Source: Deltaproteobacteria bacterium (GTDB lineage Bacteria > Lernaellota > Lernaellaia > JACKCT01). Taken from it: DNA of 64,000 bases. The position numbers and the translations under genes were made by a program. Shown here piece after piece: positions 1 through 64,000 of the stretch. The notes beneath the pieces are model-generated. The model made no database searches, was not told the DNA's origin, and saw only the letters and a list, made by a program, of their open reading frames with translations. Positions within the stretch are counted from its first letter, which is position 1. The number at the start of each line of letters is the position of its first letter. The stretch lies in NCBI GenBank assembly GCA_020845895.1, contig JADLEX010000078.1, forward strand, positions 801 to 64,800. The letters run 5' to 3'.

Positions 1-24
1 TGGCTTTGGACCGGTTGGGACGCC

Positions 25-303
25 TTGAGCTTAGCATTGCCCGGATTGCCTGCGCTCGGACTAATAGGCAAACCTGGACGATTTGATGACGTTATGGATG
101 CTCTAGATAAATGGCTGGGCCCTGGGGCACGAACGCGCTTTAACAAAGCAAACGACTGGTTCAGGCAGTCGGAGGACGAATTAAAGCAGGTTCGGTTTGA
201 CAAGAATAATCCATCGCCCCATGATAAACCTCATTTACATGTTACAGAGTGGTCCCCAGATGGCGAGGAGATTCTAAACAGACGTTACTTCATCGATGAG
301 TGA
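25..303 (+). CDS. C-terminal end of a larger protein running off the left window edge; putative polymorphic-toxin C-terminal (CT) domain with a His-rich motif (HDKPHLHV), function unknown
   Basis: Frame is open to position 1, so the gene begins upstream of the window. GC drops to ~45-48% here against ~67% for the rest. The stop overlaps the start of the next ORF (ATGA-type overlap at 296-303), a typical toxin-CT/immunity layout. The H-x3-H-x-H motif could belong to a metal-dependent nuclease or peptidase fold. Confidence 0.35.
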   Translation: MSLALPGLPALGLIGKPGRFDDVMDALDKWLGPGARTRFNKANDWFRQSEDELKQVRFDKNNPSPHDKPHLHVTEWSPDGEEILNRRYFIDE

Positions 304-925
304 GGAGGACACAGTGACGACTGTACGAGGAGAGAGATACTTGGTGATCGATGAACTCGGAAGTTCATATCGTTATATTCATGACAAAGAAAATGACGTT
401 CATCGAATTGTATTAGAAGGTCAGCAAATTGAAATGGGTTTATGTCTGAGCAAGATCGGAAGCATAGAAATACCATTATGTGAAGGCCCGGCGACCTCTG
501 AGGAGAATTTCTATTATTTGAAAAACCTTGGACGAAAGTCTTTGAGATTTCTTGATATGATCGAACATCTACGTGTTGCAAACGGGAATCGCAAAGTGAT
601 TATTGATTGCATCTTGGTTAATAAGTACGCTAAACTATTTCTAAGAGAGTTGCAATTACTGAGCTTTGACGACTATGAACTTGCGATGTGGGGTTCGCGA
701 GCAAAAAGCTTAGAAAAAAAGGGAATTATCAACCAGCTCTCCGGGGATGATCATATGTTAAACATGGCGAGCGTTGCCGATGAGGTTCTCATCGACGCGT
801 ATGATAAGAAAGAAGTCGCTATAAAAATAAAACTTAATACAAGTTGTGGCAATGAAAGAGTTCGCGATGTTGACCGGTTTGTTCAAATATTACTTCAGGG
901 AATTTCTCGTTCGGACAATCCGTGA
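296..925 (+). CDS. Putative cognate immunity protein (209 aa, cytoplasmic, no TM) encoded in a very AT-rich segment
   Basis: GC is about 38-40%, far below the genome background. It is translationally coupled to the preceding CT fragment. It has no signal peptide or TM segment and no similarity to a family I recognise. Confidence 0.35.
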   Translation: MSEEDTVTTVRGERYLVIDELGSSYRYIHDKENDVHRIVLEGQQIEMGLCLSKIGSIEIPLCEGPATSEENFYYLKNLGRKSLRFLDMIEHLRVANGNRKVIIDCILVNKYAKLFLRELQLLSFDDYELAMWGSRAKSLEKKGIINQLSGDDHMLNMASVADEVLIDAYDKKEVAIKIKLNTSCGNERVRDVDRFVQILLQGISRSDNP

Positions 926-1008
926 CTTAGATGAATAGATTATAGCTTGGAAATTCTTAAGCGGTTAGCAAGAGGCCACCTGCGGCCACGTAATTCGAGG
1001 AGAAATCG

Positions 1009-1509
1009 ATGCGCGACGGACTGAAATCGATAGATCTGGGTGTTCTGGCGGCGTTGATCGTTCTTGCGCTGCTCGCGGCCTCCTGCGGCGGCGGGGGCGG
1101 GGACGACCCTTCGACACGCTCAGGGCCTAGCGGCGACGTGGATGACGACGACGGAGATGACGACGGCGGTTCCGGCGACGACGACGGGTCGGGCGACGAT
1201 GACGGCGGCGGGGACGACGACGGCGATGATGATGACGACGATGACGGCGCCGACGACGACACGGAGATTGCGTGGGTGCCGATTCCCGCGGGCGAGTTCG
1301 TCATGGGCTGCTCGCCGGGCGACACGGACTGCGAGGACCACGAGAAGCCGCCGCGCACGGTCATTCTCACGCAGTCGTTCCAGATGGCGGCGACCGAGAC
1401 GACGCAGGCCCAGTACGCCGCGGTGATGGGCTCGAACCCGAGCCACTTTGCCTCGTGCGGCGGCGACTGCCCGGTGGAGATGGTGTCGTGGGTCGATGCG
1501 AAGACATAG
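1009..1509 (+). pseudogene. Truncated FGE-sulfatase (SUMF1/DUF323) domain lipoprotein; only the N-terminal ~80 aa of the ~250-aa domain is present before the stop
   Basis: RBS GAGGAG lies upstream. A signal peptide with lipobox LLAASC is followed by a poly-Asp/Gly tether (DDDDGDDDGGSGDDDG...). Then come the FGE-domain motifs 'WVPIPAGEFVMGC' and 'PVEMVSWVDA'. The ORF ends abruptly at 1509, and the ~260 bp before the next gene carry no continuation in any frame. Confidence 0.5.
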
Positions 1510-1772
1510 GCCGTGAGTCGGAACTTGTCAGAGAGGGAATTCTCGACTCGGTCGGAAGGCTACGCTCGAAACGACGGTTTCAGCTTCGATATTCGCACGT
1601 CTTTCGCTGCCGCGTGACGTTGCCTGAATCCATCCGTGTCCGTATCGACGTCGTGAGCCGATGCCGCGTCCTTCAGCCGCCACTCGTCTTCGATCACGAC
1701 CGCGTCCGCGAGGCCACGAAAACGGCGAATTGCGTTGGAGATCGCGCGCTCCTCGTGTAGGATTCTTCGCCC

Positions 1773-3218
1773 ATGCACGCCGTCGCATCCGATTTCCGCG
1801 TCCTCCTACTGCACGCGCCGTCGTACGAGGTGCTCGGAAACGTCGCGGGCCGCCCGTGGCGCGGGCGCAGCACGGCGCACATTCTCGGTCTCGGCTACCT
1901 TCGCGGCGCGATTTCGGATATCGCCCAGTGCGTGGTCCTCGACGTTTCGACGCGGCCGGATCCCGCGCGCGCCGTGGAAGAGCATCTCAGCGAAAACCGC
2001 TACGACCTGATCGGCCTGTCCGCCATCGTCTTCAGCCTGGGTTGGGCGCAAGTGTTCGCGCAGATCGCCCGGCGGACGCACCCACGCGCCCTCGTGGTGC
2101 TCGGCGGCGCGTCCACGACGTTTCCGATTTCGCTGCTGTGGGAACGCGTGCCCGACGCGCATGGGATCGTCGTCGGGGAAGGCGAACTCGCCCTGCGTGG
2201 GCTCGTCGAGGCGATGCGGGCGGGAAACCCTCTCGACGGACTCCCGGGGATTGTCTGGTCGGGGTCGGGGCACGAACGCCCGGCGACGCCATCGCCGCAG
2301 CCGGAAATGGACGCACTGGAATTTCCGCGGCCGGCGCTCGGGCGGACGGGCATCGATCTGCATCCGCCGTACGGACTCTACGCGCCGATCGCGCCCTACG
2401 AGACCTCGCGCGGGTGCCCCTGGCCGTGCTCGTTTTGCACGATTCGCCGGGGGTATCGCAAACGGTCGGTCGAGCGATGCGCCGGCGAACTGGCGACGCT
2501 GTACGAATCGCGCGATATTCGCGAGATCTACTTCGTCGATCCCACGTTCACGCTCGACGCCGGGCGCACACGCCAATTGTGCGAGGCGATGATCGCGCGC
2601 AAAACGAAACTGCGGTGGAGCTGCAAAACACGCGTGGACTGCGTGGACGACGAAACGCTCGCCCTCATGAAGCGGGCGGGCTGCTACCAGATCGCGCTCG
2701 GCGTGGAATCGGGCGACGAGGAAATCCTGCGCGCGACGGAAAAGGGCTCGACGCCGGGGGAGGTCGTCGAGGCGATTCGGAAGACGAATCGGCACGGCAT
2801 CAAGTCAATTGCCTACATGATCGTCGGCCATCCGCTGGAAAGCGAGGCGACGCTGGCGCGCTCGCAGGCCATGCTGCGCGAGGCGAAACCCACGTATGCG
2901 AGCGTCACGGGCTACGTGCCGATCGGCGTGGACGAGCCGACGTTTGCCGAGTACTGGCGCGGGGTGTTTGACGGCACGCTCTGCGATTGGCCGCGTTATC
3001 GCGTCGTCGCCAGGTGGGTGCGAAATTTCTATCTCACGTTCTATCTGCGCCCGCGCACCGTGTGGACGATCCTGATGTTCCTCGCCGCGCCGCGAGGGAT
3101 GGAGCAGATCGTGCGCGCGGCTTTCGATTTCGCCCGAAAGGCCGTCTTTTCCAGTCGAAAGCCAAAACCGGTCGCCATGTCGTCCGCGGACACGGCACCC
3201 GCCGCGACCGGCGCCTGA
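1773..3218 (+). CDS. Cobalamin (B12)-binding radical SAM protein (class B radical SAM)
   Basis: An N-terminal B12-binding-like domain is followed by the CxxxCxxC cluster 'CPWPCSFC', then a radical SAM core (GGE-like, 'YQIALGVESGDEEIL'). Confidence 0.8.
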   Translation: MHAVASDFRVLLLHAPSYEVLGNVAGRPWRGRSTAHILGLGYLRGAISDIAQCVVLDVSTRPDPARAVEEHLSENRYDLIGLSAIVFSLGWAQVFAQIARRTHPRALVVLGGASTTFPISLLWERVPDAHGIVVGEGELALRGLVEAMRAGNPLDGLPGIVWSGSGHERPATPSPQPEMDALEFPRPALGRTGIDLHPPYGLYAPIAPYETSRGCPWPCSFCTIRRGYRKRSVERCAGELATLYESRDIREIYFVDPTFTLDAGRTRQLCEAMIARKTKLRWSCKTRVDCVDDETLALMKRAGCYQIALGVESGDEEILRATEKGSTPGEVVEAIRKTNRHGIKSIAYMIVGHPLESEATLARSQAMLREAKPTYASVTGYVPIGVDEPTFAEYWRGVFDGTLCDWPRYRVVARWVRNFYLTFYLRPRTVWTILMFLAAPRGMEQIVRAAFDFARKAVFSSRKPKPVAMSSADTAPAATGA

Positions 3219-3232
3219 CGGTAGCAGTCCAT

Positions 3233-4930
3233 TCAAGGAGTGGCTCCAGACGGGCACTTGGCCGGATCCACCGGCGGACCCACAATGGTTTTCACATCGA
3301 CGCCAAACCCCGGCAGAAATTTCCAGAAAGACCACCGCCCTTTTCGCCAGGCATCGGCGGAAAGACACGTCATTCGACCCGCCGGCGCGTCCAGCCAGCG
3401 CACAACGTGCCGCTCCCCCGGAAAATCGGGGCCGGTCACGAACCAGGAGTTTTTCAGGTCCGCGTATGGAATCAAGGATGGTCCAACACTTGTCGCCCAA
3501 ATTTCCGGACCCGCCGTCCACCAGGGCGAAATATCGTTAGTGAACGGAATGTCTTTGCGATGCACGGGCATGAGTTCATTCACCACAGCCCATGACCGAC
3601 CGGATTCCGCGCCGTGCGGCGGACAGGGCGCGGTAGTCATGTTTCCGAATAGCAGCGCGAGATAATCGGGGGACTTCGACCACAGATAGACGGGACGATC
3701 GCCCCACTGCGTCCGATATTGTCTCACCAAGGACACCGCGTAGAGATCGGGCAACAGGTACCCCTCGATGCGGATGTCCTCACTTCGCAACCGGGCCGCG
3801 TCACGCCGGATGTCGAACGCGGCGATATCCTTGGCCGGACGCTGGTGATACCGGACGATTCCAACCGCGCCGAATACAATCCACGCCACGACAATAACCC
3901 AAGTCAAGGAGGTTCCGAGGGGTCGGTGCCGGTATAGGGTTGCCAGTCCGCATGCGAGCAGGAGAAACAAATAGGGTTGAATCGGCACCCAGAATCGAAT
4001 GGAAAATTTCGTCGTTCCAAAGATCCGATAAGCCAGGATCGACGCCACGAAAACGAGCGATGTCACCACGACCACCGGGCCGCGTCCCTGCCGGATCCAG
4101 GCCATCATTCCAAACGCGGTGATTCCCGCGCCAACTACTCCCAAGATCGGAGTGCCGAAAAGAAAGCCCAGAAGAAATGCGATCATCATGACGGGTGAGA
4201 CGCCGGTATACGAGTCGATATTCAACAAGTGTTCACGGCAAGTGACGGCGTAGACGATAAATCCGGCCAAAGAAATTCCGCTGAGCGCCGCGCCAAACAC
4301 AACCTGGCCAAAAAGGCGCAGACGATGGCCCCGAATCTCGGTCTCGACCGAACACACCCGGATGAGGATCCAACAAACATGGATGCCGAGAAAAATCAGA
4401 TAGCCTTGCGTGAAGGCACCGACTGTCGAAACGATCAACCACCCGGCGATCGCAGCACGATTCCCGCGCGCCAACGCCGAATCAAGAAATAAATGAGCCG
4501 CCAACGCGTATGCGGCCACGGTGGAATAGGGGCGAACCTCTTGGGCATACACCACCTGCAGTGGCGACCACGCGACCAGGAGTCCGGCCAACAACGACTC
4601 AGGAACTCCCGCACGGTGACGTCTCGCCATCATGACGGCCAAAGGGACGCAGGCCAGGCTCATGATCGCCGGAAATATGCGCAAAACGGTATCCGAAGCG
4701 CCCCACATCGCAAGCCATCGAACGCCCTCGCTAAAGGACAGATTCGGCAGATAATAAATCATGCGATCCGGCAGGCATTTGAACGAGGCGATCAAGACCT
4801 CCATCGCCTCATCGTTCCATAGTGGTTTACGGCCGATGTTCCAGAACCGCGTAACGGTCGCGATCATGGAAAGCAGCGCGACGGACAGCCACAATCGCCG
4901 CGTCGGGTGAGACAAAAATGATTGCGCCAT
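3233..4930 (-). CDS. GT-C fold membrane glycosyltransferase, ArnT/PMT-like (GT39/GT83 family)
   Basis: A ~565-aa polytopic membrane protein. It has the N-terminal 'LWNDEA' (DE motif in the first periplasmic loop) typical of ArnT/PMT glycosyltransferases. There are more than 10 predicted TM helices. Confidence 0.65.
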   Translation of the reverse strand: MAQSFLSHPTRRLWLSVALLSMIATVTRFWNIGRKPLWNDEAMEVLIASFKCLPDRMIYYLPNLSFSEGVRWLAMWGASDTVLRIFPAIMSLACVPLAVMMARRHRAGVPESLLAGLLVAWSPLQVVYAQEVRPYSTVAAYALAAHLFLDSALARGNRAAIAGWLIVSTVGAFTQGYLIFLGIHVCWILIRVCSVETEIRGHRLRLFGQVVFGAALSGISLAGFIVYAVTCREHLLNIDSYTGVSPVMMIAFLLGFLFGTPILGVVGAGITAFGMMAWIRQGRGPVVVVTSLVFVASILAYRIFGTTKFSIRFWVPIQPYLFLLLACGLATLYRHRPLGTSLTWVIVVAWIVFGAVGIVRYHQRPAKDIAAFDIRRDAARLRSEDIRIEGYLLPDLYAVSLVRQYRTQWGDRPVYLWSKSPDYLALLFGNMTTAPCPPHGAESGRSWAVVNELMPVHRKDIPFTNDISPWWTAGPEIWATSVGPSLIPYADLKNSWFVTGPDFPGERHVVRWLDAPAGRMTCLSADAWRKGRWSFWKFLPGFGVDVKTIVGPPVDPAKCPSGATP

Positions 4931-5021
4931 GATGAGCGTATCTATTTTCGGTGCGTTTGCGCCACTGGGCGAAAGGCATCCCAGGACCGTTGTTGCCGGT
5001 CAAAATGTCGAACGAAAGCCC

Positions 5022-6479
5022 TCAAACCGTTGCCGCCTGAGCGACCGCGTCCGTGTCCATTCGACGACGGAACAGTAATCGACGGTAGTATTCGCCGGCC
5101 GTGATTCTCGCGCTCAAACGCGTGAATGATGCAAAGAGCAGGAATGGTCTCGTGCTGGCTGTGACGAGACGAAGAAGCCTTCGTGGCGAAAAAAATCGGC
5201 GGTAGGCGCGTTTCTGCGTGACCGACAGATCACGCCCGGTCGCCAAGGCATAGAACGAATGTTTGGGGTAGTAATCGTAGTCCAGGTCTTTAATTCGCTC
5301 GCCAAGTTCCGCCGCCGCAAGATCGTAAAGCGGCGTCTTGGGAAATGGAGTGAATGTGAAAAAACTCGCAAGGTTGAGTTTGGACTCCACGGCCAATTGC
5401 ACGGTCTTCTCGATTTCCTCCGCGGTTTCTGTCGGAAAACCGATGATGAAATATCCCTTCGTCAAGATTCCGATACTCGATGCGTAGCGAATGCTCTCCA
5501 TCAACCGTTCCGGTTTGAGCGCTTTTTTCAGAAGTTTCTGCACGCGATCGGAGCCCGATTCCACCGCGAAAGTCAGGTTGTAGCAACCGGCCCGCTTGAG
5601 CGCGTCGATCTGTTCCTTGTCGAGCAGGTCCCCCCGCACGCCGTTGGGGAACGCGATGTGGATTTTGTACGGTCGGGCTGCGATTTTTTCGCAAAACTCC
5701 AAAACGCGCCGCCGGTCGTAATTCCAGATGTCGTCCACGAACTGAATCTCATCTACGCGATGGTCGCGGACGAGAATATCGATCTCTTCCAGAACATGGT
5801 CCGTGGACCTCGCTCGCATTCTTCGACCCATCAGATTGTGACAATAAGTGCAATGGTACGGGCAACCTCTCGACGTCATGACCGGAGCGACGCGACGGCC
5901 GGCCTGAACCATCCCGTTCATGGAATTGACCGCGAGATAGTCTTTGAACCGAATGGATGACCAATCAGGAAATCCCAGGGCGTCCAAGTCCTGTGGGGCT
6001 TCCGAAACGGTTTCCGGTTGATCCAGATCGCCACGGGTGGCTACGCCGGGAATGGCGTCAGCATGTCGTTTCGAAAACAGGTTTCGCAAATACCGCGGGA
6101 ACGAATACTCGGCCTCGCCCAGGATGGCCGCATCGACCGCGGGACTGTCAAACGCGCATGCCCGATCGACCGTGGCCAACGGCCCCCCGGCCACGACGTG
6201 CGTCGCGGAATGAGCCCCTCGGACCACGTCGGCCGAGAGCGCAACGCCTTTTTGCTCGCCGAACAGCGCGCTGAGCCCGACCACATCGGGACGATAATCG
6301 GCGACCAATCTGGACAACGCGTCCAGCGGCTTTTTCTCGTTACGCGAGTCGTGAATACGAACGTCGACGTCTCCGCCAAAGTCCCTTTTGATGGCGGTGG
6401 ATAGCCAGAGTGGGCCGAGCGGCGGCGATGACGTCTTGACGGGAATAGGCTGACTGACGCGCACCATCAACACTCGCAT
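5022..6479 (-). CDS. Cobalamin-binding radical SAM protein
   Basis: Contains 'SRGCPYHCTYCHN' (Cx3Cx2C). The N-terminus 'MRVLMVRV...' is a Rossmann-like B12-binding domain. Start refined to the internal Met at 6479, because the upstream part of the longer ORF is Arg-rich nonsense overlapping the neighbouring gene. It sits ~7 bp downstream of the next radical SAM gene (operon). Confidence 0.8.
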   Translation of the reverse strand: MRVLMVRVSQPIPVKTSSPPLGPLWLSTAIKRDFGGDVDVRIHDSRNEKKPLDALSRLVADYRPDVVGLSALFGEQKGVALSADVVRGAHSATHVVAGGPLATVDRACAFDSPAVDAAILGEAEYSFPRYLRNLFSKRHADAIPGVATRGDLDQPETVSEAPQDLDALGFPDWSSIRFKDYLAVNSMNGMVQAGRRVAPVMTSRGCPYHCTYCHNLMGRRMRARSTDHVLEEIDILVRDHRVDEIQFVDDIWNYDRRRVLEFCEKIAARPYKIHIAFPNGVRGDLLDKEQIDALKRAGCYNLTFAVESGSDRVQKLLKKALKPERLMESIRYASSIGILTKGYFIIGFPTETAEEIEKTVQLAVESKLNLASFFTFTPFPKTPLYDLAAAELGERIKDLDYDYYPKHSFYALATGRDLSVTQKRAYRRFFSPRRLLRLVTASTRPFLLFASFTRLSARITAGEYYRRLLFRRRMDTDAVAQAATV

Positions 6480-8113
6480 GACGGACTCCCCTCGGTGGCA
6501 GGGTGTAAGGACTGCTCTCGAACCGCACCCGCGGATTGTGGGCGCACCCGACCAAAAGACTTTCGGAAACGACGGACGGTATCGCCGAGCGACCGGCCAA
6601 TACGTCCGCCCCCTTTTCCTCGGATTTCCGGCGTCGTCGCGACGGGTGCTCTGGGGAAACGCGGCATGAGCAAATCGGCGACGGCCTTTTCGATCATCAT
6701 GCCGAAATAGAAACGGCGCATACGCGCGCGCGCAATCGGTCGATAAAGCGTGCTCGCGAGCCGCAGCGGCCACGACCGGCTATAGTCGTTGATTTTGCGA
6801 TCAATGAATATCGACGCGAAATGCAGGCGTTCGAATTTTTCTTTTTTGTCGCCGTCATCCCACGAATACCGGTTCCATTCGCCCACGCGCGCCCAGCCTG
6901 CGAGCGAATCCGGCGCGCGAAATCCCGCCGCGACGGCATCCTGATAAACCTCGGTCCCTGGAAACGGCGTGAACAGATACAGAGGGCTGGTGCGAAATCG
7001 GGAATTGAGTTCGAGCAGATCCACCATCAGTTTCGCGGTCTGCCGCGTGTCGTCCTCGGTTTCGGAAGGGAGGCCGGTCATGAAGCTCGCGAAGAGGTTC
7101 AACTGAAAGTTTGCGAGTCGCCGAACCTGCTCGACCACCTGCGGCACGTCGCCCTGCTTCTTGATGTACGTGCGGATGCGTTCCGAGCCGCTCTCGATGC
7201 CGATCGTAACCCTCTTGCAACCGCTTTTTTCCACGAGTCGCAGGTCGTCATCCGTCAGCCGGGCGAGGCTGTAGATGTCCACGCCCTGCACCTCGTAAGT
7301 CAGATCCGTGGTGAGAAACAGTTCCGCCAGACGCAGCGCGCGTTTCTTGTTGATGAAGAAATTGTCGTCGACAAAATAGACCGAACCGAAATCGTGTTTT
7401 CTGCGCAGCGCGAGGATGTGCTCGAAGAGCCGCTCGGGCTCGATCGCGCGCCAGCGCGTGTCGTTCATGACGGTGTTGTAGCAATAGGTGCAGTCGTACG
7501 GGCAACCGCGGCTGCCCTGCGTGTAAAGCGTCGGCACGCCCTGATACGTGGGAAGATACGGACGCAGATCGGCGTCGATGGTGGGCAGCAGCGGGATGCG
7601 TTCGCCGCGCATCAGCGGGCGTTTCGCCGTGACCGAGACACGGCCGTTCTCGGAAAACGCGATTCCGGGGATCTCGCCGAGCGGGCGGCGCTCGATCAGA
7701 TACGAAACGATTTCGCCGAAGGTCTCCTCGCCCTCGCCGATGACCACGGCGTCCACGAGTTCGTGCGCGGCGGTCTGCTGGGCCGTGAGACTCGCGTGCA
7801 CGCCGCCCCAGATCACCGGCGTCGGCCCCGATTCGCGCACGATGCGCGCGGCGTCCATGGCGTTGACGAGCATGTCGGAGGTGTAAGACGTCAGGCCGAC
7901 GGCGACCGTCGGTGCTTCGCGAAGCCAAGCTGCGAGCGTCGATCGCCAACCGGAGTCGAGCCGCGCGTCGAGAAGACGTACGCGCACTCCCTCGGGAACG
8001 CCGGTCGAAACGGCCATCAGGCCGAGCGGAGGGGAGGGCGCCGAGCGGAGAAAATCCATGTAGCCGATCGCCGGCTGGATCAGGATGACCTGCGGATTCG
8101 CGGATGTCGGCAT
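6467..8113 (-). CDS. Cobalamin-binding radical SAM protein
   Basis: Contains 'GSRGCPYDCTYCYNT' (Cx3Cx2C). The N-terminus 'MPTSANPQVILIQPAIGYMDFLRSAPSPPLGLMAV' is a B12-binding domain. Start refined to Met at 8113. It is co-directional with the 5022..6479 and 3233..4930 genes. Confidence 0.8.
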   Translation of the reverse strand: MPTSANPQVILIQPAIGYMDFLRSAPSPPLGLMAVSTGVPEGVRVRLLDARLDSGWRSTLAAWLREAPTVAVGLTSYTSDMLVNAMDAARIVRESGPTPVIWGGVHASLTAQQTAAHELVDAVVIGEGEETFGEIVSYLIERRPLGEIPGIAFSENGRVSVTAKRPLMRGERIPLLPTIDADLRPYLPTYQGVPTLYTQGSRGCPYDCTYCYNTVMNDTRWRAIEPERLFEHILALRRKHDFGSVYFVDDNFFINKKRALRLAELFLTTDLTYEVQGVDIYSLARLTDDDLRLVEKSGCKRVTIGIESGSERIRTYIKKQGDVPQVVEQVRRLANFQLNLFASFMTGLPSETEDDTRQTAKLMVDLLELNSRFRTSPLYLFTPFPGTEVYQDAVAAGFRAPDSLAGWARVGEWNRYSWDDGDKKEKFERLHFASIFIDRKINDYSRSWPLRLASTLYRPIARARMRRFYFGMMIEKAVADLLMPRFPRAPVATTPEIRGKGGGRIGRSLGDTVRRFRKSFGRVRPQSAGAVREQSLHPATEGSPSCEC

Positions 8114-8248
8114 GCATTCTCCGCGGATTCGGCCCCGCAAACGCATCGCGGTCCGCATGGATTCACGGAATGCTCGCAGTCTATCGCCGAATCCGTGGCC
8201 GCGTAAGCTGTATGGATTACAAATCCTTCGTGCGCCCGGTGCCAAACG

Positions 8249-9718
8249 TTATCGGCGCGACTCTTCCAGGCGCTTGACGCGGTTCTCATCCACGCGCACG
8301 AACACGGTTTTCGTTTGCTCCACCACCACGCGGCCCGGCGGCGCGCCTTTGGGTTTGCGGACGTATTTGCGCTGCGTGTAACGCACCTCGCCCGCGCCCT
8401 GTTTGACGAGTCGCGACCCGCGCAGCGCCAGCGTCGCGGCGTCCAGCAAGGTTTCCGACGACAACTCCTGCCCCGGCGGGACCTTGACGACGACGTGGCT
8501 TCCCGACTCGCCCGAGACGTGGAACCACCAGTCGTTTCCCACGCCGATGCGAAACGTGACCTCGTCGTTTTCGCGGGCGTCGCGGCCGACCACGATGAGC
8601 GATCCGTCCTTCGCGACGTATCGCCTCGGTCCCGATAGCTGCGGCGTTGATTTCCGTGTCGTCGCCGCTGTGACGCCTATTGGATTGCGCGGTTTCGGGA
8701 TGAAATTTTCGGCCTCGGCGCGCGCGCGCAGAACGCCCAATGCGTCATCGGGCGCGCGCTCGATCTCCTGCGCCAACGCCGCGGCCAGATCCGCGCGGCG
8801 CTTCGCCTCGGGGATCTGCTCGGCGAGCGCCGCGAGCTTGCGTTCGCCGCGACGGGCTCGGGTAAACAACCGATCGACCTGCCCGGCGGCGCCCAATTTG
8901 GGATCGAGCACGATCACGCGCGCGGGACCGCCGTACCAATCCTCGATTTCGATACGATCCAGTCCCTTTTTGACGAGATGCATCGACGCGGCGAGATGCT
9001 CGGCGTCGGCTCGAAGGCGCACGGGGTCGCCGGCGTCCTCGGCTTCGCGCGTGAGTTTCGCCAGATGCTCTCGCGCCCGCTTCGCCGACTTGCGAACCGC
9101 GGCGAGCAATTCCGCCCGTGCGCGGTCACGCCGCGACCGATCGCGTTCCCGCGCGTAGAACCTTCCGATCGCGAACGCGATATCGCCCTCGCCGAAGTCG
9201 CGGACAGTGCGCTGCGCGGCCGGACCCTGGGCCGGCGGCGCGACCGCGTGCGGCGGCTGATAAACGTCGCCGGGCACGCAGGGGCGTGGCCCCGATCCCG
9301 CGCGCGCCGCGTCGAGCACGCGCCCTTCTCCGTCGATGACGATCAGGTTGCCGTGCCGGCCGAAGAGTTCGGCGACGAGCGTGCGAACGCCGTCCGCGCG
9401 CTCCACGGTCAGCGTCGCGACACGGTCGCCGGGCACGACGGCGAGTTCGACCACGCGACCGCCCTCGAGGTGTTTGCGCGCCGTGGCGCAGAACCGCGGC
9501 GGCGTGGGGTCATGCGCGACGCGCTCGTCGGCCAGCGCGATGTGCGCGAGGCCCGGCTCGCACGTCACGATGAGCCACGCATCCAGGTCGCTCCCGTGAA
9601 GCTGGATACTGAGCGTGTGGTCGGCCGTCTGGTAGATCTTCTGGACGCGCGCGCCCTCGACTTGGCCGCGCATCGCGTCGACGACGAAGGTCAACTCCCG
9701 CGATGTGAGCGTCACGCG
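8249..9718 (-). CDS. rqcH: NFACT-family protein (FbpA/RqcH-like ribosome quality control factor) with a C-terminal NFACT-R (DUF814) domain
   Basis: The C-terminal motif 'GRDARENDEVTFRIGVGNDWWFHVSGESGSHVVVK' matches DUF814/NFACT-R. GTG start at 9718 overlaps the stop of the upstream gene (GTGA). The longer N-terminal extension in the ORF track is Arg-rich junk overlapping the neighbouring gene. Confidence 0.65.
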   Translation of the reverse strand, partial: RVTLTSRELTFVVDAMRGQVEGARVQKIYQTADHTLSIQLHGSDLDAWLIVTCEPGLAHIALADERVAHDPTPPRFCATARKHLEGGRVVELAVVPGDRVATLTVERADGVRTLVAELFGRHGNLIVIDGEGRVLDAARAGSGPRPCVPGDVYQPPHAVAPPAQGPAAQRTVRDFGEGDIAFAIGRFYARERDRSRRDRARAELLAAVRKSAKRAREHLAKLTREAEDAGDPVRLRADAEHLAASMHLVKKGLDRIEIEDWYGGPARVIVLDPKLGAAGQVDRLFTRARRGERKLAALAEQIPEAKRRADLAAALAQEIERAPDDALGVLRARAEAENFIPKPRNPIGVTAATTRKSTPQLSGPRRYVAKDGSLIVVGRDARENDEVTFRIGVGNDWWFHVSGESGSHVVVKVPPGQELSSETLLDAATLALRGSRLVKQGAGEVRYTQRKYVRKPKGAPPGRVVVEQTKTVFVRVDENRVKRLEESRR

Positions 9719-10498
9719 GCGTCGTCCGGGAGTTCGAGAATCGTCAGCCGTTTTTCGTCGCGAAAAGGTCCGCAGTTGATGAATCGCGTGCGGTCGTAGT
9801 CCATCTCGCGTCGCCGGGGTTCGTGGACATGGCCGTAGTGGACCGTCCTCGGCGCGTGCGCGTCCACGTAACGCAGAAGTGCCTCGCTGCCGCCCTCGTC
9901 GCGATTCGCGATGCGGTCGAAACACAGGTCCTCGATCGCGGGCGGGCAGTGCACGAAGAGGTGATCGACCGGGCCGAGCGCGACGAGCCGGCGCTCGAAT
10001 TCCTCGGGCGAAATCTCGCCGGGCATGCCGAAGCTGTAGTTCATCTTCGGGCTGCCGTTCACGAATCCCAGCCGCGCGCCGTTCAGATCCAGTACGTGCG
10101 TCTCTTCGATGTACCGGATGTTGGGACGCAGATTGGCGCGCAGTTGCGGCGGAAAATCGACGTTGCCGTTGATGAGATAAACCTCGCAGGGAATCTTCGA
10201 AAACAGTTCGCGGTAGCACTCGCCGGTGCGCTCGGCGATTTTTCCGAACAGATCCTCGATTCCCGCCGCGGTTTTCACCATCACCTTCTTGGCTTCGGCG
10301 AGGCGGTTTTGCGCGGTGAGCTCGATGACCTGCTCGATGGTTTCGCGATCGACGAATTCGGCGAGCAGTCCCGACCGATCGGAGTAGTCGATGATGTTGA
10401 TGAAATCGCCGAGCAAAAAGCACAGGTCTTCGCCGTCCAACTGCGCGACGAGGTCGTCGTACGCGCCGTGGATATCGCTGGCGATCTTGATGCGCACG
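9712..10498 (-). CDS. Calcineurin-like metallophosphoesterase
   Basis: Motifs 'DIHG', 'GDF', 'GNVD' and 'GHVH' are in canonical order. GTG start at 10498 is preceded by GGAAG. The upstream portion of the ORF-track entry is antisense junk. Confidence 0.7.
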
Positions 10499-10508
10499 AT
10501 CGCTTCCG

Positions 10509-12437
10509 TTATCGGGCGGCGCGGATGCCGTCGAGGGCGTCCAGATTCGCGCACGACGCGGTATCGCCCGGGTCCTGACCCAGATACACCTTCTTGATGG
10601 TGCCGCGCAGAATCTTGGCCGAGCGCGTCTTGGGCAGATCGCTCACGAAGACGAGCACGCCGGGGCGCAGCGTCTTGCCCAGATGCCGGACGACTTGATC
10701 CTTGAGTTCGGCGCGAAGTTCCTCGCTCGGCTCGTGACCCGGCGCGAGCACGACGAAGCAGCCGACCGTCTCGCCCTTCAGATCGTCGGGCAGACCCACC
10801 GCCGCGGATTCCATAACGGACGGGTGCTCCATGAGCGCCGACTCGATCTCGGCGGGCCCGGTGCGTTTGCCCGCGACCTTGATCGTGTCGTCCGACCGGC
10901 CGCGCAGATACCAGAAGCCCTGCTCGTCCACCTCGGCCCAGTCGCCGTGAAACCAGATGTTCGGGAACTTCGAGAAATACGTGTCGAGGTATCGCTGCCG
11001 GTCGCCCAGGAATCCCTTGGTCATCGACGGCGCGGGCTGCTTGCAGACCAGGTGCCCGATGCCGGTCTTGATCGGATGCCCGTCCTCGTCGAACACGTCC
11101 ACGTCCATGCCGAGCGCGGGGCCGGCCAGCGTGCAGGGGGTCAGCTCGGTCACGGGGTTCGGGCTCAGGTGACAGCCGACGATCTCGGTGCCGCCGCTGA
11201 TGTTGATGATCGGCACGCGCGACTCGCCGACGTTTTCGAACAGCCACATATACGACTCGGGATCCCACGGCTCGCCCGTCGAACCGAAATAGCGCAGCGA
11301 CGTGCGGTCATACTTTTTTACGTACGACAGATCGGATTGCTGAAGCAGCCGGATCGCCGTGGGCGAAACGCCCAGGTGCGTGACGCGAAATCGCTCGACC
11401 ATCTCCCACAGCCGCCCGGCGTCGGGGTAGTTCGGCACGCCCTCGAAGATGACGAAGCTCGCGCCGAAGTGCGCGACGCCGATCATCTCCCACGGCCCCA
11501 TCATCCAGCCGATGTCGGTCACCCAGAAGAATCGCGAGTCGGGCTTCACGTCGAAGGCGTACCCGAGTTCTTTCGCCATTTGCGCGATGCAGCCCGCGTG
11601 CGTGTGGACGGTGCCCTTGGGCCGCCCCGTCGTGCCCGACGTGTAGATGATGAGCGCGGTGTCCTCGGCCTCGCAGATCTCGGTCGGCGCGTCGTCGCCG
11701 TGGTCCGCGACGAAGTCGGCGTAGCGCACATCGCGGCCGTCCGTCATCGGCACCGCTTGTCCGGTTCGGGCGACCACCACCACGGTCGTCACGGTCTTCG
11801 CGAGGTCCACGGCCTTGTCGGCCTCATTCTTCAGCGGCACGGGCTTGCCGCGCCGGAACGAGCCGTCCGCCGTGAACAGCAGTTTCGCGCCGGCGTCCTC
11901 CAGGCGCACCGCCAGCGCCGATGGCCCGAAGCCCGAGAAGACGGGAATCGCCACCGCGCCGATCTTGAGGATCGCGAAAAACACCACGACGATCTCGGGT
12001 GCCATCGGCATATAGATGCCGACCGCGTCGCCCTTTTTCACGCCGTGCGCGCGCATGGCGTTCGCGAGCCGGCAGACCTCGCGGTTCAGCCGGTCGTAGG
12101 TGTAGGTCGTGGGCTCGCGGTCGTCGCACTCGTGCGTGAAGCAGATGTGATCGCCGCGGCCGTCGCGGATGTGCCGGTCGACCGTGTTGAGCACGACGTT
12201 GGTCTTGCCGCCGACGAACCAGCGCGCAAAGGGGAAACCGTCGGCCTGCGTCTGCGTGTACGGCGCGTACCACTCGACGCCGAGGTCGCGGAGCGCCGTG
12301 TCCCAGAAGCGCGAGGTGTCGGCGACGGACCAGGCGTGCAGCTCGCGATAATTCGCCGCGCCGACCTGGCGCATCAGCCGCGCGATGTTGGAGTTTTCCA
12401 AATATTCGCCGGTGGGTTTCCAGATCACCTCGACCAT
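10509..12437 (-). CDS. AMP-forming acetyl/acyl-CoA synthetase (Acs family)
   Basis: Contains 'YTSGTTGRPKG' (AMP-binding P-loop), 'LPKTRSAKILR' at the C-terminus, and 'WxTDIGW' in the Acs-type N-terminal domain. Length is ~642 aa. Start refined to MVEVIWKPT at 12437. Confidence 0.75.
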   Translation of the reverse strand: MVEVIWKPTGEYLENSNIARLMRQVGAANYRELHAWSVADTSRFWDTALRDLGVEWYAPYTQTQADGFPFARWFVGGKTNVVLNTVDRHIRDGRGDHICFTHECDDREPTTYTYDRLNREVCRLANAMRAHGVKKGDAVGIYMPMAPEIVVVFFAILKIGAVAIPVFSGFGPSALAVRLEDAGAKLLFTADGSFRRGKPVPLKNEADKAVDLAKTVTTVVVVARTGQAVPMTDGRDVRYADFVADHGDDAPTEICEAEDTALIIYTSGTTGRPKGTVHTHAGCIAQMAKELGYAFDVKPDSRFFWVTDIGWMMGPWEMIGVAHFGASFVIFEGVPNYPDAGRLWEMVERFRVTHLGVSPTAIRLLQQSDLSYVKKYDRTSLRYFGSTGEPWDPESYMWLFENVGESRVPIINISGGTEIVGCHLSPNPVTELTPCTLAGPALGMDVDVFDEDGHPIKTGIGHLVCKQPAPSMTKGFLGDRQRYLDTYFSKFPNIWFHGDWAEVDEQGFWYLRGRSDDTIKVAGKRTGPAEIESALMEHPSVMESAAVGLPDDLKGETVGCFVVLAPGHEPSEELRAELKDQVVRHLGKTLRPGVLVFVSDLPKTRSAKILRGTIKKVYLGQDPGDTASCANLDALDGIRAAR

Positions 12438-12468
12438 GGCAGGACCCTTTCGTCGCGCATCGCGCGCA

Positions 12469-12507
12469 TGTGCATTCGGCAGCAGTCGCTCATGTGCATT
12501 CGGCCCC
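12469..12507. promoter_or_regulatory. Two copies of CATGTGCATTCGGC spaced 25 bp apart in the divergent acs-like/icd intergenic region
   Basis: Direct repeat seen in the sequence; candidate regulator binding site. Confidence 0.35.
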
Positions 12508-12646
12508 AGTCGGACCCGGGCGGGTGGTTGCGAAAAGAGCCTCAATATTGTACACGGTTCGCGTTCAATTGACCACGTTTTGAGCCCCCGCACAAAATGG
12601 CGGATTCGTGCATTGACGGGGCCGGTGTTCCCGAAGGAGGTGCTTC

Positions 12647-13861
12647 ATGTCAGGCGAGAAGATCACGGTAAAGGACGGCCGGCTCCAGATCCCGGATCGG
12701 CCCATCATTCCCTTCCTCGAGGGCGACGGAATCGGCCCGGACATCTGGCGTGCGTCGCAGATGGTGTTCGACGAGGCGGTCCGCAAGACCTTCGGCGGCA
12801 AGCGTCAGATCGTCTGGAAAGAGATCCTGGCGGGCGAGAAGGCGTTCAAGGAAACCGGCAACTGGCTGCCGGTCGAAACCACCGACGCCATCAAGGAATA
12901 TCTCGTTTCCATCAAAGGTCCGCTGACGACACCCGTGGGCGGCGGTTTCCGCAGCCTCAACGTCGCGCTGCGCCAGATCCTCGACCTGTTCGCGTGCGTG
13001 CGGCCGGTGCGCTATTTCGACGGCGTGCCCTCGCCGGTGAAGGCGCCTCACAAGCTCAACGTCGTCATCTACCGCGAAAACACCGAAGATGTGTACGCGG
13101 GCATCGAATACGAACAGGGCAGCGACCAGGCGCTGAAGCTGATCGAGTTCCTGAACACGACCTACGGCACCAACATCCGCGTCGATTCGGGCGTGGGCAT
13201 CAAGCCGATCTCGGTGTTCGGCAGCCGCCGCCTCGTGCGCAAGGCGATCCGCCATGCGATCGACAAGAAACGCGGCAGCGTGACGCTCGTGCACAAGGGC
13301 AACATCATGAAGTTCACCGAAGGCGCGTTCCGTAGCTGGGGCTACGACGAGGCCCGCGAGAACTTCGGCGAATTCACGGTGACCGAGGATCAGGTGTGGA
13401 GCGACTTCGGCGGCAAGACGCCGGCGGGCAAGGTCATGATGAAGGACCGCATCGCCGACGCCATGTTTCAGCAGGTGCTGCTGCGCCCCGACGAATACGA
13501 GGTCCTCGCCACGCCCAACCTGAACGGCGATTACCTGTCCGACGCGTGCGCCGCGCAGGTCGGCGGCCTCGGCATGGCCCCGGGCGCGAACATGAGCGAC
13601 GACGTGGCGCTCTTCGAAGCGACGCACGGCACCGCACCCAAGTACGCGGGACAGGATAAGGTGAACCCCGGCAGCGTGATCCTCTCGGGCTGCATGATGT
13701 TCGAGTACATGGGCTGGGACGAGGTTTCCGTGGCCATCCAGCGCGGCATCGAGGGCGCAATCGCGAAAAAGACCGTGACCTACGACTTGGCGCGCCAGAT
13801 GCCCGGCGCAACCGAGGTGTCGTGCTCCGGCTTCGGCGAGGCCATCTGCAAGAACCTCTGA
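12647..13861 (+). CDS. icd: NADP-dependent isocitrate dehydrogenase (prokaryotic homodimeric type)
   Basis: Strong RBS GGAGG. The N-terminus '[29 protein letters not shown]' and overall length (404 aa) match Icd. Confidence 0.9.
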
Positions 13862-13883
13862 TTCCGACCCGAAAGACCGATGC

Positions 13884-13907
13884 GGCCGGTGGGATTTTCC
13901 ACCGGCT
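13884..13907 (+). terminator. GC-rich hairpin (CCGGTGG-gatttt-CCACCGG) followed by a T-containing tail; likely icd terminator
   Basis: Inverted repeat immediately after the icd stop; seen directly in the sequence. Confidence 0.4.
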
Positions 13908-14038
13908 GTTCTCATGCGGCGTCGCGCGGAAGATGGCCCCCGTCATGGCGCTCACGAACGATCGTTTCTACGCTTCGTGCGAACTCTGAGAACGACACGG
14001 CGGTTTCGCGGGGCGCATCGCCCCGTTCGGAGGATGAC

Positions 14039-14926
14039 GTGGATAGACTCATCATCGACCCGATCGGCGCGACCGGCGTCCGATTCGACGAGGGCTTCGT
14101 CGAGGTCGAGCCGGGCGTGCGGCTTCGTGTCATGTCGTGGACGCCGGACGCGCCAACGGACACGGCGCCGGTCGTCTTCGTCGCGGGCTGGGTTTCTTCT
14201 GTGCTCGGGTGGGCGGAAATGATCCGCGAGTTGGCGGCGCATCGCCCGGTCGTCTATATCGAGACGCGCGAAAAGTCGTCGGCGCACGTCGCAAAATCGG
14301 GGCTGGGTCCGTCGGACTTCTCGATCGAGCGGATGGCGCGCGATCTGGTCGCCGCGTTCGCGGCGCTTCGCATCGACCACGAGCGCGCGGTGGTGGCGGC
14401 GAGTTCGCTGGGCGCGACCGCCGTGCTCGAGGCCCTCAAGCAGGGCCGTCTGCGCGCCCGGGCCGCGTTTCTCATCGGTCCCAACGCCGAGTTCAGCGCG
14501 CCGCGTTCGCTGCGGCCGATCCTCTATCTGCCCGCGGGGCTCTATCACGTCGTCAAGTACTTCGTGCTCTGGTACGTGCGCACCTTCCGCGTGGACACGA
14601 AGCGTGAGCCCGAGCAGTGGGCCCGCTACAACCGCACGCTGCGCGACGCGAATCCGCATCGCCTCAAGTACTCGGCCCGTGCCGTCATGGATTACACGGT
14701 GTGGAGCGACCTCGAGACCGTGGAGATCCCCGTGGCGGTTGCGTACGCGCCCACGGACAAGCTGCACGGCGCGGACAATATCCACCGAATTGTCGGGGCC
14801 ATGCCGAACGCGGTGGCGGTGGAGTGCGCGTCGAACAAGGCGATGCACGACGCGCGCGTGGCGCGGCGGATCGAGGACTTCATTTCGCGGTTGGAGGCCC
14901 TCGGCGGACGGCGCCGGGCCGTGTGA
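14039..14926 (+). CDS. Alpha/beta-hydrolase fold protein
   Basis: GTG start at 14039 sits 5 nt after GGAGG. The upstream part of the ORF-track entry overlaps the icd terminator hairpins. Contains 'VVFVAGW' and an alpha/beta hydrolase-like core. Confidence 0.55.
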   Translation: MDRLIIDPIGATGVRFDEGFVEVEPGVRLRVMSWTPDAPTDTAPVVFVAGWVSSVLGWAEMIRELAAHRPVVYIETREKSSAHVAKSGLGPSDFSIERMARDLVAAFAALRIDHERAVVAASSLGATAVLEALKQGRLRARAAFLIGPNAEFSAPRSLRPILYLPAGLYHVVKYFVLWYVRTFRVDTKREPEQWARYNRTLRDANPHRLKYSARAVMDYTVWSDLETVEIPVAVAYAPTDKLHGADNIHRIVGAMPNAVAVECASNKAMHDARVARRIEDFISRLEALGGRRRAV

Positions 14927-14971
14927 GAAAACGCGCTCGCGGGGCGGGCGAACCGGCCCCGTCGGCGGAAT

Positions 14972-15394
14972 CTAGTGAACCGTGCCGCCTTTTTTGAGCG
15001 CCTGACGGTGCAGCGCGCGCATCAGCGCGGCCTGCGCCCGGTTAATGTCGATCTCGGGATCGGCGTGCGACTTCGCGAGGCGCTCCTCGGCGCGCTTCTG
15101 GGCGGCCGCGGCGCGATCGGGGTCGATCTCGTCGGGCCGCTCGCACACCTCGGCGAGCACAATGACCTGATCGGAATCGATCTCCGCGTAGCCCTTGGCG
15201 ACGAACATCGACGTCGTCTGCGCATTGTTGGTCAGACGCAGCGTGCCGGTTCCCAGCAACACCATGTACATGTCGTGCCCGGGCAGCACGCCCATTTCGC
15301 CCTCGGAGGCGGGAAGCACCACCATGTCGGCCTCGCCCGCCGCGACCTTGCGCGTCGGCGTGACGATGTTCACGGTCAATTTGTCGGCCATCAC
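14972..15394 (-). CDS. atpC: F1 ATP synthase epsilon subunit
   Basis: The N-terminus 'ADKLTVNIVTPTRKVAAGEADMVVLPASEGEMGVLPGH' is a classic epsilon subunit sequence. Confidence 0.9.
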   Translation of the reverse strand: MMADKLTVNIVTPTRKVAAGEADMVVLPASEGEMGVLPGHDMYMVLLGTGTLRLTNNAQTTSMFVAKGYAEIDSDQVIVLAEVCERPDEIDPDRAAAAQKRAEERLAKSHADPEIDINRAQAALMRALHRQALKKGGTVH

Positions 15395-15404
15395 TTGCTC
15401 CCGA

Positions 15405-16919
<1,515 letters not shown>

Positions 16920-17795
16920 TCAGCCCTTCAGGGCCTCGGCGCCGTTCACGATTTCCGTCAGTTCCACCGTGATCGCCGCCTGGCGGCTGCGGTTGTAAAG
17001 CAGCGTCAGCCGGTCGATCATCTCGCCCGCGTTGCGGGTCGCGTTTTCCATGGCGTTCATGCGCGCGCCCATTTCGGCGGCGAAGCTCTCGAGGAACGCG
17101 CGGTAAAGCTGATAGTTCACCTCGCGCGGGAGCAGATCCTTCAGGATCGCCTCCATGCCCGGCTCGTACTTGTAGTCGAGCAGTCGCTCGCGGTCGTCGT
17201 CGATCGGATCGTCGGGAATCTCCACGGGAATCAGACGTCGCGTCACGATGCGCTGGCTGATCGCCGAGACGAACTCGTTATAGACGATGTAGATCTCGTC
17301 CGCGCCGCCCGAGTGAAAGTGCTCGATCAGCTCCTCGCCCACGCGCTGGGCGAGCGAAAAGTCGAAATCGCGCAGCAGGTTGAGGTAGCTTTTGCGGATC
17401 GGTTTTTCGCGCCGGTTGAAAAACTCGTACGCCTTGCGGCCCACGAACGACATCTCGACCTGGCGCTTCGATTCGAGGTCCGGCAGTTCGCGCTGGACGT
17501 GCCGGATGATCGACGAGTTGAATCCGCCGCACAGACCGCGGTCGGATGTGATGACGACCAGCTCGACCTTTTCGACGTGCTCGCGCCCGTGCACCAGGTC
17601 GTATCCGTCCAGCGGCGCGTGGTGCAGCAGGTTGTTGATCACGTTGTCGAGCATGATCGCGTAGGGCCGGGCCGCCTTCAGGCGTTCCTCGGCGCCGCGC
17701 AGCTTCGCCGCGGCGACCATTTTCATCGCCTTGGTGATCTGCTGCGTGCTCTTGGTGCTCTTGATCCGTTTGCGGATCGCTGAGAGATTCGACAT
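16920..17795 (-). CDS. atpG: F1 ATP synthase gamma subunit
   Basis: The N-terminus is 'MSNLSAIRKRIKSTKSTQQITKAMKMVAAAKLRGAEE'. Start refined to 17795, with GAGGAAG upstream. Confidence 0.9.
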   Translation of the reverse strand: MSNLSAIRKRIKSTKSTQQITKAMKMVAAAKLRGAEERLKAARPYAIMLDNVINNLLHHAPLDGYDLVHGREHVEKVELVVITSDRGLCGGFNSSIIRHVQRELPDLESKRQVEMSFVGRKAYEFFNRREKPIRKSYLNLLRDFDFSLAQRVGEELIEHFHSGGADEIYIVYNEFVSAISQRIVTRRLIPVEIPDDPIDDDRERLLDYKYEPGMEAILKDLLPREVNYQLYRAFLESFAAEMGARMNAMENATRNAGEMIDRLTLLYNRSRQAAITVELTEIVNGAEALKG

Positions 17796-17802
17796 GACTT
17801 CC

Positions 17803-19879
<2,077 letters not shown>

Positions 19880-19880
19880 G

Positions 19881-20588
19881 TCAGGCCTCCTCGACGCGTT
19901 GGATGTAATCGTTCACGAGGCGGCGCTGCACCGAGGCGTCGGCCTCGGTGGCGAGCCGCGCCTTGGCGGCCTCGACGACGCGGAACGACATCATGTCGCG
20001 CACATCGGCCATGAGTTTCGCGGTCTCGGCATCGATCGTGGCCTGCGCGTCGGCGAGCATGCGCTCGGATTTCGTCTTGGCCGCGACGATGATGTCGTGG
20101 CCCTGACGTCCGGCGGCGTCCTTGGCGTTCTGGACGATGCGGTCGGCCTCTTCCTGCGCGTGCGCGAGGCGGGCGGCCGCTTCCTGATGCAGACGGTCGG
20201 CCTCGGTGAGCGTGGCCTTGGCCTTGGTCACCGCTTCGTTCAGTTCCTCGGTGCGCTTGCGATAGAAGTTGGTGACGGCCTTTTTCGCGAGCCACACCAG
20301 CAGAGCCACGTAGAGCACGAAGTTGACGACCGACGCGACGACCTGACCGAGTGGGAATCCGCCGTGCGCGCCATGAGCCTCGCCGTGTGCGCCTTCCTGG
20401 CCCGCGGCTTCGTGCGTTGCGGCTTCGTGTCCCGCCGCCGCGTGCGGATCGGCGACCGGATGTTCCTCGGCGGGCGCGTCTCCTTCCGGATGCGACGGCG
20501 CGACCTCGCCCTGGGCGACCGCCCACGACGCCGACATCAGGATCGCCGCGATGCCCACTCCCAAAATCCAACGATGAATTGACGTCAT
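19881..20588 (-). CDS. atpF: F0 ATP synthase subunit b with an unusual N-terminal signal-like segment and a His-rich periplasmic extension
   Basis: The C-terminal two-thirds is a canonical b-subunit coiled coil ('VVNFVLYVALLVWLAKKAVTNFYRKRTEELNEAV...'). The N-terminus carries an extra hydrophobic helix plus 'HPEGDAPAEEHPVADPHAAAGHEAATHEAAGQEGAHGEAHGAHGG'. Confidence 0.8.
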   Translation of the reverse strand: MTSIHRWILGVGIAAILMSASWAVAQGEVAPSHPEGDAPAEEHPVADPHAAAGHEAATHEAAGQEGAHGEAHGAHGGFPLGQVVASVVNFVLYVALLVWLAKKAVTNFYRKRTEELNEAVTKAKATLTEADRLHQEAAARLAHAQEEADRIVQNAKDAAGRQGHDIIVAAKTKSERMLADAQATIDAETAKLMADVRDMMSFRVVEAAKARLATEADASVQRRLVNDYIQRVEEA

Positions 20589-20625
20589 TTCCCTACCCAA
20601 CCGGCGTCCCGAGGGTCGCCGCAAT

Positions 20626-21051
20626 TCAAGCCGATCGACCGATCAGACGATCCGCGAGTCGTGCCGCGAGCTTCATGGCGTGGGCGTCCACTTCGGCGAC
20701 GAGTTGCGCGCTCGCGGCCGCGAGTTTCTCCCGCGCTTCACCGACGAGCCGCGTCGCATCCGCCGTGGCCGCCGTCAGGATTTTGTGCTCCTGCTCGTGC
20801 GCGTCCTTGATGAGTTCCTCGCGAATGCGGTCGCAGTCGCTCTTCGTCTCCGACATGATGCCCGCGTACTCGGCGCTCTCGGCGTTCGCCTTGGCGATCA
20901 GTTCCTCGGCCATCCGCGCCGGCTCCACGTGCGCGCGCTCGCGGGCGTCGAGCACCGCGAGAATCGGCCGAAACAGCACGCGGTTCAGGAACCACATGAG
21001 GAACAGGAAGAGCCCGAGCTGATAGAAGAAGGTCAGGTCCAAACTGATCAT
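20626..21051 (-). CDS. F0 ATP synthase subunit b' (second b-type subunit)
   Basis: The N-terminal TM 'FFYQLGLFLFLMWFLNRVLFRPILAVLDAR' is followed by a coiled coil; position immediately upstream of b. Confidence 0.75.
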   Translation of the reverse strand: MISLDLTFFYQLGLFLFLMWFLNRVLFRPILAVLDARERAHVEPARMAEELIAKANAESAEYAGIMSETKSDCDRIREELIKDAHEQEHKILTAATADATRLVGEAREKLAAASAQLVAEVDAHAMKLAARLADRLIGRSA

Positions 21052-21054
21052 GGC

Positions 21055-21657
21055 TCACTCCGCGCCGCGAAGCCGGTCTCGTCCCAGGACGATGCCGATC
21101 TCGCTCAGTTCGAGCAACGGTTCGTCCTCGGCCATCCGATGGATCGCAACCAGCGATTCCACGGGGCCGACGAAACGACCCGAACCGGTGTAGACGTAGT
21201 CGTGCGAGGCCGTGTAACGGCCCGTCAGGTCTTTTTCGTGCGGTTGATCCGAAACAGCGCTCTCGAAGTTCTCAAGACGCACGCCCGTGGCGTCGGTCTG
21301 CACAATCCGCCGGATCCGCTCGCCGTGCTCGCGACTGGAGGTCGTGAAGCGGAACGAGAATCCTGTCTCCACCACGTCGTGGGCGGCGACGATCGGCGTG
21401 TCGGCCTTCGCGAACGTGTCGCGCGCGACTTCGAGCGCGGGCCATGTCTCGCCGGGCACGAGCACGTGTGTCTCGTTGCCGGCGAGGTGCAGCTTTTCGA
21501 GCACGCGATGCACGCGGCTTTCTCCCTGAATCCCGAGTTTTTCCGAGAAAACGACGCGCTCCGCCGCTTCGCCGAGCTTCGCACGCAGGGTCCCGAGCGC
21601 CTGCTCGCAGCGCGGCAGGTCGCATTCAAAGACCACTTCGACGTATGGCGTCGCCAA
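21055..21657 (-). CDS. Hypothetical cytoplasmic protein (200 aa), first gene of the atp transcription unit by position
   Basis: Its stop is 3 nt from the atpF' start and it is co-directional. I recognise no family. Confidence 0.45.
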   Translation of the reverse strand: MATPYVEVVFECDLPRCEQALGTLRAKLGEAAERVVFSEKLGIQGESRVHRVLEKLHLAGNETHVLVPGETWPALEVARDTFAKADTPIVAAHDVVETGFSFRFTTSSREHGERIRRIVQTDATGVRLENFESAVSDQPHEKDLTGRYTASHDYVYTGSGRFVGPVESLVAIHRMAEDEPLLELSEIGIVLGRDRLRGAE

Positions 21658-21666
21658 GAACGGCCC

Positions 21667-23133
21667 CTAGAAGAAAAACACCGGAGTTGACAGCAGGAAG
21701 ACGACGATCAGCACGGGGATCGAGTACTTCAGCATATAGCCGAAAAAGCTCGGCATCGGCACCCCGGCCTCCTCGGCGATGGCTTTTACCATGAAGTTCG
21801 GCGCGTTTCCAATATAGGTGTTCGCGCCCATGAAAACGGCCCCGGCGCTGATGGCGGCCAGGTAGTGCGCGCCGTTGGGGAAGGTTGTTCCCGCCACCTC
21901 GCCCATCAGGTAGCGCACCGCCTCGGGCTCGGGGATGCCCGGGTAGATCTGGCCGAGCGCCGCGTTGAAGAAGGTCAGATAGGTCGGCGCGTTGTCGAGG
22001 AAACTGGACAGTCCGCCCGTGGCCCAGAAATAGCGGGCGGGCGTGTTGACCGCATTCACGAGGAAGGCGAGGTGCCCTTGCGAGCCGGCCTTGAGAATCG
22101 CCAACGCCGGAATGATCGTGATGAAAATGCCCGCGAAAAGAATCGCGACCTCGCGAATGGGTCCCCACGTGTATTCGTTGGCCTTTCGAAGCGCTTGCGA
22201 CGTGGTGAACCACGACGCCGCGCCCATGCCGAGAATGAGCAGATCGCGCACGAGGTTTTGAACCGACTCGTACAGGCCGAGGCCGACGGGGACCTCGCCC
22301 CATTCGATAAGGCCGCTCATCAACACCGCCGCGAGAATCCCCCCGAGGAACACGAAATTGAGCTTTCCGTCGAGGCCGAACGGCTCGGGTGCACCGTCGT
22401 CGGGCGGCGGCGATTCTTTTTTGAAATAGAAAGAGTCGAGGGCGAAGAAGATGGCGAGGACAAGCACCGCGGTAAAAAGCGTATCCGGCAAAATGTGGAT
22501 GGCGGTCCAGAAGAAGTGAACGCCGTGGAGGAATCCGAGGAAGAGGGGCGGGTCACCCAACGGTGTGAGCGAACCGCCGATGTTGGAGACGAGAAAAATG
22601 AAGAAGACGACGACGTGCACCTTGTGACGCCGCCACGCGTTGGCGCGCAGCATGGGACGGATCAGGATCATCGACGCGCCGGTGGTGCCGACGAGCGAGG
22701 CGATGGCCGTTCCGATGAGCAGTAGGATGAGGTTGACCTTCGGCGATCCGCGAAGCGAACCGCGCACCACGATGCCGCCCGCGACCGTGAAAAGGCCGAA
22801 GAGCAGGATGATGAACGGGATGAAGTCGACGACGACGATGTGCCAGATCTCGTGCAGCGCGTGGCCGCGATACGCCATCAGGAACGGAACGGCGAAGACG
22901 ACGGCCCAGGCCGCCGCAATCTTCGGATAATGGTGATGCCAGAAGTGCGGAGCGACGAGCGGGAATACGGCGATGGACAGGAGGATGCCCACGAAGGGGA
23001 TGACGCTCCACAGCGGGAGCTCAGCCCCCAGGTTCACGCCATCGCTTTCGGCCGCGTCACCCGCCCACGCAAAACCCGCGCCCAAAAGAAGGACGAGGGT
23101 GCAGATCGCGGAGAAAAAAGACACGTACCTCAA
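21667..23133 (-). CDS. ArsB/NhaD-superfamily ion transporter (putative Na+/H+ antiporter or anion permease)
   Basis: A 488-aa polytopic membrane protein. The motif 'GGSLTPLGDPPLFLGF' is characteristic of the NhaD/ArsB/CitMHS permease fold. Confidence 0.6.
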   Translation of the reverse strand: MRYVSFFSAICTLVLLLGAGFAWAGDAAESDGVNLGAELPLWSVIPFVGILLSIAVFPLVAPHFWHHHYPKIAAAWAVVFAVPFLMAYRGHALHEIWHIVVVDFIPFIILLFGLFTVAGGIVVRGSLRGSPKVNLILLLIGTAIASLVGTTGASMILIRPMLRANAWRRHKVHVVVFFIFLVSNIGGSLTPLGDPPLFLGFLHGVHFFWTAIHILPDTLFTAVLVLAIFFALDSFYFKKESPPPDDGAPEPFGLDGKLNFVFLGGILAAVLMSGLIEWGEVPVGLGLYESVQNLVRDLLILGMGAASWFTTSQALRKANEYTWGPIREVAILFAGIFITIIPALAILKAGSQGHLAFLVNAVNTPARYFWATGGLSSFLDNAPTYLTFFNAALGQIYPGIPEPEAVRYLMGEVAGTTFPNGAHYLAAISAGAVFMGANTYIGNAPNFMVKAIAEEAGVPMPSFFGYMLKYSIPVLIVVFLLSTPVFFF

Positions 23134-23201
23134 TGCGGCACCTTCCGCACGGCCGACCGACCGGAAAATTCCGAAGGATAAAGATCGGGCGGGGTCCGGA
23201 C

Positions 23202-23642
23202 CTAGACGGTCTTCTCGGTCCCCTTGAGAGCCTGCTGGGGCGGGGCGGCCGCCGGACGGCTCTCGGGCCGGACGGGTCCGTCACCCAGGATCGCCTCGAT
23301 GTTTTCCATCTTGCACGCGCCTTCGAAGATGACGCCCTGCTCGACGACCAGCGACGGGGTCGCGATGTTGCCGTAGAGCTTGCCGGGGGCGCGCAGTTCG
23401 ACGCGCTTGCGCGCGGCGACGTCGCCGTGCACGTTGCCGGAGATGATCACGACATCGACGTTGATCTTGGCCTGGATATCGGCGCCGGGGCCGATGATGA
23501 GCGTGCCCTTGGAGAAAATCTCGCCCTCGATCTTGCCGTCGATGCGCACGGTCCCGTCGAAGGTGAGCTTGCCGACGAACTCGCTATTCTTCCCGATGAA
23601 GGCGTTGACGTCCTTCGGGAATCCCCCCATCTCCTCAACCAT
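23202..23642 (-). CDS. Bactofilin (DUF583 cytoskeletal polymer-forming protein)
   Basis: A repetitive beta-helical sequence: 'IDGKIEGEIFSKGTLIIGPGADIQAKINVDVVIISGNVHGDVAARKRVELRAPGKLYGNI'. Confidence 0.8.
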   Translation of the reverse strand: MVEEMGGFPKDVNAFIGKNSEFVGKLTFDGTVRIDGKIEGEIFSKGTLIIGPGADIQAKINVDVVIISGNVHGDVAARKRVELRAPGKLYGNIATPSLVVEQGVIFEGACKMENIEAILGDGPVRPESRPAAAPPQQALKGTEKTV

Positions 23643-23754
23643 GCCCCATCTCCTCCTTTAGGCCGAACCTCCCCGGTTCGACCCGACGTGTGTTTTTAAC
23701 CCCTGCCCGGTTTCGCCGCAAGTCCATGCGCTTCGATTCCGGGCCGATTCTCCG

Positions 23755-24741
23755 TTATTCGAGTGTCCGCGCGAGCAAATCGAGCACGTGGTCGCGCTCG
23801 TCTTTCGAAAAGTAATGGATTTCGATCCGTCCTTTCGCCTCATTTCCCGACATCTGCAACCGCGTCGCGAATCGCTCACGCAGTCGGCGAAGCAGATCTT
23901 CCATGTTCGGGTCGGACTTTTCGTCGCTTTGCGGTGATGGCCGGGGCCGCGCACGCAGTTTTTTCGCGGCCTCGAGCAGGCGCTTGACGTGGCGCTCCGT
24001 CTCACGCACCGACATGCCCGCGCCGACGACATCGCCGAATGCCGACAGGATCTCGTCGGCTTCGCCCAACGGCAGAAGCGCCCGGGCGTGACCCGCCGTG
24101 ATTTCGCCCGCCGCCAGTGCGTTCTTCACCAGTTCGGGAAGACCCAACAGACGCAGGGCGTTCGCCACCGCGCTGCGGCTCTTGCCCACGCGATCGGCGA
24201 TGATCTCCTGCGTAAACGCGAAGTGATCGACGAGCGCTTGTAGTCCCTCGGCCTCGTCGATGGGATTCAGGTTCTCGCGCTGGAGGTTCTCGACGAGCGA
24301 GAGCACCGACAGATCCTGATCGTCGGCGTCGAAGACCAGCACCGGCACCTGCGCGAGCCCGGCGACCGCCGCCGCGCGAAAGCGTCGCTCGCCCGCGATG
24401 AGTTCGTATTTTTCCGAGTCGTCGGGCAGGCGGCGCACCGCGAGCGGTTGGAGAATGCCGTTTTCGCGGATCGACGCCGCGAGCTCGGCGATCGACGCGT
24501 TGTCGAAGGACTTTCGCGCCTGAAATCGGTTGGGAACGATCTTCGCGAGCGGCAGTTCGAGGACGCGCCGCCCGGCGGGTTCGTCGTTCTTCGCGCTCTC
24601 CCTGGCCGGGGGAGGATCGACCGCAGGGGGGGTTCGAGCTTCGCCCTTGGATGCCCCAGGGCCGATGAGCGCGTCGAGCCCCTTGCCGAGCCTGCTATGT
24701 TTCGCGGTTTTCGTCGCGGTCGTCGTCGCGGTTTTGGTCAT
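23755..24741 (-). CDS. parB: Chromosome partitioning protein ParB/Spo0J
   Basis: Contains 'GKGLDALI' and the ParB box 'GERRFRAA'. It overlaps the parA stop by 4 bp. Confidence 0.9.
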   Translation of the reverse strand: MTKTATTTATKTAKHSRLGKGLDALIGPGASKGEARTPPAVDPPPARESAKNDEPAGRRVLELPLAKIVPNRFQARKSFDNASIAELAASIRENGILQPLAVRRLPDDSEKYELIAGERRFRAAAVAGLAQVPVLVFDADDQDLSVLSLVENLQRENLNPIDEAEGLQALVDHFAFTQEIIADRVGKSRSAVANALRLLGLPELVKNALAAGEITAGHARALLPLGEADEILSAFGDVVGAGMSVRETERHVKRLLEAAKKLRARPRPSPQSDEKSDPNMEDLLRRLRERFATRLQMSGNEAKGRIEIHYFSKDERDHVLDLLARTLE

Positions 24742-25517
24742 GGCGTATCCGTCGCCTTCTCTCGCTTCAGAAACTCACGCGCGAGCGCGAGATAAGCCTC
24801 CGCGCCGGAGGACTTGATGTCGTAACGAAAAATCGTCTGGCCGAAACTCGGCGCTTCGGAAAGACGCACGTTGCGCGGAATCACCGTGGAAAACACGCGG
24901 TCGCCAAAGTGCGTGCGCACCTCGGCCTCGACCTGATTCGCGAGATTCGTGCGCCGGTCCATCATCGTGAGCAGGATGCCGCCGATGATGAGTCGCGGAT
25001 TGTACGCCTCGCGGATCGCGTCAACCGTCCGCGTGAGCGCCGACAGCCCTTCGAGCGCGTAATATTCGGCTTGAAGCGTGACGACGAGTTCATCCGCGGC
25101 GCACATCGCGTTGACGGTGAGCAGGCCGAGCGAGGGCGGGCAGTCGATCACGATGTAATCGAATCGATCCTTCACCGATTTCAGCGCCCGGTGCAGCAGG
25201 TCGTTGCGGTCCGGCAGATCGACGAGTTCCACCTCGGCGCCGATGAGTCCGGGACCCGACGGCGCGACGTGCAGCTTTCCGGTCGATGTCTCGCGAATCA
25301 CCTCGGACATCGGGACGTGGGCGATGAGGGCTTCGTAGATGCCGGGGGTGCGTTCGTCGGGTCCGAGGCCGATGCCGCTGGTGGAATTGCCCTGCGGGTC
25401 CATGTCCACGAGCAGCACCCGGCGGCGCGAGAGGGCGAGCCCGGCGGCGAAATTCACGGACGTCGTGGTCTTGCCCACGCCGCCCTTTTGATTTGCCACC
25501 GCCAGAACCTTGGTCAT
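24738..25517 (-). CDS. parA: Chromosome partitioning ATPase ParA/Soj
   Basis: Deviant Walker A 'KGGVGKTT'; 259 aa. Confidence 0.9.
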   Translation of the reverse strand: MTKVLAVANQKGGVGKTTTSVNFAAGLALSRRRVLLVDMDPQGNSTSGIGLGPDERTPGIYEALIAHVPMSEVIRETSTGKLHVAPSGPGLIGAEVELVDLPDRNDLLHRALKSVKDRFDYIVIDCPPSLGLLTVNAMCAADELVVTLQAEYYALEGLSALTRTVDAIREAYNPRLIIGGILLTMMDRRTNLANQVEAEVRTHFGDRVFSTVIPRNVRLSEAPSFGQTIFRYDIKSSGAEAYLALAREFLKREKATDTP

Positions 25518-25685
25518 CGCTCATTCCCGTCGCGGGCTCGGATCGAATTCGGCGCGATCGGTTTCGCCCGCACGCGCACTCAGGTCATACATTTTCGGCA
25601 ATTCCCGGCGCCCCAATCGCCGGGGGACGAAACCCATAGCACGATCGCCGTGTGTCGCCAAGCGCCGGGCGACCCGAAATGCGAA

Positions 25686-25715
25686 ACGCCCCTTTCGGCG
25701 AACCGGAAGGGGCGT
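25686..25715 (-). terminator. Hairpin ACGCCCCTT-(12 nt)-AAGGGGCGT downstream of the 25738..26487 gene
   Basis: Perfect 9-bp inverted repeat with T-rich flanks on both strands. Confidence 0.4.
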
Positions 25716-25737
25716 CGCGTCGGATTTTCGCGTCAGA

Positions 25738-26487
25738 TCAGGGCAGGCAGCTCACGTAGCTCGCGAACACGCCCGCCAGGTCGTCGGTCGTTTCGATCAG
25801 CGAGAATTCGGCGCCGAGTCCGGCGAAGCAGCTCACGGTATTCGCGACCTCGGAGAGCGACTCGCAAGCGGGGTGAGCCGATTCGCAGGCCGCCTCGTCG
25901 TCGCCGAACGCGCGGTCCATGGCGCAGTCGAGGTAGCCGGCGCAGTTCGCGCCCTCGGCCTCGGCGCGCGCCGCGAAGTCGGTTTCGGCCGCGATCACGC
26001 AGTCGAAGACCTGCTCGCCGCACGCGGCCATGCACGCGGCGGAATCGCACTCGAACGCGCAGTTCGCGCCGGCGTCGGCGCAAGCCACCGCGTCGGTGCG
26101 GATCTGGTCGAAGCTGACGAGATCGGCCATCGGCACGTCGCCGTGGATCGCCATCTCGATGTCCGAACCCCACTCATCGGCGCCGAAATCGACGTTCAGC
26201 CCGGCGAAGTCGTCGAGCAACCCGGTGCCGTCGAGCGCGTCCATCTTGCTCGCGCAGCCGCCGCATCCGTCGCAGCCGCACGCGCCGGTCGCGGGATCCT
26301 CGGAATAATCCGGGTCCTCGGTCGTGTCGTCGTCGGCCGACGTGTCATCATCGTCCATGTTTTCGAAGTCGTTCTCCTTGTTTTCGTCGTCGTCATCGTC
26401 GTCGTCGGAACAACCCCCGAGACCGATGGTGAGAGCGCCAAGAAGAGACAGGACCACCAACAGCGTCGACCACGGCCACAAGCGCAT
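25738..26487 (-). CDS. Acidic Cys-rich lipoprotein of unknown function
   Basis: Signal peptide with lipobox 'LGGC'. A poly-Asp tether (DDDDDDDENKEND...DDDD) follows, then a C-rich domain with about 20 Cys residues. Start refined to MRLWPW at 26487. Confidence 0.5.
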   Translation of the reverse strand: MRLWPWSTLLVVLSLLGALTIGLGGCSDDDDDDDENKENDFENMDDDDTSADDDTTEDPDYSEDPATGACGCDGCGGCASKMDALDGTGLLDDFAGLNVDFGADEWGSDIEMAIHGDVPMADLVSFDQIRTDAVACADAGANCAFECDSAACMAACGEQVFDCVIAAETDFAARAEAEGANCAGYLDCAMDRAFGDDEAACESAHPACESLSEVANTVSCFAGLGAEFSLIETTDDLAGVFASYVSCLP

Positions 26488-26722
26488 TCGGTTCCCCCTC
26501 GTCGATGACGCCGCGAACGGGTCGCGGCCGCAAATGTGCGGAAATTCCAGCAATTTCAAGAACTATACACAAACGCGTCGAGCGAGGGAATACGCGCGAA
26601 TGGGTCATCAAGCCGCGGACCGCTTCTTCCGATAGATGCTGAGAGGGGAACGGAATTCCCCGTCGCGGGTTATTGGGGAGCCGCGCGACGTACCGGCGGC
26701 GACGCCAGGGACGGTGCCGAAA

Positions 26723-28735
26723 ATGAAACTCAAAAGAACTTTCACAGCCCTGGCGGCGATTCTGATCCTTTCGACGACCGTTTTTCCGTCGATCGCACTC
26801 GCGCAGGACGACATCGACATCGCGGCCATCCGCGCCGCCATCCGCCGGTCGGGCGCGAACTGGAGCGCCGCCGAGAACGTGGTCACGCGCCGTGGTATGA
26901 ACTTCATGTCGGCCCTCGCGGCCGCACCGGTGCCGGTCGTTCATTCCACCGATCGCTTCTTCGAACCCAACATGAGTCTCGCCCTGCCGACCGCCATCGA
27001 CTGGCGCGCCAACGGCGGGAACTACGTGACGCCGGTGCGCGATCAGGGCTCTTGCGGAAGCTGCTGGGCGTTCGCGGCGGTGGCGGCGGTCGAAGCGCGC
27101 GACGCGGTCTTCAACGGCATCGCGAGTCCCACGACCGACCTGTCCGAGCAACAAGTGCTTTCGTGCTCCGACGCGGGGGACTGCGTCGCGGGCGGATATC
27201 TCTCCGGGGCGCTCGACTACATCCAGGAAACCGGAACGCCCGACGAGTCGTGCTTCGCGTATGCGGGCTACAAGAAGAGCTGCGCGAGCACGTGCGGCGA
27301 CTGGGCGTCGCGCACGGTCACGATCGACGACTGGTCGTGGATCACGACCACCAACTACACCGACACCACGCTCATCAAGACCGCGCTCATGGATGGCCCC
27401 GTGCCCGTCTGGTACAAGATTTACATGGATTTCTACGCCTACACGGGCGGCGTGTATCAGCACGTGTGGGGCAACTACGTCGGCAACCACTTCGTTCTGA
27501 TCGTCGGCTACAACGACGCCGAACAGGCGTGGATCGTGAAAAACAGTTGGGGCGACGACTGGGGCATGAGCGGCTACTTCAAAATCAAGTACGCCGACTC
27601 CGAGTTCGGCTCCTGGGCCGCCGCCGTGACGCCGCAGGTCGATAGCTGCGCGCTGCCCGACCTCGACTTCGTCGCGAATCCCACCTCGGGACCTCCCGGC
27701 ACGGTCGTGTATTTCACCGAAACCGGCAACAAGCCGCAGTGTACGGTGACCGCGCGCAAGTGGACGTTCGGCGACGGCACCTACACCAGCCACCACAATC
27801 CGCTGCATGTCTACAACGCGGCGGGAAATTTCACCGTGAAGTATGAAGTGACGAATTCGGCGGGAACCTTCCGCGTGGAAAAACCCGCGCTCGTCGTCAT
27901 CGAGGACGACGCCGAGTGCCATGTGAACGCCGACTGCGAAGACGGCATCGGCTGCACCGTGAACACCTGCAATTCCCAGACGCTGACCTGCGAAATCGTG
28001 AACAACTGCGGCGACCGCACGCTCTCGGCCGACTGCGCGAACAGCGCGGGGAGCGGAGAATACACGCTGCCGATCGGGATCTCCGACGGCTCGAACGTCG
28101 ATGCCTACAACTTCAATCTCGATTTCGACAACGTGAATCTCCAGTTCAAGCAGATGACGACGAACGGCACGCTGCTGGAAGGCCGGGGCGTGTTTCTCTC
28201 GTGCGGCATGGAGGGCAACGGCGACATCGGGTGCAGCGGAAATCCGTACCCCGCGCTCGAGCCGGGATCGAGCGGCGTGCTGATGAACCTCGTCTTTACG
28301 GTGCTGGCCGACGCGGGCGCGGCCGAGTTTCGCCCCTACAACATGGGCGGCGATTTCGGCGGCATGACGGGCGAATCGTGCACGGCGTCGATCCTGCTCA
28401 TCGCGGGCGATGACGACGGTGATGATGATGCGGACGATGATTTGGCTGACGATGATGTCGACGATGACGCATCGGACGACGACGCGGATGACGACACCTG
28501 GTATCCCGACGACGATGCCGATGACGACAGTACCGATGACGATGCGGCGGATGACGACGCCGAGGATGATGACGCGGCGGATGACGACGCCGGCGACGAC
28601 GACGGCCTGTGGTGGGATGACGACGACGAGCCCGACGATGACGACATGTCGCCCGACACGAACTCGGGCGGTGAAGACGACAGCGCCGTGGACGTGGACT
28701 CCGACGAACAGCAGCAGGTCGCCTGCGGCTGCTGA
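26723..28735 (+). CDS. Secreted papain-family (C1A) cysteine peptidase with a PKD domain, a beta-rich module, an acidic Asp-rich C-terminal region and a terminal ACGC
   Basis: Catalytic 'QGSCGSCWAFA' and 'NSWG...GYF'. PKD-like 'WTFGDGTYTSHHNPLHVYNAAGNFTVKYEVTN'. The C-terminus reads 'DDDGDDDADDDLADDD...DTWYPDDDADDD...QQQVACGC*'. A type I signal peptide is present. Confidence 0.8.
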   Translation: MKLKRTFTALAAILILSTTVFPSIALAQDDIDIAAIRAAIRRSGANWSAAENVVTRRGMNFMSALAAAPVPVVHSTDRFFEPNMSLALPTAIDWRANGGNYVTPVRDQGSCGSCWAFAAVAAVEARDAVFNGIASPTTDLSEQQVLSCSDAGDCVAGGYLSGALDYIQETGTPDESCFAYAGYKKSCASTCGDWASRTVTIDDWSWITTTNYTDTTLIKTALMDGPVPVWYKIYMDFYAYTGGVYQHVWGNYVGNHFVLIVGYNDAEQAWIVKNSWGDDWGMSGYFKIKYADSEFGSWAAAVTPQVDSCALPDLDFVANPTSGPPGTVVYFTETGNKPQCTVTARKWTFGDGTYTSHHNPLHVYNAAGNFTVKYEVTNSAGTFRVEKPALVVIEDDAECHVNADCEDGIGCTVNTCNSQTLTCEIVNNCGDRTLSADCANSAGSGEYTLPIGISDGSNVDAYNFNLDFDNVNLQFKQMTTNGTLLEGRGVFLSCGMEGNGDIGCSGNPYPALEPGSSGVLMNLVFTVLADAGAAEFRPYNMGGDFGGMTGESCTASILLIAGDDDGDDDADDDLADDDVDDDASDDDADDDTWYPDDDADDDSTDDDAADDDAEDDDAADDDAGDDDGLWWDDDDEPDDDDMSPDTNSGGEDDSAVDVDSDEQQQVACGC

Positions 28736-28757
28736 TTCGCGCTTAGTGCGCGAAACG

Positions 28758-28791
28758 AAAAAAGCCCGGCTCGTCGCCGGGCTTTTCGTTT
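28758..28791 (+). terminator. Rho-independent terminator (AAAAAAGCCCGGC-tcgtc-GCCGGGCTTTTCGTTT)
   Basis: GC hairpin with A- and T-tracts on both sides, immediately after the peptidase gene stop. Confidence 0.7.
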
Positions 28792-28824
28792 GACCTGATC
28801 GATCCGTGAACGTACAACCGCGTC

Positions 28825-30567
28825 ATGCCGAAATTCGGAATTGCAGATCGAGGCGGGCCATCGCCGTCCAATCCCTCGATGTTCGACACGTCTGTCGTGA
28901 CGGGGATGATCGTCGCGGCGTATGCATTCGCCGTGCTGGCCCTCGGCACGCGGCCGGTCTTCGACAACGACATCGGCATCCACATCGGCGTGGGCCGCAC
29001 GATCTGGGAAAATCGGGCGGTCACCGGCCATGATTTTCATTCCCACACCGCGCCCGGCGCCGATTTTCTGGACCACGAATGGCTCGCGCGGCTTCTGTTC
29101 TTCGCCATCGACGGGGCGGGCGGCAACGCGGGGCTTGTCGCGTTTCAGGCGCTGACGGTGCTGATCGTTTTTGTTCTGCTGGCACGGAGCAATCGCGAGC
29201 ACGGCCTCGCGACGGCTCTCGTCCTTCTCGCCGCGGGCGTGGTGCTTTCCACACGCGTGCAGGTCCGCCCGCACGTGATCGCCTGGGTGTTGATCGCTCT
29301 TCAAATTGTTTTTCAAAAAAAAGGCAACCGCACGGCGATCGCGGCCTTGCTGGCGCTGTGGGCCAACATCCACGGCAGTTTTCTGCTCGGTGTCGCAATG
29401 GCGCTCGTCTGGTCGGCCGAGCGCTGGTGGACCTACCGCGACCGAAAATGGTTCGCATGGGCCGCGGCATTCGCGCTCGCGCCGATGGCGAATCCCTTCG
29501 GTTGGCGGATCTACGGCTTTGCCAGGCAAATCAAGGACATCAACTTTTTCGTTTCCGAGTGGCAGCCCTATTCACTCGCATCGGTTTACCCCTGGGTGAT
29601 CGCCGCGGTATTCGGGGCCATCGTCATCGACTTGATTCGACGGCGTGAGAATCTCCTGTTCGACGGCGCGAGGATCGCACTGCTCGCGGGACTGTCCTGG
29701 TCGGCCATGCGCCATGGGTCCGAAGCGATGTTGTACGCCGCGCCGATCTTTGCCGCGCGCTACGGTCCGGCGCTCGCGCGGATGCCGCGACGCGCGGGCA
29801 TCGCGAGCGCGTCGATGGTCGCTGTCGCCGCCGTGGCCGGAGGCGTCTATTTAGCCGCCGAGCGGCAGTCGTTTCGCTTCACCATCGATTCGCACGCGCT
29901 CCCAATTCGGGCGATAGATTTCATCAACCGTGAAGAGCCGACCGGTGAGATTTTCAACGATTACGATTTCGGCGGCTACCTGCTCTGGAAACTCGACCCA
30001 CGCCGAAAGGTTTTTGTCGACGGTCGGCTCGAGGTCTATGGCCCCGGCGGCCACCTTGACGAATATCTGCGCGTGTCCAATGGCGTGCCCGGTTGGCAAT
30101 CCATCCTGGACAAGTATGGCGTGAACATGTGCGTCGTTCGCGCTGACCGCCCGATTGCCAAGCAGCTTGACGAGAGAGGCGCGTGGGAGATGGTCTACTT
30201 CGATTACAACGCGGCGATTTTCCTGCGTCGCGGAGCGTCGCCCCAAATTCGTCGCATCACGAACTTCCGCCCGTGGGGCCACCGCGACAGGGACAATTTC
30301 CCGGTTCTGATCGACGAGGCGAAGTATTTGCTTGGCCAAAACCCCGAATTTTTCGGCGGCTTCAAGATGCTGGGATTCGTCCAGTATCGCTCCGGCGACT
30401 ATGCCGGCGCGCGCGACAGCATGCGCGAATACCTGCGCCTTTTTCCCGGCGGCGTGCGTTCGGAGCAAACCATGGAAATGCTCGGGAACCTTTCGGTGCG
30501 AGGGTTCGGACTCGACACCACGCACGGCAATACGGGGGGCATCATGCCCCAGTTCGACGAGCCGTGA
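28825..30567 (+). CDS. Large polytopic membrane protein with a periplasmic C-terminal domain; possible GT-C-like glycosyltransferase. Start may be the internal Met at 28879.
   Basis: About 8-10 TM helices in the N-terminal ~330 aa, then a soluble ~250-aa domain. Its stop is 2 nt from the start of the YfhO-like gene (operon). I cannot place the family with confidence. Confidence 0.45.
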   Translation: MPKFGIADRGGPSPSNPSMFDTSVVTGMIVAAYAFAVLALGTRPVFDNDIGIHIGVGRTIWENRAVTGHDFHSHTAPGADFLDHEWLARLLFFAIDGAGGNAGLVAFQALTVLIVFVLLARSNREHGLATALVLLAAGVVLSTRVQVRPHVIAWVLIALQIVFQKKGNRTAIAALLALWANIHGSFLLGVAMALVWSAERWWTYRDRKWFAWAAAFALAPMANPFGWRIYGFARQIKDINFFVSEWQPYSLASVYPWVIAAVFGAIVIDLIRRRENLLFDGARIALLAGLSWSAMRHGSEAMLYAAPIFAARYGPALARMPRRAGIASASMVAVAAVAGGVYLAAERQSFRFTIDSHALPIRAIDFINREEPTGEIFNDYDFGGYLLWKLDPRRKVFVDGRLEVYGPGGHLDEYLRVSNGVPGWQSILDKYGVNMCVVRADRPIAKQLDERGAWEMVYFDYNAAIFLRRGASPQIRRITNFRPWGHRDRDNFPVLIDEAKYLLGQNPEFFGGFKMLGFVQYRSGDYAGARDSMREYLRLFPGGVRSEQTMEMLGNLSVRGFGLDTTHGNTGGIMPQFDEP

Positions 30568-30569
30568 GA

Positions 30570-32738
30570 GTGCCGCGTCTCGGCCACGGGTTACTCGCCG
30601 CCTTGGTCATCGCAACCGCGCTGGGGGCATATGGTCAGCTTCTGACTCCGGGCCGCGTGTTGTACTCGCAGCACAGCGACCTGATGGCGCAGCACTTGGC
30701 GACCAAAACGATCCTCCATGAGTCGATCCGCTCCGGGCACGGCATCCCGGAATGGCGCGACGACCAGTTCGCGGGAAACACCGCCGCGGGCAATCCGCAG
30801 GCGATGGGTCTCTACCCCTTTCACTCGCTTTTTCTGGTGCTCGATCCCGTTCATGCCGTCGGGCTGACGTTTTTCCTCAATGTTCTTGCGTCGGCCGCGT
30901 CGTTCTTCTTGTTGGGCTGCGCTCTCGGTCTGGGGCGGGAAGCGCGTTGGTTCATGGCGGCGGCGGGACTGGTTTGGTTCAAATTGATGGCGGCGATTTA
31001 CGCGGGTTGGTTGTCCAACACGATGGTGATCGCCCTGCTGCCGGCTTTTTTCGCGGCGGTCGTTCACATGTCGCGCAGTCCGTCCATTGGGGCGGCGGTC
31101 GCGTTGGCTATTTCCGCGGCTCTTTGCGCCACCGGTGGGCACTTCCAGTATTTTTACTACGCGGTTCTGTTCGCCGCGGGATTTTTTGTCTGGAATCTGA
31201 TCCGGCCTCTGCGCTCCGGCGATCGTGCGGGACTCGCTTCGATGGTTCGCTTTTTGGCGGTCGCCCTGGTTCTTGGGTTGGGACTTTCCGCGTACGTGCT
31301 GCTTCCTTTGGCCCTCGACGCGCCGCTCCTCTCGCGCACGACGCCTTCGTACGAGTTTTTTCTCGCCGACCACGCGTTCACGCCTCGCTCGCTCCTGAGT
31401 TTTCTCACTCCCGCGGCTCTGCGGAACGCTGTCGGCGCGCGGGGCGTGGAGTTCTGGGAAGACGTCGGCTATTTCGGCGTCGTTCCTTTGCTGCTCGCCG
31501 CGTTCGCGATCATTCGTGGACGTCGAAACCCGCAAGTCGTCGCGTTTGCCCTGGCGCTGGCGATGACGATCCTGCTGACCGTTGATTCGCCGCTGCTGCG
31601 TTTCTGCTTCGATTACGTTCCGGGCTACGCACTGTTTCGCTCGCCCAACCGAATGTTGTTTCTCACGAGCGTTTTCGGAATCGGCCTTGCGGGGATCGGC
31701 CTGCAGGCCCTGCTGGAAATCGTCGAGAGCCACGGCTTGCAAAAGACCGTGTCGGCCATCGCCATTGCGTTGATCATCATCGTCGGAGGCGAAGGCGTCT
31801 ATCGCGCGCGGAATCTCCTGACGACGGCGCCGATCGACGAGGTCTGGCCCGCGCCGTCCGCGAACGAGTTTCCGGCCCCCGGCAACGCGCGTGAGCGAGT
31901 GCTCATCGCCGGAAGATCGACGATGAACTATGGACGGCTCGCGGCACTGGGACTGCCCTCGGTGAACGGCTACGACCCGTACAACTACACGCACATTTGG
32001 CGTTACCTCGATCTCATGACGCGAGGCCACGTGTCGGACGTCGGCGTCCGCGTATGGGGCGACACCCGCGGCATTGTTCGATGGGATCTGGCCGACGCCC
32101 TGGGAGTCGGGTGGATCGTCACGCCGGAGCCGATCGGGGATCTTCCGCCGTGGCTGGAACTCGTTTCGGAAATTCCCGACGCACCCAACTTTGTTTTTTA
32201 CAAAGGCATGGAGCGCGCGAGGCGATACGTTTATCGCAATACGAACGCGCGACCTCGCGCGTTTTGGGCGCGGCGCGCGATCAGCGCCGATCCCGAACAC
32301 CCCGCCCATCACCTTGCGGAACAGGCCGACTTGAGATCCACCGCCATCGTCGAAGGGTGGGGGTTTTCCGCCGTCAATTTCCAGGGGGCGGACGACGTGG
32401 TGACCGTTGTCGAATCGCGCACCGGCGTGCTGGCCCTCGAAACGATCAGCGCGCAAAAAAGCTTCCTGGTGATGAGCGAGATCTGGCATCCCGGTTGGCG
32501 GCTGACCGTGGACGGCGCTCCCGCGGAACTTTTTCGCACCGATATCGCGCTCATGGGAGCGTGGATCGATCCGGGCCACCACCGCATGGAGTTGCGCTTC
32601 CATCAACCGCTTCGGCAAGCGGGGATCGGGCTGAGCCTGATCAGCGCGGCGGCCATTTTCTGTAATTTCCTCTGGAGATTTCGTCGTCATCGGTGGACGG
32701 AATGTTCGCATGACCGCAGGTATTTGCCGAATACGTGA
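30570..32738 (+). CDS. YfhO-family membrane protein (GT-C-like, ~720 aa)
   Basis: Multi-TM N-terminal region followed by a C-terminal beta domain containing 'SEIWHPGWRLTVDGAPAELFRTDIALMGAWIDPGHHRMELRFH'. This resembles the conserved 'yy-PGW-ka-vDG' C-terminus of YfhO proteins. GTG start at 30570. Confidence 0.6.
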   Translation: MPRLGHGLLAALVIATALGAYGQLLTPGRVLYSQHSDLMAQHLATKTILHESIRSGHGIPEWRDDQFAGNTAAGNPQAMGLYPFHSLFLVLDPVHAVGLTFFLNVLASAASFFLLGCALGLGREARWFMAAAGLVWFKLMAAIYAGWLSNTMVIALLPAFFAAVVHMSRSPSIGAAVALAISAALCATGGHFQYFYYAVLFAAGFFVWNLIRPLRSGDRAGLASMVRFLAVALVLGLGLSAYVLLPLALDAPLLSRTTPSYEFFLADHAFTPRSLLSFLTPAALRNAVGARGVEFWEDVGYFGVVPLLLAAFAIIRGRRNPQVVAFALALAMTILLTVDSPLLRFCFDYVPGYALFRSPNRMLFLTSVFGIGLAGIGLQALLEIVESHGLQKTVSAIAIALIIIVGGEGVYRARNLLTTAPIDEVWPAPSANEFPAPGNARERVLIAGRSTMNYGRLAALGLPSVNGYDPYNYTHIWRYLDLMTRGHVSDVGVRVWGDTRGIVRWDLADALGVGWIVTPEPIGDLPPWLELVSEIPDAPNFVFYKGMERARRYVYRNTNARPRAFWARRAISADPEHPAHHLAEQADLRSTAIVEGWGFSAVNFQGADDVVTVVESRTGVLALETISAQKSFLVMSEIWHPGWRLTVDGAPAELFRTDIALMGAWIDPGHHRMELRFHQPLRQAGIGLSLISAAAIFCNFLWRFRRHRWTECSHDRRYLPNT

Positions 32739-32912
32739 GTCCCCTTACGAGTGTTTTCTCGTACCACTGGTTACAAATACAACACTGGGATTTTTCGATG
32801 CTCGCTCACGACGATGCTCCCGTCGCGTCCGCGCCCTGCAGGCGCCGGAAGCCGGGAGATCGACCGGATCGTGGCGGACAAATGGATGGACCGTCTTCCG
32901 TTGAGGGATCAA

Positions 32913-35162
32913 ATGCGTTCATGGCTTTTTTGCGTTGTGGTGTCGGCGTTTCTCGCATCCCTGATCGCCTGCGGCGAGCCGGGAGATGAAACGGCTTCGG
33001 AGCCGGTTTCCGAAACGTCTGATCTCGCGACCGGCCATTGGGCATCCGAGGTACAGTCCCGCATCCGCGTCGAGGACTACCGGCTTCAACCGGGTGACGG
33101 CGCGTTCACGGGACGTAATCCCGCCCAGCGCTTTACCATCGAAATGGATGCCGGCGGCGTCATGCTCTCCGTGACCGCGCATGACACCGACCAGGACTGG
33201 GCGTGGTCCACCGTGGGCTTTGGCCGCGAGGGATTGGTCCTCGACGCGGCACCCGCCTCTCCCGCCTTGGGGGAGTGCGCGTTGCCTCCCGAATACGGCT
33301 TCGGCGACGTTTGCCTGTCGTTGATCGAGTACGACCGCGGAGAATTGGTGGAGTGGTACGCGAACCGCGTGGGCGGCCTGGAGCAGGGCTTCGAGGTCTT
33401 CGGCGAGCCGACCGGGAATGGACTTCTCGTCATCGAGGGTCGGGTTTCAACGGCGCTTACGGGTCGAGGAAACGCGGATCTCTCCGAGATTCTTTTCGCG
33501 GATGAAACAGGCGACGTGCTGCGTTACGCGGGCCTGGCGGTGTGGGACGCCAACGGCGTTCCGCTCGATTCCTGGATGGAATGGACGGATCCGGACACGA
33601 TCCGCCTGATCGTGGATGATGCGGGCGCACTCTACCCGATCACGGTCGATCCCGGCCTGTCCGCCGCACCGGACTGGCTTTATGAAGGCAACCCAGACTA
33701 CGCCTACTTCGGTCATTCCGTCTCCGGCGCGGGGGATGTGAACAACGACGGCTACGACGACGTGATCGTCGGAGCGTACAGGTACGACAATGGTCAGAAC
33801 GGTGAGGGCCGAGCCTACACATTCCTCGGATCGGTCTCGGGGTTGCAGTCGTCTCCGGTCTGGACCTATGAGAGCGACCAGGCCTACGCTTCTTTTGGCT
33901 GGTCCGTTTCCGGCGCGGGGGACGTGAACAACGACGGCTACGATGACGTCATGGTCGGAGCACCTGACTACGACAACGGCCAGGTCGGAGAGGGACGTGC
34001 CTACGCCTTCTTGGGGTCGGGTTCGGGCTTGCAGTCCTCGCCGGTCTGGACCTATCAGAGCGGCCAGTCTGAGGCCCGATTCGGCTTTTCTGTTTCCGGC
34101 GCGGGGGACGTGAACGGCGACGGAAGTGCCGACGTGATCGTCGGAGCAGATAGACATAGCAATGACCAACTCGGGGAGGGCAGTGCCTTCGTCTTCCTGG
34201 GATCGGGCTCGGGAATTCAGTCGTCGCCTGCTTGGACCTACGAGAGCAATCAGGCCTATGCCTATTTTGGCGGTTCCGTTTCCGGCGCGGGGGATATCAA
34301 TGCGGACGGCTACGACGACGTGATTGTGGGTGCGTATTCGTATGAAAACGGCCAAGGCGCTGAGGGCCGTGCCTACGCCTTTTTAGGGTCGGGGTCGGGG
34401 TTGCAGTCGTCTCCGGTCTGGACTCATGAGAGCAATCAGGCCTACGCCCATTTCGGCTTTTCCGTTTCCGGCGCGGGCGACGTGAACAACGACGGCTACG
34501 ACGACGTGATCGTCGGAGCGCATTGGTATGACAACGGCCAGGACAACGAGGGCCGTGCCTACGCCTTCTTGGGGTCGGGCTCGGGTTTGCAGTCCCCGCC
34601 AGTCTGGACTTATGAGAGCGATCAGACCAACGCCGATTTCGGCTGGTCCGTTTCCGGCGCGGGAGATGTGAACAACGATGGCTATGACGACGTGATCCTC
34701 GATGCCCAAGCTTACGGAAACGGCCAGAATGGAGAGGGCCGCGCCTATGTCTTCTTGGGTTCGGACTCTGGGGTAGAATCGTCGCCAGTCTGGACGGCCG
34801 AGAGCGATCAGGCGAACGCCCGGTTTGGCAGTTCCGTTTCCGGCGCGGGGGACGTGAACGGCGACGGAAGTGCCGACGTGATCGTCGGCGCATATCGGTT
34901 CTCCATTGGCCAAAGCAATGAAGGCCGTGCTTACGTGTTTCACGGCGAAGCGCCAACCACCACAACCACGACCACAACGACCACAACTACCACGACGACG
35001 GAAACGACGACATCCACGACAACCACCACATCGACGACCTCAACGACGGCTTCGTCGACCACCACAACAGTTCCGACGACGACAGGGTCCTCGACCACGA
35101 CGACGACGTCCGGCGGCGGTGGCGGAGATGACGATGACGACGGTGGCTGCTGCGGCTGCTGA
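32913..35162 (+). CDS. FG-GAP (integrin-alpha-like beta-propeller) repeat lipoprotein with a ~45-residue poly-Thr/Ser tract and a terminal 'GGCCGC'
   Basis: Lipobox 'LIACG'. There are 8 or more FG-GAP repeats ('SVSGAGDVNNDGYDDVIVGA...GEGRAY'). The C-terminus reads 'TTTTTTTTTTTTTTETTTSTTTTTSTTSTTASSTTTTVPTTTGSSTTTTTSGGGGGDDDDDGGCCGC*'. Confidence 0.75.
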   Translation: MRSWLFCVVVSAFLASLIACGEPGDETASEPVSETSDLATGHWASEVQSRIRVEDYRLQPGDGAFTGRNPAQRFTIEMDAGGVMLSVTAHDTDQDWAWSTVGFGREGLVLDAAPASPALGECALPPEYGFGDVCLSLIEYDRGELVEWYANRVGGLEQGFEVFGEPTGNGLLVIEGRVSTALTGRGNADLSEILFADETGDVLRYAGLAVWDANGVPLDSWMEWTDPDTIRLIVDDAGALYPITVDPGLSAAPDWLYEGNPDYAYFGHSVSGAGDVNNDGYDDVIVGAYRYDNGQNGEGRAYTFLGSVSGLQSSPVWTYESDQAYASFGWSVSGAGDVNNDGYDDVMVGAPDYDNGQVGEGRAYAFLGSGSGLQSSPVWTYQSGQSEARFGFSVSGAGDVNGDGSADVIVGADRHSNDQLGEGSAFVFLGSGSGIQSSPAWTYESNQAYAYFGGSVSGAGDINADGYDDVIVGAYSYENGQGAEGRAYAFLGSGSGLQSSPVWTHESNQAYAHFGFSVSGAGDVNNDGYDDVIVGAHWYDNGQDNEGRAYAFLGSGSGLQSPPVWTYESDQTNADFGWSVSGAGDVNNDGYDDVILDAQAYGNGQNGEGRAYVFLGSDSGVESSPVWTAESDQANARFGSSVSGAGDVNGDGSADVIVGAYRFSIGQSNEGRAYVFHGEAPTTTTTTTTTTTTTTTETTTSTTTTTSTTSTTASSTTTTVPTTTGSSTTTTTSGGGGGDDDDDGGCCGC

Positions 35163-35189
35163 AGAAGATTCCCGATTCCGAACAAAAAA

Positions 35190-35208
35190 GCCCGGCTCGC
35201 CGCCGGGG
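35190..35208 (+). terminator. GC hairpin GCCCGGC-tcgcc-GCCGGGG after the first FG-GAP gene (weak; no T-tract)
   Basis: The same hairpin core as the terminators at 28764 and 40201, but it lacks the U-tail. Confidence 0.25.
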
Positions 35209-35493
35209 CCGGTCGTCGCGCTGCTGCTCGGTAACCGACGGACCTTCCTCCTCGGGGAGAGGGCCGGAGAGCGTCTTGAACCGTTCCAAGGTGCCTGCGC
35301 TCTCAAAAGGCGCATTTTCGTGAAATCCATTACGGGACATATTACGTAACCGTTAGTACAGTGTGTTCACGCAAAATGTAATCCCGTTGCGACTCGGCCG
35401 CGAAAAACGGGTCTGCCCCCGCGAATCGCAAGAGCGCCGACTGGTGGCGCCAGTGTGGGTTTCGGTCCTGGAATCGGATCTTTGGAGGGAAAC

Positions 35494-37887
35494 ATGCGCC
35501 TTGGGACGATCGTATTGGTGATTCTTGCGGCTCTCGGCTCGTTGCTCTCCTGCGTTGGGTCCGATGGTGAGACGCGTTCGGAGCCGGCTTCCAATACGTC
35601 GGAACTCGCGGGCGGACATTGGTCCTCCGAGGTGCAATCCCGCATCCGCGTCGAGGAATACCGGCTTCAACCGGATGATGGCGCGTTCGCGGGACGCAAT
35701 CCCGCCCAGCGTTTCTCAATCGAGATGGATGCTGACGGTGTTTCCCTCGCGTTGACCGTGCATGACACCGACCACGACTGGACCTGGTCCACCGTGGGAT
35801 TCGGTCGCGAGGGATCGGTCCTCGACGCGGCGTCGGCTTCTCCCGCCCCGGGGGACTGCGCGTTGCCGCCCGAATACGGCTTCGGCGACGTTTGCCTGTC
35901 GCAGATCGAGTACGACCGCGGCGAATTGGTGGAGTGGTACGCGAACCGGATGGGCGGGCTGGAGCAGGGCTTCGAGGTCTTCGGCGAGCCGACCGGGAAT
36001 GGACTTCTCGTGATCGAGGGTCGGGTTTCCACGACGCTCGCCGGTCGGGGGAACGCCGATCTCTCCGAGATCCTTTTCGCGGATGAAACAGGCGATGTGC
36101 TGCGTTACTCGGGTCTTTCCGTTCGGGACGCCAACGGCGTTCCGCTGGATAGCTGGATGGAGTGGGTCGAGCCCGACACGATCCGCCTGATCGTGGATGA
36201 CGCGGGCGCCCTGTACCCCATTACGGTGGACCCTGGCCTGTCCGACGCACCGGACTGGATCTTCGAAAGCAACCAGGAGGGCGCCTTTTTCGGCTTGTCC
36301 GTTTCCGGCGCGGGGGACGTGAACGACGACGGCTACGACGACGTGATCGTGGGAGCACATTGGTATACCAACGGACAAATTGGAGAGGGCCGCGCCTATG
36401 TCTTCTTGGGATCGGACTCGGGAGTACAGTCCTCGCCGGTCTGGACCTACGAGAGCGACCTGCCTGAAGCTAGATTTGGCAGTTCGGTTTCCGGCGCGGG
36501 GGATGTTAACAACGATGGCTACGACGACGTGATAGTTGGTGCTCATGGATTCAACAACGTCGATGAGTTCGAAGGACGGGCTTACGCTTTTTTGGGTTCT
36601 GGATCCGGCCCACAAAACTCTCCGGTGTGGATTGAAGAACCTCATGCGCAGACTTGGTTCGGTGTTAGTGTTTCTGGTGCGGGAGATGTCAACGGAGACG
36701 GAAATGACGATGTTATTGTCGGAGCATCTCATGCATCCAATGGACATAACCGAGAAGGCAGAGCCTACGTTTATTTAGGCACAGATTCCGGAATTCAATA
36801 TTCACCCGTATGGACAGCTGAAGGCAGTCAAACGAAAGGCTATTTTGGCAATCCTGTGTCAGGCGCGGGCGATGTGAATAACGACGGCTACGATGACGTG
36901 CTCGTGGGACAGCCTTACTTTTCCAATGGACAGAACTATGAGGGACGAGCCTACGTATACTTGGGAACCAGTTCTGGATTGCAGTCGTCTCCGATATGGA
37001 TATACGAAGGACAACAAGATAATGCCATCTTGGGAGGGTCGGTTTCAGATGCCGGTGACATTAATGGCGACGGATATGACGACGTGGTCATCGGAGCGCA
37101 AGTGTATGACAACGGCCAGAACAATGAGGGCCGTGCCTTCGTCTTCTTGGGATCGATCTCGGGAGGTCAGTCCTCTCCGGTCTGGACCCAGGAGAGTAAC
37201 CAGGTCCGTGCCTACTTCGGCGATTCCGTTTCCGGCGCTGGAGACGTGAACAACGACGGCTACGACGACGTGGTTATCGGAGCTTATGGTTATGCGAACG
37301 GCCAGAACCATGAAGGTCGTGCTTACGTCTTTTTGGGAACGGATTCGGGGTTGCAGTCGTCGCCGGTCTGGACCCATGAGAGCAACTGGGCCGAGTCCTA
37401 TTTCAGCAGTTCGCTTTCCGGCGCGGGAGACGTGAACAACGACGGCTACGACGACGTGATCGTCGGAGCGTACAAGTATGACAACGACCAGAACAACGAA
37501 GGCCGTGCCTGCGTGTTTCATGGGGAGATGCCGACCACCACCACTACCACCACCACCAGCTCCTCCACGACAACAACAACGACGACGACAACGACGACGA
37601 CGACGACAACGACAACAACAACGACCGCGACTTCATCTTCGACGACCTCCTCGACGGCATCCTCGTCGACCACCACAACCGTTACGACGACGACAGGTTC
37701 ATCGACGACTACGACGACAGCCGGTAGCGACGACGACACCGGCGACGACGATGCGGGCGATGACGACACGGGTGATGACGACCCCCCCGATGAAGACCCG
37801 AGAGGCGACCCCATTGACCCGATAGACAGGGAAAAAGGGGGGGATTCGGACGACGACGACGACCGTGGAAGCGGATGTAGCGTTTAG
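35494..37887 (+). CDS. FG-GAP repeat lipoprotein, tandem paralog of 32913..35162, with poly-Thr/Ser and Asp-rich tail ending 'RGSGCSV'
   Basis: Lipobox 'LLSCVG'. The first ~700 nt are ~90% identical to the preceding gene. There are multiple FG-GAP repeats. The tail 'TTTTTTTTSSSTTTTTTTTTTTTTTTTTTTTATSSS...DDDTGDDDAGDDDTGDDDPPDED' follows. Confidence 0.75.
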   Translation: MRLGTIVLVILAALGSLLSCVGSDGETRSEPASNTSELAGGHWSSEVQSRIRVEEYRLQPDDGAFAGRNPAQRFSIEMDADGVSLALTVHDTDHDWTWSTVGFGREGSVLDAASASPAPGDCALPPEYGFGDVCLSQIEYDRGELVEWYANRMGGLEQGFEVFGEPTGNGLLVIEGRVSTTLAGRGNADLSEILFADETGDVLRYSGLSVRDANGVPLDSWMEWVEPDTIRLIVDDAGALYPITVDPGLSDAPDWIFESNQEGAFFGLSVSGAGDVNDDGYDDVIVGAHWYTNGQIGEGRAYVFLGSDSGVQSSPVWTYESDLPEARFGSSVSGAGDVNNDGYDDVIVGAHGFNNVDEFEGRAYAFLGSGSGPQNSPVWIEEPHAQTWFGVSVSGAGDVNGDGNDDVIVGASHASNGHNREGRAYVYLGTDSGIQYSPVWTAEGSQTKGYFGNPVSGAGDVNNDGYDDVLVGQPYFSNGQNYEGRAYVYLGTSSGLQSSPIWIYEGQQDNAILGGSVSDAGDINGDGYDDVVIGAQVYDNGQNNEGRAFVFLGSISGGQSSPVWTQESNQVRAYFGDSVSGAGDVNNDGYDDVVIGAYGYANGQNHEGRAYVFLGTDSGLQSSPVWTHESNWAESYFSSSLSGAGDVNNDGYDDVIVGAYKYDNDQNNEGRACVFHGEMPTTTTTTTTSSSTTTTTTTTTTTTTTTTTTTTATSSSTTSSTASSSTTTTVTTTTGSSTTTTTAGSDDDTGDDDAGDDDTGDDDPPDEDPRGDPIDPIDREKGGDSDDDDDRGSGCSV

Positions 37888-37931
37888 GAACAACGCCCGT
37901 CGGCACACTTTCCTCAATAAGGGAGAACGTC

Positions 37932-40169
37932 ATGGTGAGCCGAATGATGCAGGGTTTGCGATCACTGATCTTCTTTGCTTTGTTGGGCTTTTACGGAGCG
38001 TTCGCTCTCGCGCAAGGCGGCAAAAGCGTCTTGGCATCGGAAGAATCGAAAGGAGGGGGTTTGGTCGCCGTGCTGCCCCACGGGCGTCCCGGCACTCCTT
38101 GTGCCGTGGATGGACAATGCAACGACGGCGTGGCATGCACGACGGACAATTGCGCCGGTGCAACCAACGCCACGGACACGGTGGGCGGAATGGTTTTCGA
38201 CTTCTCCGGCCAAGAGCTTCTTCGCGGCAACATCTATGAATGCTCTTCCAACGCCGTGCTCCAAGATGTCCAAATGTATCTGAGCCTATCGGCGGCAGCG
38301 GAAGTCATGGCCGTGGTCTACGAGGCCGATGCGGCGACCGGGCCGTTCACCCTGATCGATCAGGCAGCGGCAACCCTGCCGAACAGCGGCGTCAGTTGGT
38401 ACACGATTCCCGGCCTGGAAACCCACCTGACCGCAGGCAAGTATTACGCCATCGCGTTCACTTGGGACGTGCCGACGGTCGGCTATTACCGAAGTTCACT
38501 GCCCGACGCATCGGTGTATTTCGGCACAACGGCAGGCTACGTTGCGGATGAATATTTGCCGGATGATCCCGGCGATTACCATAGCGGGTATATCTATTAC
38601 CAGCGCGTGGTCGGCACGTTGGTCGACGGCCAGTGCGAAAACACGGCGGATGCGGGATATTGCAACGATGGCGTTGAATGCACCGACGACGTGTGCACCG
38701 ACGACAGCAATGTGGTCGGCAACTCGGGCTATGAATTTAGTGGGACAACACGCGCTCGCGGTAACCTCTACCTGGCCGACACGGCGGAACACCTGCTGGG
38801 TGTGCGAGCCTACTTGGGTATGACGTCGAACTCTCAAGTGACTGCGGTCGTTTATTCGGCGGACGTCATCGGGGGGCCCTACACGCTGTTGGATTCCCAT
38901 ACGACCACTCTCACAGCGGGGGGAACGAAGTGGTACAGCGTGTTCGGCTTGGATGTCACCTTTACTCCCGGCACCTACTATGCGATCGGGCTGACTTGGA
39001 ACACCCCCGACTTGCTTTACTCTTTCGGCGACTACTGCTTGACTTCCGTGCCCGTTTCCTTCGGTGACGCCGTTGGCAACTTTTCGCCGAACTTGTATCT
39101 ACCGTCTCCACTGAACTCCTCACTCGCGCCGAACGATTGCCACTACTTCCAGGAGGCCGTGACCGAAGAACTGACCACCGGATGCGCGCACGAGCTGAAC
39201 GACGTTTGTGACGACTCCGTCGGCTGCACCGAAGACACCTGTGACGATGTGGTCGAGGATACGTTGGGAGGGACAGCAATTGCAGAGAGCGGTTCTCCGA
39301 GAATGCGAGGAAATGTTTTTGAGGCCACGTCCAACGCGGTCCTGGAATCGATCTCGATGCAGCTGGATTTCTCGATGCACTTGGCGATCAACGACTCCCA
39401 TGCCGTGACGGCCGTGGTTTACGAGGCTGCGGCGATCACCGGACCCTATACGTTGATCGATTCGCAGACGGCGGTCTTGGCTGGGCCGGGAATAGAGGAT
39501 TATACGGTGGATGGGCTGGTCACTCCATTGACCGACGGGAAGTTTTACGCCATCGGGTTCACTTGGGATGGCCCATCATTGACATGGTATGCTGAAAATA
39601 CCGGGAGCCAAACGGTTTCTTTCGGCGTCTCTAATGCCCATGTCGAGTGGACGGGTTATCTTCCCGACGATCCGTCCGGCGGAATAGTTCAAGACAGCCT
39701 GCGTTACCAGATGAGTCTGGTGACCGCGGGCGACGGATGCTCCAACACTCCTGACGACAATCTCTGCGACGACGGCCTCTGGTGCAACGGTGCGGAGACC
39801 TGTGATACGGTGAACGACTGCGAAACGGGCGCCGATGCCTGCGCCGACAACGGTCTGTACTGCGATGGGACGGAAAGCTGTAACGAGACCGACGACATCT
39901 GCGAAGCTTCGGGCGATCCCTGCGATACCGGCACGGAAGAATGCAACGAAACCGACGACCAGTGTGATCCCTTGTCCGACGACGACGCGACTGACGACGA
40001 TGCGACCGACGACGATGCGACCGACGACGATGCCTCGGATGACGATGCGACCGACGACGATGCCTCGGATGACGACGCGACTGACGACGACACGACCACC
40101 GATGACGATGACGTTTCCGGCGGCAGCGGCGGTGACGATGACGACGGAGGCGGTTGCGGCTGCGGCTGA
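37932..40169 (+). CDS. Secreted protein with three ~150-aa internal repeats separated by Cys-rich modules, plus a C-terminal Cys-rich region, a (DDDA[T/S])n tail and a terminal 'GGGCGCG'
   Basis: Signal peptide 'LRSLIFFALLGFYGAFALAQG'. The repeat core is 'G-N-x-Y-E-x-SNAVL...VTAVVYEA...TGPYTLID...GKYYAIGFTWD'. Cys-rich modules 'CNDGVxCTxDxC' and 'DGLWCNGAETCD/DGLYCDGTESCN' resemble Myxococcus cysteine-rich repeats. Confidence 0.6.
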   Translation: MVSRMMQGLRSLIFFALLGFYGAFALAQGGKSVLASEESKGGGLVAVLPHGRPGTPCAVDGQCNDGVACTTDNCAGATNATDTVGGMVFDFSGQELLRGNIYECSSNAVLQDVQMYLSLSAAAEVMAVVYEADAATGPFTLIDQAAATLPNSGVSWYTIPGLETHLTAGKYYAIAFTWDVPTVGYYRSSLPDASVYFGTTAGYVADEYLPDDPGDYHSGYIYYQRVVGTLVDGQCENTADAGYCNDGVECTDDVCTDDSNVVGNSGYEFSGTTRARGNLYLADTAEHLLGVRAYLGMTSNSQVTAVVYSADVIGGPYTLLDSHTTTLTAGGTKWYSVFGLDVTFTPGTYYAIGLTWNTPDLLYSFGDYCLTSVPVSFGDAVGNFSPNLYLPSPLNSSLAPNDCHYFQEAVTEELTTGCAHELNDVCDDSVGCTEDTCDDVVEDTLGGTAIAESGSPRMRGNVFEATSNAVLESISMQLDFSMHLAINDSHAVTAVVYEAAAITGPYTLIDSQTAVLAGPGIEDYTVDGLVTPLTDGKFYAIGFTWDGPSLTWYAENTGSQTVSFGVSNAHVEWTGYLPDDPSGGIVQDSLRYQMSLVTAGDGCSNTPDDNLCDDGLWCNGAETCDTVNDCETGADACADNGLYCDGTESCNETDDICEASGDPCDTGTEECNETDDQCDPLSDDDATDDDATDDDATDDDASDDDATDDDASDDDATDDDTTTDDDDVSGGSGGDDDDGGGCGCG
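39978..40110 (+). repeat. Tandem 12-nt coding repeat (GACGACGATGCGACC-like) encoding (DDDA[T/S])x~10
   Basis: Near-perfect 12-nt periodicity seen directly in the sequence, at the 3' end of the 37932..40169 gene. Confidence 0.7.
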
Positions 40170-40190
40170 AACGCCGCGAAGTCCAATTTG

Positions 40191-40227
40191 ACAAACAAAA
40201 GCCCGGCGTCGCCGCCGGGCTTTTTTC
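40191..40227. terminator. Bidirectional rho-independent terminator (AAACAAAA-GCCCGGC-gtcgcc-GCCGGGC-TTTTTT) between convergent genes
   Basis: Hairpin flanked by an A-tract and a T-tract; lies between the stops at 40169 (+) and 40244 (-). Confidence 0.75.
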
Positions 40228-40243
40228 CGTCAATGCGTTCGCA

Positions 40244-41818
40244 TTACTGGTCCTTCGTCACGTATCCGTAGGCCGAAGCGAGCCAGTAGGCGACGAGATA
40301 GTCGACGCCCGGGTTGACGTCGCGGATGTTCTCGACCGCGCCGCACTCGATCGCCCACGGATTGCGCTGCCACAGAAAGTCCGTGGCGCACTGATAGAAC
40401 ACCGGGTAGGCATCGAGCGCCTGATAGTCGACGCCGCCGAAGACCTCTTCCAGGAACGGATACTGCACCTGCAGGTCGTGCAGGATCACGGAAATCGGAT
40501 CGAGCGGCGCGTCGGGCGGATCGACGGCATAGCGGTAGTTCGGTGCGGGGCGGAAGTCCTCCAGATCCTCGGTCATCTGCGCGAGCTGGTCGTCCCAGTA
40601 GTCGGACGTATCATCGAGCTGCGACTGGGCCATGTGGATCTGCGTGTAGAACGCGTTGTGCGACAGGTCGATGTGGTAGTGCACCTGCGTGGTGAAGACC
40701 TCGCGGATGAACTCGTTGATGTCGCAATCGGGGCGCGAGAGACGCAGCAGGTTGAACGCGTTCTGGTGCGCGAGGTTCAGCCCGTAGTGCTGCGCGTAGC
40801 GGTTCATGATCGAGATGTTCATGAGCCGGTAGAAGAGCTGATTTTCGGGCAGCGCCCACTTCTCGTAGATCTCGCGATACGTCGCGTCGCCCGTGATGTT
40901 CCAGCCGATGAGCGACCACGCCTGTTGCTGCGTGGGCAGCACGTTGGGCCCCGCGGTGGTGGGGATGTCGTCCACGTCGGTAATCCACCAGTCGGTGTCG
41001 ATGAGTTCGTCGAGTACCTCGGCCACGTCGGATTCGATCTGCGCGCGCATCGTCTCGTCGTCAACGAGATCGTACGCCAGCGACATGCCGAAGAACCAGC
41101 CGGTGTACTGGTCGCGGCTGGTGTTGCCGATCCAAAAATCGCCGTCGAATTCTCCCGAATCGACGCAGTGCCAGTTCTCGTCATTCACGCAGTTCGCCGC
41201 TACATCGCCGTAAGTGGGGTCTGACTGCGGGCCGACGTAGCGCGCGATGAATCCCGGCCGCCCCGTCACGTGCAGATGGCGCGAAAGCGACGACGCGGCC
41301 TTGATGGCGTTCGCCTTGGCCTGCGCGTCGCCGGTGACGTGGTAACGCAGCGCCTGCGACGCGAGATAGGTCCCCGTCCAGATGCACGAATCGCCGAGGT
41401 CAAAATACCACTCAGCCTCGTCGCGGTCGTCCGACGTAAACACGACGCCGACGGTCGATCCGTAGTTGGGCTGATGCCACGCCTCGTGCCACGAATCGTA
41501 TGCCTCGGCTTTTTCGCGCAGCGGCCCGCCCGTGGGCGACTCGTCGTAGGTCGAGCCGATCAGCACATCCTCGTCGCAAATCTCGGTGTCGTCGTCTCCA
41601 GTGTCGTCGTCCGCCGAATCGTCGTCGGGCAGCGGCGGCCATGTGTCGTCGTCGCCCGCGTCGTCGTCCGTCGCGTCATCATCCGTCGCGTCGTCGTCGG
41701 CCGTGTCGTCATCGACCGGAGCGCCACTGTCGTTGTCATCGTCGTCGCCCCCGCAGCCGGCGAGGAAGAGCATCGCGACAAGAATCAAAGTCCACCATGT
41801 CCCACGCATCATCTTCAC
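40244..41818 (-). CDS. Lipoprotein of unknown function with an N-terminal poly-Asp tether containing the 'DDDTWPPLPDDD' cassette
   Basis: Lipobox 'LAGCG' is followed immediately by 'GDDDDNDSGAPVDDDTADDDATDDDATDDDAGDDDTWPPLPDDDSADDDTGDDD'. The globular domain is ~430 aa and I recognise no family. Confidence 0.55.
   Translation of the reverse strand: MKMMRGTWWTLILVAMLFLAGCGGDDDDNDSGAPVDDDTADDDATDDDATDDDAGDDDTWPPLPDDDSADDDTGDDDTEICDEDVLIGSTYDESPTGGPLREKAEAYDSWHEAWHQPNYGSTVGVVFTSDDRDEAEWYFDLGDSCIWTGTYLASQALRYHVTGDAQAKANAIKAASSLSRHLHVTGRPGFIARYVGPQSDPTYGDVAANCVNDENWHCVDSGEFDGDFWIGNTSRDQYTGWFFGMSLAYDLVDDETMRAQIESDVAEVLDELIDTDWWITDVDDIPTTAGPNVLPTQQQAWSLIGWNITGDATYREIYEKWALPENQLFYRLMNISIMNRYAQHYGLNLAHQNAFNLLRLSRPDCDINEFIREVFTTQVHYHIDLSHNAFYTQIHMAQSQLDDTSDYWDDQLAQMTEDLEDFRPAPNYRYAVDPPDAPLDPISVILHDLQVQYPFLEEVFGGVDYQALDAYPVFYQCATDFLWQRNPWAIECGAVENIRDVNPGVDYLVAYWLASAYGYVTKDQ
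41620..41668. repeat. Dispersed ~49-bp near-identical coding cassette (encodes DDDAGDDDTWPPLPDDD), copy 1 of 3
   Basis: CGTCGTCGGGCA[GC/GA/AC]GGCGGCCA[T/C]GTGTCGTCGTCGCCCGCGTCGTCGTC recurs at ~41620, ~44044 and ~46566. Confidence 0.7.
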
Positions 41819-41821
41819 TCC

Positions 41822-44245
41822 TTAATCCTCAAACATCGCGCCCTGTCCCCAGGACGAGGGTTCGGGACCCATGACAAATTCGAGTGTGCCGCCGCCCGCG
41901 ATGTCGTCGTGCGTGAACCACGGTACGTCGAGCGCCTCGCCATTGAGTGCCGCCGATTGCACATAGATGTTTTCGAACGACGCGTTTTCGGCGGTGATGA
42001 CGAGCTCGTTTTCGCCGACGCCCACCTTGGCCCACGGGAACACCGGGCTGCCGATCTGGTAATATGGCGAGCACGGCGCGACGGGGTAGAAACCGAGCAT
42101 CGTGAACACGGCCCACGCCGAGAGCGTGCCGCCGTCGTCATTGCCGAACACTCCCGCCGGGGCATCGCGGTGGCGATTGTGCAGCACCCAGCGCACCCAC
42201 TTGGCCGTCAGGTCGGGCCGCCCCGCGTAGTTGAACAGATACGGCGTGTGAATGTCGGGCTCGTTGCCGTGGTAGTAGAACAGATCGGGCAGCACGCCGT
42301 AGGGCTTGGGCTGAGGCCGCGTGCCGGCGAAAAACGCTTCGAGCTCGGCGACGAATTCCTCCTCGCCGCCGAAGAGGTCGATCAGACCCGGAACGTCGTG
42401 GGGCACGAACCAGCGCCAGTGCCGCGCGTTGCCCTCGACGTATTCGTCGTACCAAAGCCACGCTTCGAGAAAGCCGGCGAGAAAGTCGCCCGATTCGTCG
42501 CGCGCGCGGAAAAACTTCGTGTCCTCATCCCACAGGTTCGCGTAATTGCCCGCGCGCTCGGCGAACATCTCGGCGTCCGCCGTTTCGCCCAGCGCGTCGG
42601 CGAGCACCGACAGGCAGTAGTCGTTGTACGCATACTCCTGCGTTTTTGAGACCGATCCGCTCGCCTCGTCGGCGGACAGCCACCCGCGCCCGGTCCAACT
42701 GTCCACATGGTCGCGGTTGCCGTAGGGCACCGGGCCGACGGCGTGCGCGCGCAGCCCCTCATACGCGGTGTCAATGTCGAAATCCGTCACGCCCTTGATG
42801 TACGCGTCGGCAATCACCGAGTCGGAGTGCGTGCCGATCATGCTGCCCGTGTCGCCAAGCCCCTGCGCCCACTTGGGAAACGCGCCGCCCTCCTCGTACA
42901 TCTTCACGAGCGAGATCGCCATGTCGCGCGCGTAATCGGGATGCAGCAGCACCACGAGCGGATGGAAGGTGCGGAACGTGTCCCACAACGACAGGTCCGT
43001 GTAGTACGTGAAGCCGTCGGCGTCGTGCGCCGCGCGGTCGAAGCCCACGTATTTGCCGTTTTCCTCGGTGTACGACGTGACGAGCTGGTCGAGGTGATAG
43101 AGCGCCGAGTAGAAGATCCGCTTGTCGTATTCGCGCCCGCCCGCCACCTGCACGCTCATCAGGCGCTCGTTCCACACCGCGCCCGACGCCGCGCGCACCG
43201 CGTCGAAATCCCAATCGGCGATTTGCGCATCGAGGTTCGCGCGCGCCTGCTCGACGCTCTGGATCGACAGGCCGACCTTGGCGAACACCGTGCCTTTTGC
43301 GGCCGCGAAGCCCACGTACGCGCCGACCGTCGGGCCGCTCGCGCTCGTTCCGCCCGGAGTGCGCACCCCCGCGTCGAAGGTGCCGAAATCCTCGAAGGGT
43401 TCCGAAAAACGCGCGACGAAGTGGATCGGCAATCCTCCCGAGCGTCCCGTGAAGCCGCCGCGCTGGTCGATCATGCCGGTGACCTCCCGCGCGGAATCGT
43501 CGACCGTCACCTCGGCGTCGAAAACCTGCCCGGGTACGTTGGCGTATCCCGCGTCGATGACGACATACGGCTCGGCGCCCGCCGCAAAGGTGTAGCGGTG
43601 AAAGCCCGCGTTCATGGTCGAGGTGAGTTCCACGTCCACGTCGTAGCGGTCGAGATGCACGCGGTAGTAGCCCGGCTCGCCCGATTCGTTGTCGTGCGAA
43701 AACGGTGAGCGGTAGCCCGCGTTCGTGACTTTTTCGTCCGAGATGCCGTCCACCGGCATGAGGTTGACGTTGCAAAGATCCGTCGCGCCGATGCCCGGCA
43801 GGTGCATGTGTGAGATGCCGCGGATCGTGTTGTCCGGGTAGTAATAGCCGCCCGCGTGCATCTTTTCGTGCGCGAATCCGCCGATCGACGTATCGGGTGT
43901 GAGCTTCACCATCGAACCCGGCAGGTTGGGCCCGGGAATCAGCGCGCCCATGCCGTAGCCGATGCCGCCCGTGCCGATGAAGACGTTGACGAAATCGACC
44001 GGGTTGTCGACGGGTTCGAGATCGTCGTCGTCATCTGCCGTGTCGTCGTCGGGCAGAGGCGGCCACGTGTCGTCGTCGCCCGCGTCGTCGTCGGTGTCGT
44101 CATCGGCGGAATCGTCATCCGACGAGTCGTCGTCGACCGGCGAAGGGCTGGAGTTGTTGTCGTCGTCGTCATCGCCGCAACCCGCGATAAGCAGGGCCGA
44201 TAGCGAGCACGCCAAAATCCAAACGGTGAATTTCGTCATCGTCAT
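41822..44245 (-). CDS. Glycoside hydrolase family 92 (alpha-mannosidase) lipoprotein with an N-terminal poly-Asp tether
   Basis: Lipobox 'LIAGCG' and tether '...DDDAGDDDTWPPLPDDDTADDDDD'. GH92 N-terminal motif 'FVNVFIGTGG...GPNLPGSMVKLTPDTS'. Conserved 'YHGNEPDIHTPYLFNYAGRPD'. Start at MTMTKF (44245). Confidence 0.7.
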   Translation of the reverse strand: MTMTKFTVWILACSLSALLIAGCGDDDDDNNSSPSPVDDDSSDDDSADDDTDDDAGDDDTWPPLPDDDTADDDDDLEPVDNPVDFVNVFIGTGGIGYGMGALIPGPNLPGSMVKLTPDTSIGGFAHEKMHAGGYYYPDNTIRGISHMHLPGIGATDLCNVNLMPVDGISDEKVTNAGYRSPFSHDNESGEPGYYRVHLDRYDVDVELTSTMNAGFHRYTFAAGAEPYVVIDAGYANVPGQVFDAEVTVDDSAREVTGMIDQRGGFTGRSGGLPIHFVARFSEPFEDFGTFDAGVRTPGGTSASGPTVGAYVGFAAAKGTVFAKVGLSIQSVEQARANLDAQIADWDFDAVRAASGAVWNERLMSVQVAGGREYDKRIFYSALYHLDQLVTSYTEENGKYVGFDRAAHDADGFTYYTDLSLWDTFRTFHPLVVLLHPDYARDMAISLVKMYEEGGAFPKWAQGLGDTGSMIGTHSDSVIADAYIKGVTDFDIDTAYEGLRAHAVGPVPYGNRDHVDSWTGRGWLSADEASGSVSKTQEYAYNDYCLSVLADALGETADAEMFAERAGNYANLWDEDTKFFRARDESGDFLAGFLEAWLWYDEYVEGNARHWRWFVPHDVPGLIDLFGGEEEFVAELEAFFAGTRPQPKPYGVLPDLFYYHGNEPDIHTPYLFNYAGRPDLTAKWVRWVLHNRHRDAPAGVFGNDDGGTLSAWAVFTMLGFYPVAPCSPYYQIGSPVFPWAKVGVGENELVITAENASFENIYVQSAALNGEALDVPWFTHDDIAGGGTLEFVMGPEPSSWGQGAMFED
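44044..44092. repeat. Dispersed ~49-bp coding cassette, copy 2 of 3
   Basis: See copy 1. Confidence 0.7.
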
Positions 44246-44249
44246 CCCG

Positions 44250-46778
44250 TCATGGGAACGCCACGGGCCCGAGCCCCTGCGCGTTGGTATTGCCATATTC
44301 GTCGCTCACGCCGCCCGGCGCAATCGAGACCGCGTGCGCCACGGCGTGTGCGCGCGTGAAAACGCCCTCGTAGTTGCCGCCGCCCACCGGTTCGAGCATG
44401 ACCGGCTCGTCGCCGAATCCCGACACGTGAATTGTCGCCGCAATCGACCCGCCTTCCGCGGAGGACCACGCCCCCGCCGAGGCGGTCATCGAACGCAGCC
44501 GGAACCCGCCGGGATTCGGCGGCATGAGCGCGCGGCACGAGACGCGAAACTCGTCGCCTCCCATCGCCGTGACCGCAAGATCGGTGACGGCGAGCCCGGT
44601 CGAAACGTCCACCGTGAACGTGCGTGAATAGATGGTGTACGGCGCCGTGCGATCGCCGTCCGAGCCGTCGCCCAGGGCTTTGAGTCGGTACATGCCCGAT
44701 GGCGTGCCCGCCGTGAGTTCCCAGTCGATGCGCCAGCGGTGGCGTCGCTGATAGGGAAACCCGCGCGTCTCATAGTCGGGTTCGGGCGCGTATTGCATCA
44801 GGGTGTCGATCGTCGCGTCGGTGACCGTTCGGCCGTCCGGACGCAGGAGCGGCGCGAAGCCCGCGCCGTCGTCGCGCTCCACGGTCACGCGCGGCGAGCC
44901 CAGAGCGGTGTAGCCGCCCGACCACTCGAAGGTGACCGTATCGAATCGCTCGTAGGTCGCGTGCGCCTGTGTGATGATCTCGCCCGCGAGCACGCCGGGT
45001 TCGATTTCGGCGGGCACATACGAATACGGCCACGGGTGACGCTGGCGGGCGGGCGCGCCGATTTCGTTGTTTTCCTTCTCCGGCGTCAGGAGCTGCGTGG
45101 CGAGGTCCACATTCTGCCCCGCGAGCCACTCGCCGAACTTCGGCCCCCAGAAGTTCATCGACGTTTCGTAACCGCCCTGCATCCAGTCCCAATCCATCAG
45201 CAAATACATCTGCGTGTCGTTGGCGTAGCCGAACGCGGCGATTTTGTCGGCGGGCCATACGAGTTCGGTTTCAACGCTCTCGCGCAGGTGCTTGGCGAGC
45301 CACGACGTGAGTTCGCCGGGCATCAACGGCATGATGTAATCGCCGAGACGCACGACGCCGATCTCCGCGGTGTCGAGCACCCACGACCACGGTTCGACCC
45401 AGTGAATGGGCACGTAACAGCCGTAGTAGCCGTCGAGCATCTTCGTTTCCTGATCGTTGCAGTCGACGATCGAACCTTCCGCCTCGAAAAACGACCGCTC
45501 CCCGCACCCCCACGCGCCGTGTTTGTATTCGTAGAATCGTCCGGTAATGAGGCCGTGGTAGCCGAACTCGCCGTCCTCATATCCGATCGCGTCGCGCGTG
45601 ATCGTCACGCGCTTCGACACCATCTCGAAGGTCCAGTCATCGGTCGGCGTGAGATCGTCGTAGGTGTCGCGGATCATGTCCGCCGCGCGCTGCCCCAAGT
45701 GCTCCAGATTCTGCCACTCGGGCAGATCGTAGCCCGAGCCGACCGGCGTCGAATCGCCACCCGCCGCTTGAATGAACAGCACCGGCACCGGCGTGTCGAA
45801 GGTCGATTCCATGCCGTGTTCCACCGCGCCGGGTGCGTCGGACGTCATCAGAGTGGAATGGGCCATGGTGCCGTGCATCCCCCAGCCGACCAACACCGCG
45901 AGCGGCGATCCGTCCTCGCGGTCGATGCGCGCGAGGAACATCCGGTCTTCCTTGTATTCCGGCGGGTTGTTCTGGCACCGGCGGTCGCGGAAGAGGCGAT
46001 TCGTCGGGTCGAACGGCGCTTGCAGCGTCACCGCCATTTTCGCGGGGACGAGATTCGCCATGCTGTCCGCGATGACGCGCGCGATCGACACGGCCATGCG
46101 GTCCTCGATGCGCTGGTCGTAGGTGTCCATGCCGGAAATGCCGAGCACCACCGGCAGTCCGTAGAAATGGTCGGGACCCGAGTGCGAGTGCGTGGACGAG
46201 AGCCAGAGTTTTTCGGAAAGGTTCAGTCCGGTGAGGCGGCAGACCTCGTCGAGCACGCGCGTGTACAGCGTGGCCGAGATGAGCGCGACGGGAATGCGCG
46301 CGATCACCAGCCGGTCCGCGCCGTTGTCGATGGTGACGGCCTTCACGTCCGGCCGGTCATGATACCCGGTCGACGCACCCATCATGATCGCGAAGGGATG
46401 CCGGGGCCCCGACCGCGCGCCATAGCCGCCCATGCTGATGCCGACCGGCGCATAGAGTTCGCCCACGGCGACGCCCGCGTGAAGCGACGCGAGGGTCTCG
46501 CCCCCGGGCGCTTCGTCGCACACGGGCGGCGCGGTGTCGTCATCGCCGGTGTCGTCGTCCTCGGCGTCGTCGTCGGGCAACGGCGGCCACGTGTCGTCGT
46601 CGCCCGCGTCGTCGTCGGCATCGTCGTCCGGCAAGACGCCGGTATCGTCGTCGGACGCATCGTCGTCGAGCACCGCGGAATCGTCGTCCGTCGCCGAATC
46701 CGCCGAAGGGTCGTCATCCCCGTTTCCGCACGCGACGCACGCGAAAGCCACGACCGCCAAAATGAAAAGCGATTTCAT
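44250..46778 (-). CDS. Neutral/alkaline ceramidase-like lipoprotein with an N-terminal poly-Asp tether
   Basis: Lipobox 'VACG' and tether '...DDDAGDDDTWPPLPDDDAEDDDTGDDD'. The N-terminal domain is ceramidase-like: 'GISMGGYGARSGP...' and 'LSSTHSHSGPDHFYG' (cf. the THTHSGP motif of neutral ceramidases). Start refined to MKSLFIL at 46778. The upstream part of the ORF-track entry is the back-translation of the tRNA gene. Confidence 0.55.
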   Translation of the reverse strand: MKSLFILAVVAFACVACGNGDDDPSADSATDDDSAVLDDDASDDDTGVLPDDDADDDAGDDDTWPPLPDDDAEDDDTGDDDTAPPVCDEAPGGETLASLHAGVAVGELYAPVGISMGGYGARSGPRHPFAIMMGASTGYHDRPDVKAVTIDNGADRLVIARIPVALISATLYTRVLDEVCRLTGLNLSEKLWLSSTHSHSGPDHFYGLPVVLGISGMDTYDQRIEDRMAVSIARVIADSMANLVPAKMAVTLQAPFDPTNRLFRDRRCQNNPPEYKEDRMFLARIDREDGSPLAVLVGWGMHGTMAHSTLMTSDAPGAVEHGMESTFDTPVPVLFIQAAGGDSTPVGSGYDLPEWQNLEHLGQRAADMIRDTYDDLTPTDDWTFEMVSKRVTITRDAIGYEDGEFGYHGLITGRFYEYKHGAWGCGERSFFEAEGSIVDCNDQETKMLDGYYGCYVPIHWVEPWSWVLDTAEIGVVRLGDYIMPLMPGELTSWLAKHLRESVETELVWPADKIAAFGYANDTQMYLLMDWDWMQGGYETSMNFWGPKFGEWLAGQNVDLATQLLTPEKENNEIGAPARQRHPWPYSYVPAEIEPGVLAGEIITQAHATYERFDTVTFEWSGGYTALGSPRVTVERDDGAGFAPLLRPDGRTVTDATIDTLMQYAPEPDYETRGFPYQRRHRWRIDWELTAGTPSGMYRLKALGDGSDGDRTAPYTIYSRTFTVDVSTGLAVTDLAVTAMGGDEFRVSCRALMPPNPGGFRLRSMTASAGAWSSAEGGSIAATIHVSGFGDEPVMLEPVGGGNYEGVFTRAHAVAHAVSIAPGGVSDEYGNTNAQGLGPVAFP
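46566..46614. repeat. Dispersed ~49-bp coding cassette, copy 3 of 3
   Basis: See copy 1. Confidence 0.7.
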
Positions 46779-46966
46779 GCGGGGGAATCTAGCACAAGCG
46801 AGCGCGGCGCTCACCCCCGTCCGCGCGGTCGAAGCCGAGAGAGGGGACCGCAACCGGGAACCAACAACCAACAACCTCCGCACGCGTTTGACGCGCGGGG
46901 CATGGGGCGCTAATAAGGCGGCTCGCGCCGGTCGCCCGGTTTGTCGGATGATTGTGCGACTCGTTT

Positions 46967-47040
46967 GGGGTTGTAGCTCAGCCGGATAGAGCACCAGGCT
47001 TCGAACCTGGGTGTCGGGGGTTCGAATCCCTCCAGCCCCG
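46967..47040 (+). tRNA. tRNA-Arg, anticodon TCG (UCG); no encoded CCA
   Basis: Cloverleaf by eye: acceptor GGGGTTG/CAGCCCC, D-arm GCTC..GAGC, anticodon stem CCAGG/CCTGG with loop CTTCGAA, T-arm GGGGG-TTCGAAT-CCCTC, discriminator G. Confidence 0.85.
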
Positions 47041-47044
47041 TTCC

Positions 47045-47782
47045 TCACCGCGCCTTACGCGCCGCCGACGAATCCGGGCGGTCTTTCGCCCCCTCCCAAG
47101 CCATCGCGGCGCTAAACAGGCGGCGGCATTCGGCGAGCACGGCGTCGATGGACGGCGGCGACGCCGCGTAAACGCTTTCCATCATCAGTTCATGGACTGA
47201 TCCCGCGAGCGCCAGAGCGCCGAGCGAAAAATCGCGCGGGAGCAGTTCGCCGCGTTCGGCGAGCATCGTGGCGTTCGTCTCGATCACCGATGCGAACTCG
47301 TGCATGTACGCCCGGCGACGCAACGTCATCTCGCGGCTCACCCCCGACGTCTCGACCAGCACGATGCGCGCGCGTCGCGGATCGTCGAGATAGGCGTGGA
47401 CGAACGCGGCGAGGCCGCTTTCCATCATGCGGACCGGATCGCCCGCGGCGTCGGCCAACGCCTCCATCACCGCCGCGCGCGTCTCGCCCATCACGCGCGC
47501 CAACACGGCTTCGAGCAGGGTGTCACGCGTGGGGAATGCCGCGTAGAAGTCCCGCGTGGCCACGCGAGCCCGCGCGCAGAGTATGCCGATGGTGGTTTTA
47601 CGGTATCCGCGTGTCGCGAACAGTTCGAACCCGGCGTCGATGAGGCGGTCACGCCGCTCGTCGACGCGCTCGGCGGCGGAGCGCCCGGCGTAGAGCCGTT
47701 CAGGCCGCTTCGCGGTCGGTTTCGCGGGCGGCTTCACGGGCGACTTCGCTTCCGCGGCGGCGCGCTTTTTCGGTGTCGTCAT
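47045..47782 (-). CDS. TetR/AcrR-family transcriptional regulator
   Basis: N-terminal HTH 'LFATRGYRKTTIGILCARARVATRDFYAAFPTRDTLL'. It overlaps the upstream hydrolase stop by 4 bp. Confidence 0.8.
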   Translation of the reverse strand: MTTPKKRAAAEAKSPVKPPAKPTAKRPERLYAGRSAAERVDERRDRLIDAGFELFATRGYRKTTIGILCARARVATRDFYAAFPTRDTLLEAVLARVMGETRAAVMEALADAAGDPVRMMESGLAAFVHAYLDDPRRARIVLVETSGVSREMTLRRRAYMHEFASVIETNATMLAERGELLPRDFSLGALALAGSVHELMMESVYAASPPSIDAVLAECRRLFSAAMAWEGAKDRPDSSAARKAR

Positions 47783-48693
47783 GTCGGGCCGTTCTCGCCC
47801 GGCCCGGCCCGGTGCGCGAGGGCGCGCAGCAGGAACTCCACCTGATCCGCGACGGACCGCTCGAATCCCTCGCCGATATAGAGGTCGAAGTGGTCCGCGT
47901 CGTATCGGCGGATCTCGGCGCGGGGCACCCGGCGTGCAGCCTCCAGCGCGGGCTCCGGCGGTGCGACGCGGTCGCGATCGGCCACGCAGAACAGCACCGG
48001 GCAGCGGATCCGCCGGACGACGCCGATGGGGCGGTAAGTCGGAATCGACAGGAACACGCGCGCCGCGACCTCGTCGGTCGACTCGCCGTCCTCGGGCACG
48101 ATGGTGCGATAGCCGAATTCCAGGCCCGGCGCGGTCATCGCGGCGAGCGACCCCGGCGGCCCGGCGACCTTGATGCGAAACGGCTCGCGGTTCGTCGCCG
48201 CGCGCGCCACGTCGCGCATCGCCGAAAAGCTCAGGCGCGCGGTGTGGGCAAACCCCGCCTGGCGCACCGACGCGAGACCGTCAACGAAGGGCGCCTGCGC
48301 GATCACCGCGGCGAGGGCGTCGTCTTCCGCCGCGACGGTCAGCACGTGTCCGCCGCTGAACGACGTGCCCCACAGCGCGAGAAACGACGCATCGAGCACG
48401 GGCATCGACCGCGCGAGTCGCACCGCGGCGCGCCAGTCGTCGAGTTGCCGGTCGATGTCGAGCACGAGGCGCGGCTCGCCGCCGCTGTCGCCGAAGTGGC
48501 GATAGTCGAAGACCAGCACGGCAAAGCCGTGTTCGGCGAAGCGCTCGGCGTACGCGTCGAGCCGCGCGCGCCGCGTCGCGCCGAAGCCGTTGGCCATGAC
48601 GACGGAGGGACAGGGCAGCGCGCGCTCGGGAAGAAAGAGCCACGCCGCGAGGGTTACGCCGTCGACCGCGAATGCGATCTCTTTGCGTCGCAT
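47779..48693 (-). CDS. Alpha/beta hydrolase
   Basis: 'VVMANGFGATR...' and 'GTSFSGGHVL' (nucleophile elbow G-x-S-x-G); 304 aa. Confidence 0.7.
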   Translation of the reverse strand: MRRKEIAFAVDGVTLAAWLFLPERALPCPSVVMANGFGATRRARLDAYAERFAEHGFAVLVFDYRHFGDSGGEPRLVLDIDRQLDDWRAAVRLARSMPVLDASFLALWGTSFSGGHVLTVAAEDDALAAVIAQAPFVDGLASVRQAGFAHTARLSFSAMRDVARAATNREPFRIKVAGPPGSLAAMTAPGLEFGYRTIVPEDGESTDEVAARVFLSIPTYRPIGVVRRIRCPVLFCVADRDRVAPPEPALEAARRVPRAEIRRYDADHFDLYIGEGFERSVADQVEFLLRALAHRAGPGENGPT

Positions 48694-48807
48694 GGGCCGA
48701 TCTTACCGCGCGGCGCGAAAATGAAAAGCGATATTTTCAGTTTTGAATCGAAAGGCGCGTGCCCGGAAACTGAGAGGACCCGCCGAATGTCTTTTCGCGC
48801 AGGAAGG

Positions 48808-49065
48808 TTACGGCCTGTACGCCGCGCCTCGAGCGCGAACGTCGAATACGACCAAGGCGCGAGGTTCGTGTTGCCATGAGAATCGAATTCGCCAGGTCCC
48901 GACGCGCAGACGCCACTCGTCGTCGACGCCCTTCAACATCTTCACATCGCCGTGCCCGGATTCGGCAAACCGCGTCAACGCATCAAAAACACGTCGCCTC
49001 GTGGCGGCATCCAGACGATCCAGCGCCTTGACGGCAGGCTTCGTCCAAATGATTCCGACGTTCAT
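48808..49065 (-). CDS. Type II toxin, RelE/ParE family
   Basis: 85 aa; 'AVKALDRL...RRRVFDALTRF...WRLRVGTWRIRF...VVFDVRARG' fits the RelE/ParE fold pattern. It overlaps the upstream antitoxin-like gene by 4 bp. Confidence 0.7.
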   Translation of the reverse strand: MNVGIIWTKPAVKALDRLDAATRRRVFDALTRFAESGHGDVKMLKGVDDEWRLRVGTWRIRFSWQHEPRALVVFDVRARGAAYRP

Positions 49066-49352
49066 TTCGCGTACCGACCGATCACCTCTTCGTGCGAGAT
49101 CACCTCGCCGCGATCGCGCGCGCGCCTCGCGCGTTTCGCCGCGAGCGTCTCGTCCGCGGTTTCTTCTTCGTCATCCAAGGGAGCTGACGCAAGCCGGCGA
49201 TAAAACGGATCTTCGAGGATGGCGTTCAGCCGCGGCCGTATGACCGCGAAGAGTGCCGAGGGAACGAGAACAAACTCTTCGCGTCCCTTTGAGTCTCGGA
49301 TGGTTCGAAATGCCGGTTCGGACTCGGCGGCTCTCCTACGGCGCTGCGTCAT
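49062..49352 (-). CDS. Putative antitoxin partner of the RelE/ParE toxin
   Basis: 96 aa, located upstream of the toxin with a 4-bp overlap; contains 'FVLVP...' in the N-terminus and an acidic C-terminus. Confidence 0.5.
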   Translation of the reverse strand: MTQRRRRAAESEPAFRTIRDSKGREEFVLVPSALFAVIRPRLNAILEDPFYRRLASAPLDDEEETADETLAAKRARRARDRGEVISHEEVIGRYAK

Positions 49353-49451
49353 GACTCAACTCTCCCGCGTATCGCCGGTCGAAACGCGCGATCGACCGAC
49401 ACGCGCATCATAACCGGGATGGCGAATGAAGACGAGTCGGGACTGAGCCGC

Positions 49452-49772
49452 TCAGTCGATCGGCGGCTTCTTGTCCGACCACAGTGCCACGCGGAACGGG
49501 AACAGCTCGGCGCGCATGACGCCGCGCACGACGGCCGGGTCCGCATTCATCAGCGCGCGCGCGGCGGCCTCGTCGTCGGCCTCGAAGACGCAGATGCCGA
49601 AGGTGCGTTCGGCCGCGCCGTGCGTGCGCCCCGCCGTGAAGACGACGCCCTCGGCGACGAGGTCTTGGAGATAAAGGAAGTGATCCTCAACCGCCTTCGC
49701 CTCCTCGGGCGTCGGCCCTTCGCTCAGCATCGCCGGGCGGGCCAATTCGACGCGGTACAGGAATGTCGCCAT
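49452..49772 (-). CDS. YciI-like (Dabb-fold) protein
   Basis: 106 aa; 'HFLYLQDLVAEGVVFTAGR' and 'FEADDEAAARALMNADP' are typical of the YciI family. Confidence 0.65.
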   Translation of the reverse strand: MATFLYRVELARPAMLSEGPTPEEAKAVEDHFLYLQDLVAEGVVFTAGRTHGAAERTFGICVFEADDEAAARALMNADPAVVRGVMRAELFPFRVALWSDKKPPID

Positions 49773-49860
49773 GTGTTCTCCCGCGAAAAGTCGGGAGCCT
49801 GTTTAGCACGACGTCCGCCGCGCGGGAAACGTGGCTTCTGTCCTCGCATGCGAGGGGCGC

Positions 49861-49936
49861 GATGAATCGCGCCCCTACGGCTTCGACGCGGGCCGGATGA
49901 TGAATCGCGCCCCTATGGCTTCGACGCGGGCCGGAT
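49861..49936. repeat. 38-bp direct tandem duplication (2 copies, 1 mismatch) spanning the maeB stop codon. It is preceded by palindromes CCTCGCATGCGAGG and GGGGCGCGATGAATCGCGCCCC.
   Basis: Seen directly: GATGAATCGCGCCCCTA[C/T]GGCTTCGACGCGGGCCGGAT occurs twice. Confidence 0.8.
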
Positions 49937-52228
49937 GTAGGTGCCGGGCGCAAGCAGGCCCTGTGCGCGGCAGACCGTGAGCGCCGAGAGGTAGAGGATC
50001 TCCTCGGAGTCGGCCTCGCGACGCACCACGTTGAAAGGCTTGCGAAGGCCCATCAGCAGCGGACCGATCGCCTGCGCCTTCGCGAATCCCGCGAGCAGCT
50101 TGTAGGCGATGTTCGCCGATTCGAGGTTCGGGAAGATCAGCACGTTGGCCTCGCGCCCCAGCCGGTTGAACGGATAGAAGCGCTGCATGTACTCCGTGTC
50201 GATCGCCGTGCTCGCCATCATCTCGCCGTCCACCGCCACGTCGGGGCGACGCAGACGCAGCAGCTCCGCGGCCTCGGCCATCTTTTTCGCGGCGGGGTGC
50301 GGGGTCGAGCCGAAATTCGAGAACGACAGCATCGCCACGCGGGGGTTGACGCCCAGGAATTTCGCCAGGTCGGTCGTCATCGACGCGATCTCGGCGAGTT
50401 CCTCCGCGTTCGGGTCGATGTTCACCGTGCAGTCGGCGAACAACACCATGCGATCCTGAAACAGCATGGCGTAAACGCCGCAGATGACGCTCGTGCCTTC
50501 GCGAATGCCGAGCACCTGAATCGCGGGGCGGATCGCGTCGCGGTATTCGGTGGAGACGCCGTTGACCATGCCGTCGGCCTCGCCGCGCAGTACCATCACC
50601 GACGCGACGTAGGTGCGGTCGCGCTGGAGCAGCCGGCACGCCTCCTGTCGCGTCACGCCCTTGCGCGCGCGCAGTTGAAACAGCGTGTCCACATACGGAT
50701 CGTCGGTCATGCACGTGCTGCACTCTCCCTCGCATGTGAAATGCCGGTCGAGGATCGTCGCGCCTTCGAGATCGACGAACAGATCCCGGGCGCGCTCGCG
50801 GATGCGCTCCTCGTCGCCCAGCAGGATGGGATGCGCGATGCCCTCTTCCTTGATGAGGTGCACGGCGCGCAGCACGCTCGGGTGATCGCCCTCAGGGAAC
50901 ACGATGCGCTTGGGCGCCTGCGATGCCTGATTGAGCAGCGTGCGCATCAGGTGGCGTTCGGGGCCGAGCTTCACTTCGAGGCGTTCGACGTATTTGTCAT
51001 GATCGAGCGTCGGGATGCCCGCGACGCCGGTGTCGATCGCCGCCTGCGCGACGGCAGGCGCCACCCACAGGATCACGCGTGGATCGAACGGCGTGGGGAT
51101 CAGGTATTCGCGGCCGAAGTGGAACCGCCGTCCGCTGTAAGCGCGCGACACGGCGTCGGGAACTTCCTCGCGCGCGAGGTCGGCGAGCGCGCGCACGGCG
51201 GCGAGCTTCATCTCCTCGTTGATGTTGCGCGCGCGCACGTCGAGCGCCCCGCGAAAGATATATGGGAACCCGAGCACGTTGTTGACCTGGTTCGGGTAGT
51301 CCGAGCGGCCCGTCGCCACGATGCAATCCTCACGCACGGCGAGGGCTTCGTTCGGCGTGATCTCGGGATCGGGGTTGGCGAGGGCGAAGATCACGGGGTC
51401 TTTCGCCATCCGGCGAATCCACTCGGGGTGCAGCGCGCCCTTGGCCGACAGGCCGAGGAACATGTCCGCGCCCTCGAGGGCTTCTTCCAGCGTGCGCAAT
51501 TTCGTGTCCTGCGCGAACTCGGCCTTGTAGGCGTTCATGCCCTCGGTGCGTCCGGCGTAGATCATGCCCTTGGTGTCGAGCATGAAGATGTTCTCGCGAC
51601 GCACGCCGAGCGCGAGATAGAGCCGCGCGCACGAGATGCCCGACGCGCCCGCGCCGTTGACGACCACGCGAAAGTTCTCGATGCGCTTGCCGACGATTTC
51701 GACTGCGTTGAGCAGCGCGGCGCTGGTGATGATGGCCGTGCCGTGCTGATCGTCGTGGAAAACCGGAATGTTCATCAGCTCCTTGCACTTCGCCTCGATG
51801 TAGAAGCACTCGGGAGCCTTGATGTCTTCCAGATTGACGCCGCCGAAGGTCGGCTCGAGCAGGCACACGGCTTTGACGATTTCGTCGGGGTCCTCGGTGC
51901 CGAGTTCCAGGTCGAACACGTCGATGTCGGCGAATCGCTTGAAGAGGATGCCCTTGCCTTCCATGACGGGCTTGCCTGCGAGCGCGCCGATGTTGCCGAG
52001 GCCCAGCACAGCCGTGCCGTTGCTGATGCAGGCGACCAGATTGCCCTTGGCCGTGTATTCGTAAACATCGGCCGGATTCTTCTGGATCGCGAGGCACGGC
52101 GCGGCGACGCCCGGCGAGTAGGCGAGGGTCAGGTCGCGCTGCGTGCGGCAGGCTTTCGTGGGGATGACTTCGATCTTGCCGGGACGCTTGTTGCGATGGT
52201 ACGCGAGCGCGCGTTCCACGTCATACAT
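49913..52228 (-). CDS. maeB: NADP-dependent malic enzyme with a C-terminal phosphotransacetylase-like domain
   Basis: 771 aa; the N-terminus '[36 protein letters not shown]' is a malic enzyme signature; the C-terminal half is a PTA-like domain. Confidence 0.9.
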
Positions 52229-52352
52229 GACAAATCTCCTTGCCGGGATTCAAATCGGGAAGATCCAAAAAGCCGGGGATCCAAATGGATCACGTCGCGC
52301 GGGGAGCGCGGCACGAACCAGATCCTGCGCCCACCCCGACGTCTTTTCAAGC

Positions 52353-52381
52353 TTGTTTTTTCGATATCAATGTCGTATTAT
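52353..52381 (+). promoter_or_regulatory. Sigma70-like promoter TTGTTT-17 nt-TATTAT in an AT-rich patch
   Basis: Seen directly; unusual AT-rich hexamers in a high-GC intergenic region, oriented toward the hairpin and small ORF downstream. Confidence 0.35.
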
Positions 52382-52505
52382 ACCCCGTTTGGACAATCCG
52401 CGACCAAGGAGCCGATCGCGCTTCGCGACCGGCTGTTGGGGTTTTGGTGGAGACTCGGCGGATCACGCGGCGCGGTCGCCCGCAATCTGGTGAACGGCGA
52501 AGGTC

Positions 52506-52582
52506 ATGTGGCACAGCCGCCCTCGGCTGTGCGAGACTTCTCCCGGGCCCAACTTGCACAGCCGAGGGCGGCTGTGCCACAT
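52506..52582 (+). repeat. Perfect 27-bp inverted repeat (ATGTGGCACAGCCGCCCTCGGCTGTGC...GCACAGCCGAGGGCGGCTGTGCCACAT) with a 23-nt spacer
   Basis: Seen directly; a very stable predicted stem-loop in the 5' region of a small ORF and the GGDEF gene. Confidence 0.8.
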
Positions 52583-52633
52583 TCATCTTACGCGAATCTG
52601 GGCCCCATTCGGTCCACCCACAGGAGCCGCGGA

Positions 52634-52780
52634 ATGGCCGCCAAATCCCGCCGCCGCAAGTCTCGTGGATTCTTCAGCCGCAAGGACGACGTGGTGCTTT
52701 CGTATCGCTCCGCGGCCATCATCGGCGCCGTGCTCGTCGTCGCCGCCATCGCGGTCTGGCTGTATCTGGCGTTCACGTGA
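52634..52780 (+). CDS. Small 48-aa membrane protein (Lys/Arg-rich N-terminus plus a single C-terminal TM helix)
   Basis: AGGAG lies 7 nt upstream of the ATG. 'MAAKSRRRKSRGFFSRKDD' is followed by the TM segment 'AAIIGAVLVVAAIAVWLYLAF'. It sits immediately downstream of the 27-bp hairpin. Confidence 0.35.
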   Translation: MAAKSRRRKSRGFFSRKDDVVLSYRSAAIIGAVLVVAAIAVWLYLAFT

Positions 52781-52842
52781 CCAGCGGAAATTGACACCGC
52801 CGCGCGCGCCCGATAGACAGGGATATTCCATGGATTCGGGCG

Positions 52843-54528
52843 GTGCCGATGCGTGACGAGTCGGGGACCAAGGCGCAACTGATCGAGGATCTGAAGGCCG
52901 CGCGCGATCGCATCGCCGCGCTCGAAAGCCCTGCGGGCCGTGTCGAGGACATCGCGCGAGTCTTCGACGCGATGCCGGAACCGGCGTACGCGATCGACCC
53001 GTCGGGGCGCGTGATCGCGTGGAATCACGAGATGGAGCGCCTCACCGGCGTCAATTCGCGCGACATGCTCGGCCGCGATCAATACGAATACGCCGCGCCG
53101 TTTTACGGCGTTCGTCGCCCGATGGCCGCCGACATGGTCGCGTATGACGATGCGGCGCTGCGCGACAACTTCCCTTCGGTCCGGCGTACCGGCGACATTC
53201 TGGAACACGAGTTCTACGCACCCGCGCGCGGACGCGGCGGATCGACCTTCTGGTCGCTGGCCCAGCCGCTGCGCGATGGGGTGGGAACGGTGATCGGCGC
53301 GGTGGAGTGCCTGCGCGACGTGACGCGCCAGAAGCTGCTCGAAAGCGCGCTATCGAGCGCCAAGGGCGAGCTCGAAGCCATGCTCACCGAACTTCAGGCG
53401 GCGCTCGAGAAGTCCCGCGAACAATATAAAAACGAGGCGATCCGGCGCGGCGACCTCGAAGGCGAACTCGCCCGCACGCGCGACGAATTCGTCGACTGGG
53501 TCGATCAGCTCGAACGCAGTCAGAAAGAAACCAAGATCCTCGGCAACATGATCGACCACCTGCAGGCCTGCCGCACCATGGGCGAGGCCTACGGCGTCGT
53601 GGCGCACTCGGCCGATCAGTTGTTCCCGCCCGATTCGGGTTTTCTGGCCATGTTCGGAGAAAACCGCAACAACATGGAGATCGTCGCGACGTGGGGAACG
53701 GACCCCGGCGCGGCCAGCGTGGTCTTCGAGCCGGATCAATGCTGGGCGCTGCGCCGCGGAAAGATCCATCACGTGGACGATCCCAAACATCACCAGATCT
53801 GCCAGCATGTCGCGGGCACGCCCGAAAACGGCTACCTGTGCATGCCCATGAACGCGCACGGCGAAGTGCTCGGCATGCTGCACGTGCGTTTCGGGCACTC
53901 GCTGCGGCAGAACCGCGAAGCCGACATCCTCGCCAAACAGCGGATCTCGACGACGCTCGCCGAGCAGTTCGCGTTGTCGCTCTCCAACCTCAAACTGCGC
54001 GAAATCCTGCACGAACAGTCCGTGCGCGACCAGCTCACGGGACTGTTCAACCGGCGCTATATGGAAGAAACGCTCGACCGCGAGTTGCGCCGCGCCAAAC
54101 GACAGGAAACGCCGCTCGGCATCATCATGCTCGACGTCGATCACTTCAAGCGGTTCAACGACAACTTCGGGCACGAAACGGGCGACATCCTGCTGCGCGA
54201 ACTCGGCGCATTCCTGGCCCGCAGCATCCGCGGCGACGACATCGCGTGCCGTTACGGCGGCGAGGAGTTCATCCTCATCATGCCCGGCGCGCCGATGGAG
54301 ATTCTGGCGCGTCGCGGCGAGCAGATCCGCGCCGGAGTCGAAACCAAACTCAAGGTCAGGCCGCCCGGCCACGACTTGCAGAACGTCACGATTTCGCTGG
54401 GCGCGGCGATGTTTCCCGCGCACGGCGAAACGCCCGAATCGATCGTCGGCGCGGCCGACAAAGCGCTCTACAGTTCGAAGGAAGGCGGGCGCAATCGCAT
54501 CACGCTCGCCGAAACGCGCAAGACCTGA
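52843..54528 (+). CDS. PAS-GAF-GGDEF diguanylate cyclase
   Basis: 'RDQLTGLFNRRY' and the 'RYGGEEF' active-site motif; an N-terminal PAS domain ('VIAWNHEMERLTG'); 561 aa. Confidence 0.85.
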   Translation: MPMRDESGTKAQLIEDLKAARDRIAALESPAGRVEDIARVFDAMPEPAYAIDPSGRVIAWNHEMERLTGVNSRDMLGRDQYEYAAPFYGVRRPMAADMVAYDDAALRDNFPSVRRTGDILEHEFYAPARGRGGSTFWSLAQPLRDGVGTVIGAVECLRDVTRQKLLESALSSAKGELEAMLTELQAALEKSREQYKNEAIRRGDLEGELARTRDEFVDWVDQLERSQKETKILGNMIDHLQACRTMGEAYGVVAHSADQLFPPDSGFLAMFGENRNNMEIVATWGTDPGAASVVFEPDQCWALRRGKIHHVDDPKHHQICQHVAGTPENGYLCMPMNAHGEVLGMLHVRFGHSLRQNREADILAKQRISTTLAEQFALSLSNLKLREILHEQSVRDQLTGLFNRRYMEETLDRELRRAKRQETPLGIIMLDVDHFKRFNDNFGHETGDILLRELGAFLARSIRGDDIACRYGGEEFILIMPGAPMEILARRGEQIRAGVETKLKVRPPGHDLQNVTISLGAAMFPAHGETPESIVGAADKALYSSKEGGRNRITLAETRKT

Positions 54529-54537
54529 CGCGCCCGG

Positions 54538-55413
54538 TTACGACGTGAATCCATCGATCAGCGAGTGGACTTTCTCGGACAGGTTCTTCGAGATGAGTTC
54601 GATGTCGGCGGGGCCGATGCCCATCTCGCGCAGGGCCGGCTCCTGGGCGAGCGCGATCTCTTCCTCGGTCTCGTAGGACCGGAATCCCACCGCGTGCGCG
54701 AAGAGATTCGACGCGTGCAGCAGGCGCGCGACGGAACGGCCCGACGGGGCGTCGTCGTATTTGTGGTGCCAGCGGATCGCGTCGTGCAACTCCTCGGGAA
54801 ACTTCCACGAACGCGCCACGAGTCCGCCGACCTCGGCGTGAAACTCGCGCACGATGTCGTCGGCGAGCAGCGACCCCAGGACGCCCCACTCCGCCCGCCG
54901 GCGCAGCACGCCCTCGAGCGCGAGAAACAGCACAGGCTTGCCGCAATCGTGCAACAAGCCGCCCAGGAACGCGAACCCGGTATCCCACTTTTTCACGTCG
55001 GCGATCCGCTTGGCGATGAAGGCCGTCGCGATCGAGTGCTGCCAGACGCGCTGCATCGGCACGTGGAAGAGCTTCGAGCGAAACACGCGCTCACCCATCG
55101 AAACGGCGAGGCCCAGATCGCGCAACGTGCGTACGCCGACCGTGACGATGGCCTGCTTCAGGTTCGTGATGCCGCCCCGCGCCGAATAGACCGGACTGTT
55201 GGCGATTCGCAGAACACGCGCCGCGAGCTGCTGGTCGAGGCGAATCACCTCGGCGAATTCGCGGGCCGACGCATCGGGATCAGACGACAACGCGAGCAAT
55301 CGCTGGGCGATGGCGGGCATCAACGGGACTTCGAGATCACCGGACCCCACGCGCCGCGCCACCGTGCGACGCACCTCATCGCGAACGGACGATTCCAGAA
55401 CGACGGTCGACAA
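54538..55413 (-). CDS. HDOD domain protein (signalling, HD-related output domain)
   Basis: 'LPLMPAIAQRLLAL...' and 'GLLHDCGK' are typical of HDOD. Confidence 0.75.
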   Translation of the reverse strand: MSTVVLESSVRDEVRRTVARRVGSGDLEVPLMPAIAQRLLALSSDPDASAREFAEVIRLDQQLAARVLRIANSPVYSARGGITNLKQAIVTVGVRTLRDLGLAVSMGERVFRSKLFHVPMQRVWQHSIATAFIAKRIADVKKWDTGFAFLGGLLHDCGKPVLFLALEGVLRRRAEWGVLGSLLADDIVREFHAEVGGLVARSWKFPEELHDAIRWHHKYDDAPSGRSVARLLHASNLFAHAVGFRSYETEEEIALAQEPALREMGIGPADIELISKNLSEKVHSLIDGFTS

Positions 55414-55550
55414 GGCACAACCCCTCGGGAAAAGCTAATCGACCTGATCGGTCGAATCGAACTTATTCTAGAGATATCTCGAAAAAGTTCGACCCCGCCG
55501 TTCTACGGAACGCGCGGGGTCGAATTCGGCCGAATCACCGTAGGAAAGGG

Positions 55551-57515
55551 CTAGTGCCCGCCGCCGTTGCCTCCCAGGCCGAGGGCGCTCATGAGCGCGA
55601 TGGCGATGCCCATGATGCTCTCGCCCGCGATCAAGCCCGACGCCACCGGTACCGTGTAGGTTTCGGCGAATTCCTTCTTCGCCTTGGCGAGCGTCCATGC
55701 GATCAGCGCGCCGATGAACATCGAGAGCGTGTTGAAGAATGGAATCACGAACGCGAGGCCGAGGCCCATGGCCGAGGGAATGAACGGCCGCGCCTTCGCG
55801 GGCAGCAGCTTTTCGAGGATCGGAATCGCGAGGCCGACAAGGCCGCCGATGGCCAGCGCCCACCGCGCGGTGATGTGCAGGCTGGTCAGTCCGTTGGCAA
55901 GCAGCTCGGCGACGCCCTTCCACACCTGGGCGGCCGGGGCGGGGAACTGGTCGGTTCCCAGCACGCTCGCGGTCGGCACGAGAATGTAGAATGCGGGGAC
56001 GATCACCGCCGCACCCGCGAAGATGCCGAGAAACTGCGCGATGAACTGCTTGCGCGGATTCGCGCCGAGCAGATAGCCGGACTTGAGGTCGGTGAGCAGG
56101 TCGGCGGACGAGCTCGCCGCGCCGGCGGTCACGCACGCCGTCATCAGGTTCGTCGTCATGTTCGCCGGGGCGAGCACGCCGTAGGTGAGCTGCGTGATCT
56201 TGCCCATCGCGCCGATCGGCGTGATATCCGTCTCGCCCGTCGCGCGGCAGGCGACGACCGCGAGGAAGAAGCTCATGAACACGGAGATCAGGCCCATCCA
56301 CCACGAGATGGAGAAGCTGATGATCTGAATCGCGACGACGCCGATCGTTGCCACCGCCACGCCCGCGACGAACCACGAGCCCGGCACTTCGATCTCGTCC
56401 ATTTTCGCGACCCGCGGATCCTTTTTCTTGGCCGATCCCGGACGCAACATGCCGGTCATTCCCGAAAACGCGCGGCCGATGGTGCGCCACTGAAATGCGA
56501 ATGCGAGCAAGCCCGACGTCACCATCAGCGCGGTTCCGCCCCACAGGCTCCACGACACGATGGGACGATAGCCGAGCTGCGTGATGACGCCCTGCTCGTA
56601 CATCTTCGGAGCGAGATAGAAGTAGTTGAGCACCGCACCGGCGAGCATGCTCCACGCCACGCGGATGCCGATGATCGCCCCGGCGGCCACCATGATGAGG
56701 CTCATTTCGATGCCGATGGTCCACTTCATCATCGGCGCGCCCTTCATCATACCGGGGAGTTCGAGCATGCCGGGAATCTTGAACTTCCACCACGCGAGCG
56801 GGTTGTCGCGAAACCACGCAATGACGAGACCGAGCCCGCCCGCCATGAACAGGCTGCGCGCCTTTTTCACCGCCGCCTCGCCGGACGCATACAGCGAACG
56901 CAGCGTCTCGGCCGCGGCGAGACCGCTGGGGAAACGGAGCTGCTCGACGTTGACCATCTGCCGCTTCATGGGCACGGCCATCATGACGCCAAGGACCGCG
57001 AGGAAGAACGTCCAGAGCATGAGCGTCCAGAACGGGAGGTGCTCGCCGCGAATCAGCAGCAGCGCCGCGATGGCGCTGACCATCGTGCCGCCGGTGGAAT
57101 ACCCCGCGCTGCTCGCCGTGGATTGCATGCAGTTGTTTTCGAGGATCGTCAGGTTGGATTTGAGCACGCCGATCTTGCGCAAGCCCGCGCCGATGGAAAA
57201 CGACAGGATGCACGCGGTGATCGCAACGCCGAGGCCCCAGCCGGTCTTGAGGCCGACGTAGAGGTTCGACAGGCTCATCACGCCGCCCAGTACGGCGCCC
57301 ATCAGCACCGCGCGCACCGTGAGCTGCGGGATCTCGCCGTGGTAGTGGTTTTCGAACCACTCCAGCTCGATCTCCTCCGCCGTCTTGCCCGTGGTGTCGA
57401 TGCCGAGAAACTCCTTCTCCTCGGCGGGCGGCGCTTCGGCCGGCTGCGCCGTCTTGAACGCCATGGTCATGGAATCCGGTTTGCCCGCACCGCCCTGATC
57501 GCCCGGTTTCGCCAT
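55551..57515 (-). CDS. OPT-family oligopeptide transporter
   Basis: A 654-aa polytopic membrane protein. The N-terminus 'REFTVRAVLMGAVLGGVMSLSNLYVGLKTGW' is characteristic of the OPT superfamily. Confidence 0.8.
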   Translation of the reverse strand: MAKPGDQGGAGKPDSMTMAFKTAQPAEAPPAEEKEFLGIDTTGKTAEEIELEWFENHYHGEIPQLTVRAVLMGAVLGGVMSLSNLYVGLKTGWGLGVAITACILSFSIGAGLRKIGVLKSNLTILENNCMQSTASSAGYSTGGTMVSAIAALLLIRGEHLPFWTLMLWTFFLAVLGVMMAVPMKRQMVNVEQLRFPSGLAAAETLRSLYASGEAAVKKARSLFMAGGLGLVIAWFRDNPLAWWKFKIPGMLELPGMMKGAPMMKWTIGIEMSLIMVAAGAIIGIRVAWSMLAGAVLNYFYLAPKMYEQGVITQLGYRPIVSWSLWGGTALMVTSGLLAFAFQWRTIGRAFSGMTGMLRPGSAKKKDPRVAKMDEIEVPGSWFVAGVAVATIGVVAIQIISFSISWWMGLISVFMSFFLAVVACRATGETDITPIGAMGKITQLTYGVLAPANMTTNLMTACVTAGAASSSADLLTDLKSGYLLGANPRKQFIAQFLGIFAGAAVIVPAFYILVPTASVLGTDQFPAPAAQVWKGVAELLANGLTSLHITARWALAIGGLVGLAIPILEKLLPAKARPFIPSAMGLGLAFVIPFFNTLSMFIGALIAWTLAKAKKEFAETYTVPVASGLIAGESIMGIAIALMSALGLGGNGGGH

Positions 57516-57712
57516 TGCGAACCTCCCCCAAAAAAGACGAACGCCAAAAAAGTAAACGACGGCGACAACGCCGGGCGCCGAGAGGCGACCGGTGCGGTCA
57601 GATCGTCATATCCAATGGAAAACCCACACGAATGCCTGCTGATTCCGGCGAGTCCGGGCGATCTTAGTGGAGATCGGCATCCGGTTCAATCGAAAAAACG
57701 CATCGGAGGGCG

Positions 57713-57779
57713 CCCTCACCCCTTCCCCTCTCCCATCAGATGGGAGAGGGGTGGCGAGCGAAGCGAGTCGGGGTGAGGG
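57713..57779. terminator. Compound palindrome: outer CCCTCACCCC...GGGGTGAGGG around an inner perfect 13-bp inverted repeat CCCCTCTCCCATC-A-GATGGGAGAGGGG
   Basis: Seen directly; located 3' of ltaE and 5' of the OPT transporter gene. Confidence 0.4.
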
Positions 57780-57797
57780 GCACCCCGTTCGACCTCG

Positions 57798-58898
57798 CTA
57801 AAAGTCCTTGCGCTCCGGCTCCGTAGGGGCGGCGTCGGCCAGGACCCGTTGGAACACCTCGATTGCCCGGTCGATCATCCGCGCGTCCACGTTCAGGTTC
57901 GTGACGATGCGGATCGTCTCGTCGTTGATCGTGCCCACGCGCACGCCGTATTCGCCGAGCACCGTCGCGAGGTGCGGCGCGGTCCACGGTTCCATCACCT
58001 TCAAAATGATGATGTTCGTCTCGACCTCGGCGGCGTTCAGTTCGACGCCTGGCAGCTTCGCGATCTCGCCGGCGAGGCGTTTGGCGTGCAGGTGATCGGC
58101 CGCGAGCATGGGCAGGTTATGGTCGAGCGCGTAGTGCCCCGCCGCCGCCAGCACGCCCGCCTGACGCATCGCGCCGCCCAGCATCTTGCGCACGCGCAGC
58201 GCCGCCTTGATGAGCGGCGCGGGGCCGCTCAGCACCGAGCCCGCCGGCGCGCCCAGGCCCTTCGACAGGCACACGCTCACCGTGTCGCCGTATTTCGCGA
58301 GGTCGCGCACCGGCTCGCCCAGCGCCACCGCCGCGTTCCACAGCCGCGCGCCGTCGAGATGCACGGCGATGCCGATCCCGCGCGTCCACTCGAACAGCGC
58401 CTTCATCGACGCGACGGGGATGACGCGCCCGCCGTGGCGGTTGTGCGTGTTTTCGATGGTCACGAGCCGGGTGGGCGGCGTGTGCACATTGTCCGGCCGC
58501 ACCCGCAGCTTGAGCTGCTCGGGCGAAAGCGCTCCGTGGTGGCCGCGCACGGGATGGAGCTGCACGCCGCTGATCGCCGCCGCGTGGCCCGATTCGTAGT
58601 TGAAGATGTGGCACGCCTCGTCGCACAGCACCTCGTCGCCTGGGCGCGTGTGGATTTTCAGCGCGGCGCTGTTGCTCATCGTGCCCGTGGGGAAAAACAG
58701 CGCGGCCTCCTTGCCGAGCATCGTCGCGACGCGCTCCTCGAGCGAAAGCACCGTGGGGTCGTCGCGGAAGACATCGTCGCCCACCACGGCGCGCGCCATC
58801 GCCTCGCGCATCCCTGCGTCGGGCTGCGTCACCGTGTCGGAACGAAGATCGACGACCGACTCGCGGTCGGACGGTTCAATGTCGGGAAGTGTGCTCAT
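57798..58898 (-). CDS. ltaE: Low-specificity L-threonine aldolase
   Basis: '[12 protein letters not shown]' is the LtaE N-terminal signature; PLP-fold; start refined to MSTLPD at 58898. The upstream ORF-track extension is Arg-rich junk. Confidence 0.85.
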
Positions 58899-59524
58899 GG
58901 CGATTCCTTTACTTCGGGCTCGGATTCGGCGGCGCTTTGCAGCCGCCGGTCGATTTTTCGCACGTAGTCGCGGCACAGTTCGAACATTGCGTGGTGCAGC
59001 GCGCGACCGAAGGGCGGGTTGTCGGGCACCACGCCGACGAGGCCGATGCGCGCGCCGTCGCGCTCCCACGTTTCCACGGGACGCACCCCCGCTCCGCCCG
59101 ATCCTTCGGCGAGCAGCCCCCACTCCTTGCCGTCGCGCGCGCGGCGAAGCGTCACGTCCATGCTGAAGGTCACGTGGCCCTTATCCCAATCGCCGCGAAC
59201 GTTGGCCACGGTCACGACCGCGTCGAACCCCGGCGCGTCGGCGCGGTCGGTGATGGCGACGTCGCGCGCGACGATGCGCGTCGCCGTGGCGAGCCCGCGC
59301 GTGATGGCGTCGGTCAGGCGTTTGTTGAGCGTGGTGTCGTCCGTGCGCCAGTTGGCGGTCAGCGTCTGGGGACGCACGATGGCCACGCGTAGCGGCCACG
59401 GCTCGGATCGTCCCGATTCCGCCGCGACGGTGAACGAGTTTTCGACGTGAATCAGCTCGGCGCAACCGGCGACGAAGACGACCGCGAGGACCATCCATAA
59501 CCGTGCGGGAAGCGCGTGCCGCAT
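58895..59524 (-). CDS. Lipoprotein of unknown function
   Basis: Signal peptide with lipobox 'FVAGC'; overlaps the ltaE start by 4 bp. Start refined to MRHALP at 59524. Confidence 0.5.
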
Positions 59525-59531
59525 GGCCAGA

Positions 59532-60323
59532 TCACACCAGCCGGGGGAAGACGCGCCGCGCGGTGGCGAGCGCCGAGCGCGCGACATCGCCCACGGGAAC
59601 GCCGAACAGTTCCGCGAATTTTTCGGCCACGCGCACCACGTGCGCGGGCTCGCAGCGCTTGCCGCGGTCGGGCTTGGGCGCCATGTAGGGCGCGTCGGTT
59701 TCGGTCATCACGTGGCCCAGTCCCGCGCGGCGGATCACCGCGTGCGACGGCATCTCGGGTTTGAACGTCACCGTTCCCGTGAAGCTGAGGGCGAAGCCCA
59801 TCTCCATCACGCGCTCGGCCATCGCCACGTCGCCCGCGAAGCAATGAAACACGCCGCGATAGGGACCGTCGGCCTCGTCGGCAAGGATCGCGAGCGTGTC
59901 GTCGTCCGCCTCCCGCGAATGAATGACGATCGGCAGATCGTGTTTACGTGCGAGATGGATCTGATCGACGAATACGCGGCGCTGCACGTCGCGCGGGCTG
60001 AAATCGTAATGATAGTCGAGACCGATCTCGCCCCACGCCACGACCTTGGGTCCATCGGCCATGCGCTCGAAATCGGCCATCATGTCGGGCGTCGCCGATT
60101 TCGCGTCGTGCGGATGCAGGCCGAGCGCCATGAAGACCTCGGGCCGCCGCGCGGCGAGATCCGAAACGGCGCGCGCGTCACGGGCGTTCGTCGCCACGCA
60201 GATCATGCGCGTCACCCCGGACGCGAGGGCGCGGTCGATCACGGCGTCGCGGTCGGCGTCGAATTTCTCGGATTCGAGATGGCAGTGCGTGTCGATGAAT
60301 GCGATGGCGGGCGAGGATTCCAT
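59532..60323 (-). CDS. tatD: TatD-family metal-dependent hydrolase
   Basis: 'FIDTHCHL' (the first His cluster) and 'GEIGLDYHY'; 264 aa from the refined start. Confidence 0.85.
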   Translation of the reverse strand: MESSPAIAFIDTHCHLESEKFDADRDAVIDRALASGVTRMICVATNARDARAVSDLAARRPEVFMALGLHPHDAKSATPDMMADFERMADGPKVVAWGEIGLDYHYDFSPRDVQRRVFVDQIHLARKHDLPIVIHSREADDDTLAILADEADGPYRGVFHCFAGDVAMAERVMEMGFALSFTGTVTFKPEMPSHAVIRRAGLGHVMTETDAPYMAPKPDRGKRCEPAHVVRVAEKFAELFGVPVGDVARSALATARRVFPRLV

Positions 60324-60327
60324 GGGC

Positions 60328-60732
60328 TCATTCGGTAGCTTCGGCGGCATCCGACTCGGCGGCCTTGTCCGGGCTCTTGCGCCGCTTGCGCGGCCAGACG
60401 ACGTGCACGCCCTCGGCGCTGGAGGACGCCCGCCCGCGCGGGGCGTCGGCCCACACGCCTTCGAGATCGTAATGGGTGCGGATCGGCTCGTGGAAGATGT
60501 GCATGACCACGTCGCCGTAGTCGATGACCACCCACTGGCCTTCGCGCTCGCCTTCGCGGCCGAGCGGATAGACGTTTTCCTTCTTCATCCGCTCGATCAC
60601 GTGCTCGGCCACGGTCGCGGCCTGGCGCGTGCTGGTGCCGTGGCAGACGATGATGGCGTCGGTGTACGAACACAGCCCGCCGACGTCGAGGATGACGACG
60701 TCGTAAGCGAGCTTGGCCAGCGCGTGCGTCAC
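60328..60732 (-). CDS. rsfS: Ribosomal silencing factor RsfS (Iojap)
   Basis: 'DVVILDVGGLCSYTDAIIVCHGTSTRQAATVAEHV...GQWVVIDYGDVVMHIFH'. The true start is probably a non-ATG codon a few codons upstream, because the frame remains open to the stop of the XRE gene. Confidence 0.75.
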   Translation of the reverse strand: MTHALAKLAYDVVILDVGGLCSYTDAIIVCHGTSTRQAATVAEHVIERMKKENVYPLGREGEREGQWVVIDYGDVVMHIFHEPIRTHYDLEGVWADAPRGRASSSAEGVHVVWPRKRRKSPDKAAESDAAEATE

Positions 60733-60825
60733 GATGGACTCAACGCGCGCTTTCGTCGATTTGGGTAGAGCCAGGGCGGCCTCCTGAGGGTTTGGCGGGA
60801 ACTTGTCAGATCGTACGGGCGGGTG

Positions 60826-61290
60826 TCAACCGACGATAGGCGGTCCCCCGAGCGTCGGTTGCGGCGCGAGCGGCTGCTCGAACAGACCCCGCATGCGAAC
60901 GCCGAGTACGTCGAGAATACGGCTTGCGCGGGCCACCGTGATGTTGTGGTACTCGTTGCGCTCGTCGCGGGAGACCTGCGATTCATGCACGCCGAGCCGC
61001 GATGCAAGCTCTCGCTGCGTGAGTCCCCGGGCGATGCGCAAAGCCACGAGTGCTTGCCCAAGCCCATGCAGATTCATCGTCTCGGCGATGTCGCCGCGCC
61101 TCAAACGCTCGTAACTCTCGACCTCTTCGGCGAGTTGCTCGTGAAACGACTGTAGCGGGTCGATCGCCCGTTTCACCTCGTCGGGGCCGAGGCCCATGGC
61201 TTCCAGATGCACCTTGTGGTTGCAGAGACGCGCGCGCTCGTCCTGAAGCCGACGCACGGCCTCCTGATATTCGGTTTCGTTTCGGATCAT
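60826..61290 (-). CDS. XRE-family helix-turn-helix DNA-binding protein (HTH in the C-terminal half)
   Basis: 'RGLTQRELASRLGVHESQVSRDERNEYHNITVARASRILDVLGV' is a classic HTH_XRE; the N-terminal ~70 aa form a predicted helical region. Confidence 0.6.
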   Translation of the reverse strand: MIRNETEYQEAVRRLQDERARLCNHKVHLEAMGLGPDEVKRAIDPLQSFHEQLAEEVESYERLRRGDIAETMNLHGLGQALVALRIARGLTQRELASRLGVHESQVSRDERNEYHNITVARASRILDVLGVRMRGLFEQPLAPQPTLGGPPIVG

Positions 61291-61368
61291 GGCAGGTCTT
61301 CCTTTCGGATCTTCACGATCCCTCTCGGTCTCCCGTCGCGCCGAGAAAGCCGAAATGCCGATGGGAAC

Positions 61369-61863
61369 TCAAGTTCGTTGCCGAATGCGTCGCGGATTCC
61401 AGTGGGTTGTCCGTAGTGCGGGTAGAGTTTCGATCCGATATTGGTGCCACATCGGCAGTTGCTTCTTCGGATAGCCCCGATACGACCTGCGCGATGCGGG
61501 GTCCCACTTCCAGATCTTGTGCGGATCAAGCAGATTGAGGGCAGTCTGCAGCCGACCGCTCGCCAATTCCCGCATATCGCACACGAAATACCCATCGATG
61601 TCGTTCGGGTGTTCCTTGTCCTCCACGAAGGAGCCGTCGACGAAGATCTCGATGATTCCAACCTGCCACAGCTGCCGTGTCAGGATCTCCAGGTTTTCGA
61701 CGAGCCTGCCGCGCCATTCTCGATCCCAATTTTCGTAATCTTCCTCGGGACCGCGCACGAGAAACGAAGCGTGCAACTCTGTCAGCGTCAATTCGTAGTC
61801 GCCAACCGGAAGACACCCGTTGACGTCGAACTCAGGGAGCAAGACTGACCCCCGTCCGGCCAA
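61369..61863 (-). CDS. Hypothetical protein with a minimal nucleotidyltransferase-like motif (GS-x10-DxD)
   Basis: 'IFVDGSFVEDKEHPNDIDGYF' matches the GS...D.D signature of pol-beta-type nucleotidyltransferases. It is the first gene of a pair with the XRE protein. Confidence 0.4.
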   Translation of the reverse strand: MAGRGSVLLPEFDVNGCLPVGDYELTLTELHASFLVRGPEEDYENWDREWRGRLVENLEILTRQLWQVGIIEIFVDGSFVEDKEHPNDIDGYFVCDMRELASGRLQTALNLLDPHKIWKWDPASRRSYRGYPKKQLPMWHQYRIETLPALRTTHWNPRRIRQRT

Positions 61864-61932
61864 GCCTTTTGCGGCCGATTCGCCGAACCGCGCCCCGACC
61901 TTTCAGCGACATCATCAGCAAGCATAGCTCAT

Positions 61933-61948
61933 TTGTCAAGCTTGACAA
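61933..61948. promoter_or_regulatory. Perfect 16-bp palindrome TTGTCAAGCTTGACAA with adjacent TTGACAA/GTCAAC half-site repeats; candidate operator
   Basis: Seen directly, ~70 bp upstream of the 61863 start codon. Confidence 0.4.
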
Positions 61949-61980
61949 TTGCGTCAACTGCGTTGACAAGTGGCTACCGT

Positions 61981-63351
61981 TCACCCCAGCCCAAACTCAC
62001 CACGCAGTACCCTCACTTGTTCCCGCACGGCGTCCGGCGCGGTGCCGCCAGCCACGCTTCGGCGTTCGATCGACGCACGCGGCGTCCATCGGGAGACGGC
62101 GATGGGAATGCCGAGGCGAGCGGCGATGTCTTCGGGCGGCACATCGGCGAGGCGGCGGCCCGATTCCTCGAGTTCGCGGATGAATCCGGCGACGATCTCG
62201 TGCGCACGGCGAAATGGCGTGCCGCCCTCCACCAGCGCGTCGGCGAAATCCGTCGCGGCGCACTCGGCGGGAATCGACGCGGCGAGACGCTCGACCCGCC
62301 ACACGGCGTCGCGCAGATGCGCGCCCGTCACGTCGAGGCACAGCAGGAGCGTGTCGAAGACCTCGAAGACCGTGGCCTTGTCGTCCTGCAGATCCTTGCC
62401 GTAGGCGTGGGGCAGGCCCTTGAGGATCGCGGCGAATCCGGTCGCGCGTCCGATGATCGTCGCGGCCTTGGCGCGCACGAGTTCGAGCCCGTCGGGATTG
62501 CGTTTCTGGGGCATCATCGAGCTGCCCGTGCTGACCGAATCCCCCGCGCGGTAGTGGCCGAACTCGGCGGACGCGCGGATCACGCCGTCCTCGGCGCGAC
62601 GCGACAGATGCACCGCGCAGGTGGTCGCCGCGTGCAGAAATTCCAGCGCCGCGTCGCGGCTCGACACGCCGTCCTGCGCGTTGATCGTCGGCCGCGCGAA
62701 GCCCAGCGCCTTGGCGAGCGCGTGGCGATCGACCGCGAGACCCGAGCCCGCGAGCGCGCCCGACCCCAGCGGGCACTCGTCGGCTCGTGCGATGGCGTCC
62801 ACAAAGCGGCTGCGGTCGCGCGCGAGTTCCGCCGCGAAGGAACACAGATCGAACCCCAGCGTGATCGGCAACGCGGCTTGAAGGTGCGTGTAGCCGGGCA
62901 TGACGGTTTCCGTGTGCCGCTCGGCGAGATTGAGCACGAGCCCGGCGAGGTCGCGGATGCGCGCTGCGGTTTGCGCGCACGCGTCGCGCAGAAAGAGGCG
63001 GAAGTCGGTCGCCACCTGGTCGTTGCGGCTGCGTCCACTGTGCACGCGCGCGCCGGCGTCGCCCACGCGCTCGGTGAGCAGGCGTTCGATCAGGCTGTGC
63101 ACGTCTTCGTCGGGCATCGTGTCGGGATCGAACGCGAAGGCCTCGAACTCGCGCAGGATGTTCGTCAGCTCGCGGTCGAGCGCCTCGCGCTCCGCCGTGG
63201 TCAGCACGCCCAGGCGTTCGAGTTCGCCGATCCACGCGCGGTTGGTCGCCACGTCCTCGGGCAACAGGCGGATGTCCACGGGCAGGCTGCGATTGAGCGC
63301 CTCCATCGACGCATCGAGACGGCCGCCGATGCGGCCCTTCCACAGGGTCAT
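61981..63351 (-). CDS. argH: Argininosuccinate lyase
   Basis: Fumarate-lyase signature 'GSSMMPQKRNPD'; 456 aa; N-terminus 'MTLWKGRIGGRLDASMEALNRSL'. Confidence 0.9.
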   Translation of the reverse strand: MTLWKGRIGGRLDASMEALNRSLPVDIRLLPEDVATNRAWIGELERLGVLTTAEREALDRELTNILREFEAFAFDPDTMPDEDVHSLIERLLTERVGDAGARVHSGRSRNDQVATDFRLFLRDACAQTAARIRDLAGLVLNLAERHTETVMPGYTHLQAALPITLGFDLCSFAAELARDRSRFVDAIARADECPLGSGALAGSGLAVDRHALAKALGFARPTINAQDGVSSRDAALEFLHAATTCAVHLSRRAEDGVIRASAEFGHYRAGDSVSTGSSMMPQKRNPDGLELVRAKAATIIGRATGFAAILKGLPHAYGKDLQDDKATVFEVFDTLLLCLDVTGAHLRDAVWRVERLAASIPAECAATDFADALVEGGTPFRRAHEIVAGFIRELEESGRRLADVPPEDIAARLGIPIAVSRWTPRASIERRSVAGGTAPDAVREQVRVLRGEFGLG

Positions 63352-63605
63352 GCCGGTCTCTCCGGGCGGTGCGTGGTTGCAGTTGTCGTCAGGGCCGCGT
63401 TTAGCATACGGGGCGCGCGGGCGCTACGGCCTCGCCCGGCGGCGCGGGAGCACTGAACGTGACGTGCGAACGTGACGTGCAAACGTAACGCGCGTGTTGA
63501 CGCTCCGGGGGGCGATGCCTATATTGCGGCGCTCATTGGGGTTTTCTCGCGACACGGCCCGGCGATTCGAGGGCGGCGCGGTCGCGAAAGGGGAGCGGAT
63601 TCGCC

Positions 63606-63941
63606 ATGAACAAGATGGAAATTCTGAAGCTGCCGGTTCCGAAACTGCGGGACGAAGCGCACAAGATCCCGGATCTTTCGGGCATCTCCGGGATGAACAA
63701 GGACCAGCTCACGCGCGCGCTGTTCGAACACTACGGCATCCCGCTGGAAGAATCGGTCGAGATCTACAAGGACCCGGCGGTCAAGACGGGTATCCGCGCG
63801 GCCAAGAAGGCCCGGGCCGAGGCGCTGGCTGCGGGCGATAAGAAAAAAGCCAAGATCCTTCAGGGCAAGGTGCACGGCCTCAAGCGCACCACGCGGCAGT
63901 GGACCAAGGCGAAGGTCCGCGCGAAGGCGAAGAAGGGCTGA
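63606..63941 (+). CDS. Small basic protein with a Rho-termination-factor N-terminal-like domain
   Basis: 'EILKLPVPKLRDEAHKIPDLSGISGMNKDQLTRALFEHYG' resembles the Rho_N helical bundle; the Lys-rich C-terminal tail; GGGGAG RBS. Confidence 0.45.
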   Translation: MNKMEILKLPVPKLRDEAHKIPDLSGISGMNKDQLTRALFEHYGIPLEESVEIYKDPAVKTGIRAAKKARAEALAAGDKKKAKILQGKVHGLKRTTRQWTKAKVRAKAKKG

Positions 63942-64000
63942 CACGCCGACGCGATCGGTGTGGTAGGATTGGCGGCGGGCCGGGGCGGATCGAAGGATCC

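Follow-up and report, generated by a model that had tools for sequence, protein, structure and literature searches.

The first 950 bp of the window, by which we mean the whole 64,000-nt stretch of DNA analysed here, represent with a probability of roughly 80% the variable end of an Rhs toxin locus, namely the last 100 codons of a toxin gene and a gene coupled to it, which was acquired as a low-GC cassette. The kind of cassette is ordinary: Rhs tips that come with immunity genes are standard knowledge. Behind an Rhs core lie a 68-residue spacer and a domain of about 70 residues made of a helix and five strands; members of this domain's family are found at the C-termini of proteins, in most cases preceded by an Rhs core. 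The first-pass annotation, made from the letters of the stretch, had proposed a polymorphic toxin C-terminus with a partner gene, and the Rhs core upstream, the conserved C-terminal domain and the coupled candidate immunity ORF support this architecture. Going by established knowledge of Rhs proteins, the aspartyl autoprotease of the core would release the C-terminal piece, a secretion machine, in Gram-negatives usually a type VI secretion system (T6SS), would deliver the toxin to a neighbouring cell, and the product of the downstream gene (ORF2) would bind and block the toxin in the producer. The features of the locus are as follows.

1–303, plus strand: 3' end of an Rhs-family polymorphic toxin gene (ORF1), 100% identical to residues 267–366 of MCC6158460.1 (P0002); stop codon TGA at 301–303.
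1–81, plus strand: hydrophobic Gly/Ala/Leu-rich linker WLWTGWDALSLALPGLPALGLIGKPGR, the end of the 68-residue core-to-toxin spacer; pLDDT 48–60, unconserved in the family.
82–291, plus strand: toxin domain, fragment residues 28–97, delimited by an AF2 model and family alignments (A1; 148 sequences).
193–240, plus strand: putative active-site motif R65-F66-D67 ... P73-H74-D-K-P77-H78-L-H80, from conservation in 148 sequences.
296–925, plus strand: ORF2, candidate immunity gene in the immunity position, coupled to the toxin gene; stop codon TGA at 923–925.
302–308, plus strand: Shine-Dalgarno-like GAGGAGG, perfect as read from the sequence, overlapping the toxin stop and 5 nt before the in-frame GTG 314.
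584–709, plus strand: ORF2 residues 97–138, GNRKVIIDCILVNKYAKLFLRELQLLSFDDYELAMW, weakly like the helical half of the small partner protein Imm-A (see below).
926–1008, no strand: intergenic right-hand boundary of the low-GC cassette, where GC rises from about 40% to about 70% (100-bp GC profile).

Base composition sets the cassette apart from the remainder of the window. GC amounts to 43.1% at positions 1–950 versus 64.0% at positions 951–64,000, and to 40.2% in ORF2. Across the 64 kb, 600-bp windows show a mean GC of 63.7% (SD 4.3%) with the minimum of 40.0% in the cassette; GC falls below 45% nowhere else besides the left edge (1–950), and the sole further 600-bp windows below 52% lie at about 36,400–37,200 (50–52%). 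The GC drop in the segment that had been called foreign at first sight is confirmed within the 64 kb: the dip is confined to the toxin/ORF2 cassette and absent from the unrelated genes of the window. Codon usage gives the same picture, with a GC3 of 50% in ORF1 and 39% in ORF2 versus 83–84% in the next two genes, the first of which (1009–1509) has a GC3 of 84%. Rhs loci classically show a low GC content that is limited to the toxin tip and the gene after it, and the composition break of an Rhs/YD polymorphic toxin is found here (GC 43% versus 64%; GC3 39–50% versus 83%), with the upstream core DNA lying off-window. A promoter and terminator scan of positions 1–1800 gave nothing beyond what shuffled sequence yields. 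A radical-SAM protein is encoded in the neighbourhood.

ORF1 is read in frame 1 and is open from base 1. The full database entry, P0002, comprises 366 aa under the NCBI name 'RHS domain-containing protein, partial', and its gene, 5'-partial at the contig start, is the first on a 69,449-bp contig of a Deltaproteobacteria MAG that also encodes the ORF2 product P0001. In P0002, PF03527 matches residues 104–138 (45.2 bits, cutoff 27.9) and the Rhs_assc_core model TIGR03696 matches residues 152–225 (69.2 bits, cutoff 32.5), the latter ending 41 residues ahead of the window, such that an Rhs core recognised by two models above their cutoffs precedes the variable C-terminus. The concern, raised in the first-pass annotation, that the upstream gene might be an ordinary housekeeping gene hence does not apply. 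At the end of the core (YIYAHNNPLLYVDFEGS), the Asp and Gly of the cleavage motif P-x4-D-P-x-G-L are kept in a variant form, with DFEG in place of DPxG (…NPLLYVDFEGS versus …DPxGL); relatives carry DPTG, DPDG, DAFG or DFNG. The spacer from the core end to the toxin helix has a median length of 118 aa in relatives (range 36–303).

In several respects the window matches Rhs/YD systems with orphan modules: a core (TIGR03696, PF03527) is followed by a variable C-terminus and a coupled gene, an AT-rich tip lies behind a GC-rich core, and relatives occur in arrays of core fragment, toxin and immunity gene. It differs from them in its variant cleavage motif DFEGS, in a toxin domain outside Pfam and NCBIfam, and in showing no shell repeats or N-terminal delivery domain on account of the contig end. 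Neither in the window nor in P0002, whose gene is cut by the contig end, is a YD-repeat shell, PAAR, VgrG, T6SS gene or delivery domain visible; RHS_repeat is not called in the 366 aa of P0002, and the 64-kb window contains no further Rhs sequence. Just about 125 residues of the core can be seen, the contig ending about 0.8 kb left of the window, and residues 1–100 of P0002 are not Rhs-like. From our point of view, these two features of P0002 mean that the window copy is probably either (i) an orphan, i.e. displaced, toxin/immunity module or (ii) the tail of a gene that the assembly cut off at the repeated core.

The toxin domain belongs to a large family, since an exhaustive search returned 230 relatives at E ≤ 1e-3, which form about 230 clusters at 50% identity. 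As such, the His-rich segment HDKPHLHV (positions 220–243), singled out from the letters of the stretch, is part of a real conserved C-terminal domain. Among the 150 matches listed, the domain lies at most 63 residues from the C-terminus in 148, the other two being repeat-protein artefacts; the 148 genuine relatives are therefore all C-terminal, and they sit on varied carriers. An Rhs core is present in 47 of the 74 relatives that have at least 150 residues upstream. The carriers include Rhs/YD proteins of 1220–3869 aa, the long ones with RHS_repeat, DUF6531 and TEN_YD-shell, while the N-termini of the remaining carriers are unrelated; signal-peptide proteins are among these carriers, as is a protein with a Hint-like motif seen by eye. 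Polymorphic toxins typically reuse modules behind different carriers. Three of the loci (L001, L002, L047) are arrays of Rhs-core/toxin/small-gene modules, and the sources named comprise Chlamydiota, Bacillota, Omnitrophota, Desulfovibrionaceae and one Asgard-labelled MAG.

Searches of the window fragment against Pfam, NCBIfam, PDB and fold databases gave no significant match, and neither the ORF1 nor the ORF2 product had a hit when searched by sequence against PADLOC, PHROGs and the PDB. With the toxin model, the best Foldseek matches had an E of 0.76 in the PDB and 0.05 in BFVD, neither being significant. The toxin-domain family thus appears to be unnamed, as neither the Pfam nor the NCBIfam copy searched includes it; the first reading of the stretch had recognised neither protein, and indeed no curated family matches the ORF1 fragment or the ORF2 product.

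According to the AF2 model (43 sequences; pLDDT 88–95 for residues 31–90 and 78 for residues 91–100), the toxin domain consists of a helix (residues 28–39) and strands at residues 44–47, 53–56, 62–67, 78–84 and 90–97. The family motif reads WLG..N..GD..S..RFD..PH..PH.H. In 148 sequences, conservation within the putative active-site motif reaches 99% for R65, 99% for D67, 97% for H74 (codon at nt 220–222) and 100% for both H78 (nt 232–234) and H80 (nt 238–240), and G40 (99%), N48 (98%), D52 (99%) and S57 (95%) are further conserved. The window copy keeps all twelve near-invariant residues and lacks the C-terminal 'YPxDVPH' found in most family members.

One has to ask whether such a locus is still alive. 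It could be a dead remnant, that is, a truncated Rhs fragment that cannot be exported, in which case the downstream gene would be an orphan immunity gene guarding the cell against toxins of its neighbours, or neither gene would be functional. We regard this as unlikely, albeit as a serious competitor: the visible core is short, the non-Rhs-like residues 1–100 of P0002 might be mere open frame, given that the chance of a frame staying open across 100 codons in 67%-GC DNA is about 10%, relatives often carry orphan modules that are built alike, a decayed 73-aa copy lies beside IS110 elements elsewhere, and the usual C-terminal YPxDVPH is lost in the window copy. However, the near-invariant residues are all intact, neither frame is interrupted, the two are tightly coupled and have a strong ribosome-binding site, and a signal-peptide-like segment within P0002 (RGGRRRGGFVCLAAAMTLAVTAVPAPAFA) could support a short secreted form. 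It also counts against a dead remnant that Rhs orphan modules, as is well established, can become active again once they recombine with the main rhs gene.

If the toxin/immunity cassette that we favour is functional, the partner of the toxin would probably be encoded by ORF2. Depending on the start codon, its product comprises 209 aa (ATG 296), 203 aa (GTG 314) or 193 aa (GTG 344), the last being the start chosen by NCBI (P0001 = MCC6158461.1). From ATG 296, which has no Shine-Dalgarno sequence, ORF2 overlaps the ORF1 stop by 8 nt (ATGAGTGA); the immunity gene of a relative (L002) starts at the equivalent overlapping ATG (ATGAATGA), such that the 8-nt ATGAxTGA overlap with the toxin stop is common to both. 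Judged from the sequence, the start of ORF2 is uncertain, yet it would be tightly coupled to ORF1 whichever start is chosen. A 209-codon open frame has a chance probability of about 1.5e-7 at the local base composition. The product, with a pI of 5.35, is acidic and free of transmembrane segments, and since no hydrophobic segment is found (maximum Kyte-Doolittle value over 19 residues 1.06), a cytoplasmic location is reasonable. The 209-aa frame overlapping the first gene's stop, as annotated initially, is present in the sequence (ATG 296 to TGA 925).

For the ORF2 product, the searches of families, the PDB, plasmids and viral contigs gave no match, and no homologue was found elsewhere, the word-indexed search included; the word-indexed search, however, missed a 100%-identical protein for the 100-aa fragment, so its negatives, including the 'orphan' status of ORF2, are weak. 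A single-sequence AF2 model of ORF2 reached a pLDDT of 36. We treat ORF2 as a candidate immunity gene by virtue of its position.

The partners of related toxins offer a comparison. In the toxin subfamily closest to the window copy, about 20 loci encode a conserved acidic protein of 60–70 aa, termed Imm-A here, which starts 0–15 nt after the toxin gene or overlaps it and has the motif ..SMVQEC.DSY.V...DG.I.I.I.VPKRFADLWLVKLSELRTTD.EI.EYE. A second small acidic partner family, Imm-B, occurs at other loci (L028, L034, L047, L052), and, taken together, no fewer than three or four unrelated families serve as downstream partners of the toxin family. Against an Imm-A profile built from 18–19 members, whole ORF2 scored 5.2 bits, which 20 of 5000 shuffles equal, and its residues 79–145 scored 6.6 bits (HMMER), equalled by 2 of 3000 shuffles. 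The score of segment 1–78 was equalled by 117 of 3000 shuffles and segment 146–209 shows nothing, and we accordingly dropped the idea that ORF2 consists of three tandem Imm-A-like repeats, the middle segment alone being supported. With hhalign, ORF2 and Imm-A align weakly over 40 ungapped columns (P = 0.011, probability 3.8%), and a BLASTP comparison of the two was not significant. By sequence, ORF2 is hence not a clear member of Imm-A and the resemblance is marginal. It could not be placed with Imm-B, where 3028 of 5000 shuffles score as well, or with PIM7, a 117-aa protein (E 9.3).

Could ORF2 then be something other than the cognate immunity gene? A small Imm-A-type partner may have been lost or replaced, and ORF2 would be an unrelated passenger of the low-GC insert. 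This is a little less probable still than a dead locus. It would account for the length of ORF2 (193–209 aa versus 60–70 aa for Imm-A at the closest loci), for the empty BLASTP and homologue searches and for the uninformative structure prediction. The overlap shared with L002, the matching low GC and the acidic cytoplasmic product argue against it, and so do the similarity of the central segment to Imm-A (2 of 3000 shuffles; hhalign P = 0.011), the variety of partner families and the fused or tandem Imm-A copies at two loci (L013, L032).

As for what the toxin of the cassette does, we tentatively propose, at somewhat short of even odds, that it is a small hydrolase which depends on a metal and works in the cytoplasm, a DNase being the likeliest kind. 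We infer this from the D-x6-H-x3-H-x-H cluster and the Asn, Asp, Ser and Arg conserved along with it, from the acidic nature of the partner proteins, and from faint similarities to DUF4160/DhiT as well as to the PT7 DNase. We gave up net charge as a sign of DNA binding: the consensus of the family is basic (pI 9.9), the window copy is acidic (net about -3 to -5), members range from -6 to +12, and 26 of 148 are net negative.

DUF4160 (PF13711) is an experimentally toxic domain of toxin-antitoxin (TA) systems, DhiT of DhiTA, where the toxin gene precedes the antitoxin gene (PMC8198452), and a predicted effector domain in the Menshen protein NsnC (PMC12065111). With the window family it shares a beta-strand followed by P-H-x-x-P-H-x-H at identical spacing (DH.PPHFHA versus PH..PH.HV), a toxin gene placed before its neutraliser, and a small domain with no known fold relative. 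In contrast, its helical C-terminal half (LP..A..LV.EW...H..EL...W) is missing from the window family, it does not have that family's N-terminal helix and two strands (WLG..N..GD..S), and the likeness spans 18–25 residues. While the window fragment did not match the Pfam model of DUF4160, the family consensus did so with 19 bits over positions 4–27 of 65, which is under the Pfam cutoff of 23 and does not make it a member. Matches at E<1 were obtained for 19 of 73 family members (best 0.0036), and hhalign against 12 genuine DUF4160 proteins gave P = 4e-4 over 18 columns with a probability of 34%.

PT7, a 78-aa C-terminal polymorphic-toxin domain, and its immunity protein PIM7 stem from the work of Nachmias et al. 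(bioRxiv 10.1101/2021.10.19.465003; PDB 8OWU). PT7 seems, by eye from its sequence, to have the same helix-plus-five-strand order, and a colinear alignment over 47 columns keeps G, N, G, R-x-D and H-x-H in register, pairing D37 and H47/H49 of PT7 with D67 and H78/H80 of the window toxin. For the window, moreover, we likewise propose a DNase that depends on a metal and is countered by an acidic immunity protein. On the other hand, PT7 has no equivalent of H74, and its required C-terminal His73 is lacking in the window copy. The similarity is not significant by any measure used (HMM 2.1 bits, reached by 8% of shuffles; hhalign P = 0.037, probability 1.4%), and 8OWU was absent both from the PDB profile search at E ≤ 10 and from the top 50 Foldseek matches.

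The DUF4160-like His strand, the toxin-first gene order of DhiTA (PMC8198452) and the many short, stand-alone family members in databases might suggest an intracellular toxin-antitoxin module of the DUF4160/DUF2442 type, serving addiction or defence instead of being exported as a weapon, but this is very improbable in view of the in-frame fusion with an Rhs core, seen here as well as in most relatives with upstream sequence, the sub-cutoff DUF4160 score and missing helical half, the lack of any DUF2442 match for ORF2 or the small partner proteins, and the fact that most short matches lie on 1–4 kb contigs and are likely fragments.

Staying with an exported Rhs toxin, one could speculate that an unnamed helix-plus-five-strand fold with a D/H-x3-H-x-H metal site joins DUF4160 to the PT7 DNases, and that ORF2 is an enlarged immunity protein with a diverged Imm-A core. 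We consider this combined proposal doubtful, more so than either a dead locus or a passenger ORF2. If it were true, DUF4160 toxins would gain a testable mechanism as metal-dependent DNases, and if both the predicted nuclease activity and the tie to DUF4160 prove right, this would be the mechanism of a widespread family of TA toxins. As by-products, the analysis yields a well-defined toxin-domain family missing from both the Pfam and the NCBIfam copy searched, two or more families of small acidic partners for immunity catalogues, and a hypothesis linking the His cluster of the toxin to DUF4160/DhiT.

Lastly, other His-rich toxins were considered. HNH/His-Me finger toxins (Tox-HNH, AHH, LHH, WHH, SHH, GH-E and similar) were rejected, as they appeared in Pfam neither for the window fragment (E ≤ 10) nor among the families listed for 73 members (E ≤ 1); the model also shows no helix after the His-bearing strands, as a beta-beta-alpha-metal core would have, and no fold match. 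The mutated residues H44 and H48 of PT1 have the x3 spacing of the window motif (Nachmias et al., bioRxiv 10.1101/2021.10.19.465003). We drew no link to PT1, as no PDB chain matches the family profile. Tox-REHH (Rehh/RehhI), with the motif R..HE....H....H, conserves R46, H52, E53, H102 and H121 over more than 75 residues, and its metal-binding His lie about 50 and 19 residues apart (bioRxiv 10.64898/2026.09.22.753552). This published motif sets it apart from the window family, in which the His lie within 7 residues (H74, H78, H80) and no His-Glu pair is conserved; judged by the motif, the two are not visibly related in sequence. The two are alike in concept, each being an unannotated domain with a His-rich metal pocket that is found on Rhs and other carriers and is paired with several unrelated acidic immunity families.

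The left edge of the window carries two overlapping reading frames:

1 to 303 (+): ORF1, frame 1 open from base 1 to a TGA at 301-303, encoding ...NNPSPHDKPHLHVTEW...
296 to 925 (+): ORF2, 209 codons from an ATG at 296, overlapping the ORF1 stop by 8 nt

The first-pass annotation had described the C-terminal end of one gene followed by a 209-aa frame that overlaps its stop, and this arrangement stood, as did its view that the first ~950 bp look foreign. The GC content is 43.1% in positions 1-950 and 40.2% in ORF2, as against 64.0% in the other 63 kb, and a scan of the whole window in 600-bp windows (mean 63.7%, SD 4.3%) placed the minimum of 40.0% at this edge. Third-position GC amounts to 50% in ORF1 and 39% in ORF2, compared with 83-84% in the next two genes. 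A 209-codon open frame would arise by chance at the local composition with a probability of about 1.5e-7. The true start of ORF2 may be GTG 314, an alternative start with a perfect GAGGAGG 5 nt upstream; the NCBI start is GTG 344, and in the related locus L002 the overlapping ATG equivalent to ATG 296 is in use. Elsewhere, GC falls below 52% only at ~36.4-37.2 kb. This dip (~36400-37200, 50-52%) falls within the gene for an 810-aa protein (35455-37887, +) whose repeated '..GDVNNDGYDDVIVGA..' units look FG-GAP/VCBS-like by eye and whose tail is first Thr-rich, then Asp-rich; the composition of the repeats, not a foreign cassette, accounts for it.

The 100-residue fragment encoded by ORF1 matched nothing in curated family libraries or among PDB sequences. 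When phmmer was run exhaustively against 1.84 billion representatives, 230 proteins reached E<=1e-3, and P0002 (MCC6158460.1, 'MAG: RHS domain-containing protein, partial [Deltaproteobacteria bacterium]'), a 366-aa protein, proved identical to the fragment over its last 100 residues. Its neighbour on the same 69,449-bp contig is MCC6158461.1, which is ORF2 read from GTG 344, and the lack of a start codon in P0002 places its beginning at the contig edge, some 798 bp to the left of the window. Residues 104-138 match PF03527 (45 bits) and residues 152-225 the Rhs-associated core TIGR03696 (69 bits, cutoff 32.5), which supports the polymorphic-toxin architecture proposed earlier. The core terminates in YIYAHNNPLLYVDFEGS, a variant form of the motif for core-end cleavage. 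Nothing Rhs-like is present in residues 1-100, part of which resembles a signal peptide. As no further Rhs sequence was found in the 64-kb window, the visible build is a core remnant, a 68-residue spacer and the C-terminal domain.

This domain forms the extreme C-terminus in 148 of the 150 matches listed; the other two are repeat proteins and spurious. The listed relatives range from 67 to 3869 aa, and RHS_repeat, DUF6531 and a teneurin-type YD shell are found in the long ones. An Rhs core precedes the domain in 47 of the 74 matches with >=150 residues upstream, and the remainder have N-termini without Pfam matches, some with signal peptides; one relative shows a Hint-like motif by eye. Modular reuse of this kind, behind varied carriers, is characteristic of a polymorphic-toxin domain. 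In the 148-sequence alignment, twelve positions stand out (numbered as in the 100-aa fragment), namely G40 (99%), N48 (98%), D52 (99%), S57 (95%), R65 (99%), F66 (93%), D67 (99%), P73 (97%), H74 (97%), P77 (91%), H78 (100%) and H80 (100%). An AlphaFold2 model from 43 sequences (pLDDT 88-95 for residues 31-90, 78 for 91-100) confidently predicts one helix followed by five strands. Foldseek returned nothing significant for it (best E 0.76 in PDB, 0.05 in BFVD), and the family profile matched no PDB chain.

Core remnant, spacer and C-terminal domain are the build of 'orphan' Rhs modules, and the same build would also be expected from an assembly break at a repeated core. The window copy keeps all twelve conserved positions, and a decayed or immunity-only orphan seems rather unlikely to us. 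Relatives belong to arrays of consecutive modules, each with an Rhs-core fragment, a different toxin tip and a small gene, in an Omnitrophota MAG (L001 1-3900), a Desulfovibrionaceae MAG (L002 1-7425) and Protochlamydia naegleriophila plasmid pPNK (L047 1-7074), in the last behind a full 'RHS repeat protein'. A 73-aa stand-alone copy, P0157, recurs on 23 contigs as if it were the passenger of a repeated mobile unit, with IS110-family transposase genes adjoining in 6/6 places shown (JGI contigs L048-L053; e.g. L048 5001-5222) and phage-capsid genes also in 5/6. Another member, P0176, comes from a MAG labelled 'Candidatus Hodarchaeota archaeon' (3.6-kb contig) and, if the binning is right, would be an archaeal case of an Rhs-type toxin tip.

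In about 20 loci of the closest toxin subfamily, the toxin gene is directly followed, overlapping or within about 15 nt, by a gene for a conserved acidic 60-70-aa protein, here called Imm-A (consensus ..SMVQEC.DSY.V...DG.I.I.I.VPKRFADLWLVKLSELRTTD.EI.EYE), at times doubled (two tandem genes in L013, a fused pair in L032) and without a match in Pfam or PDB. Other relatives have as partner a second acidic family, 71-80 aa long (L028, L034, L047, L052), or unrelated proteins (108 and 159 aa; L003, L025), and therefore several immunity families serve the toxin family.

ORF2 (193-209 aa) is larger than Imm-A. Nothing matched it among plasmids and viral contigs, in the genome collection or in the fetched loci, and a word-indexed protein search found only ORF2 itself, a result to be read with caution since that search also gave no match for the ORF1 fragment although the 100%-identical P0002 (NCBI nr) was in the collection. 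Its structure model is uninformative (pLDDT 36). Against the Imm-A profile, whole ORF2 scored 5.2 bits (20/5000 shuffles as high) and segment 79-145 scored 6.6 bits (2/3000), while hhalign placed ORF2 97-136 ungapped on the helical half of Imm-A (P=0.011). This suggests, inconclusively, a larger protein around an Imm-A-derived core. An unrelated passenger gene, for which the lack of relatives could be cited, is in our opinion rather improbable, and an immunity role of ORF2 would fit its position, the overlap that it shares with L002, its low GC, its acidic product (pI 5.35) and the lack of hydrophobic segments.

Three features are established: the Rhs core, the modular nature of the C-terminal domain, whose Asp/His cluster is invariant, and the coupling of the downstream gene. 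By established Rhs biology, the tip would be freed by autoproteolysis, exported and active in the target cytoplasm, and the downstream protein would neutralise it in the producer. From our point of view, the toxin could be a hydrolase that depends on metal, with DNase as the likeliest activity (probability about 0.45), because of the D-x6-H-x3-H-x-H cluster, the acidic partners and two weak resemblances.

The first is to DUF4160, the toxin of the DhiTA system with toxicity and neutralisation shown in vivo (PMC8198452) and a predicted effector of Menshen NsnC, reported without structural homologue (PMC12065111). Both families share a strand with H-x-x-P-H-x-H at identical spacing. DUF4160 matched 19 of 73 scanned family members weakly (best E 0.0036), the family consensus scored 19 bits (cutoff 23) over model positions 4-27 only, and hhalign gave P=4e-4 over only 18 columns. 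As membership falls below the curated cutoff, distant homology is possible and no firmer. Of 12 annotated DUF4160 genes from plasmids, 11 are followed directly by a gene with the annotation DUF2442. An intracellular toxin-antitoxin-type module, as the DhiTA likeness might suggest, is very improbable for a domain behind an Rhs core.

The second resemblance is to PT7, a 78-aa metal-dependent DNase of novel fold with essential D37, H47 and H73 (Nachmias et al., bioRxiv 10.1101/2021.10.19.465003), whose sequence we took from 8OWU chain B, traced via mutagenesis primers. It equals the toxin domain in length, seems to have the helix-plus-five-strand order as judged by eye from sequence, and can be aligned colinearly so that G, N, G, R-x-D and H-x-H coincide. 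The HMM score is 2.1 bits (8% of shuffles do as well), hhalign with four PT7-family sequences gave P=0.037 over 47 columns, and 8OWU was not among the top Foldseek matches, so that we regard this as an unproven resemblance only. Tox-REHH (bioRxiv 10.64898/2026.09.22.753552) is alike in concept but differs in the spacing of conserved residues. Stand-alone PT7 homologues on Bacillus plasmids (L055 601-837; H43, H46, H48, H50) are annotated 'transposase', as is 8OWU chain B, which looks like propagated misannotation; at positions aligned to catalytic residues, L055 carries D37->A and H49->D, and L057 H49->Y.

Overall, the locus is a commonplace case of a type of system already known. Its modest value lies in the toxin domain and partner families, which were not found in the Pfam and NCBIfam copies searched, in line with the earlier remark that the C-terminal domain was not recognised.

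Adjoining the low-GC cassette, a high-GC lipoprotein-like gene (1009-1509, +) with a long Asp/Gly-rich linker looks truncated or like a pseudogene, because its FGE-sulfatase match (PF03781, E 1.2e-9) covers model positions 4-102 of 255 only and ends at TAG 1507-1509. Further right, the ORF list contains two large ORFs (1773-3218, +; 5022-6773, -) with the CxxxCxxC motifs SRGCPWPCSFC and SRGCPYHCTYC, a motif typical of radical-SAM enzymes, and between them a 565-aa multi-pass membrane protein (3233-4930, -).

Follow-up and report, generated by a model that had tools for sequence, protein, structure and literature searches.

What a set of three B12-binding radical SAM (rSAM) genes and a membrane glycosyltransferase gene might do together is the question raised by one locus in a 64,000-nucleotide stretch of DNA from a Deltaproteobacteria bacterium, referred to here as the window. 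Known roles of class B radical SAM enzymes lie in the biosynthesis of antibiotics, cofactors, bacteriochlorophyll, hopanoids and RiPPs, and those of GT-C transferases in protein glycosylation and in glycosylation linked to LPS, teichoic acid and arabinan. A literature search found no described pathway joining the two and no publication on the combination of B12-rSAM and GT-C genes, in line with the original prediction, made from the DNA sequence, that the combination is uncharacterised. By analogy with known glycosylation systems, we tentatively favor, at somewhat less than an even chance, the reading that the four genes form a periplasmic glycosylation module acting on a cell-envelope glycoconjugate, in which the donor sugar would be tailored by radical SAM chemistry.

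Gene organization of the locus

An ORF check on the window recovered all four ORFs of the module where the original prediction had placed them. On the minus strand, rSAM_C (6467..8113, 548 aa) and rSAM_B (5022..6479, 485 aa) are the first and second genes of a co-directional trio completed by the gene for a GT-C-fold membrane glycosyltransferase (3233..4930, 565 aa), an assignment based on profile, PDB and fold evidence. The end of rSAM_C overlaps the start of rSAM_B by 13 nt (6467-6479), and 91 nt separate rSAM_B from the GT-C gene. The fourth gene, rSAM_A (1773..3218, plus strand, 481 aa), is convergent on the GT-C gene, with 14 nt between the two stop codons. Both the predicted co-directional rSAM-rSAM-GT arrangement with minimal spacing and the predicted convergence of a third B12-rSAM gene were confirmed, and the rSAM-rSAM-GT-C packing, as read from the coordinates, is operon-like. 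The chosen start codons are supported by the 485-aa and 481-aa products of rSAM_B and rSAM_A, which are 100% identical to NCBI proteins annotated on one 69,449-bp contig of a 'Deltaproteobacteria bacterium' MAG. Additionally, an RBS-like GGAGA lies ahead of the rSAM_C ATG at 8113.

The intergenic region upstream of rSAM_C (8114..8248, minus strand), which follows an NFACT gene, showed conserved TTGTAA, TAGACT-like and TCCA blocks when aligned with the corresponding regions of the related lineages L001, L005 and L007. We infer only that the promoter of the three co-directional genes probably lies here. A sigma-70 consensus scan of positions 900-8500 found no promoter, and terminator-like sites in the same interval were not above chance (12 vs 7.4±3.2).

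Assignment of the membrane protein

Pfam reported no domain in the 565-aa protein at E<=1e-3, including no PMT or MIR domain; PMT_2 (PF13231) matched at E=0.003 and 18.3 bits, below its cutoff of 26.1, and NCBIfam gave no match to any of its models. The GT-C family profile reaches 9,377 proteins, with PMT_2 found in 9 of 10 sampled, and the link between the 565-aa protein and PMT_2 is, at the level of these profiles, transitive only. A profile restricted to the family (A1) had no PDB match even at E<=1, and a wider profile of 60 sequences (A2) was required. The A2 profile matched ArnT (5ezm, residues 21-364) with E=1.3e-7, as well as AglB and a PMT (E=5.7e-5 for the PMT). Past P0001-P0004, the next match to the GT-C family among 1.8 billion representatives had E=8e-19.

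An AF2 model built from the 60-sequence alignment reached a pLDDT of 80 and a pTM of 0.87, and a model from a 3-sequence family alignment (pLDDT 40) was discarded in its favor. Foldseek matched the retained model to STT3, ArnT, PglB, AglB, Pmt4, ALG9/12 and Emb/Aft, all at a probability of 1.0, with E ~1e-5 to 1e-6 and 10-15% identity to ArnT/PMT-type proteins. About 11 TM helices (residues 1-365) are followed in the model by a soluble C-terminal domain (~365-565), which is family-specific, carries three invariant Cys residues and, in a profile search, found no match outside the family over its ~200 aa. D40, E41 and R84 are invariant across the A2 alignment. The acidic pair Asp40-Glu41, which is of catalytic type (codons at 4808..4813, minus strand), lies directly after TM1 in the predicted first extracytoplasmic loop, and in the HMMER alignment it falls on the P-D-E-G segment of ArnT 5ezm. 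The helix order of the model, as opposed to a computed topology, would place this loop and the C-terminal domain in the periplasm.

With this predicted fold and the acidic motif in its first loop, the 565-aa protein is, as modeled, a member of the GT-C superfamily. The original prediction of a GT39/GT83-type membrane glycosyltransferase holds as far as the GT-C fold is concerned, as indicated by both the profile and the AF2/Foldseek results, but its family label was too specific, and the protein is not assignable to GT39 or GT83 from similarity that appears at the superfamily level only. By analogy with the superfamily only, the donor would be a polyprenyl-phosphate-linked sugar. A pseudogene reading of the GT-C gene was considered and rejected, as the ORF is intact in all lineages and many motifs are invariant.

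Radical SAM proteins

The presence of three B12-binding rSAM genes was verified with Pfam, where rSAM_A, rSAM_B and rSAM_C scored 80, 85 and 77 bits to Radical_SAM (cutoff 29.5) and 45.9, 40.4 and 50.4 bits to the B12-binding domain (cutoff 32.1), and CxxxCxxC motifs were found at residues 215, 206 and 204, respectively. A radical SAM core with this motif, preceded by an N-terminal B12-binding domain, places all three by sequence among class B (B12-binding domain) radical SAM proteins, and mutual identities of 26-29% indicate that they are divergent paralogues. Their best NCBIfam scores were 110-143 bits against cutoffs of 480-750, and over all models considered none reached the curated cutoffs of 251-775. 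The curated clades tested at NCBIfam equivalog/subfamily cutoffs included BchE, HpnJ, HpnR, PhpK, ApyD, MgmA, BzaD and KedN5, in addition to Trp 2-C-methyltransferase, ladderane-type TIGR04072 and others. Assignment to BchE, HpnJ, HpnR, PhpK or another curated clade was rejected on these scores, which supports the original prediction on this point.

The closest solved structures were AprD4 (6fd2), MgmA (9ccb), TokK, CysS and OxsB, all of them remote (E 1e-5 to 1e-20). AprD4 is a dehydratase rather than a methylase, and it has a B12-binding domain but is not known to use B12. Because AprD4 is among the nearest solved structures, methylation by the window proteins is not implied. The rSAM_B family is large and spread over many phyla at 30-42% identity, and beyond its orthologues the next homologues of rSAM_A are only 31-34% identical. 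All three proteins end in hydrophobic, basic tails that are kept in the family consensus and are compatible with membrane association.

Such tails would also suit an alternative in which the substrate is a membrane lipid or polyprenol, to be methylated, cyclised or cross-linked by the rSAMs in the manner of HpnP/HpnR/HpnJ or ladderane-type enzymes, and glycosylated or used as a carrier by the GT-C. Sub-threshold similarity (E ~1e-30) to HpnJ, HpnR and the 'lipid biosynthesis B12-binding/radical SAM protein' TIGR04072 and the recurrence of GDSL/SGNH hydrolases among the neighbors point the same way. The scores, however, are 3- to 6-fold under the family cutoffs, no hopanoid, isoprenoid or fatty-acid biosynthesis genes lie beside the module in the window or the orthologous loci, and the distant clusters described below favor sugar activation over lipid synthesis, so that we consider tailoring of a lipid unlikely.

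The same similarity searches bear on whether the substrate could be a peptide or a protein destined for secretion or the membrane, which the rSAMs would modify in the cytoplasm (e.g., by C-methylation) and the GT-C would O- or C-glycosylate after export. Among the NCBIfam models most similar to the rSAMs are those of the RiPP enzymes ApyD and rSAM_ocin_1 and of the MCR glutamine methylase, although all of these scores are far under cutoff, and MgmA 9ccb is one of the two nearest solved structures. SPASM-type rSAMs, which are typical peptide modifiers, are the commonest neighbors of the family (also in L011 and L096), and PMT-family GT-Cs, to which the window GT-C would be related as a PMT-like protein, glycosylate proteins. 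In the relatives L001 (14596-15201) and L007, a gene two places off encodes a protein of 200 aa that is of low complexity and has a hydrophobic segment at its N-terminus, but this protein is missing from the window, where the module is kept nonetheless. Moreover, the gaps within the module, of 14, 91 and ~135 nt, are too short to hold a precursor gene, and a search for a RiPP precursor beside the rSAMs, a weak test covering the module gaps and the ~95 conserved nt upstream of rSAM_A, found no conserved small ORF. The distant clusters hold sugar-nucleotide and GT2 genes, not recognisable precursors, proteases or exporters. We regard modification of a protein or peptide as improbable and retain the tailored-sugar reading.

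Conservation and borders in close relatives

This GT-C family is carried by only about six lineages (L001/2, L003, L004, L006, L007/8 and L097), and the four-gene order is intact in every lineage having this GT-C. Orthologues of rSAM_C are 80-82% identical in L001, L003, L005, L006 and L007, those of rSAM_B in the relatives are 73-76% identical, and those of rSAM_A, which without exception converge on the GT-C gene, are 83-88% identical. Housekeeping neighbors in these loci are 92-98% identical, with ACS and IsoDH at 95-98%. The original prediction that the arrangement would be conserved was therefore right for every relative with the GT-C, but as the relatives are so close, the conserved order is weak evidence of function and may be plain synteny, which counts against a tailoring module. 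Where lineages share ACS and IsoDH at 95-98% identity, their GT-C proteins are only 50-53% identical, and divergence this fast (~50% vs ~95% for housekeeping proteins) is what would be expected if phages or predators were driving a surface structure to diversify.

When the window was aligned with L001 and L007, similarity to the relatives ended upstream of ~1680, with the last ~95 nt before the rSAM_A ATG as the sole conserved upstream stretch. The loss of similarity ahead of this conserved 5' region of rSAM_A (1680..1772, plus strand) marks the module's left edge in the window genome. The 358-aa, 201-aa and 1009-aa genes found past rSAM_A in the relatives are missing from the window. The 358-aa protein, encoded next to rSAM_A in the relatives, has C-terminal TM segments and only a weak TauE match.

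These comparisons also bear on the possibility that the four genes are no functional unit but mere neighbors, sharing their order in the few known relatives through recent common ancestry, with the rSAMs and the GT-C serving unrelated processes. Synteny would be expected anyway with flanking housekeeping genes this similar, the evolutionary rate of the GT-C (50-53% identity) is far from that of the rSAMs (73-85%), and GC3 is unequal inside the module, varying from 0.67 to 0.82. On the other hand, the module survives the rearrangement of its left flank, and the overlap and small gap within the co-directional trio argue against chance adjacency.

Association of B12-rSAM and GT-C genes in distant loci

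The distant sample consisted of 80 GTDB loci from many phyla with 30-40% identical homologues of rSAM_B. A PMT_2-like GT-C gene was present in 13 of these rSAM_B-family loci (16%), and all but one of the 13 genes (12/13) lay <=1.5 kb from a B12-rSAM gene. The density of GT-C genes was 4.3 per 100 kb near an rSAM vs 0.14 elsewhere in the same loci, an enrichment of ~30-fold near B12-rSAM genes (binomial p=2.7e-6) among loci that are not phylogenetically independent, L034 and L038 both being Desulfosudaceae and L044 and L085 both Smithella. The rSAM and GT-C genes overlap stop to start in L034 and L038 and are separated by 13 nt in L043, and L085 has the rSAM-rSAM-GT-C order of the window. L044 has the order rSAM, GT-C, small GT2, several more rSAMs and a flavoprotein, followed by genes for an NDP-sugar epimerase/dehydratase, an NTP-transferase-HAD-kinase fusion and a GHMP kinase. 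GT2 genes also adjoin the rSAM/GT-C pair in L029 and L038, and across the sample GT2 was found in 6/13 GT-C-positive vs 9/67 GT-C-negative loci (p=0.013).

Independent routes led to further pairings. A 42% identical rSAM_B homologue in L009 belongs to a cluster in which a PMT/PMT_2 gene accompanies at least 10 B12-rSAMs, a 35% homologue in L011 is convergent with a PMT_2 gene, and a 31% homologue of rSAM_A in L096 shares an operon with two PMT_2 genes. Additionally, rSAM_C homologues (34-39%) lie directly upstream of rSAM_B homologues in three other lineages (L009/L010, L079 and L019), two of which carry a GT-C no more than 5.5 kb away. That the distant GT-C proteins are not orthologous to the window GT-C counts against a tailoring module.

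The immediate neighbors of the rSAM_B family are mixed, comprising SPASM rSAMs, flavoproteins, TPR proteins, GDSL hydrolases and methyltransferases. This heterogeneity and the lack of a GT-C in 84% of the rSAM_B-family loci were counted against a tailoring module, and the latter figure would fit genes that are neighbors by chance. Against such chance stand the GT-C enrichment beside B12-rSAMs across unrelated phyla, in several of which the genes are translationally coupled, and the recurrence of the rSAM_C-to-rSAM_B pair, and we give the absence of any functional unit little credence. Altogether, the proposed functional link between B12-rSAMs and GT-Cs in glycan pathways gains independent support from the distant phyla, where the genes are enriched beside each other. 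Similar B12-rSAM/GT-C pairings across bacterial phyla point to a putative, unstudied tailoring of cell-surface sugars.

Two narrower proposals were rejected. The rSAMs adjacent to GT-C genes are not a subgroup closer to the window paralogues (median 223 bits near vs 226 away), and the protein of 557 aa encoded after the rSAM_C/rSAM_B pair of L009 is not a cryptic GT-C, as no BLAST or hhalign similarity was found. The latter has four N-terminal TM segments and a repeat-rich C-terminus, and a bona fide PMT gene lies 5.5 kb beyond its gene.

A possible route to a tailored envelope sugar

The preferred reading of a donor-sugar tailoring module takes as its basis three-component periplasmic glycosylation (GtrA/GtrB/GT-C, ArnC/ArnD/ArnT and pentofuranose systems with an auxiliary epimerase). 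The genes for the enzymes that activate a sugar and load it on polyprenyl phosphate would lie at other sites of the genome. Each rSAM would use its [4Fe-4S] cluster and SAM to form a 5'-deoxyadenosyl radical, which would take a hydrogen from an unactivated carbon of the nucleotide- or carrier-linked sugar donor; if the rSAMs are methylases, methyl-cobalamin would then supply the methyl group. Three non-orthologous paralogues would imply three distinct steps or positions. The tailored lipid-linked sugar would be flipped across the membrane, and the GT-C would move it to an envelope acceptor in the periplasm, with its C-terminal domain helping to bind the acceptor. C-methylation is purely what we infer, as are the sugar that serves as substrate and its acceptor (lipid A, a glycolipid or a protein).

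The GT-C gene is the only membrane-protein gene of the module. Among the genes identified in the window and the orthologous loci there was neither a flippase nor a sugar-nucleotide gene. A GT2 polyprenyl-phosphate sugar synthase was searched for in the 64-kb window, L001 and L007 by tblastn and an HMM of four GT2 sequences, and none was found. Since GT2, flippase and sugar-nucleotide genes would be expected near the module, the fact that none was identified there counts against a self-contained pathway.

If the link between the two enzyme types is real, it would add a new chemical layer to bacterial surface glycans, in which unactivated sugar carbons are modified, in lineages that are almost entirely uncultured, and the locus would offer radical SAM enzymologists a compact, defined test case of three enzymes and one transferase. 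It is possible, although doubtful, that B12-type rSAMs represent a widespread, undescribed class of tailoring enzymes for the lipid- or nucleotide-linked sugar donors of GT-Cs, through which uncultured, mostly anaerobic bacteria of many phyla would carry radical-tailored sugars, e.g., multiply C-methylated ones, on their envelopes. The window would then hold a minimal version with three rSAMs and a private, rapidly diversifying transferase.

Comparison with known systems

With class B enzymes acting on sugars or unactivated carbons (GenK/GenD1, Fom3, TokK, CysS, OxsB and MgmA, with AprD4 as a B12-independent relative), the window proteins share the N-terminal B12-binding domain and the radical SAM core with CxxxCxxC. 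They differ in the remoteness of the similarity, which reaches no curated NCBIfam clade, and in an envelope-type GT-C context as opposed to an antibiotic or cofactor cluster. The window GT-C resembles ArnT (GT83) and PMT/PMT_2 (GT39-like) proteins in its predicted fold, the remote profile match and the Asp-Glu pair after TM1, but differs in the low identity, the sub-cutoff PMT_2 score, the lack of a reported MIR domain and a C-terminal domain that is private to its family.

Three-component systems used for comparison were GtrA/GtrB/Gtr-type GT-C, CsbB/GtcA/YfhO and ArnC/ArnD/ArnE-F/ArnT. Polyprenyl-phosphoribose synthase/MATE/GT136 systems with an auxiliary epimerase are also of this type, the auxiliary enzyme diversifying the incorporated sugar and the GT-C carrying a C-terminal substrate-binding module (Kelly et al. 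2024, PMC11127046). Like these systems, the module has a transferase of predicted GT-C fold whose first external loop bears an acidic motif and whose C-terminal domain is soluble, together with adjoining accessory cytoplasmic enzymes that could tailor the donor. A small GT2 lies beside the GT-C in the distant L029, L038 and L044, in contrast to the surroundings of the window module, and the accessory enzymes of the window are three radical SAM proteins with B12-binding domains.

Gene content and arrangement of the module

The four open reading frames of the original prediction were all found where it had placed them. Two radical SAM genes, rSAM_C (6467-8113, minus strand, 548 aa) and rSAM_B (5022-6479, minus strand, 485 aa), overlap by 13 nt and are followed, after a further 91 nt, by the co-directional gene of a 565-aa membrane protein (3233-4930, minus strand), and these three genes may be co-transcribed. 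The third radical SAM gene, rSAM_A (1773-3218, plus strand, 481 aa), converges on the membrane protein gene, with 14 nt separating the stop codons. The assignment of all three as radical SAM proteins with a B12-binding domain was also upheld, as each product contains Pfam B12-binding (40-50 bits, cutoff 32.1) and Radical_SAM (77-85 bits, cutoff 29.5) domains, and a CxxxCxxC motif is present in rSAM_A (residue 215), rSAM_B (residue 206) and rSAM_C (residue 204). Pairwise identities amongst the three are only 26-29%, and they are old paralogues. The start codons of the 485-aa and 481-aa products are supported by annotated NCBI proteins of a "Deltaproteobacteria bacterium" MAG that are 100% identical.

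The GC3 of the GT-C and rSAM_B genes (3233-6479) is 0.67, below that of rSAM_C (0.76), rSAM_A (0.82) and the flanking genes (0.81-0.90); this dip is smaller in two relatives (L001 and L007). Allelic replacement or relaxed codon bias may account for the low GC3 together with the 50% divergence of the membrane protein.

Radical SAM clades

Membership in a well-characterized clade such as BchE would have counted against the original prediction. None of the three reached a curated NCBIfam cutoff, and the best matches (BchE, PhpK, ApyD and Sden_1168) scored 110-143 bits, far under cutoffs of 480-750. The nearest solved structures were AprD4 and MgmA (9ccb), with E-values between 1e-10 and 1e-20; TokK, CysS and OxsB came next. 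The three proteins are new members of a known superfamily, outside its curated clades. C-methylation is the commonest class-B radical SAM chemistry; it is not implied for these enzymes, whose chemistry cannot be read from sequence. Weak similarities to HpnJ, HpnR and ladderane-type enzymes, along with the hydrophobic C-terminal tails of the three proteins, would suit tailoring of a lipid or polyprenol, an explanation we consider unlikely and one that is opposed by the lack of lipid-synthesis genes amongst the neighbors.

The membrane protein as a GT-C transferase

In direct searches, the membrane protein matched only Pfam PMT_2 (E=0.003, 18.3 bits), below the cutoff of 26.1, and no NCBIfam model, so that its earlier assignment as GT39/GT83-type was not supported at the family level. 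Just three relatives were present in a database of 5.8 billion proteins, and when 1.8 billion representatives were searched exhaustively with a profile, two were returned at E<1e-30, with the next at 8e-19; by these counts the protein is very rare. Beyond this gap, the family profile reached 9,377 proteins, all through the N-terminal ~370 residues, and nine of ten sampled matches carried Pfam PMT_2. In an alignment of 60 sequences, D40, E41 and R84 were invariant and W38, G77, Q130, E131, R133 and Y135 nearly so. The corresponding profile matched ArnT (5ezm, E=1.3e-7, residues 21-364) in the PDB, as well as AglB and a fungal PMT. The AlphaFold model built from this alignment was confident (pLDDT 80, pTM 0.87), and its PDB matches were all GT-C proteins at probability 1.0 (STT3, ArnT, PglB, AglB, Pmt4, ALG9/12 and Emb/Aft). 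Therefore, the PMT_2-type matches, the D40/E41 pair, the ArnT match and the structural model together identify the protein as a transferase of the GT-C fold in which TM1 is followed by the usual acidic pair, forming a new and very narrow family within a known superfamily. About 11 TM helices were counted in the model, and from their order the C-terminal 200-residue domain would be periplasmic. This domain has three invariant cysteines and had no match outside the family in the profile search of 1.8 billion representatives.

Conservation in close relatives

The order rSAM_C-rSAM_B-GT-C with convergent rSAM_A was retained on every contig carrying this GT-C (L001/L002, L003, L004, L006, L007/L008 and L097). 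The expectation that the arrangement would be conserved in relatives was thus borne out, but as weak evidence, because in relatives this close shared ancestry alone predicts a shared order. Identities to the window were 95-98% for ACS and isocitrate dehydrogenase, 92-97% for the metallophosphoesterase, 76-80% for NFACT, 83-85% for rSAM_A, 80-82% for rSAM_C, 73-76% for rSAM_B and 50-53% for GT-C, by far the fastest-evolving gene of the region. Compared with an allele as close as 98% identity, it still shows a pN/pS of ~0.4, an estimate based on few changes, and its reading frame is intact with many invariant motifs.

The left flank of the module in relatives encodes a 358-aa membrane protein, a 201-aa low-complexity protein and a 1009-aa GT4/coiled-coil protein, and in the window it consists of a truncated FGE-sulfatase-domain lipoprotein and AT-rich DNA. 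The four genes survived this rearrangement as a unit. The 1009-aa protein (L001, 15296-18325), a far neighbor of the module that is absent from the window, has a weak N-terminal GT4 (GT-B) domain and ~650 charged, coiled-coil-like residues.

Association of radical SAM and GT-C genes in distant lineages

Hundreds of proteins from many phyla (Thermodesulfobacteriota, Myxococcota, Planctomycetota, Omnitrophota, Elusimicrobiota, Nitrospirota, Acidobacteriota, Calditrichota, Spirochaetota and others) belong to the rSAM_B family at 30-42% identity, and their genes are often arrayed with up to ten paralogues per locus. When 80 GTDB loci (1.24 Mb) were scanned with an HMM of the GT-C alignment, a PMT_2-like GT-C was found in 13, and in 12 of these a B12-binding radical SAM gene lay within 1.5 kb. 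GT-C density was 4.3 per 100 kb near radical SAM genes versus 0.14 per 100 kb elsewhere in the same loci (binomial p=2.7e-6), a count that is not fully independent, as it includes two Desulfosudaceae and two Smithella, with about ten distinct lineages contributing. The GT-C stop overlaps the radical SAM start in L034 and L038, the gap is 13 nt in L043, and L085 has the rSAM-rSAM-GT-C order of the window. The closest non-orthologous rSAM_B homologue (42%, in L009) lies amongst at least ten B12-binding radical SAM genes with a PMT/PMT_2 gene, a 35% homologue (L011) converges on a PMT_2 gene, and a 31% rSAM_A homologue (L096) shares an operon with two PMT_2 genes. The rSAM_C-rSAM_B pair itself recurs in three lineages (L009/L010, L079 and L019), two of which have a GT-C within 5.5 kb. 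This enrichment across phyla, together with translational coupling, argues against mere adjacency of the four genes, to which we assign a low probability in spite of the close relationship of the orthologous loci and the differing evolutionary rates of the genes.

The array in L009 (1-21431, GCA_026388655.1, an AT-rich Proteobacteria MAG) and L010 also includes two genes for SAM methyltransferases, one for a 750-aa protein with a Spermine_synth domain and one for a 557-aa protein that has four TM segments and is rich in repeats at its C-terminus. The single-strand operon in L096 (1-21422, groundwater metagenome) contains, besides its PMT_2 genes, one B12-binding and four or five SPASM-type radical SAM genes, four GDSL/SGNH hydrolases, an aminotransferase and a sulfatase-family protein.

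A possible glycosylation pathway

In L044 (Smithella), one strand encodes, in order, a B12-binding radical SAM protein, GT-C, a small GT2, another B12-binding radical SAM protein, two radical SAM proteins of other types, two more B12-binding ones, an unknown protein, an amine-oxidase/Glf-like flavoprotein, an NAD-dependent sugar epimerase/dehydratase, an NTP-transferase-HAD-kinase fusion and a GHMP kinase. In L029 and L038, too, the radical SAM/GT-C pair has GT2 genes beside it. A GT2 HMM matched 6 of 13 GT-C-positive versus 9 of 67 GT-C-negative loci (p=0.013), a partly circular comparison as the HMM came from four of these loci. The gene set of these distant clusters is one for sugar activation and for periplasmic glycosylation that depends on a lipid carrier. 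This agrees with the three-component scheme of Kelly et al. (2024, PMC11127046), where the sugar that is installed can be varied by an auxiliary enzyme and the GT-C bears a substrate-binding module at its C-terminus.

Immediate neighbors of the radical SAM family in the 80 loci were mixed, including radical SAM proteins (SPASM types amongst them), flavoproteins, TPR proteins, PMT_2 proteins, GDSL hydrolases, GT2 and SAM methyltransferases, and the rSAM_B family is probably functionally heterogeneous. The SPASM neighbors, and the RiPP- and MCR-type similarities of the enzymes, would agree with modification of a protein or peptide followed by PMT-like glycosylation; this is improbable in our view, and no precursor gene was found.

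We tentatively read the four genes as a module for periplasmic glycosylation in which radical SAM enzymes tailor the sugar. The three cytoplasmic enzymes would each alter an unactivated carbon of a nucleotide- or polyprenyl-phosphate-linked sugar donor, the tailored lipid-linked sugar would be flipped across the membrane, and GT-C, using its Asp40/Glu41 site, would move it onto an acceptor in the envelope that the C-terminal domain helps to bind. This glycosylation model is weakest in that the window and the orthologous loci yielded no GT2 synthase, and neither a flippase nor a sugar-nucleotide gene was recognized there; if it is right, genes located elsewhere must supply these functions. All of the components fall into known superfamilies, and full-text literature searches yielded nothing on B12-type radical SAM enzymes combined with GT-C transferases. 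As a putative glycosylation system with radical SAM accessory enzymes, the module offers a testable genomic lead with real comparative support, its pathway being incomplete in the window.

Additional features of the window

The left end (1-925) is AT-rich (GC 0.40-0.48 versus ~0.64 for the window), a composition that suggests foreign DNA. An ORF cut off by the window edge contributes its 3' end (1-303), which overlaps a 209-aa ORF (296-925) without a Pfam or NCBIfam match; a toxin C-terminus and immunity pair is only a guess. The lipoprotein-like ORF at 1009-1509 has an N-terminus resembling a signal/lipobox sequence, then a long linker rich in Asp and Gly, and just the first ~100 positions of an FGE-sulfatase domain before a stop codon, and therefore appears truncated. 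Similarity to the region upstream of rSAM_A in relatives begins only at about position 1680, which places a rearrangement breakpoint between this ORF and ~1680. A full FGE-sulfatase protein lies directly 3' of a B12-binding radical SAM gene in L043, which may be coincidence.

Four large co-directional ORFs at 30183-40166, 22 kb from the module, have a lower GC3 (0.66-0.73) and encode a membrane protein of the YfhO family, which is also of GT-C type, two proteins with FG-GAP repeats and a 745-aa protein without a Pfam match, possibly a second envelope-glycosylation locus. At 46966-47057, ARAGORN called a tRNA-Arg(TCG) on the plus strand and, overlapping it in antisense, a "tRNA-Arg" on the minus strand; only the plus-strand gene has Rfam support. 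As this tRNA gene shares sequence with the 5' end of a 932-aa ORF (44253-47048, minus strand), the true start of that ORF must be further downstream.

What the first reader, a model, noticed from the sequence alone, without database searches (positions are those of the whole stretch)
25738..46778. 21-kb surface-protein island sharing poly-Asp tethers, a reused DDDTWPPLPDDD cassette and a terminal Gly-Cys-x-Cys motif
Nine consecutive genes between parA and tRNA-Arg encode exported proteins, and they share recurring modules. (1) Five lipoproteins (25738, 40244, 41822 and 44250, plus the 1009 fragment) place a long (DDDx)n tether directly after the lipobox Cys. (2) Three of them reuse an almost identical 49-bp cassette encoding DDDAGDDDTWPPLPDDD. 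(3) Four secreted proteins (26723, 32913, 35494 and 37932) end with an acidic or poly-Thr tract followed by a terminal Cys motif (ACGC, GGCCGC, GSGCSV, GGGCGCG) immediately before the stop codon. The motif recalls the Cys-containing start of MYXO-CTERM sorting signals, but the hydrophobic helix and Arg cluster are absent. It could therefore be a distinct C-terminal sorting, lipidation or cross-linking tag, or a metal-binding cap next to Ca2+-binding poly-Asp. I have not seen this combination described.
Basis: partly seen in the sequence, partly recalled or inferred. Interest (0 to 1): 0.7.

Follow-up and report, generated by a model that had tools for sequence, protein, structure and literature searches.

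The report
Helix-less MYXO-CTERM-like Cys tail tag
Exported enzymes and adhesins of this uncultured bacterium end in an acidic spacer plus Gly-Cys-Gly-Cys-stop, which is the opening motif of the myxobacterial MYXO-CTERM surface-sorting signal without its membrane helix and arginine tail, so it looks like an undescribed, already-trimmed anchoring tag.

Summary
Three island genes end in an acidic tract followed by ACGC, GGCCGC or GGGCGCG and a stop codon. A fourth ends in a degenerate GSGCSV. No reading frame continues into a helix or Arg cluster, and three of the four stops are followed by terminator hairpins. Four lipoproteins place (DDDx)n directly after the lipobox Cys, and three of them share the DDDAGDDDTWPPLPDDD cassette.

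The tail is not local. I found 17 Cx0-1C tails on unrelated exported proteins in at least four assemblies and four metagenome contigs. These carriers include peptidases, FG-GAP proteins, a deiminase, a phosphoesterase and a PKD protein. Synonymous codon changes and both TGA and TAG stops occur among them. No such tail appears in 1,157 control ORFs from other phyla.

The same DNA-encoded DDDGGGCGC elsewhere continues into tails that NCBIfam scores as MYXO-CTERM. The window tails cover only model positions 1-6 and do not score.

My best reading (confidence 0.4) is an envelope-retention tag that equals the predicted product of myxosortase cleavage and works through its terminal thiols. The chemistry is unknown.

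- Two "exported" genes are polytopic GT-C-like membrane proteins.
- Both FG-GAP proteins are also lipoproteins.
- The island is not conserved as a gene block in the two relatives examined.

The parts
25738..26487 (-). Small Cys-rich lipoprotein. Lipobox Cys at 26410-26412, acidic tether to about 26326, then a CxCxxCxxC cluster (GACGCDGCGGC, 26254-26280) and a helical Cys-rich domain.
   Evidence: Translation. No Pfam or NCBIfam hit. A homologue with the same Cys spacing sits next to a tagged gene in L081 (32% identity, E = 1e-22). The AF2 model has low confidence.
26723..28735 (+). Sec-exported papain-family (C1) peptidase plus PKD domain. A 109-aa acidic (DDDx)n linker (28406-28735) ends ...QQQVACGC-stop.
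   Evidence: Pfam PF00112 (E = 2.8e-49) and PKD. Tail and downstream frames.
28764..28782 (+). Terminator hairpin GCCCGGC-loop-GCCGGGC plus T-run, 29 nt after the stop of the peptidase gene.
   Evidence: This hairpin occurs only three times in the 64 kb window, each time just after a CxC-tagged gene.
28825..30567 (+). Polytopic membrane protein (at least 7 hydrophobic segments) with a weakly TPR-like C-terminal region (sub-threshold hits only). Possibly a GT-C-like glycosyltransferase. It is not a surface protein.
   Evidence: (weak hits only).
30570..32738 (+). YfhO-family (GT-C) membrane glycosyltransferase-like protein with at least 10 hydrophobic segments. Its start overlaps the stop of the previous gene.
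   Evidence: Pfam PF09586, 48 bits against a cut-off of 28.5. Weak PgfM1 hit. Start and TM scan.
32913..35162 (+). FG-GAP x7 (integrin-alpha-like) lipoprotein with lipobox LIAC. A poly-Thr, Gly and Asp linker (34950-35162) ends ...DDDDDGGCCGC-stop.
   Evidence: The homologue in L149 ends ...DDDDDDGGCCGC*.
35190..35207 (+). The same hairpin type after the first FG-GAP gene.
35494..37887 (+). Paralogous FG-GAP x7 lipoprotein (lipobox LLSC, 72.5% identical to the previous one). A poly-Thr plus (DDDx)n linker (37528-37887) ends in the degenerate tail ...DDDDDRGSGCSV-stop.
37932..40169 (+). Sec-exported 745-aa protein with three internal repeats and Cys-rich repeats, and no family hit. A (DDDx)n linker (39972-40169) ends ...DDDDGGGCGCG-stop.
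40201..40220 (+). The same hairpin type plus T-run after gene 37932.
40244..41812 (-). Lipoprotein of unknown family. C|GGDDDDND tether (41588-41755) containing the TWPPLP cassette (41615-41668).
41822..44245 (-). GH92 alpha-mannosidase-type lipoprotein. C|GDDDDDNN tether (44027-44179) with the cassette (44039-44092).
   Evidence: Pfam PF07971 (E = 3.4e-156) and TIGR01180. Tether and cassette.
44250..46778 (-). Neutral-ceramidase-like lipoprotein. C|GNGDDD tether (about 46530-46730) with the cassette (46563-46616).
   Evidence: Pfam PF04734 (E = 4.5e-12). Tether and cassette.
46966..47041 (+). tRNA-Arg(TCG), the right-hand boundary of the region.
   Evidence: ARAGORN. An overlapping call on the minus strand was also returned.
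1009..1509 (+). Truncated lipoprotein (LAASC|GGGGGDD... plus a Gly/Asp tether) with only the first ~100 of 255 model positions of an FGE-sulfatase domain.

Best explanation
The tail is a spacer (acidic, or poly-Thr followed by an acidic run) followed by 0-3 Gly/Ser/Asn/Ala residues, then C(x0-1)C or CGCGC, then 0-1 residue and the stop. I read it as a lineage-specific C-terminal envelope-retention tag. It corresponds to the signature motif of MYXO-CTERM with the transmembrane helix and Arg cluster genetically absent. The protein is therefore made with the C-terminus that myxosortase is predicted to create by cutting just after the last Cys.

Proposed course:
- The carrier is exported by Sec. 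This is read from the sequences: every carrier with a complete N-terminus has a type I or type II signal peptide.
- The disordered acidic or Thr-rich tract acts as a stalk (inferred).
- The terminal thiols are the attachment chemistry (inferred). This would be either S-lipidation, as predicted but not yet proven for MYXO-CTERM, or a disulfide or thiol link to a lipid-anchored partner such as the CxCxxCxxC lipoprotein encoded next to tagged genes in two genomes.
- The hydrolase or adhesin is thereby kept at the cell surface without an intramembrane sorting protease (inferred).

The N-terminal lipoproteins of the same locus use the mirror arrangement, lipid-Cys-Gly-(Asp)n-domain. The TWPPLP cassette is a conserved peptide motif near the tether-domain junction, and its role is unknown.
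For: (a) The tail is real and ends the protein. Stops are followed by terminator hairpins in three of the four window genes, and no frame continues into a helix or Arg cluster.

(b) It recurs. There are 17 Cx0-1C tails plus one degenerate tail:
- window: 3 plus the degenerate one
- GCA_027493875.1: 5 (L081, L149)
- GCA_023382855.1: 2 (L151)
- Logan SRR16693997: 1 (L150)
- metagenome contigs L132 (3), L110, L117, L091
.

(c) Selection acts on the peptide. Gly and Cys codons vary synonymously (GGA/GGC/GGT/GGG, TGC/TGT) and both TGA and TAG stops occur, while the amino acids stay the same.

(d) Carriers are unrelated: C1 peptidase, FG-GAP, PAD_porph deiminase, Metallophos, S8 subtilase, PKD, CBM, DUF6055. 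All eight with complete N-termini have signal peptides. This is the usual cargo profile of a sorting signal.

(e) It is identical to the MYXO-CTERM signature. DDDGGGCGC either stops or runs into helix + RRRR. TIGR03901 positions 1-6 align to GGGCGC. [quoted passage not shown]

(f) The tail occupies the anchor position. Among the 150 best homologues of the FG-GAP protein, at least 13 end in Cys + helix + Arg, and others end in PEP-CTERM-like or other C-terminal signals. The same-lineage homologue listed (P0245, 60% identity) ends ...DDDDDSGCGCGC*.

(g) Mirror symmetry with the lipoboxes, C-G-G-D-D-D-D against D-D-D-D-G-G-G-C. GGG or ND(N/D) directly after the lipid-Cys is the surface-sorting motif of T2SS-dependent lipoproteins in Acinetobacter (PMC12802150).

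(h) Enrichment at C-termini.
Against: - No chemistry is shown. Lipidation of MYXO-CTERM itself is only predicted.
- The proposed Lgt-like step needs the Cys held at the membrane by the helix that is missing here.
- Three carriers (two window FG-GAP proteins and P0245) and the 58-aa P0045 already have an N-terminal lipid anchor, so a second anchor is not obviously needed.
- No candidate modifying enzyme or myxosortase is seen in the roughly 200 kb of lineage DNA held. This is too little sequence to be meaningful.
- The putative partner lipoprotein is adjacent to tags in only 2 of 6 loci.
- About 60 kb from Ca. Lernaella stagnicola and a second region of GCA_027493875.1 contain no tags, so the tag is patchy.
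- One of four window tails (GSGCSV) has degenerated, which shows the constraint is not absolute.
Confidence: 0.4

Rival explanations
1. The tail is a redox-active or metal-binding cap rather than an anchor. A terminal CGC (or CCGC, CGCGC) on a flexible acidic stalk would form a strained disulfide that promotes thiol-disulfide exchange or oligomerisation. Alternatively it would chelate soft metals, with the neighbouring poly-Asp binding Ca2+ or Mg2+. In either case the protein is not tethered to the envelope.
For: CGC in a disordered periplasmic loop is the active site of the disulfide-forming protein MauE (bioRxiv 10.64898/2026.03.05.709764). Short Cys-Xaa-Cys peptides can replace PDI (bioRxiv 10.64898/2026.01.27.701630, abstract). 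Some tails have three Cys, which leaves an odd thiol. A conserved CxCxxCxxC lipoprotein is encoded next to tagged genes in two genomes.
Against: The motif is the MYXO-CTERM signature and sits where homologues carry membrane-anchoring signals. It is attached to many unrelated enzymes that have no evident need for a redox or metal site. Its strict position at the very end of the chain is unexplained by catalysis.
Confidence: 0.25
2. The tail is an evolutionary relic. Ancestral MYXO-CTERM domains lost the helix and Arg cluster through premature stops after the lineage lost its myxosortase, and the remaining GCGC has no function.
For: Sequence identity with the MYXO-CTERM signature. One degenerate tail, GSGCSV, in the window. 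Variants with extra residues also exist: GGGCGCSMTDFGSD* in L094 and GGCCGCE* in L150.
Against: Independent stops falling at the same position (0-1 residue after the last Cys) in 17 genes of several genomes would be very unlikely without selection. The amino acids are conserved through synonymous changes. Homologues at 61-64% identity keep the same GGCCGC tail. No intermediate truncations inside the helix were found among 62 metagenome matches.
Confidence: 0.1
3. The tail is carried along by a DNA-level 3' cassette. A recombining segment holding the end of the ORF, the stop and a terminator spreads among genes, so the peptide is a by-product of GAC/GGC/TGC repeat DNA.
For: The hairpin GCCCGGC-N-GCCGGG occurs only three times in the window, always just after a CxC-tagged gene. 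Two window tails share 81% identity over 53 nt. The two L081 tails share identical tail codons and closely similar 3' flanks.
Against: The spacers between stop and hairpin are unrelated in the window. Tails in other genomes have different flanks and synonymous differences. Module shuffling is also how genuine sorting signals spread, so this explains spread and not absence of function.
Confidence: 0.05

Closest known systems
MYXO-CTERM sorting signal and myxosortase (MrtX; NCBIfam TIGR03901 / TIGR03382 'GC_trans_RRR')
   Same: Both have a disordered Gly/Asp/Thr-rich linker followed by the G-C-G-C signature near the C-terminus of Sec-exported hydrolases and adhesins. The DNA-encoded DDDGGGCGC is identical. 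The window tails end where cleavage is predicted.
   Different: There is no transmembrane helix and no Arg cluster, and the models do not score. The intramembrane protease therefore has no substrate, and the Cys is not held at the membrane. The source is a MAG deposited as 'Deltaproteobacteria bacterium', possibly near Ca. Lernaellota, and is not shown to be Myxococcota or Bradymonadales.
Classical N-terminal bacterial lipoproteins with disordered tethers, including T2SS-dependent surface lipoproteins (GGG or ND(N/D) after the Cys) and the Bacteroidota acidic export signal
   Same: The island's lipoproteins have a lipobox Cys followed by Gly/Asp/Asn-rich residues and a long disordered linker. 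The C-terminal tag is the mirror image of this arrangement.
   Different: The tethers here are exceptionally long, regular (DDDx)n tracts of 30-60 aa with an embedded TWPPLP motif. No transport experiment exists for this lineage.
[quoted passage not shown]
   Same: All have an invariant Cys close to the C-terminus of exported proteins and a presumed lipid attachment.
   Different: All of those retain a hydrophobic segment after the Cys, and the tails here do not. The only 'lipo-invert' hit was a sub-threshold match to the N-terminal signal peptide of P0045 (15.7 bits against a cut-off of 37).
Eukaryotic C-terminal CXC / CC / CaaX prenylation motifs (Rab, Ras; Rce1 is the homologue of myxosortase)
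   Same: The Cys-x-Cys sits at the extreme C-terminus after a flexible hypervariable linker. The CPBP/Rce1 connection is drawn in PMC11980579. The Rab CXC rule is from my own knowledge.
   Different: Those systems are cytosolic and use soluble prenyltransferases. The proteins here are exported, and no prenyltransferase was identified.
CXC redox motifs (MauE active site, PDI-mimic peptides)
   Same: CGC in a disordered, periplasm-exposed segment.
   Different: Those motifs are catalytic sites within dedicated proteins, not terminal appendages on diverse cargo.

Membership tests
MYXO-CTERM sorting domain | Short signature motif with an invariant Cys (generic GCGC) close to the C-terminus, after a low-complexity linker | tested here: met
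   Tails ACGC, GGCCGC and GGGCGCG after acidic or Thr-rich linkers. The same DDDGGGCGC starts bona fide MYXO-CTERM tails.
MYXO-CTERM sorting domain | Hydrophobic transmembrane helix following the signature | tested here: not met
   The stop codon falls 0-1 residue after the last Cys. No frame downstream encodes a helix, and three of the four window genes are followed by terminator hairpins.
MYXO-CTERM sorting domain | Arg-rich cluster at the extreme C-terminus | tested here: not met
   Absent in all 18 tails.
MYXO-CTERM sorting domain | Score above cut-off with TIGR03901 or TIGR03382 | tested here: not met
   No hit at E <= 10 for the three CxC window tails or for P0045, and no hit at E <= 1 for the full-length GSGCSV protein. 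Positive controls scored 23-34 bits against a cut-off of 20 in five of six full-length tails, and 19.5 bits in the sixth.
MYXO-CTERM sorting domain | Cognate myxosortase (CPBP family, MrtX/MrtC/MrtP core NF040914) in the same genome | not testable with these tools
   Only the 64 kb window and about 130 kb of related loci are held. None of their annotated genes is CPBP-like. This is far too little sequence to call absence.
MYXO-CTERM sorting domain | Occurrence in Myxococcota or Bradymonadales | tested here: inconclusive
   The source is deposited as 'Deltaproteobacteria bacterium'. The best non-self ParA matches are 59% or lower and include several Myxococcota. Tether lipoproteins and RsfS (50% identity) point loosely to Ca. 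Lernaella.
Bacterial lipoproteins (Lgt/LspA pathway) | Signal peptide ending in a lipobox with an invariant Cys | tested here: met
   Read from the translations: LGGC, LAGC, IAGC, LIAC, LLSC, LAASC, and the atypical CVAC. No dedicated predictor was available.
Bacterial lipoproteins (Lgt/LspA pathway) | Lgt, LspA (and Lnt) encoded in the genome | not tested
   Not present in the held sequence.
YfhO / GT-C membrane glycosyltransferases (genes 28825 and 30570) | Pfam PF09586 above the gathering score plus polytopic topology | tested here: met
   Gene 30570-32738 scores 48 bits against a cut-off of 28.5 and has at least 10 hydrophobic segments. Gene 28825-30567 has only sub-threshold hits, so its membership is inconclusive.
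Selenocysteine or stop-codon recoding after the tail | Consistent UGA followed by an in-frame coding continuation | tested here: not met
   Both TGA and TAG are used. The downstream frames are terminator sequence, not coding.

The most novel reading that the evidence does not exclude
This would be a sorting-protease-free C-terminal cysteine anchor. Exported proteins whose encoded end ...(Asp)n-Gly-Cys-Gly-Cys-COOH is modified directly on its thiols in the periplasm, by lipid or by covalent linkage to an envelope component, would be the natural equivalent of a myxosortase product. That would mean the GCGC signature carries the anchoring chemistry of MYXO-CTERM and the helix does not. It would also define a new bacterial modification of a free C-terminal CXC, a prokaryotic counterpart of Rab-type CXC lipidation.
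Probability: 0.3. Interest if true: 0.85.

Novelty: new variant of a known kind. Interest (0 to 1): 0.65.

Why it matters
The modification on the invariant Cys of MYXO-CTERM, and the enzyme that makes it, are still unknown. PMC11980579 proposes lipidation by an Lgt-like enzyme before cleavage. A lineage that encodes the already-cut form on many proteins separates the signature from the helix.

If such tails are still modified and retain proteins at the surface, then the helix and the protease are dispensable for the chemistry, and the modifying enzyme cannot depend on membrane embedding. If they are not modified, then the helix is essential, and these tails have some other role such as redox activity, metal binding or cross-linking.

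Either result is directly testable, for example by replacing the TraA MYXO-CTERM with ...GCGC-stop in wild-type and mrtX-deleted Myxococcus.

The tag is also a practical annotation marker. No Pfam or NCBIfam model scored any tested tail. The regular (DDDx)n tethers with the TWPPLP motif are a second unannotated building block of this lineage's surface proteome.

Tried and rejected
- Frameshift or read-through into a normal MYXO-CTERM. All three frames downstream of the four stops were translated, and none contains a helix or Arg cluster. Rejected.
- Selenocysteine or stop recoding. Tails are followed by both TGA and TAG. Rejected.
- Known-family assignment of the tail. Pfam and NCBIfam gave nothing for full proteins or for isolated tails, even at E <= 10. 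The SaoC 'CC-COOH' hits fall inside FG-GAP repeats and are irrelevant.
- Profile search with ten aligned tails against 5.8 billion proteins. It found nothing at E <= 10, because the profile is too short and low in complexity. The tether profile returned only proteins of 160 aa or fewer, apparently a length effect of the tool.
- The 745-aa protein 37932 has almost no homologues: only two weak partial hits.
- AF2 of the Cys-cluster lipoprotein without an alignment gave pLDDT 50. The model was not usable, so no fold search was run.
- Looking for island genes near tags in other genomes. Only the 25738 homologue was found, in L081. The GT-C pair is not next to the FG-GAP pair in L149.
It gave one close relative (L001) and otherwise served as a control set from other phyla.
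- The Ace Lake paper on Ca. Lernaellota does not mention lipoproteins; the aspartate passages shown concern metabolism.

Full report
**What is in the region**

The span 25738-46778 lies between parAB (23755-25517) and tRNA-Arg (46966-47041). It sits in an otherwise housekeeping neighbourhood that includes the ATP synthase operon, bactofilin, isocitrate dehydrogenase and acetyl-CoA synthetase. The span holds ten genes:

| Coordinates | Strand | Product |
|---|---|---|
| 25738-26487 | - | Small Cys-rich lipoprotein |
| 26723-28735 | + | C1 peptidase + PKD protein |
| 28825-30567 | + | Polytopic membrane protein, at least 7 hydrophobic segments |
| 30570-32738 | + | Polytopic membrane protein, at least 10 hydrophobic segments; scores as YfhO/GT-C (48 bits, cut-off 28.5) |
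| 32913-35162 | + | FG-GAP x7 protein |
| 35494-37887 | + | FG-GAP x7 protein, 72.5% identical to the previous one |
| 37932-40169 | + | 745-aa repeat protein, no family |
| 40244-41812 | - | Lipoprotein of unknown family |
| 41822-44245 | - | GH92 lipoprotein |
| 44250-46778 | - | Ceramidase-like lipoprotein |

The two membrane-protein genes overlap start to stop.

**Checking the observation**

- Four lipoproteins and the truncated 1009-1509 ORF place Gly/Asp and then (DDDx)n directly after the lipobox Cys.
- Three lipoproteins share DDDAGDDDTWPPLPDDD, encoded by nearly identical DNA.
- Four + strand genes end ...QQQVACGC*...DDDDDGGCCGC*...DDDDDRGSGCSV* and ...DDDDGGGCGCG*.

I translated all three frames past each stop. 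None gives a hydrophobic helix or an Arg cluster. Three of the stops are followed within about 30 nt by a GC-rich hairpin, two with a T-run.

CxC is rare in this window: 5 occurrences in 18,221 residues of 40 genes.
- Four are within the last four residues of a protein. Three of these are in the island, and one is the cytoplasmic radical-SAM protein 6467-8245, which ends SCEC.
- The fifth is the cluster in the 25738 lipoprotein.

In 1,157 ORFs from 79 loci of other phyla (1.3 Mb, fetched with ParA), no ORF has an acidic Cx0-1C tail, against 3 of 44 here (p = 4.6e-5).

- Two of the "exported" genes are membrane enzymes.
- Both FG-GAP proteins carry lipoboxes (LIAC, LLSC).
- GSGCSV is a one-Cys variant.

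**Where the sequence comes from**

Gene 37932 is 100% identical to MCC6158490.1 from a MAG deposited as "Deltaproteobacteria bacterium", locus tag IT350_. A relative with 97% identical ParA exists (L001). Every other ParA match is 59% or lower, and several are Myxococcota. Short poly-Asp lipoproteins of the same style occur in Ca. Lernaella stagnicola and in several other "Deltaproteobacteria bacterium" MAGs. RsfS is 50% identical to that of Lernaella. I treat the affiliation (near Ca. Lernaellota / FEN-1099) as tentative. The paper describing that phylum does not mention lipoproteins.

**The tail is a recurrent tag**

By following tether-bearing proteins and FG-GAP homologues to their contigs, and by scanning metagenomes for DNA encoding DDDGGGCGC, I collected 17 Cx0-1C tails plus the degenerate one.

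- GCA_027493875.1 has five:
  - a 209-aa protein ending ...DDDDDDGGGCGC*;
  - the 58-aa mini-lipoprotein P0045, whose mature form would be only C-acidic linker-GGGCGC;
  - two FG-GAP lipoproteins ending ...GGCCGC* and ...SGCGCGC*;
  - a third tail, ...DSGCGC*.
- GCA_023382855.1 has two within a 4.9 kb contig.
- A Logan contig has ...GGCCGCE*.
- The 6.4 kb metagenome contig L132 has three.
- L110, L117 and L091 have one each.

L150 and L151 were fetched through the tether cassette and not through the tail, so their three tails are independent finds. Fifteen of the 18 end exactly in CGC-stop.

Carriers are unrelated: C1 peptidase, FG-GAP, PAD_porph deiminase, Metallophos, S8, PKD, CBM_4_9 (sub-threshold) and DUF6055 (marginally below the Pfam cut-off). 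All eight with complete N-termini have type I or type II signal peptides.

Codons for the Gly and Cys residues differ synonymously between tails, and both TGA and TAG terminate them. This argues for selection on the peptide and against selenocysteine recoding.

About 60 kb sampled from Lernaella stagnicola and from another part of GCA_027493875.1 have no tails. The tag is frequent near secreted-protein genes but not ubiquitous.

**Relation to MYXO-CTERM**

The metagenome scan gave a clean dichotomy. Of 62 matches:
- 4 stop immediately after CGC, all preceded by (DDDx)n;
- 1 (L094) has eight extra residues;
- 19 continue with a 3-12-residue spacer, a hydrophobic helix and RRRR;
- the rest are short non-coding-looking frames or simple repeats.

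NCBIfam scores five of six tested full-length tails (five from the scan contigs, one from FG-GAP homologue P0254) as MYXO-CTERM (TIGR03901, 23-34 bits, cut-off 20; four of the five also hit TIGR03382 "GC_trans_RRR" above its cut-off). In the example I counted, model positions 1-6 fall on GGGCGC. The three CxC window tails and P0045 give no hit at E <= 10.

PMC11980579 describes the signature as a "generic GCGC motif" and proposes Sec export, lipidation of the invariant Cys by an unidentified Lgt-like enzyme, cleavage by the CPBP protease MrtX and T2SS-dependent surface display. [quoted passage not shown] The same preprint states that MYXO-CTERM is limited to Myxococcota and Bradymonadales.

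The tails here therefore equal the predicted mature C-terminus. Two of the three defining parts of the domain are absent, so they are not members of the family.

**Position in homologues**

An exhaustive search with the FG-GAP protein gave 55,569 relatives. Among the best 150:
- at least 13 end in Cys + helix + Arg by a strict pattern, and about six more do so by eye;
- others end in PEP-CTERM-like or other C-terminal motifs;
- P0245, the same-lineage homologue among them (60% identity over the full length), ends ...DDDDDSGCGCGC*.

Its upstream paralogue keeps the same GGCCGC tail as window gene 32913, at 61% identity. The tail therefore occupies the position where related proteins carry envelope-anchoring signals.

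**Mechanism**

I commit, at confidence 0.4, to an envelope-retention tag that works through the terminal thiols.

Read directly from sequence or shown by computation:
- export signals on the carriers;
- strict terminal position of the tail;
- recurrence on diverse cargo;
- peptide-level conservation;
- identity with the MYXO-CTERM signature.

Inferred:
- that the thiols are modified or linked;
- that this retains the protein at the surface;
- that the acidic or Thr-rich tract is a stalk.

An argument from symmetry supports anchoring. Mature lipoproteins of the locus begin C-G-G-D-D-D-D, and the tails end D-D-D-D-G-G-G-C-G-C. GGG or ND(N/D) next to the lipid-Cys is a surface-sorting motif for T2SS-dependent lipoproteins in Acinetobacter.

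The main difficulty is that, without the helix, the Cys is not presented to a membrane enzyme. In addition, several carriers already have an N-terminal lipid.

A variant of the model links the tail by disulfide to a lipid-anchored partner. The 25738 lipoprotein has a CxCxxCxxC cluster right after its tether. Its only detected homologue (32% identity, E = 1e-22, same Cys spacing) lies next to P0045 in L081.

Rivals:
- a redox or metal cap (0.25), supported by the periplasmic CGC active site of MauE;
- a functionless relic (0.1);
- a DNA-level 3' cassette (0.05).

The last rival is prompted by the hairpin GCCCGGC-N-GCCGGG, which occurs only three times in the window and always after a CxC-tagged gene. 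It is also prompted by the closely similar 3' flanks of the two L081 tails. These facts show that tails spread by recombination. They do not show that the tails lack function.

**The tether cassette**

TWPPLP flanked by DDD is also present in L150 and L151, with synonymous differences (ACG/ACA, GAC/GAT, GGC/GGG; CCG/CCT and TTG/CTG vary among the window copies). In the five proteins examined (three window genes, P0004, P0005) it sits near the tether-domain junction. It is a conserved peptide motif of unknown role. The near-identity of the three window copies suggests gene conversion on top of that.

**The island as a unit**

The relative L001 is collinear with the window at 87% nucleotide identity from 15075 to 25716. 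It then diverges completely, 22 nt before the first island gene. The FG-GAP pair in GCA_027493875.1 has different neighbours. The region is therefore variable, and its genes are not a conserved operon.

**Novelty**

I found no description of a helix-less GCGC tail in the two myxosortase papers read, in two further literature searches, or in Pfam or NCBIfam. I file it as a new variant of a known kind. It is not a member of MYXO-CTERM, but it very probably derives from, or is ancestral to, that signal.

Noticed in passing
window 28825-32738 (+), next to 34950-35162 and 37528-37887: Two translationally coupled polytopic GT-C/YfhO-like membrane proteins lie directly upstream of the two FG-GAP genes. 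Those genes carry 50-70-residue poly-Thr/Ser stalks. There is a weak similarity to PgfM1, a glycosyltransferase in the NCBIfam library. The pair may O-glycosylate the stalks. The adjacency is not conserved in L149.
   Followed up: partly
window 26254-26280 (gene 25738-26487, -) and L081:10478-11233: This is a conserved lipoprotein family with a CxCxxCxxC cluster (GACGCDGCGGC / GSCSCSGCEGC) immediately after the poly-Asp tether. It is encoded next to CGC-tailed genes in both genomes. In L081 the gene is split over three frames. It could be a partner for the tails.
   Followed up: partly
window 28764-28782, 35190-35207, 40201-40220: The hairpin GCCCGGC-loop-GCCGGG(C) occurs only three times in 64 kb (0.29 expected by chance). 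Each copy lies 25-35 nt after the stop of a CxC-tailed gene.
   Followed up: partly
window 25716 / L001:1-553: A relative with 87% nucleotide identity (97% ParA) is collinear from 15075 to 25716 and then unrelated. Its neighbouring gene ends ...NPTPTGCE*. The synteny break coincides with the island edge.
   Followed up: partly
L081:10001-10177 (P0045) and L081:3180-3809: P0045 is a 58-aa ORF consisting only of a lipoprotein signal peptide, an acidic linker and GGGCGC-stop. Its tail codons and 3' flank closely match (two mismatches and a short length difference in ~70 nt) those of the 209-aa tagged gene 6 kb upstream. It may be a recent duplication or a minimal anchor peptide.
   Followed up: partly
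L094:217-1434: This is a variant tail, ...DDDDDDDDDDGGGCGCSMTDFGSD*, with eight extra residues and no helix or Arg cluster. It is intermediate between the helix-less and full forms.
   Followed up: no
window 6467-8245 (-): A cytoplasmic B12-binding radical-SAM protein ends ...GSPSCEC*, a CxC end with no acidic tract or signal peptide. It is probably unrelated to the tag. A second B12/radical-SAM gene lies at 1773-3218.
   Followed up: no
window 1-6000 (ORFs 296-925, 1009-1509, 3233-4930, 5259-5960): This is a low-GC patch (0.55-0.56 against about 0.65 elsewhere). It includes an ORF with GC3 of 0.39, ORFs without family hits, and the truncated FGE-sulfatase lipoprotein. It may be foreign or decayed DNA.
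   Followed up: no
P0133, P0137, P0139, P0141, P0151, P0155, P0156, P0170, P0224, P0231, P0269 (top FG-GAP homologues): Many homologues from other lineages end in a short [FY]LP[LVI][VIL]x[RK]x0-2-stop motif, for example ...IYLPLVVRQ* and ...FLPLVLRQ*. Another group ends ...CP*. I did not try to identify these possible further C-terminal signals.
   Followed up: no
L149:7568-12460 and P0016: The FG-GAP homologues in GCA_027493875.1 carry one or two copies of a small Cys-rich insert (CIIC...GWGCV..CC) between the poly-Thr stalk and the acidic tail. This insert is absent from the window genes.
   Followed up: no
window 46966-47057: ARAGORN calls tRNA-Arg(TCG) on both strands at overlapping coordinates (46966-47041 + and 46984-47057 -). 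Only one can be real.
   Followed up: no
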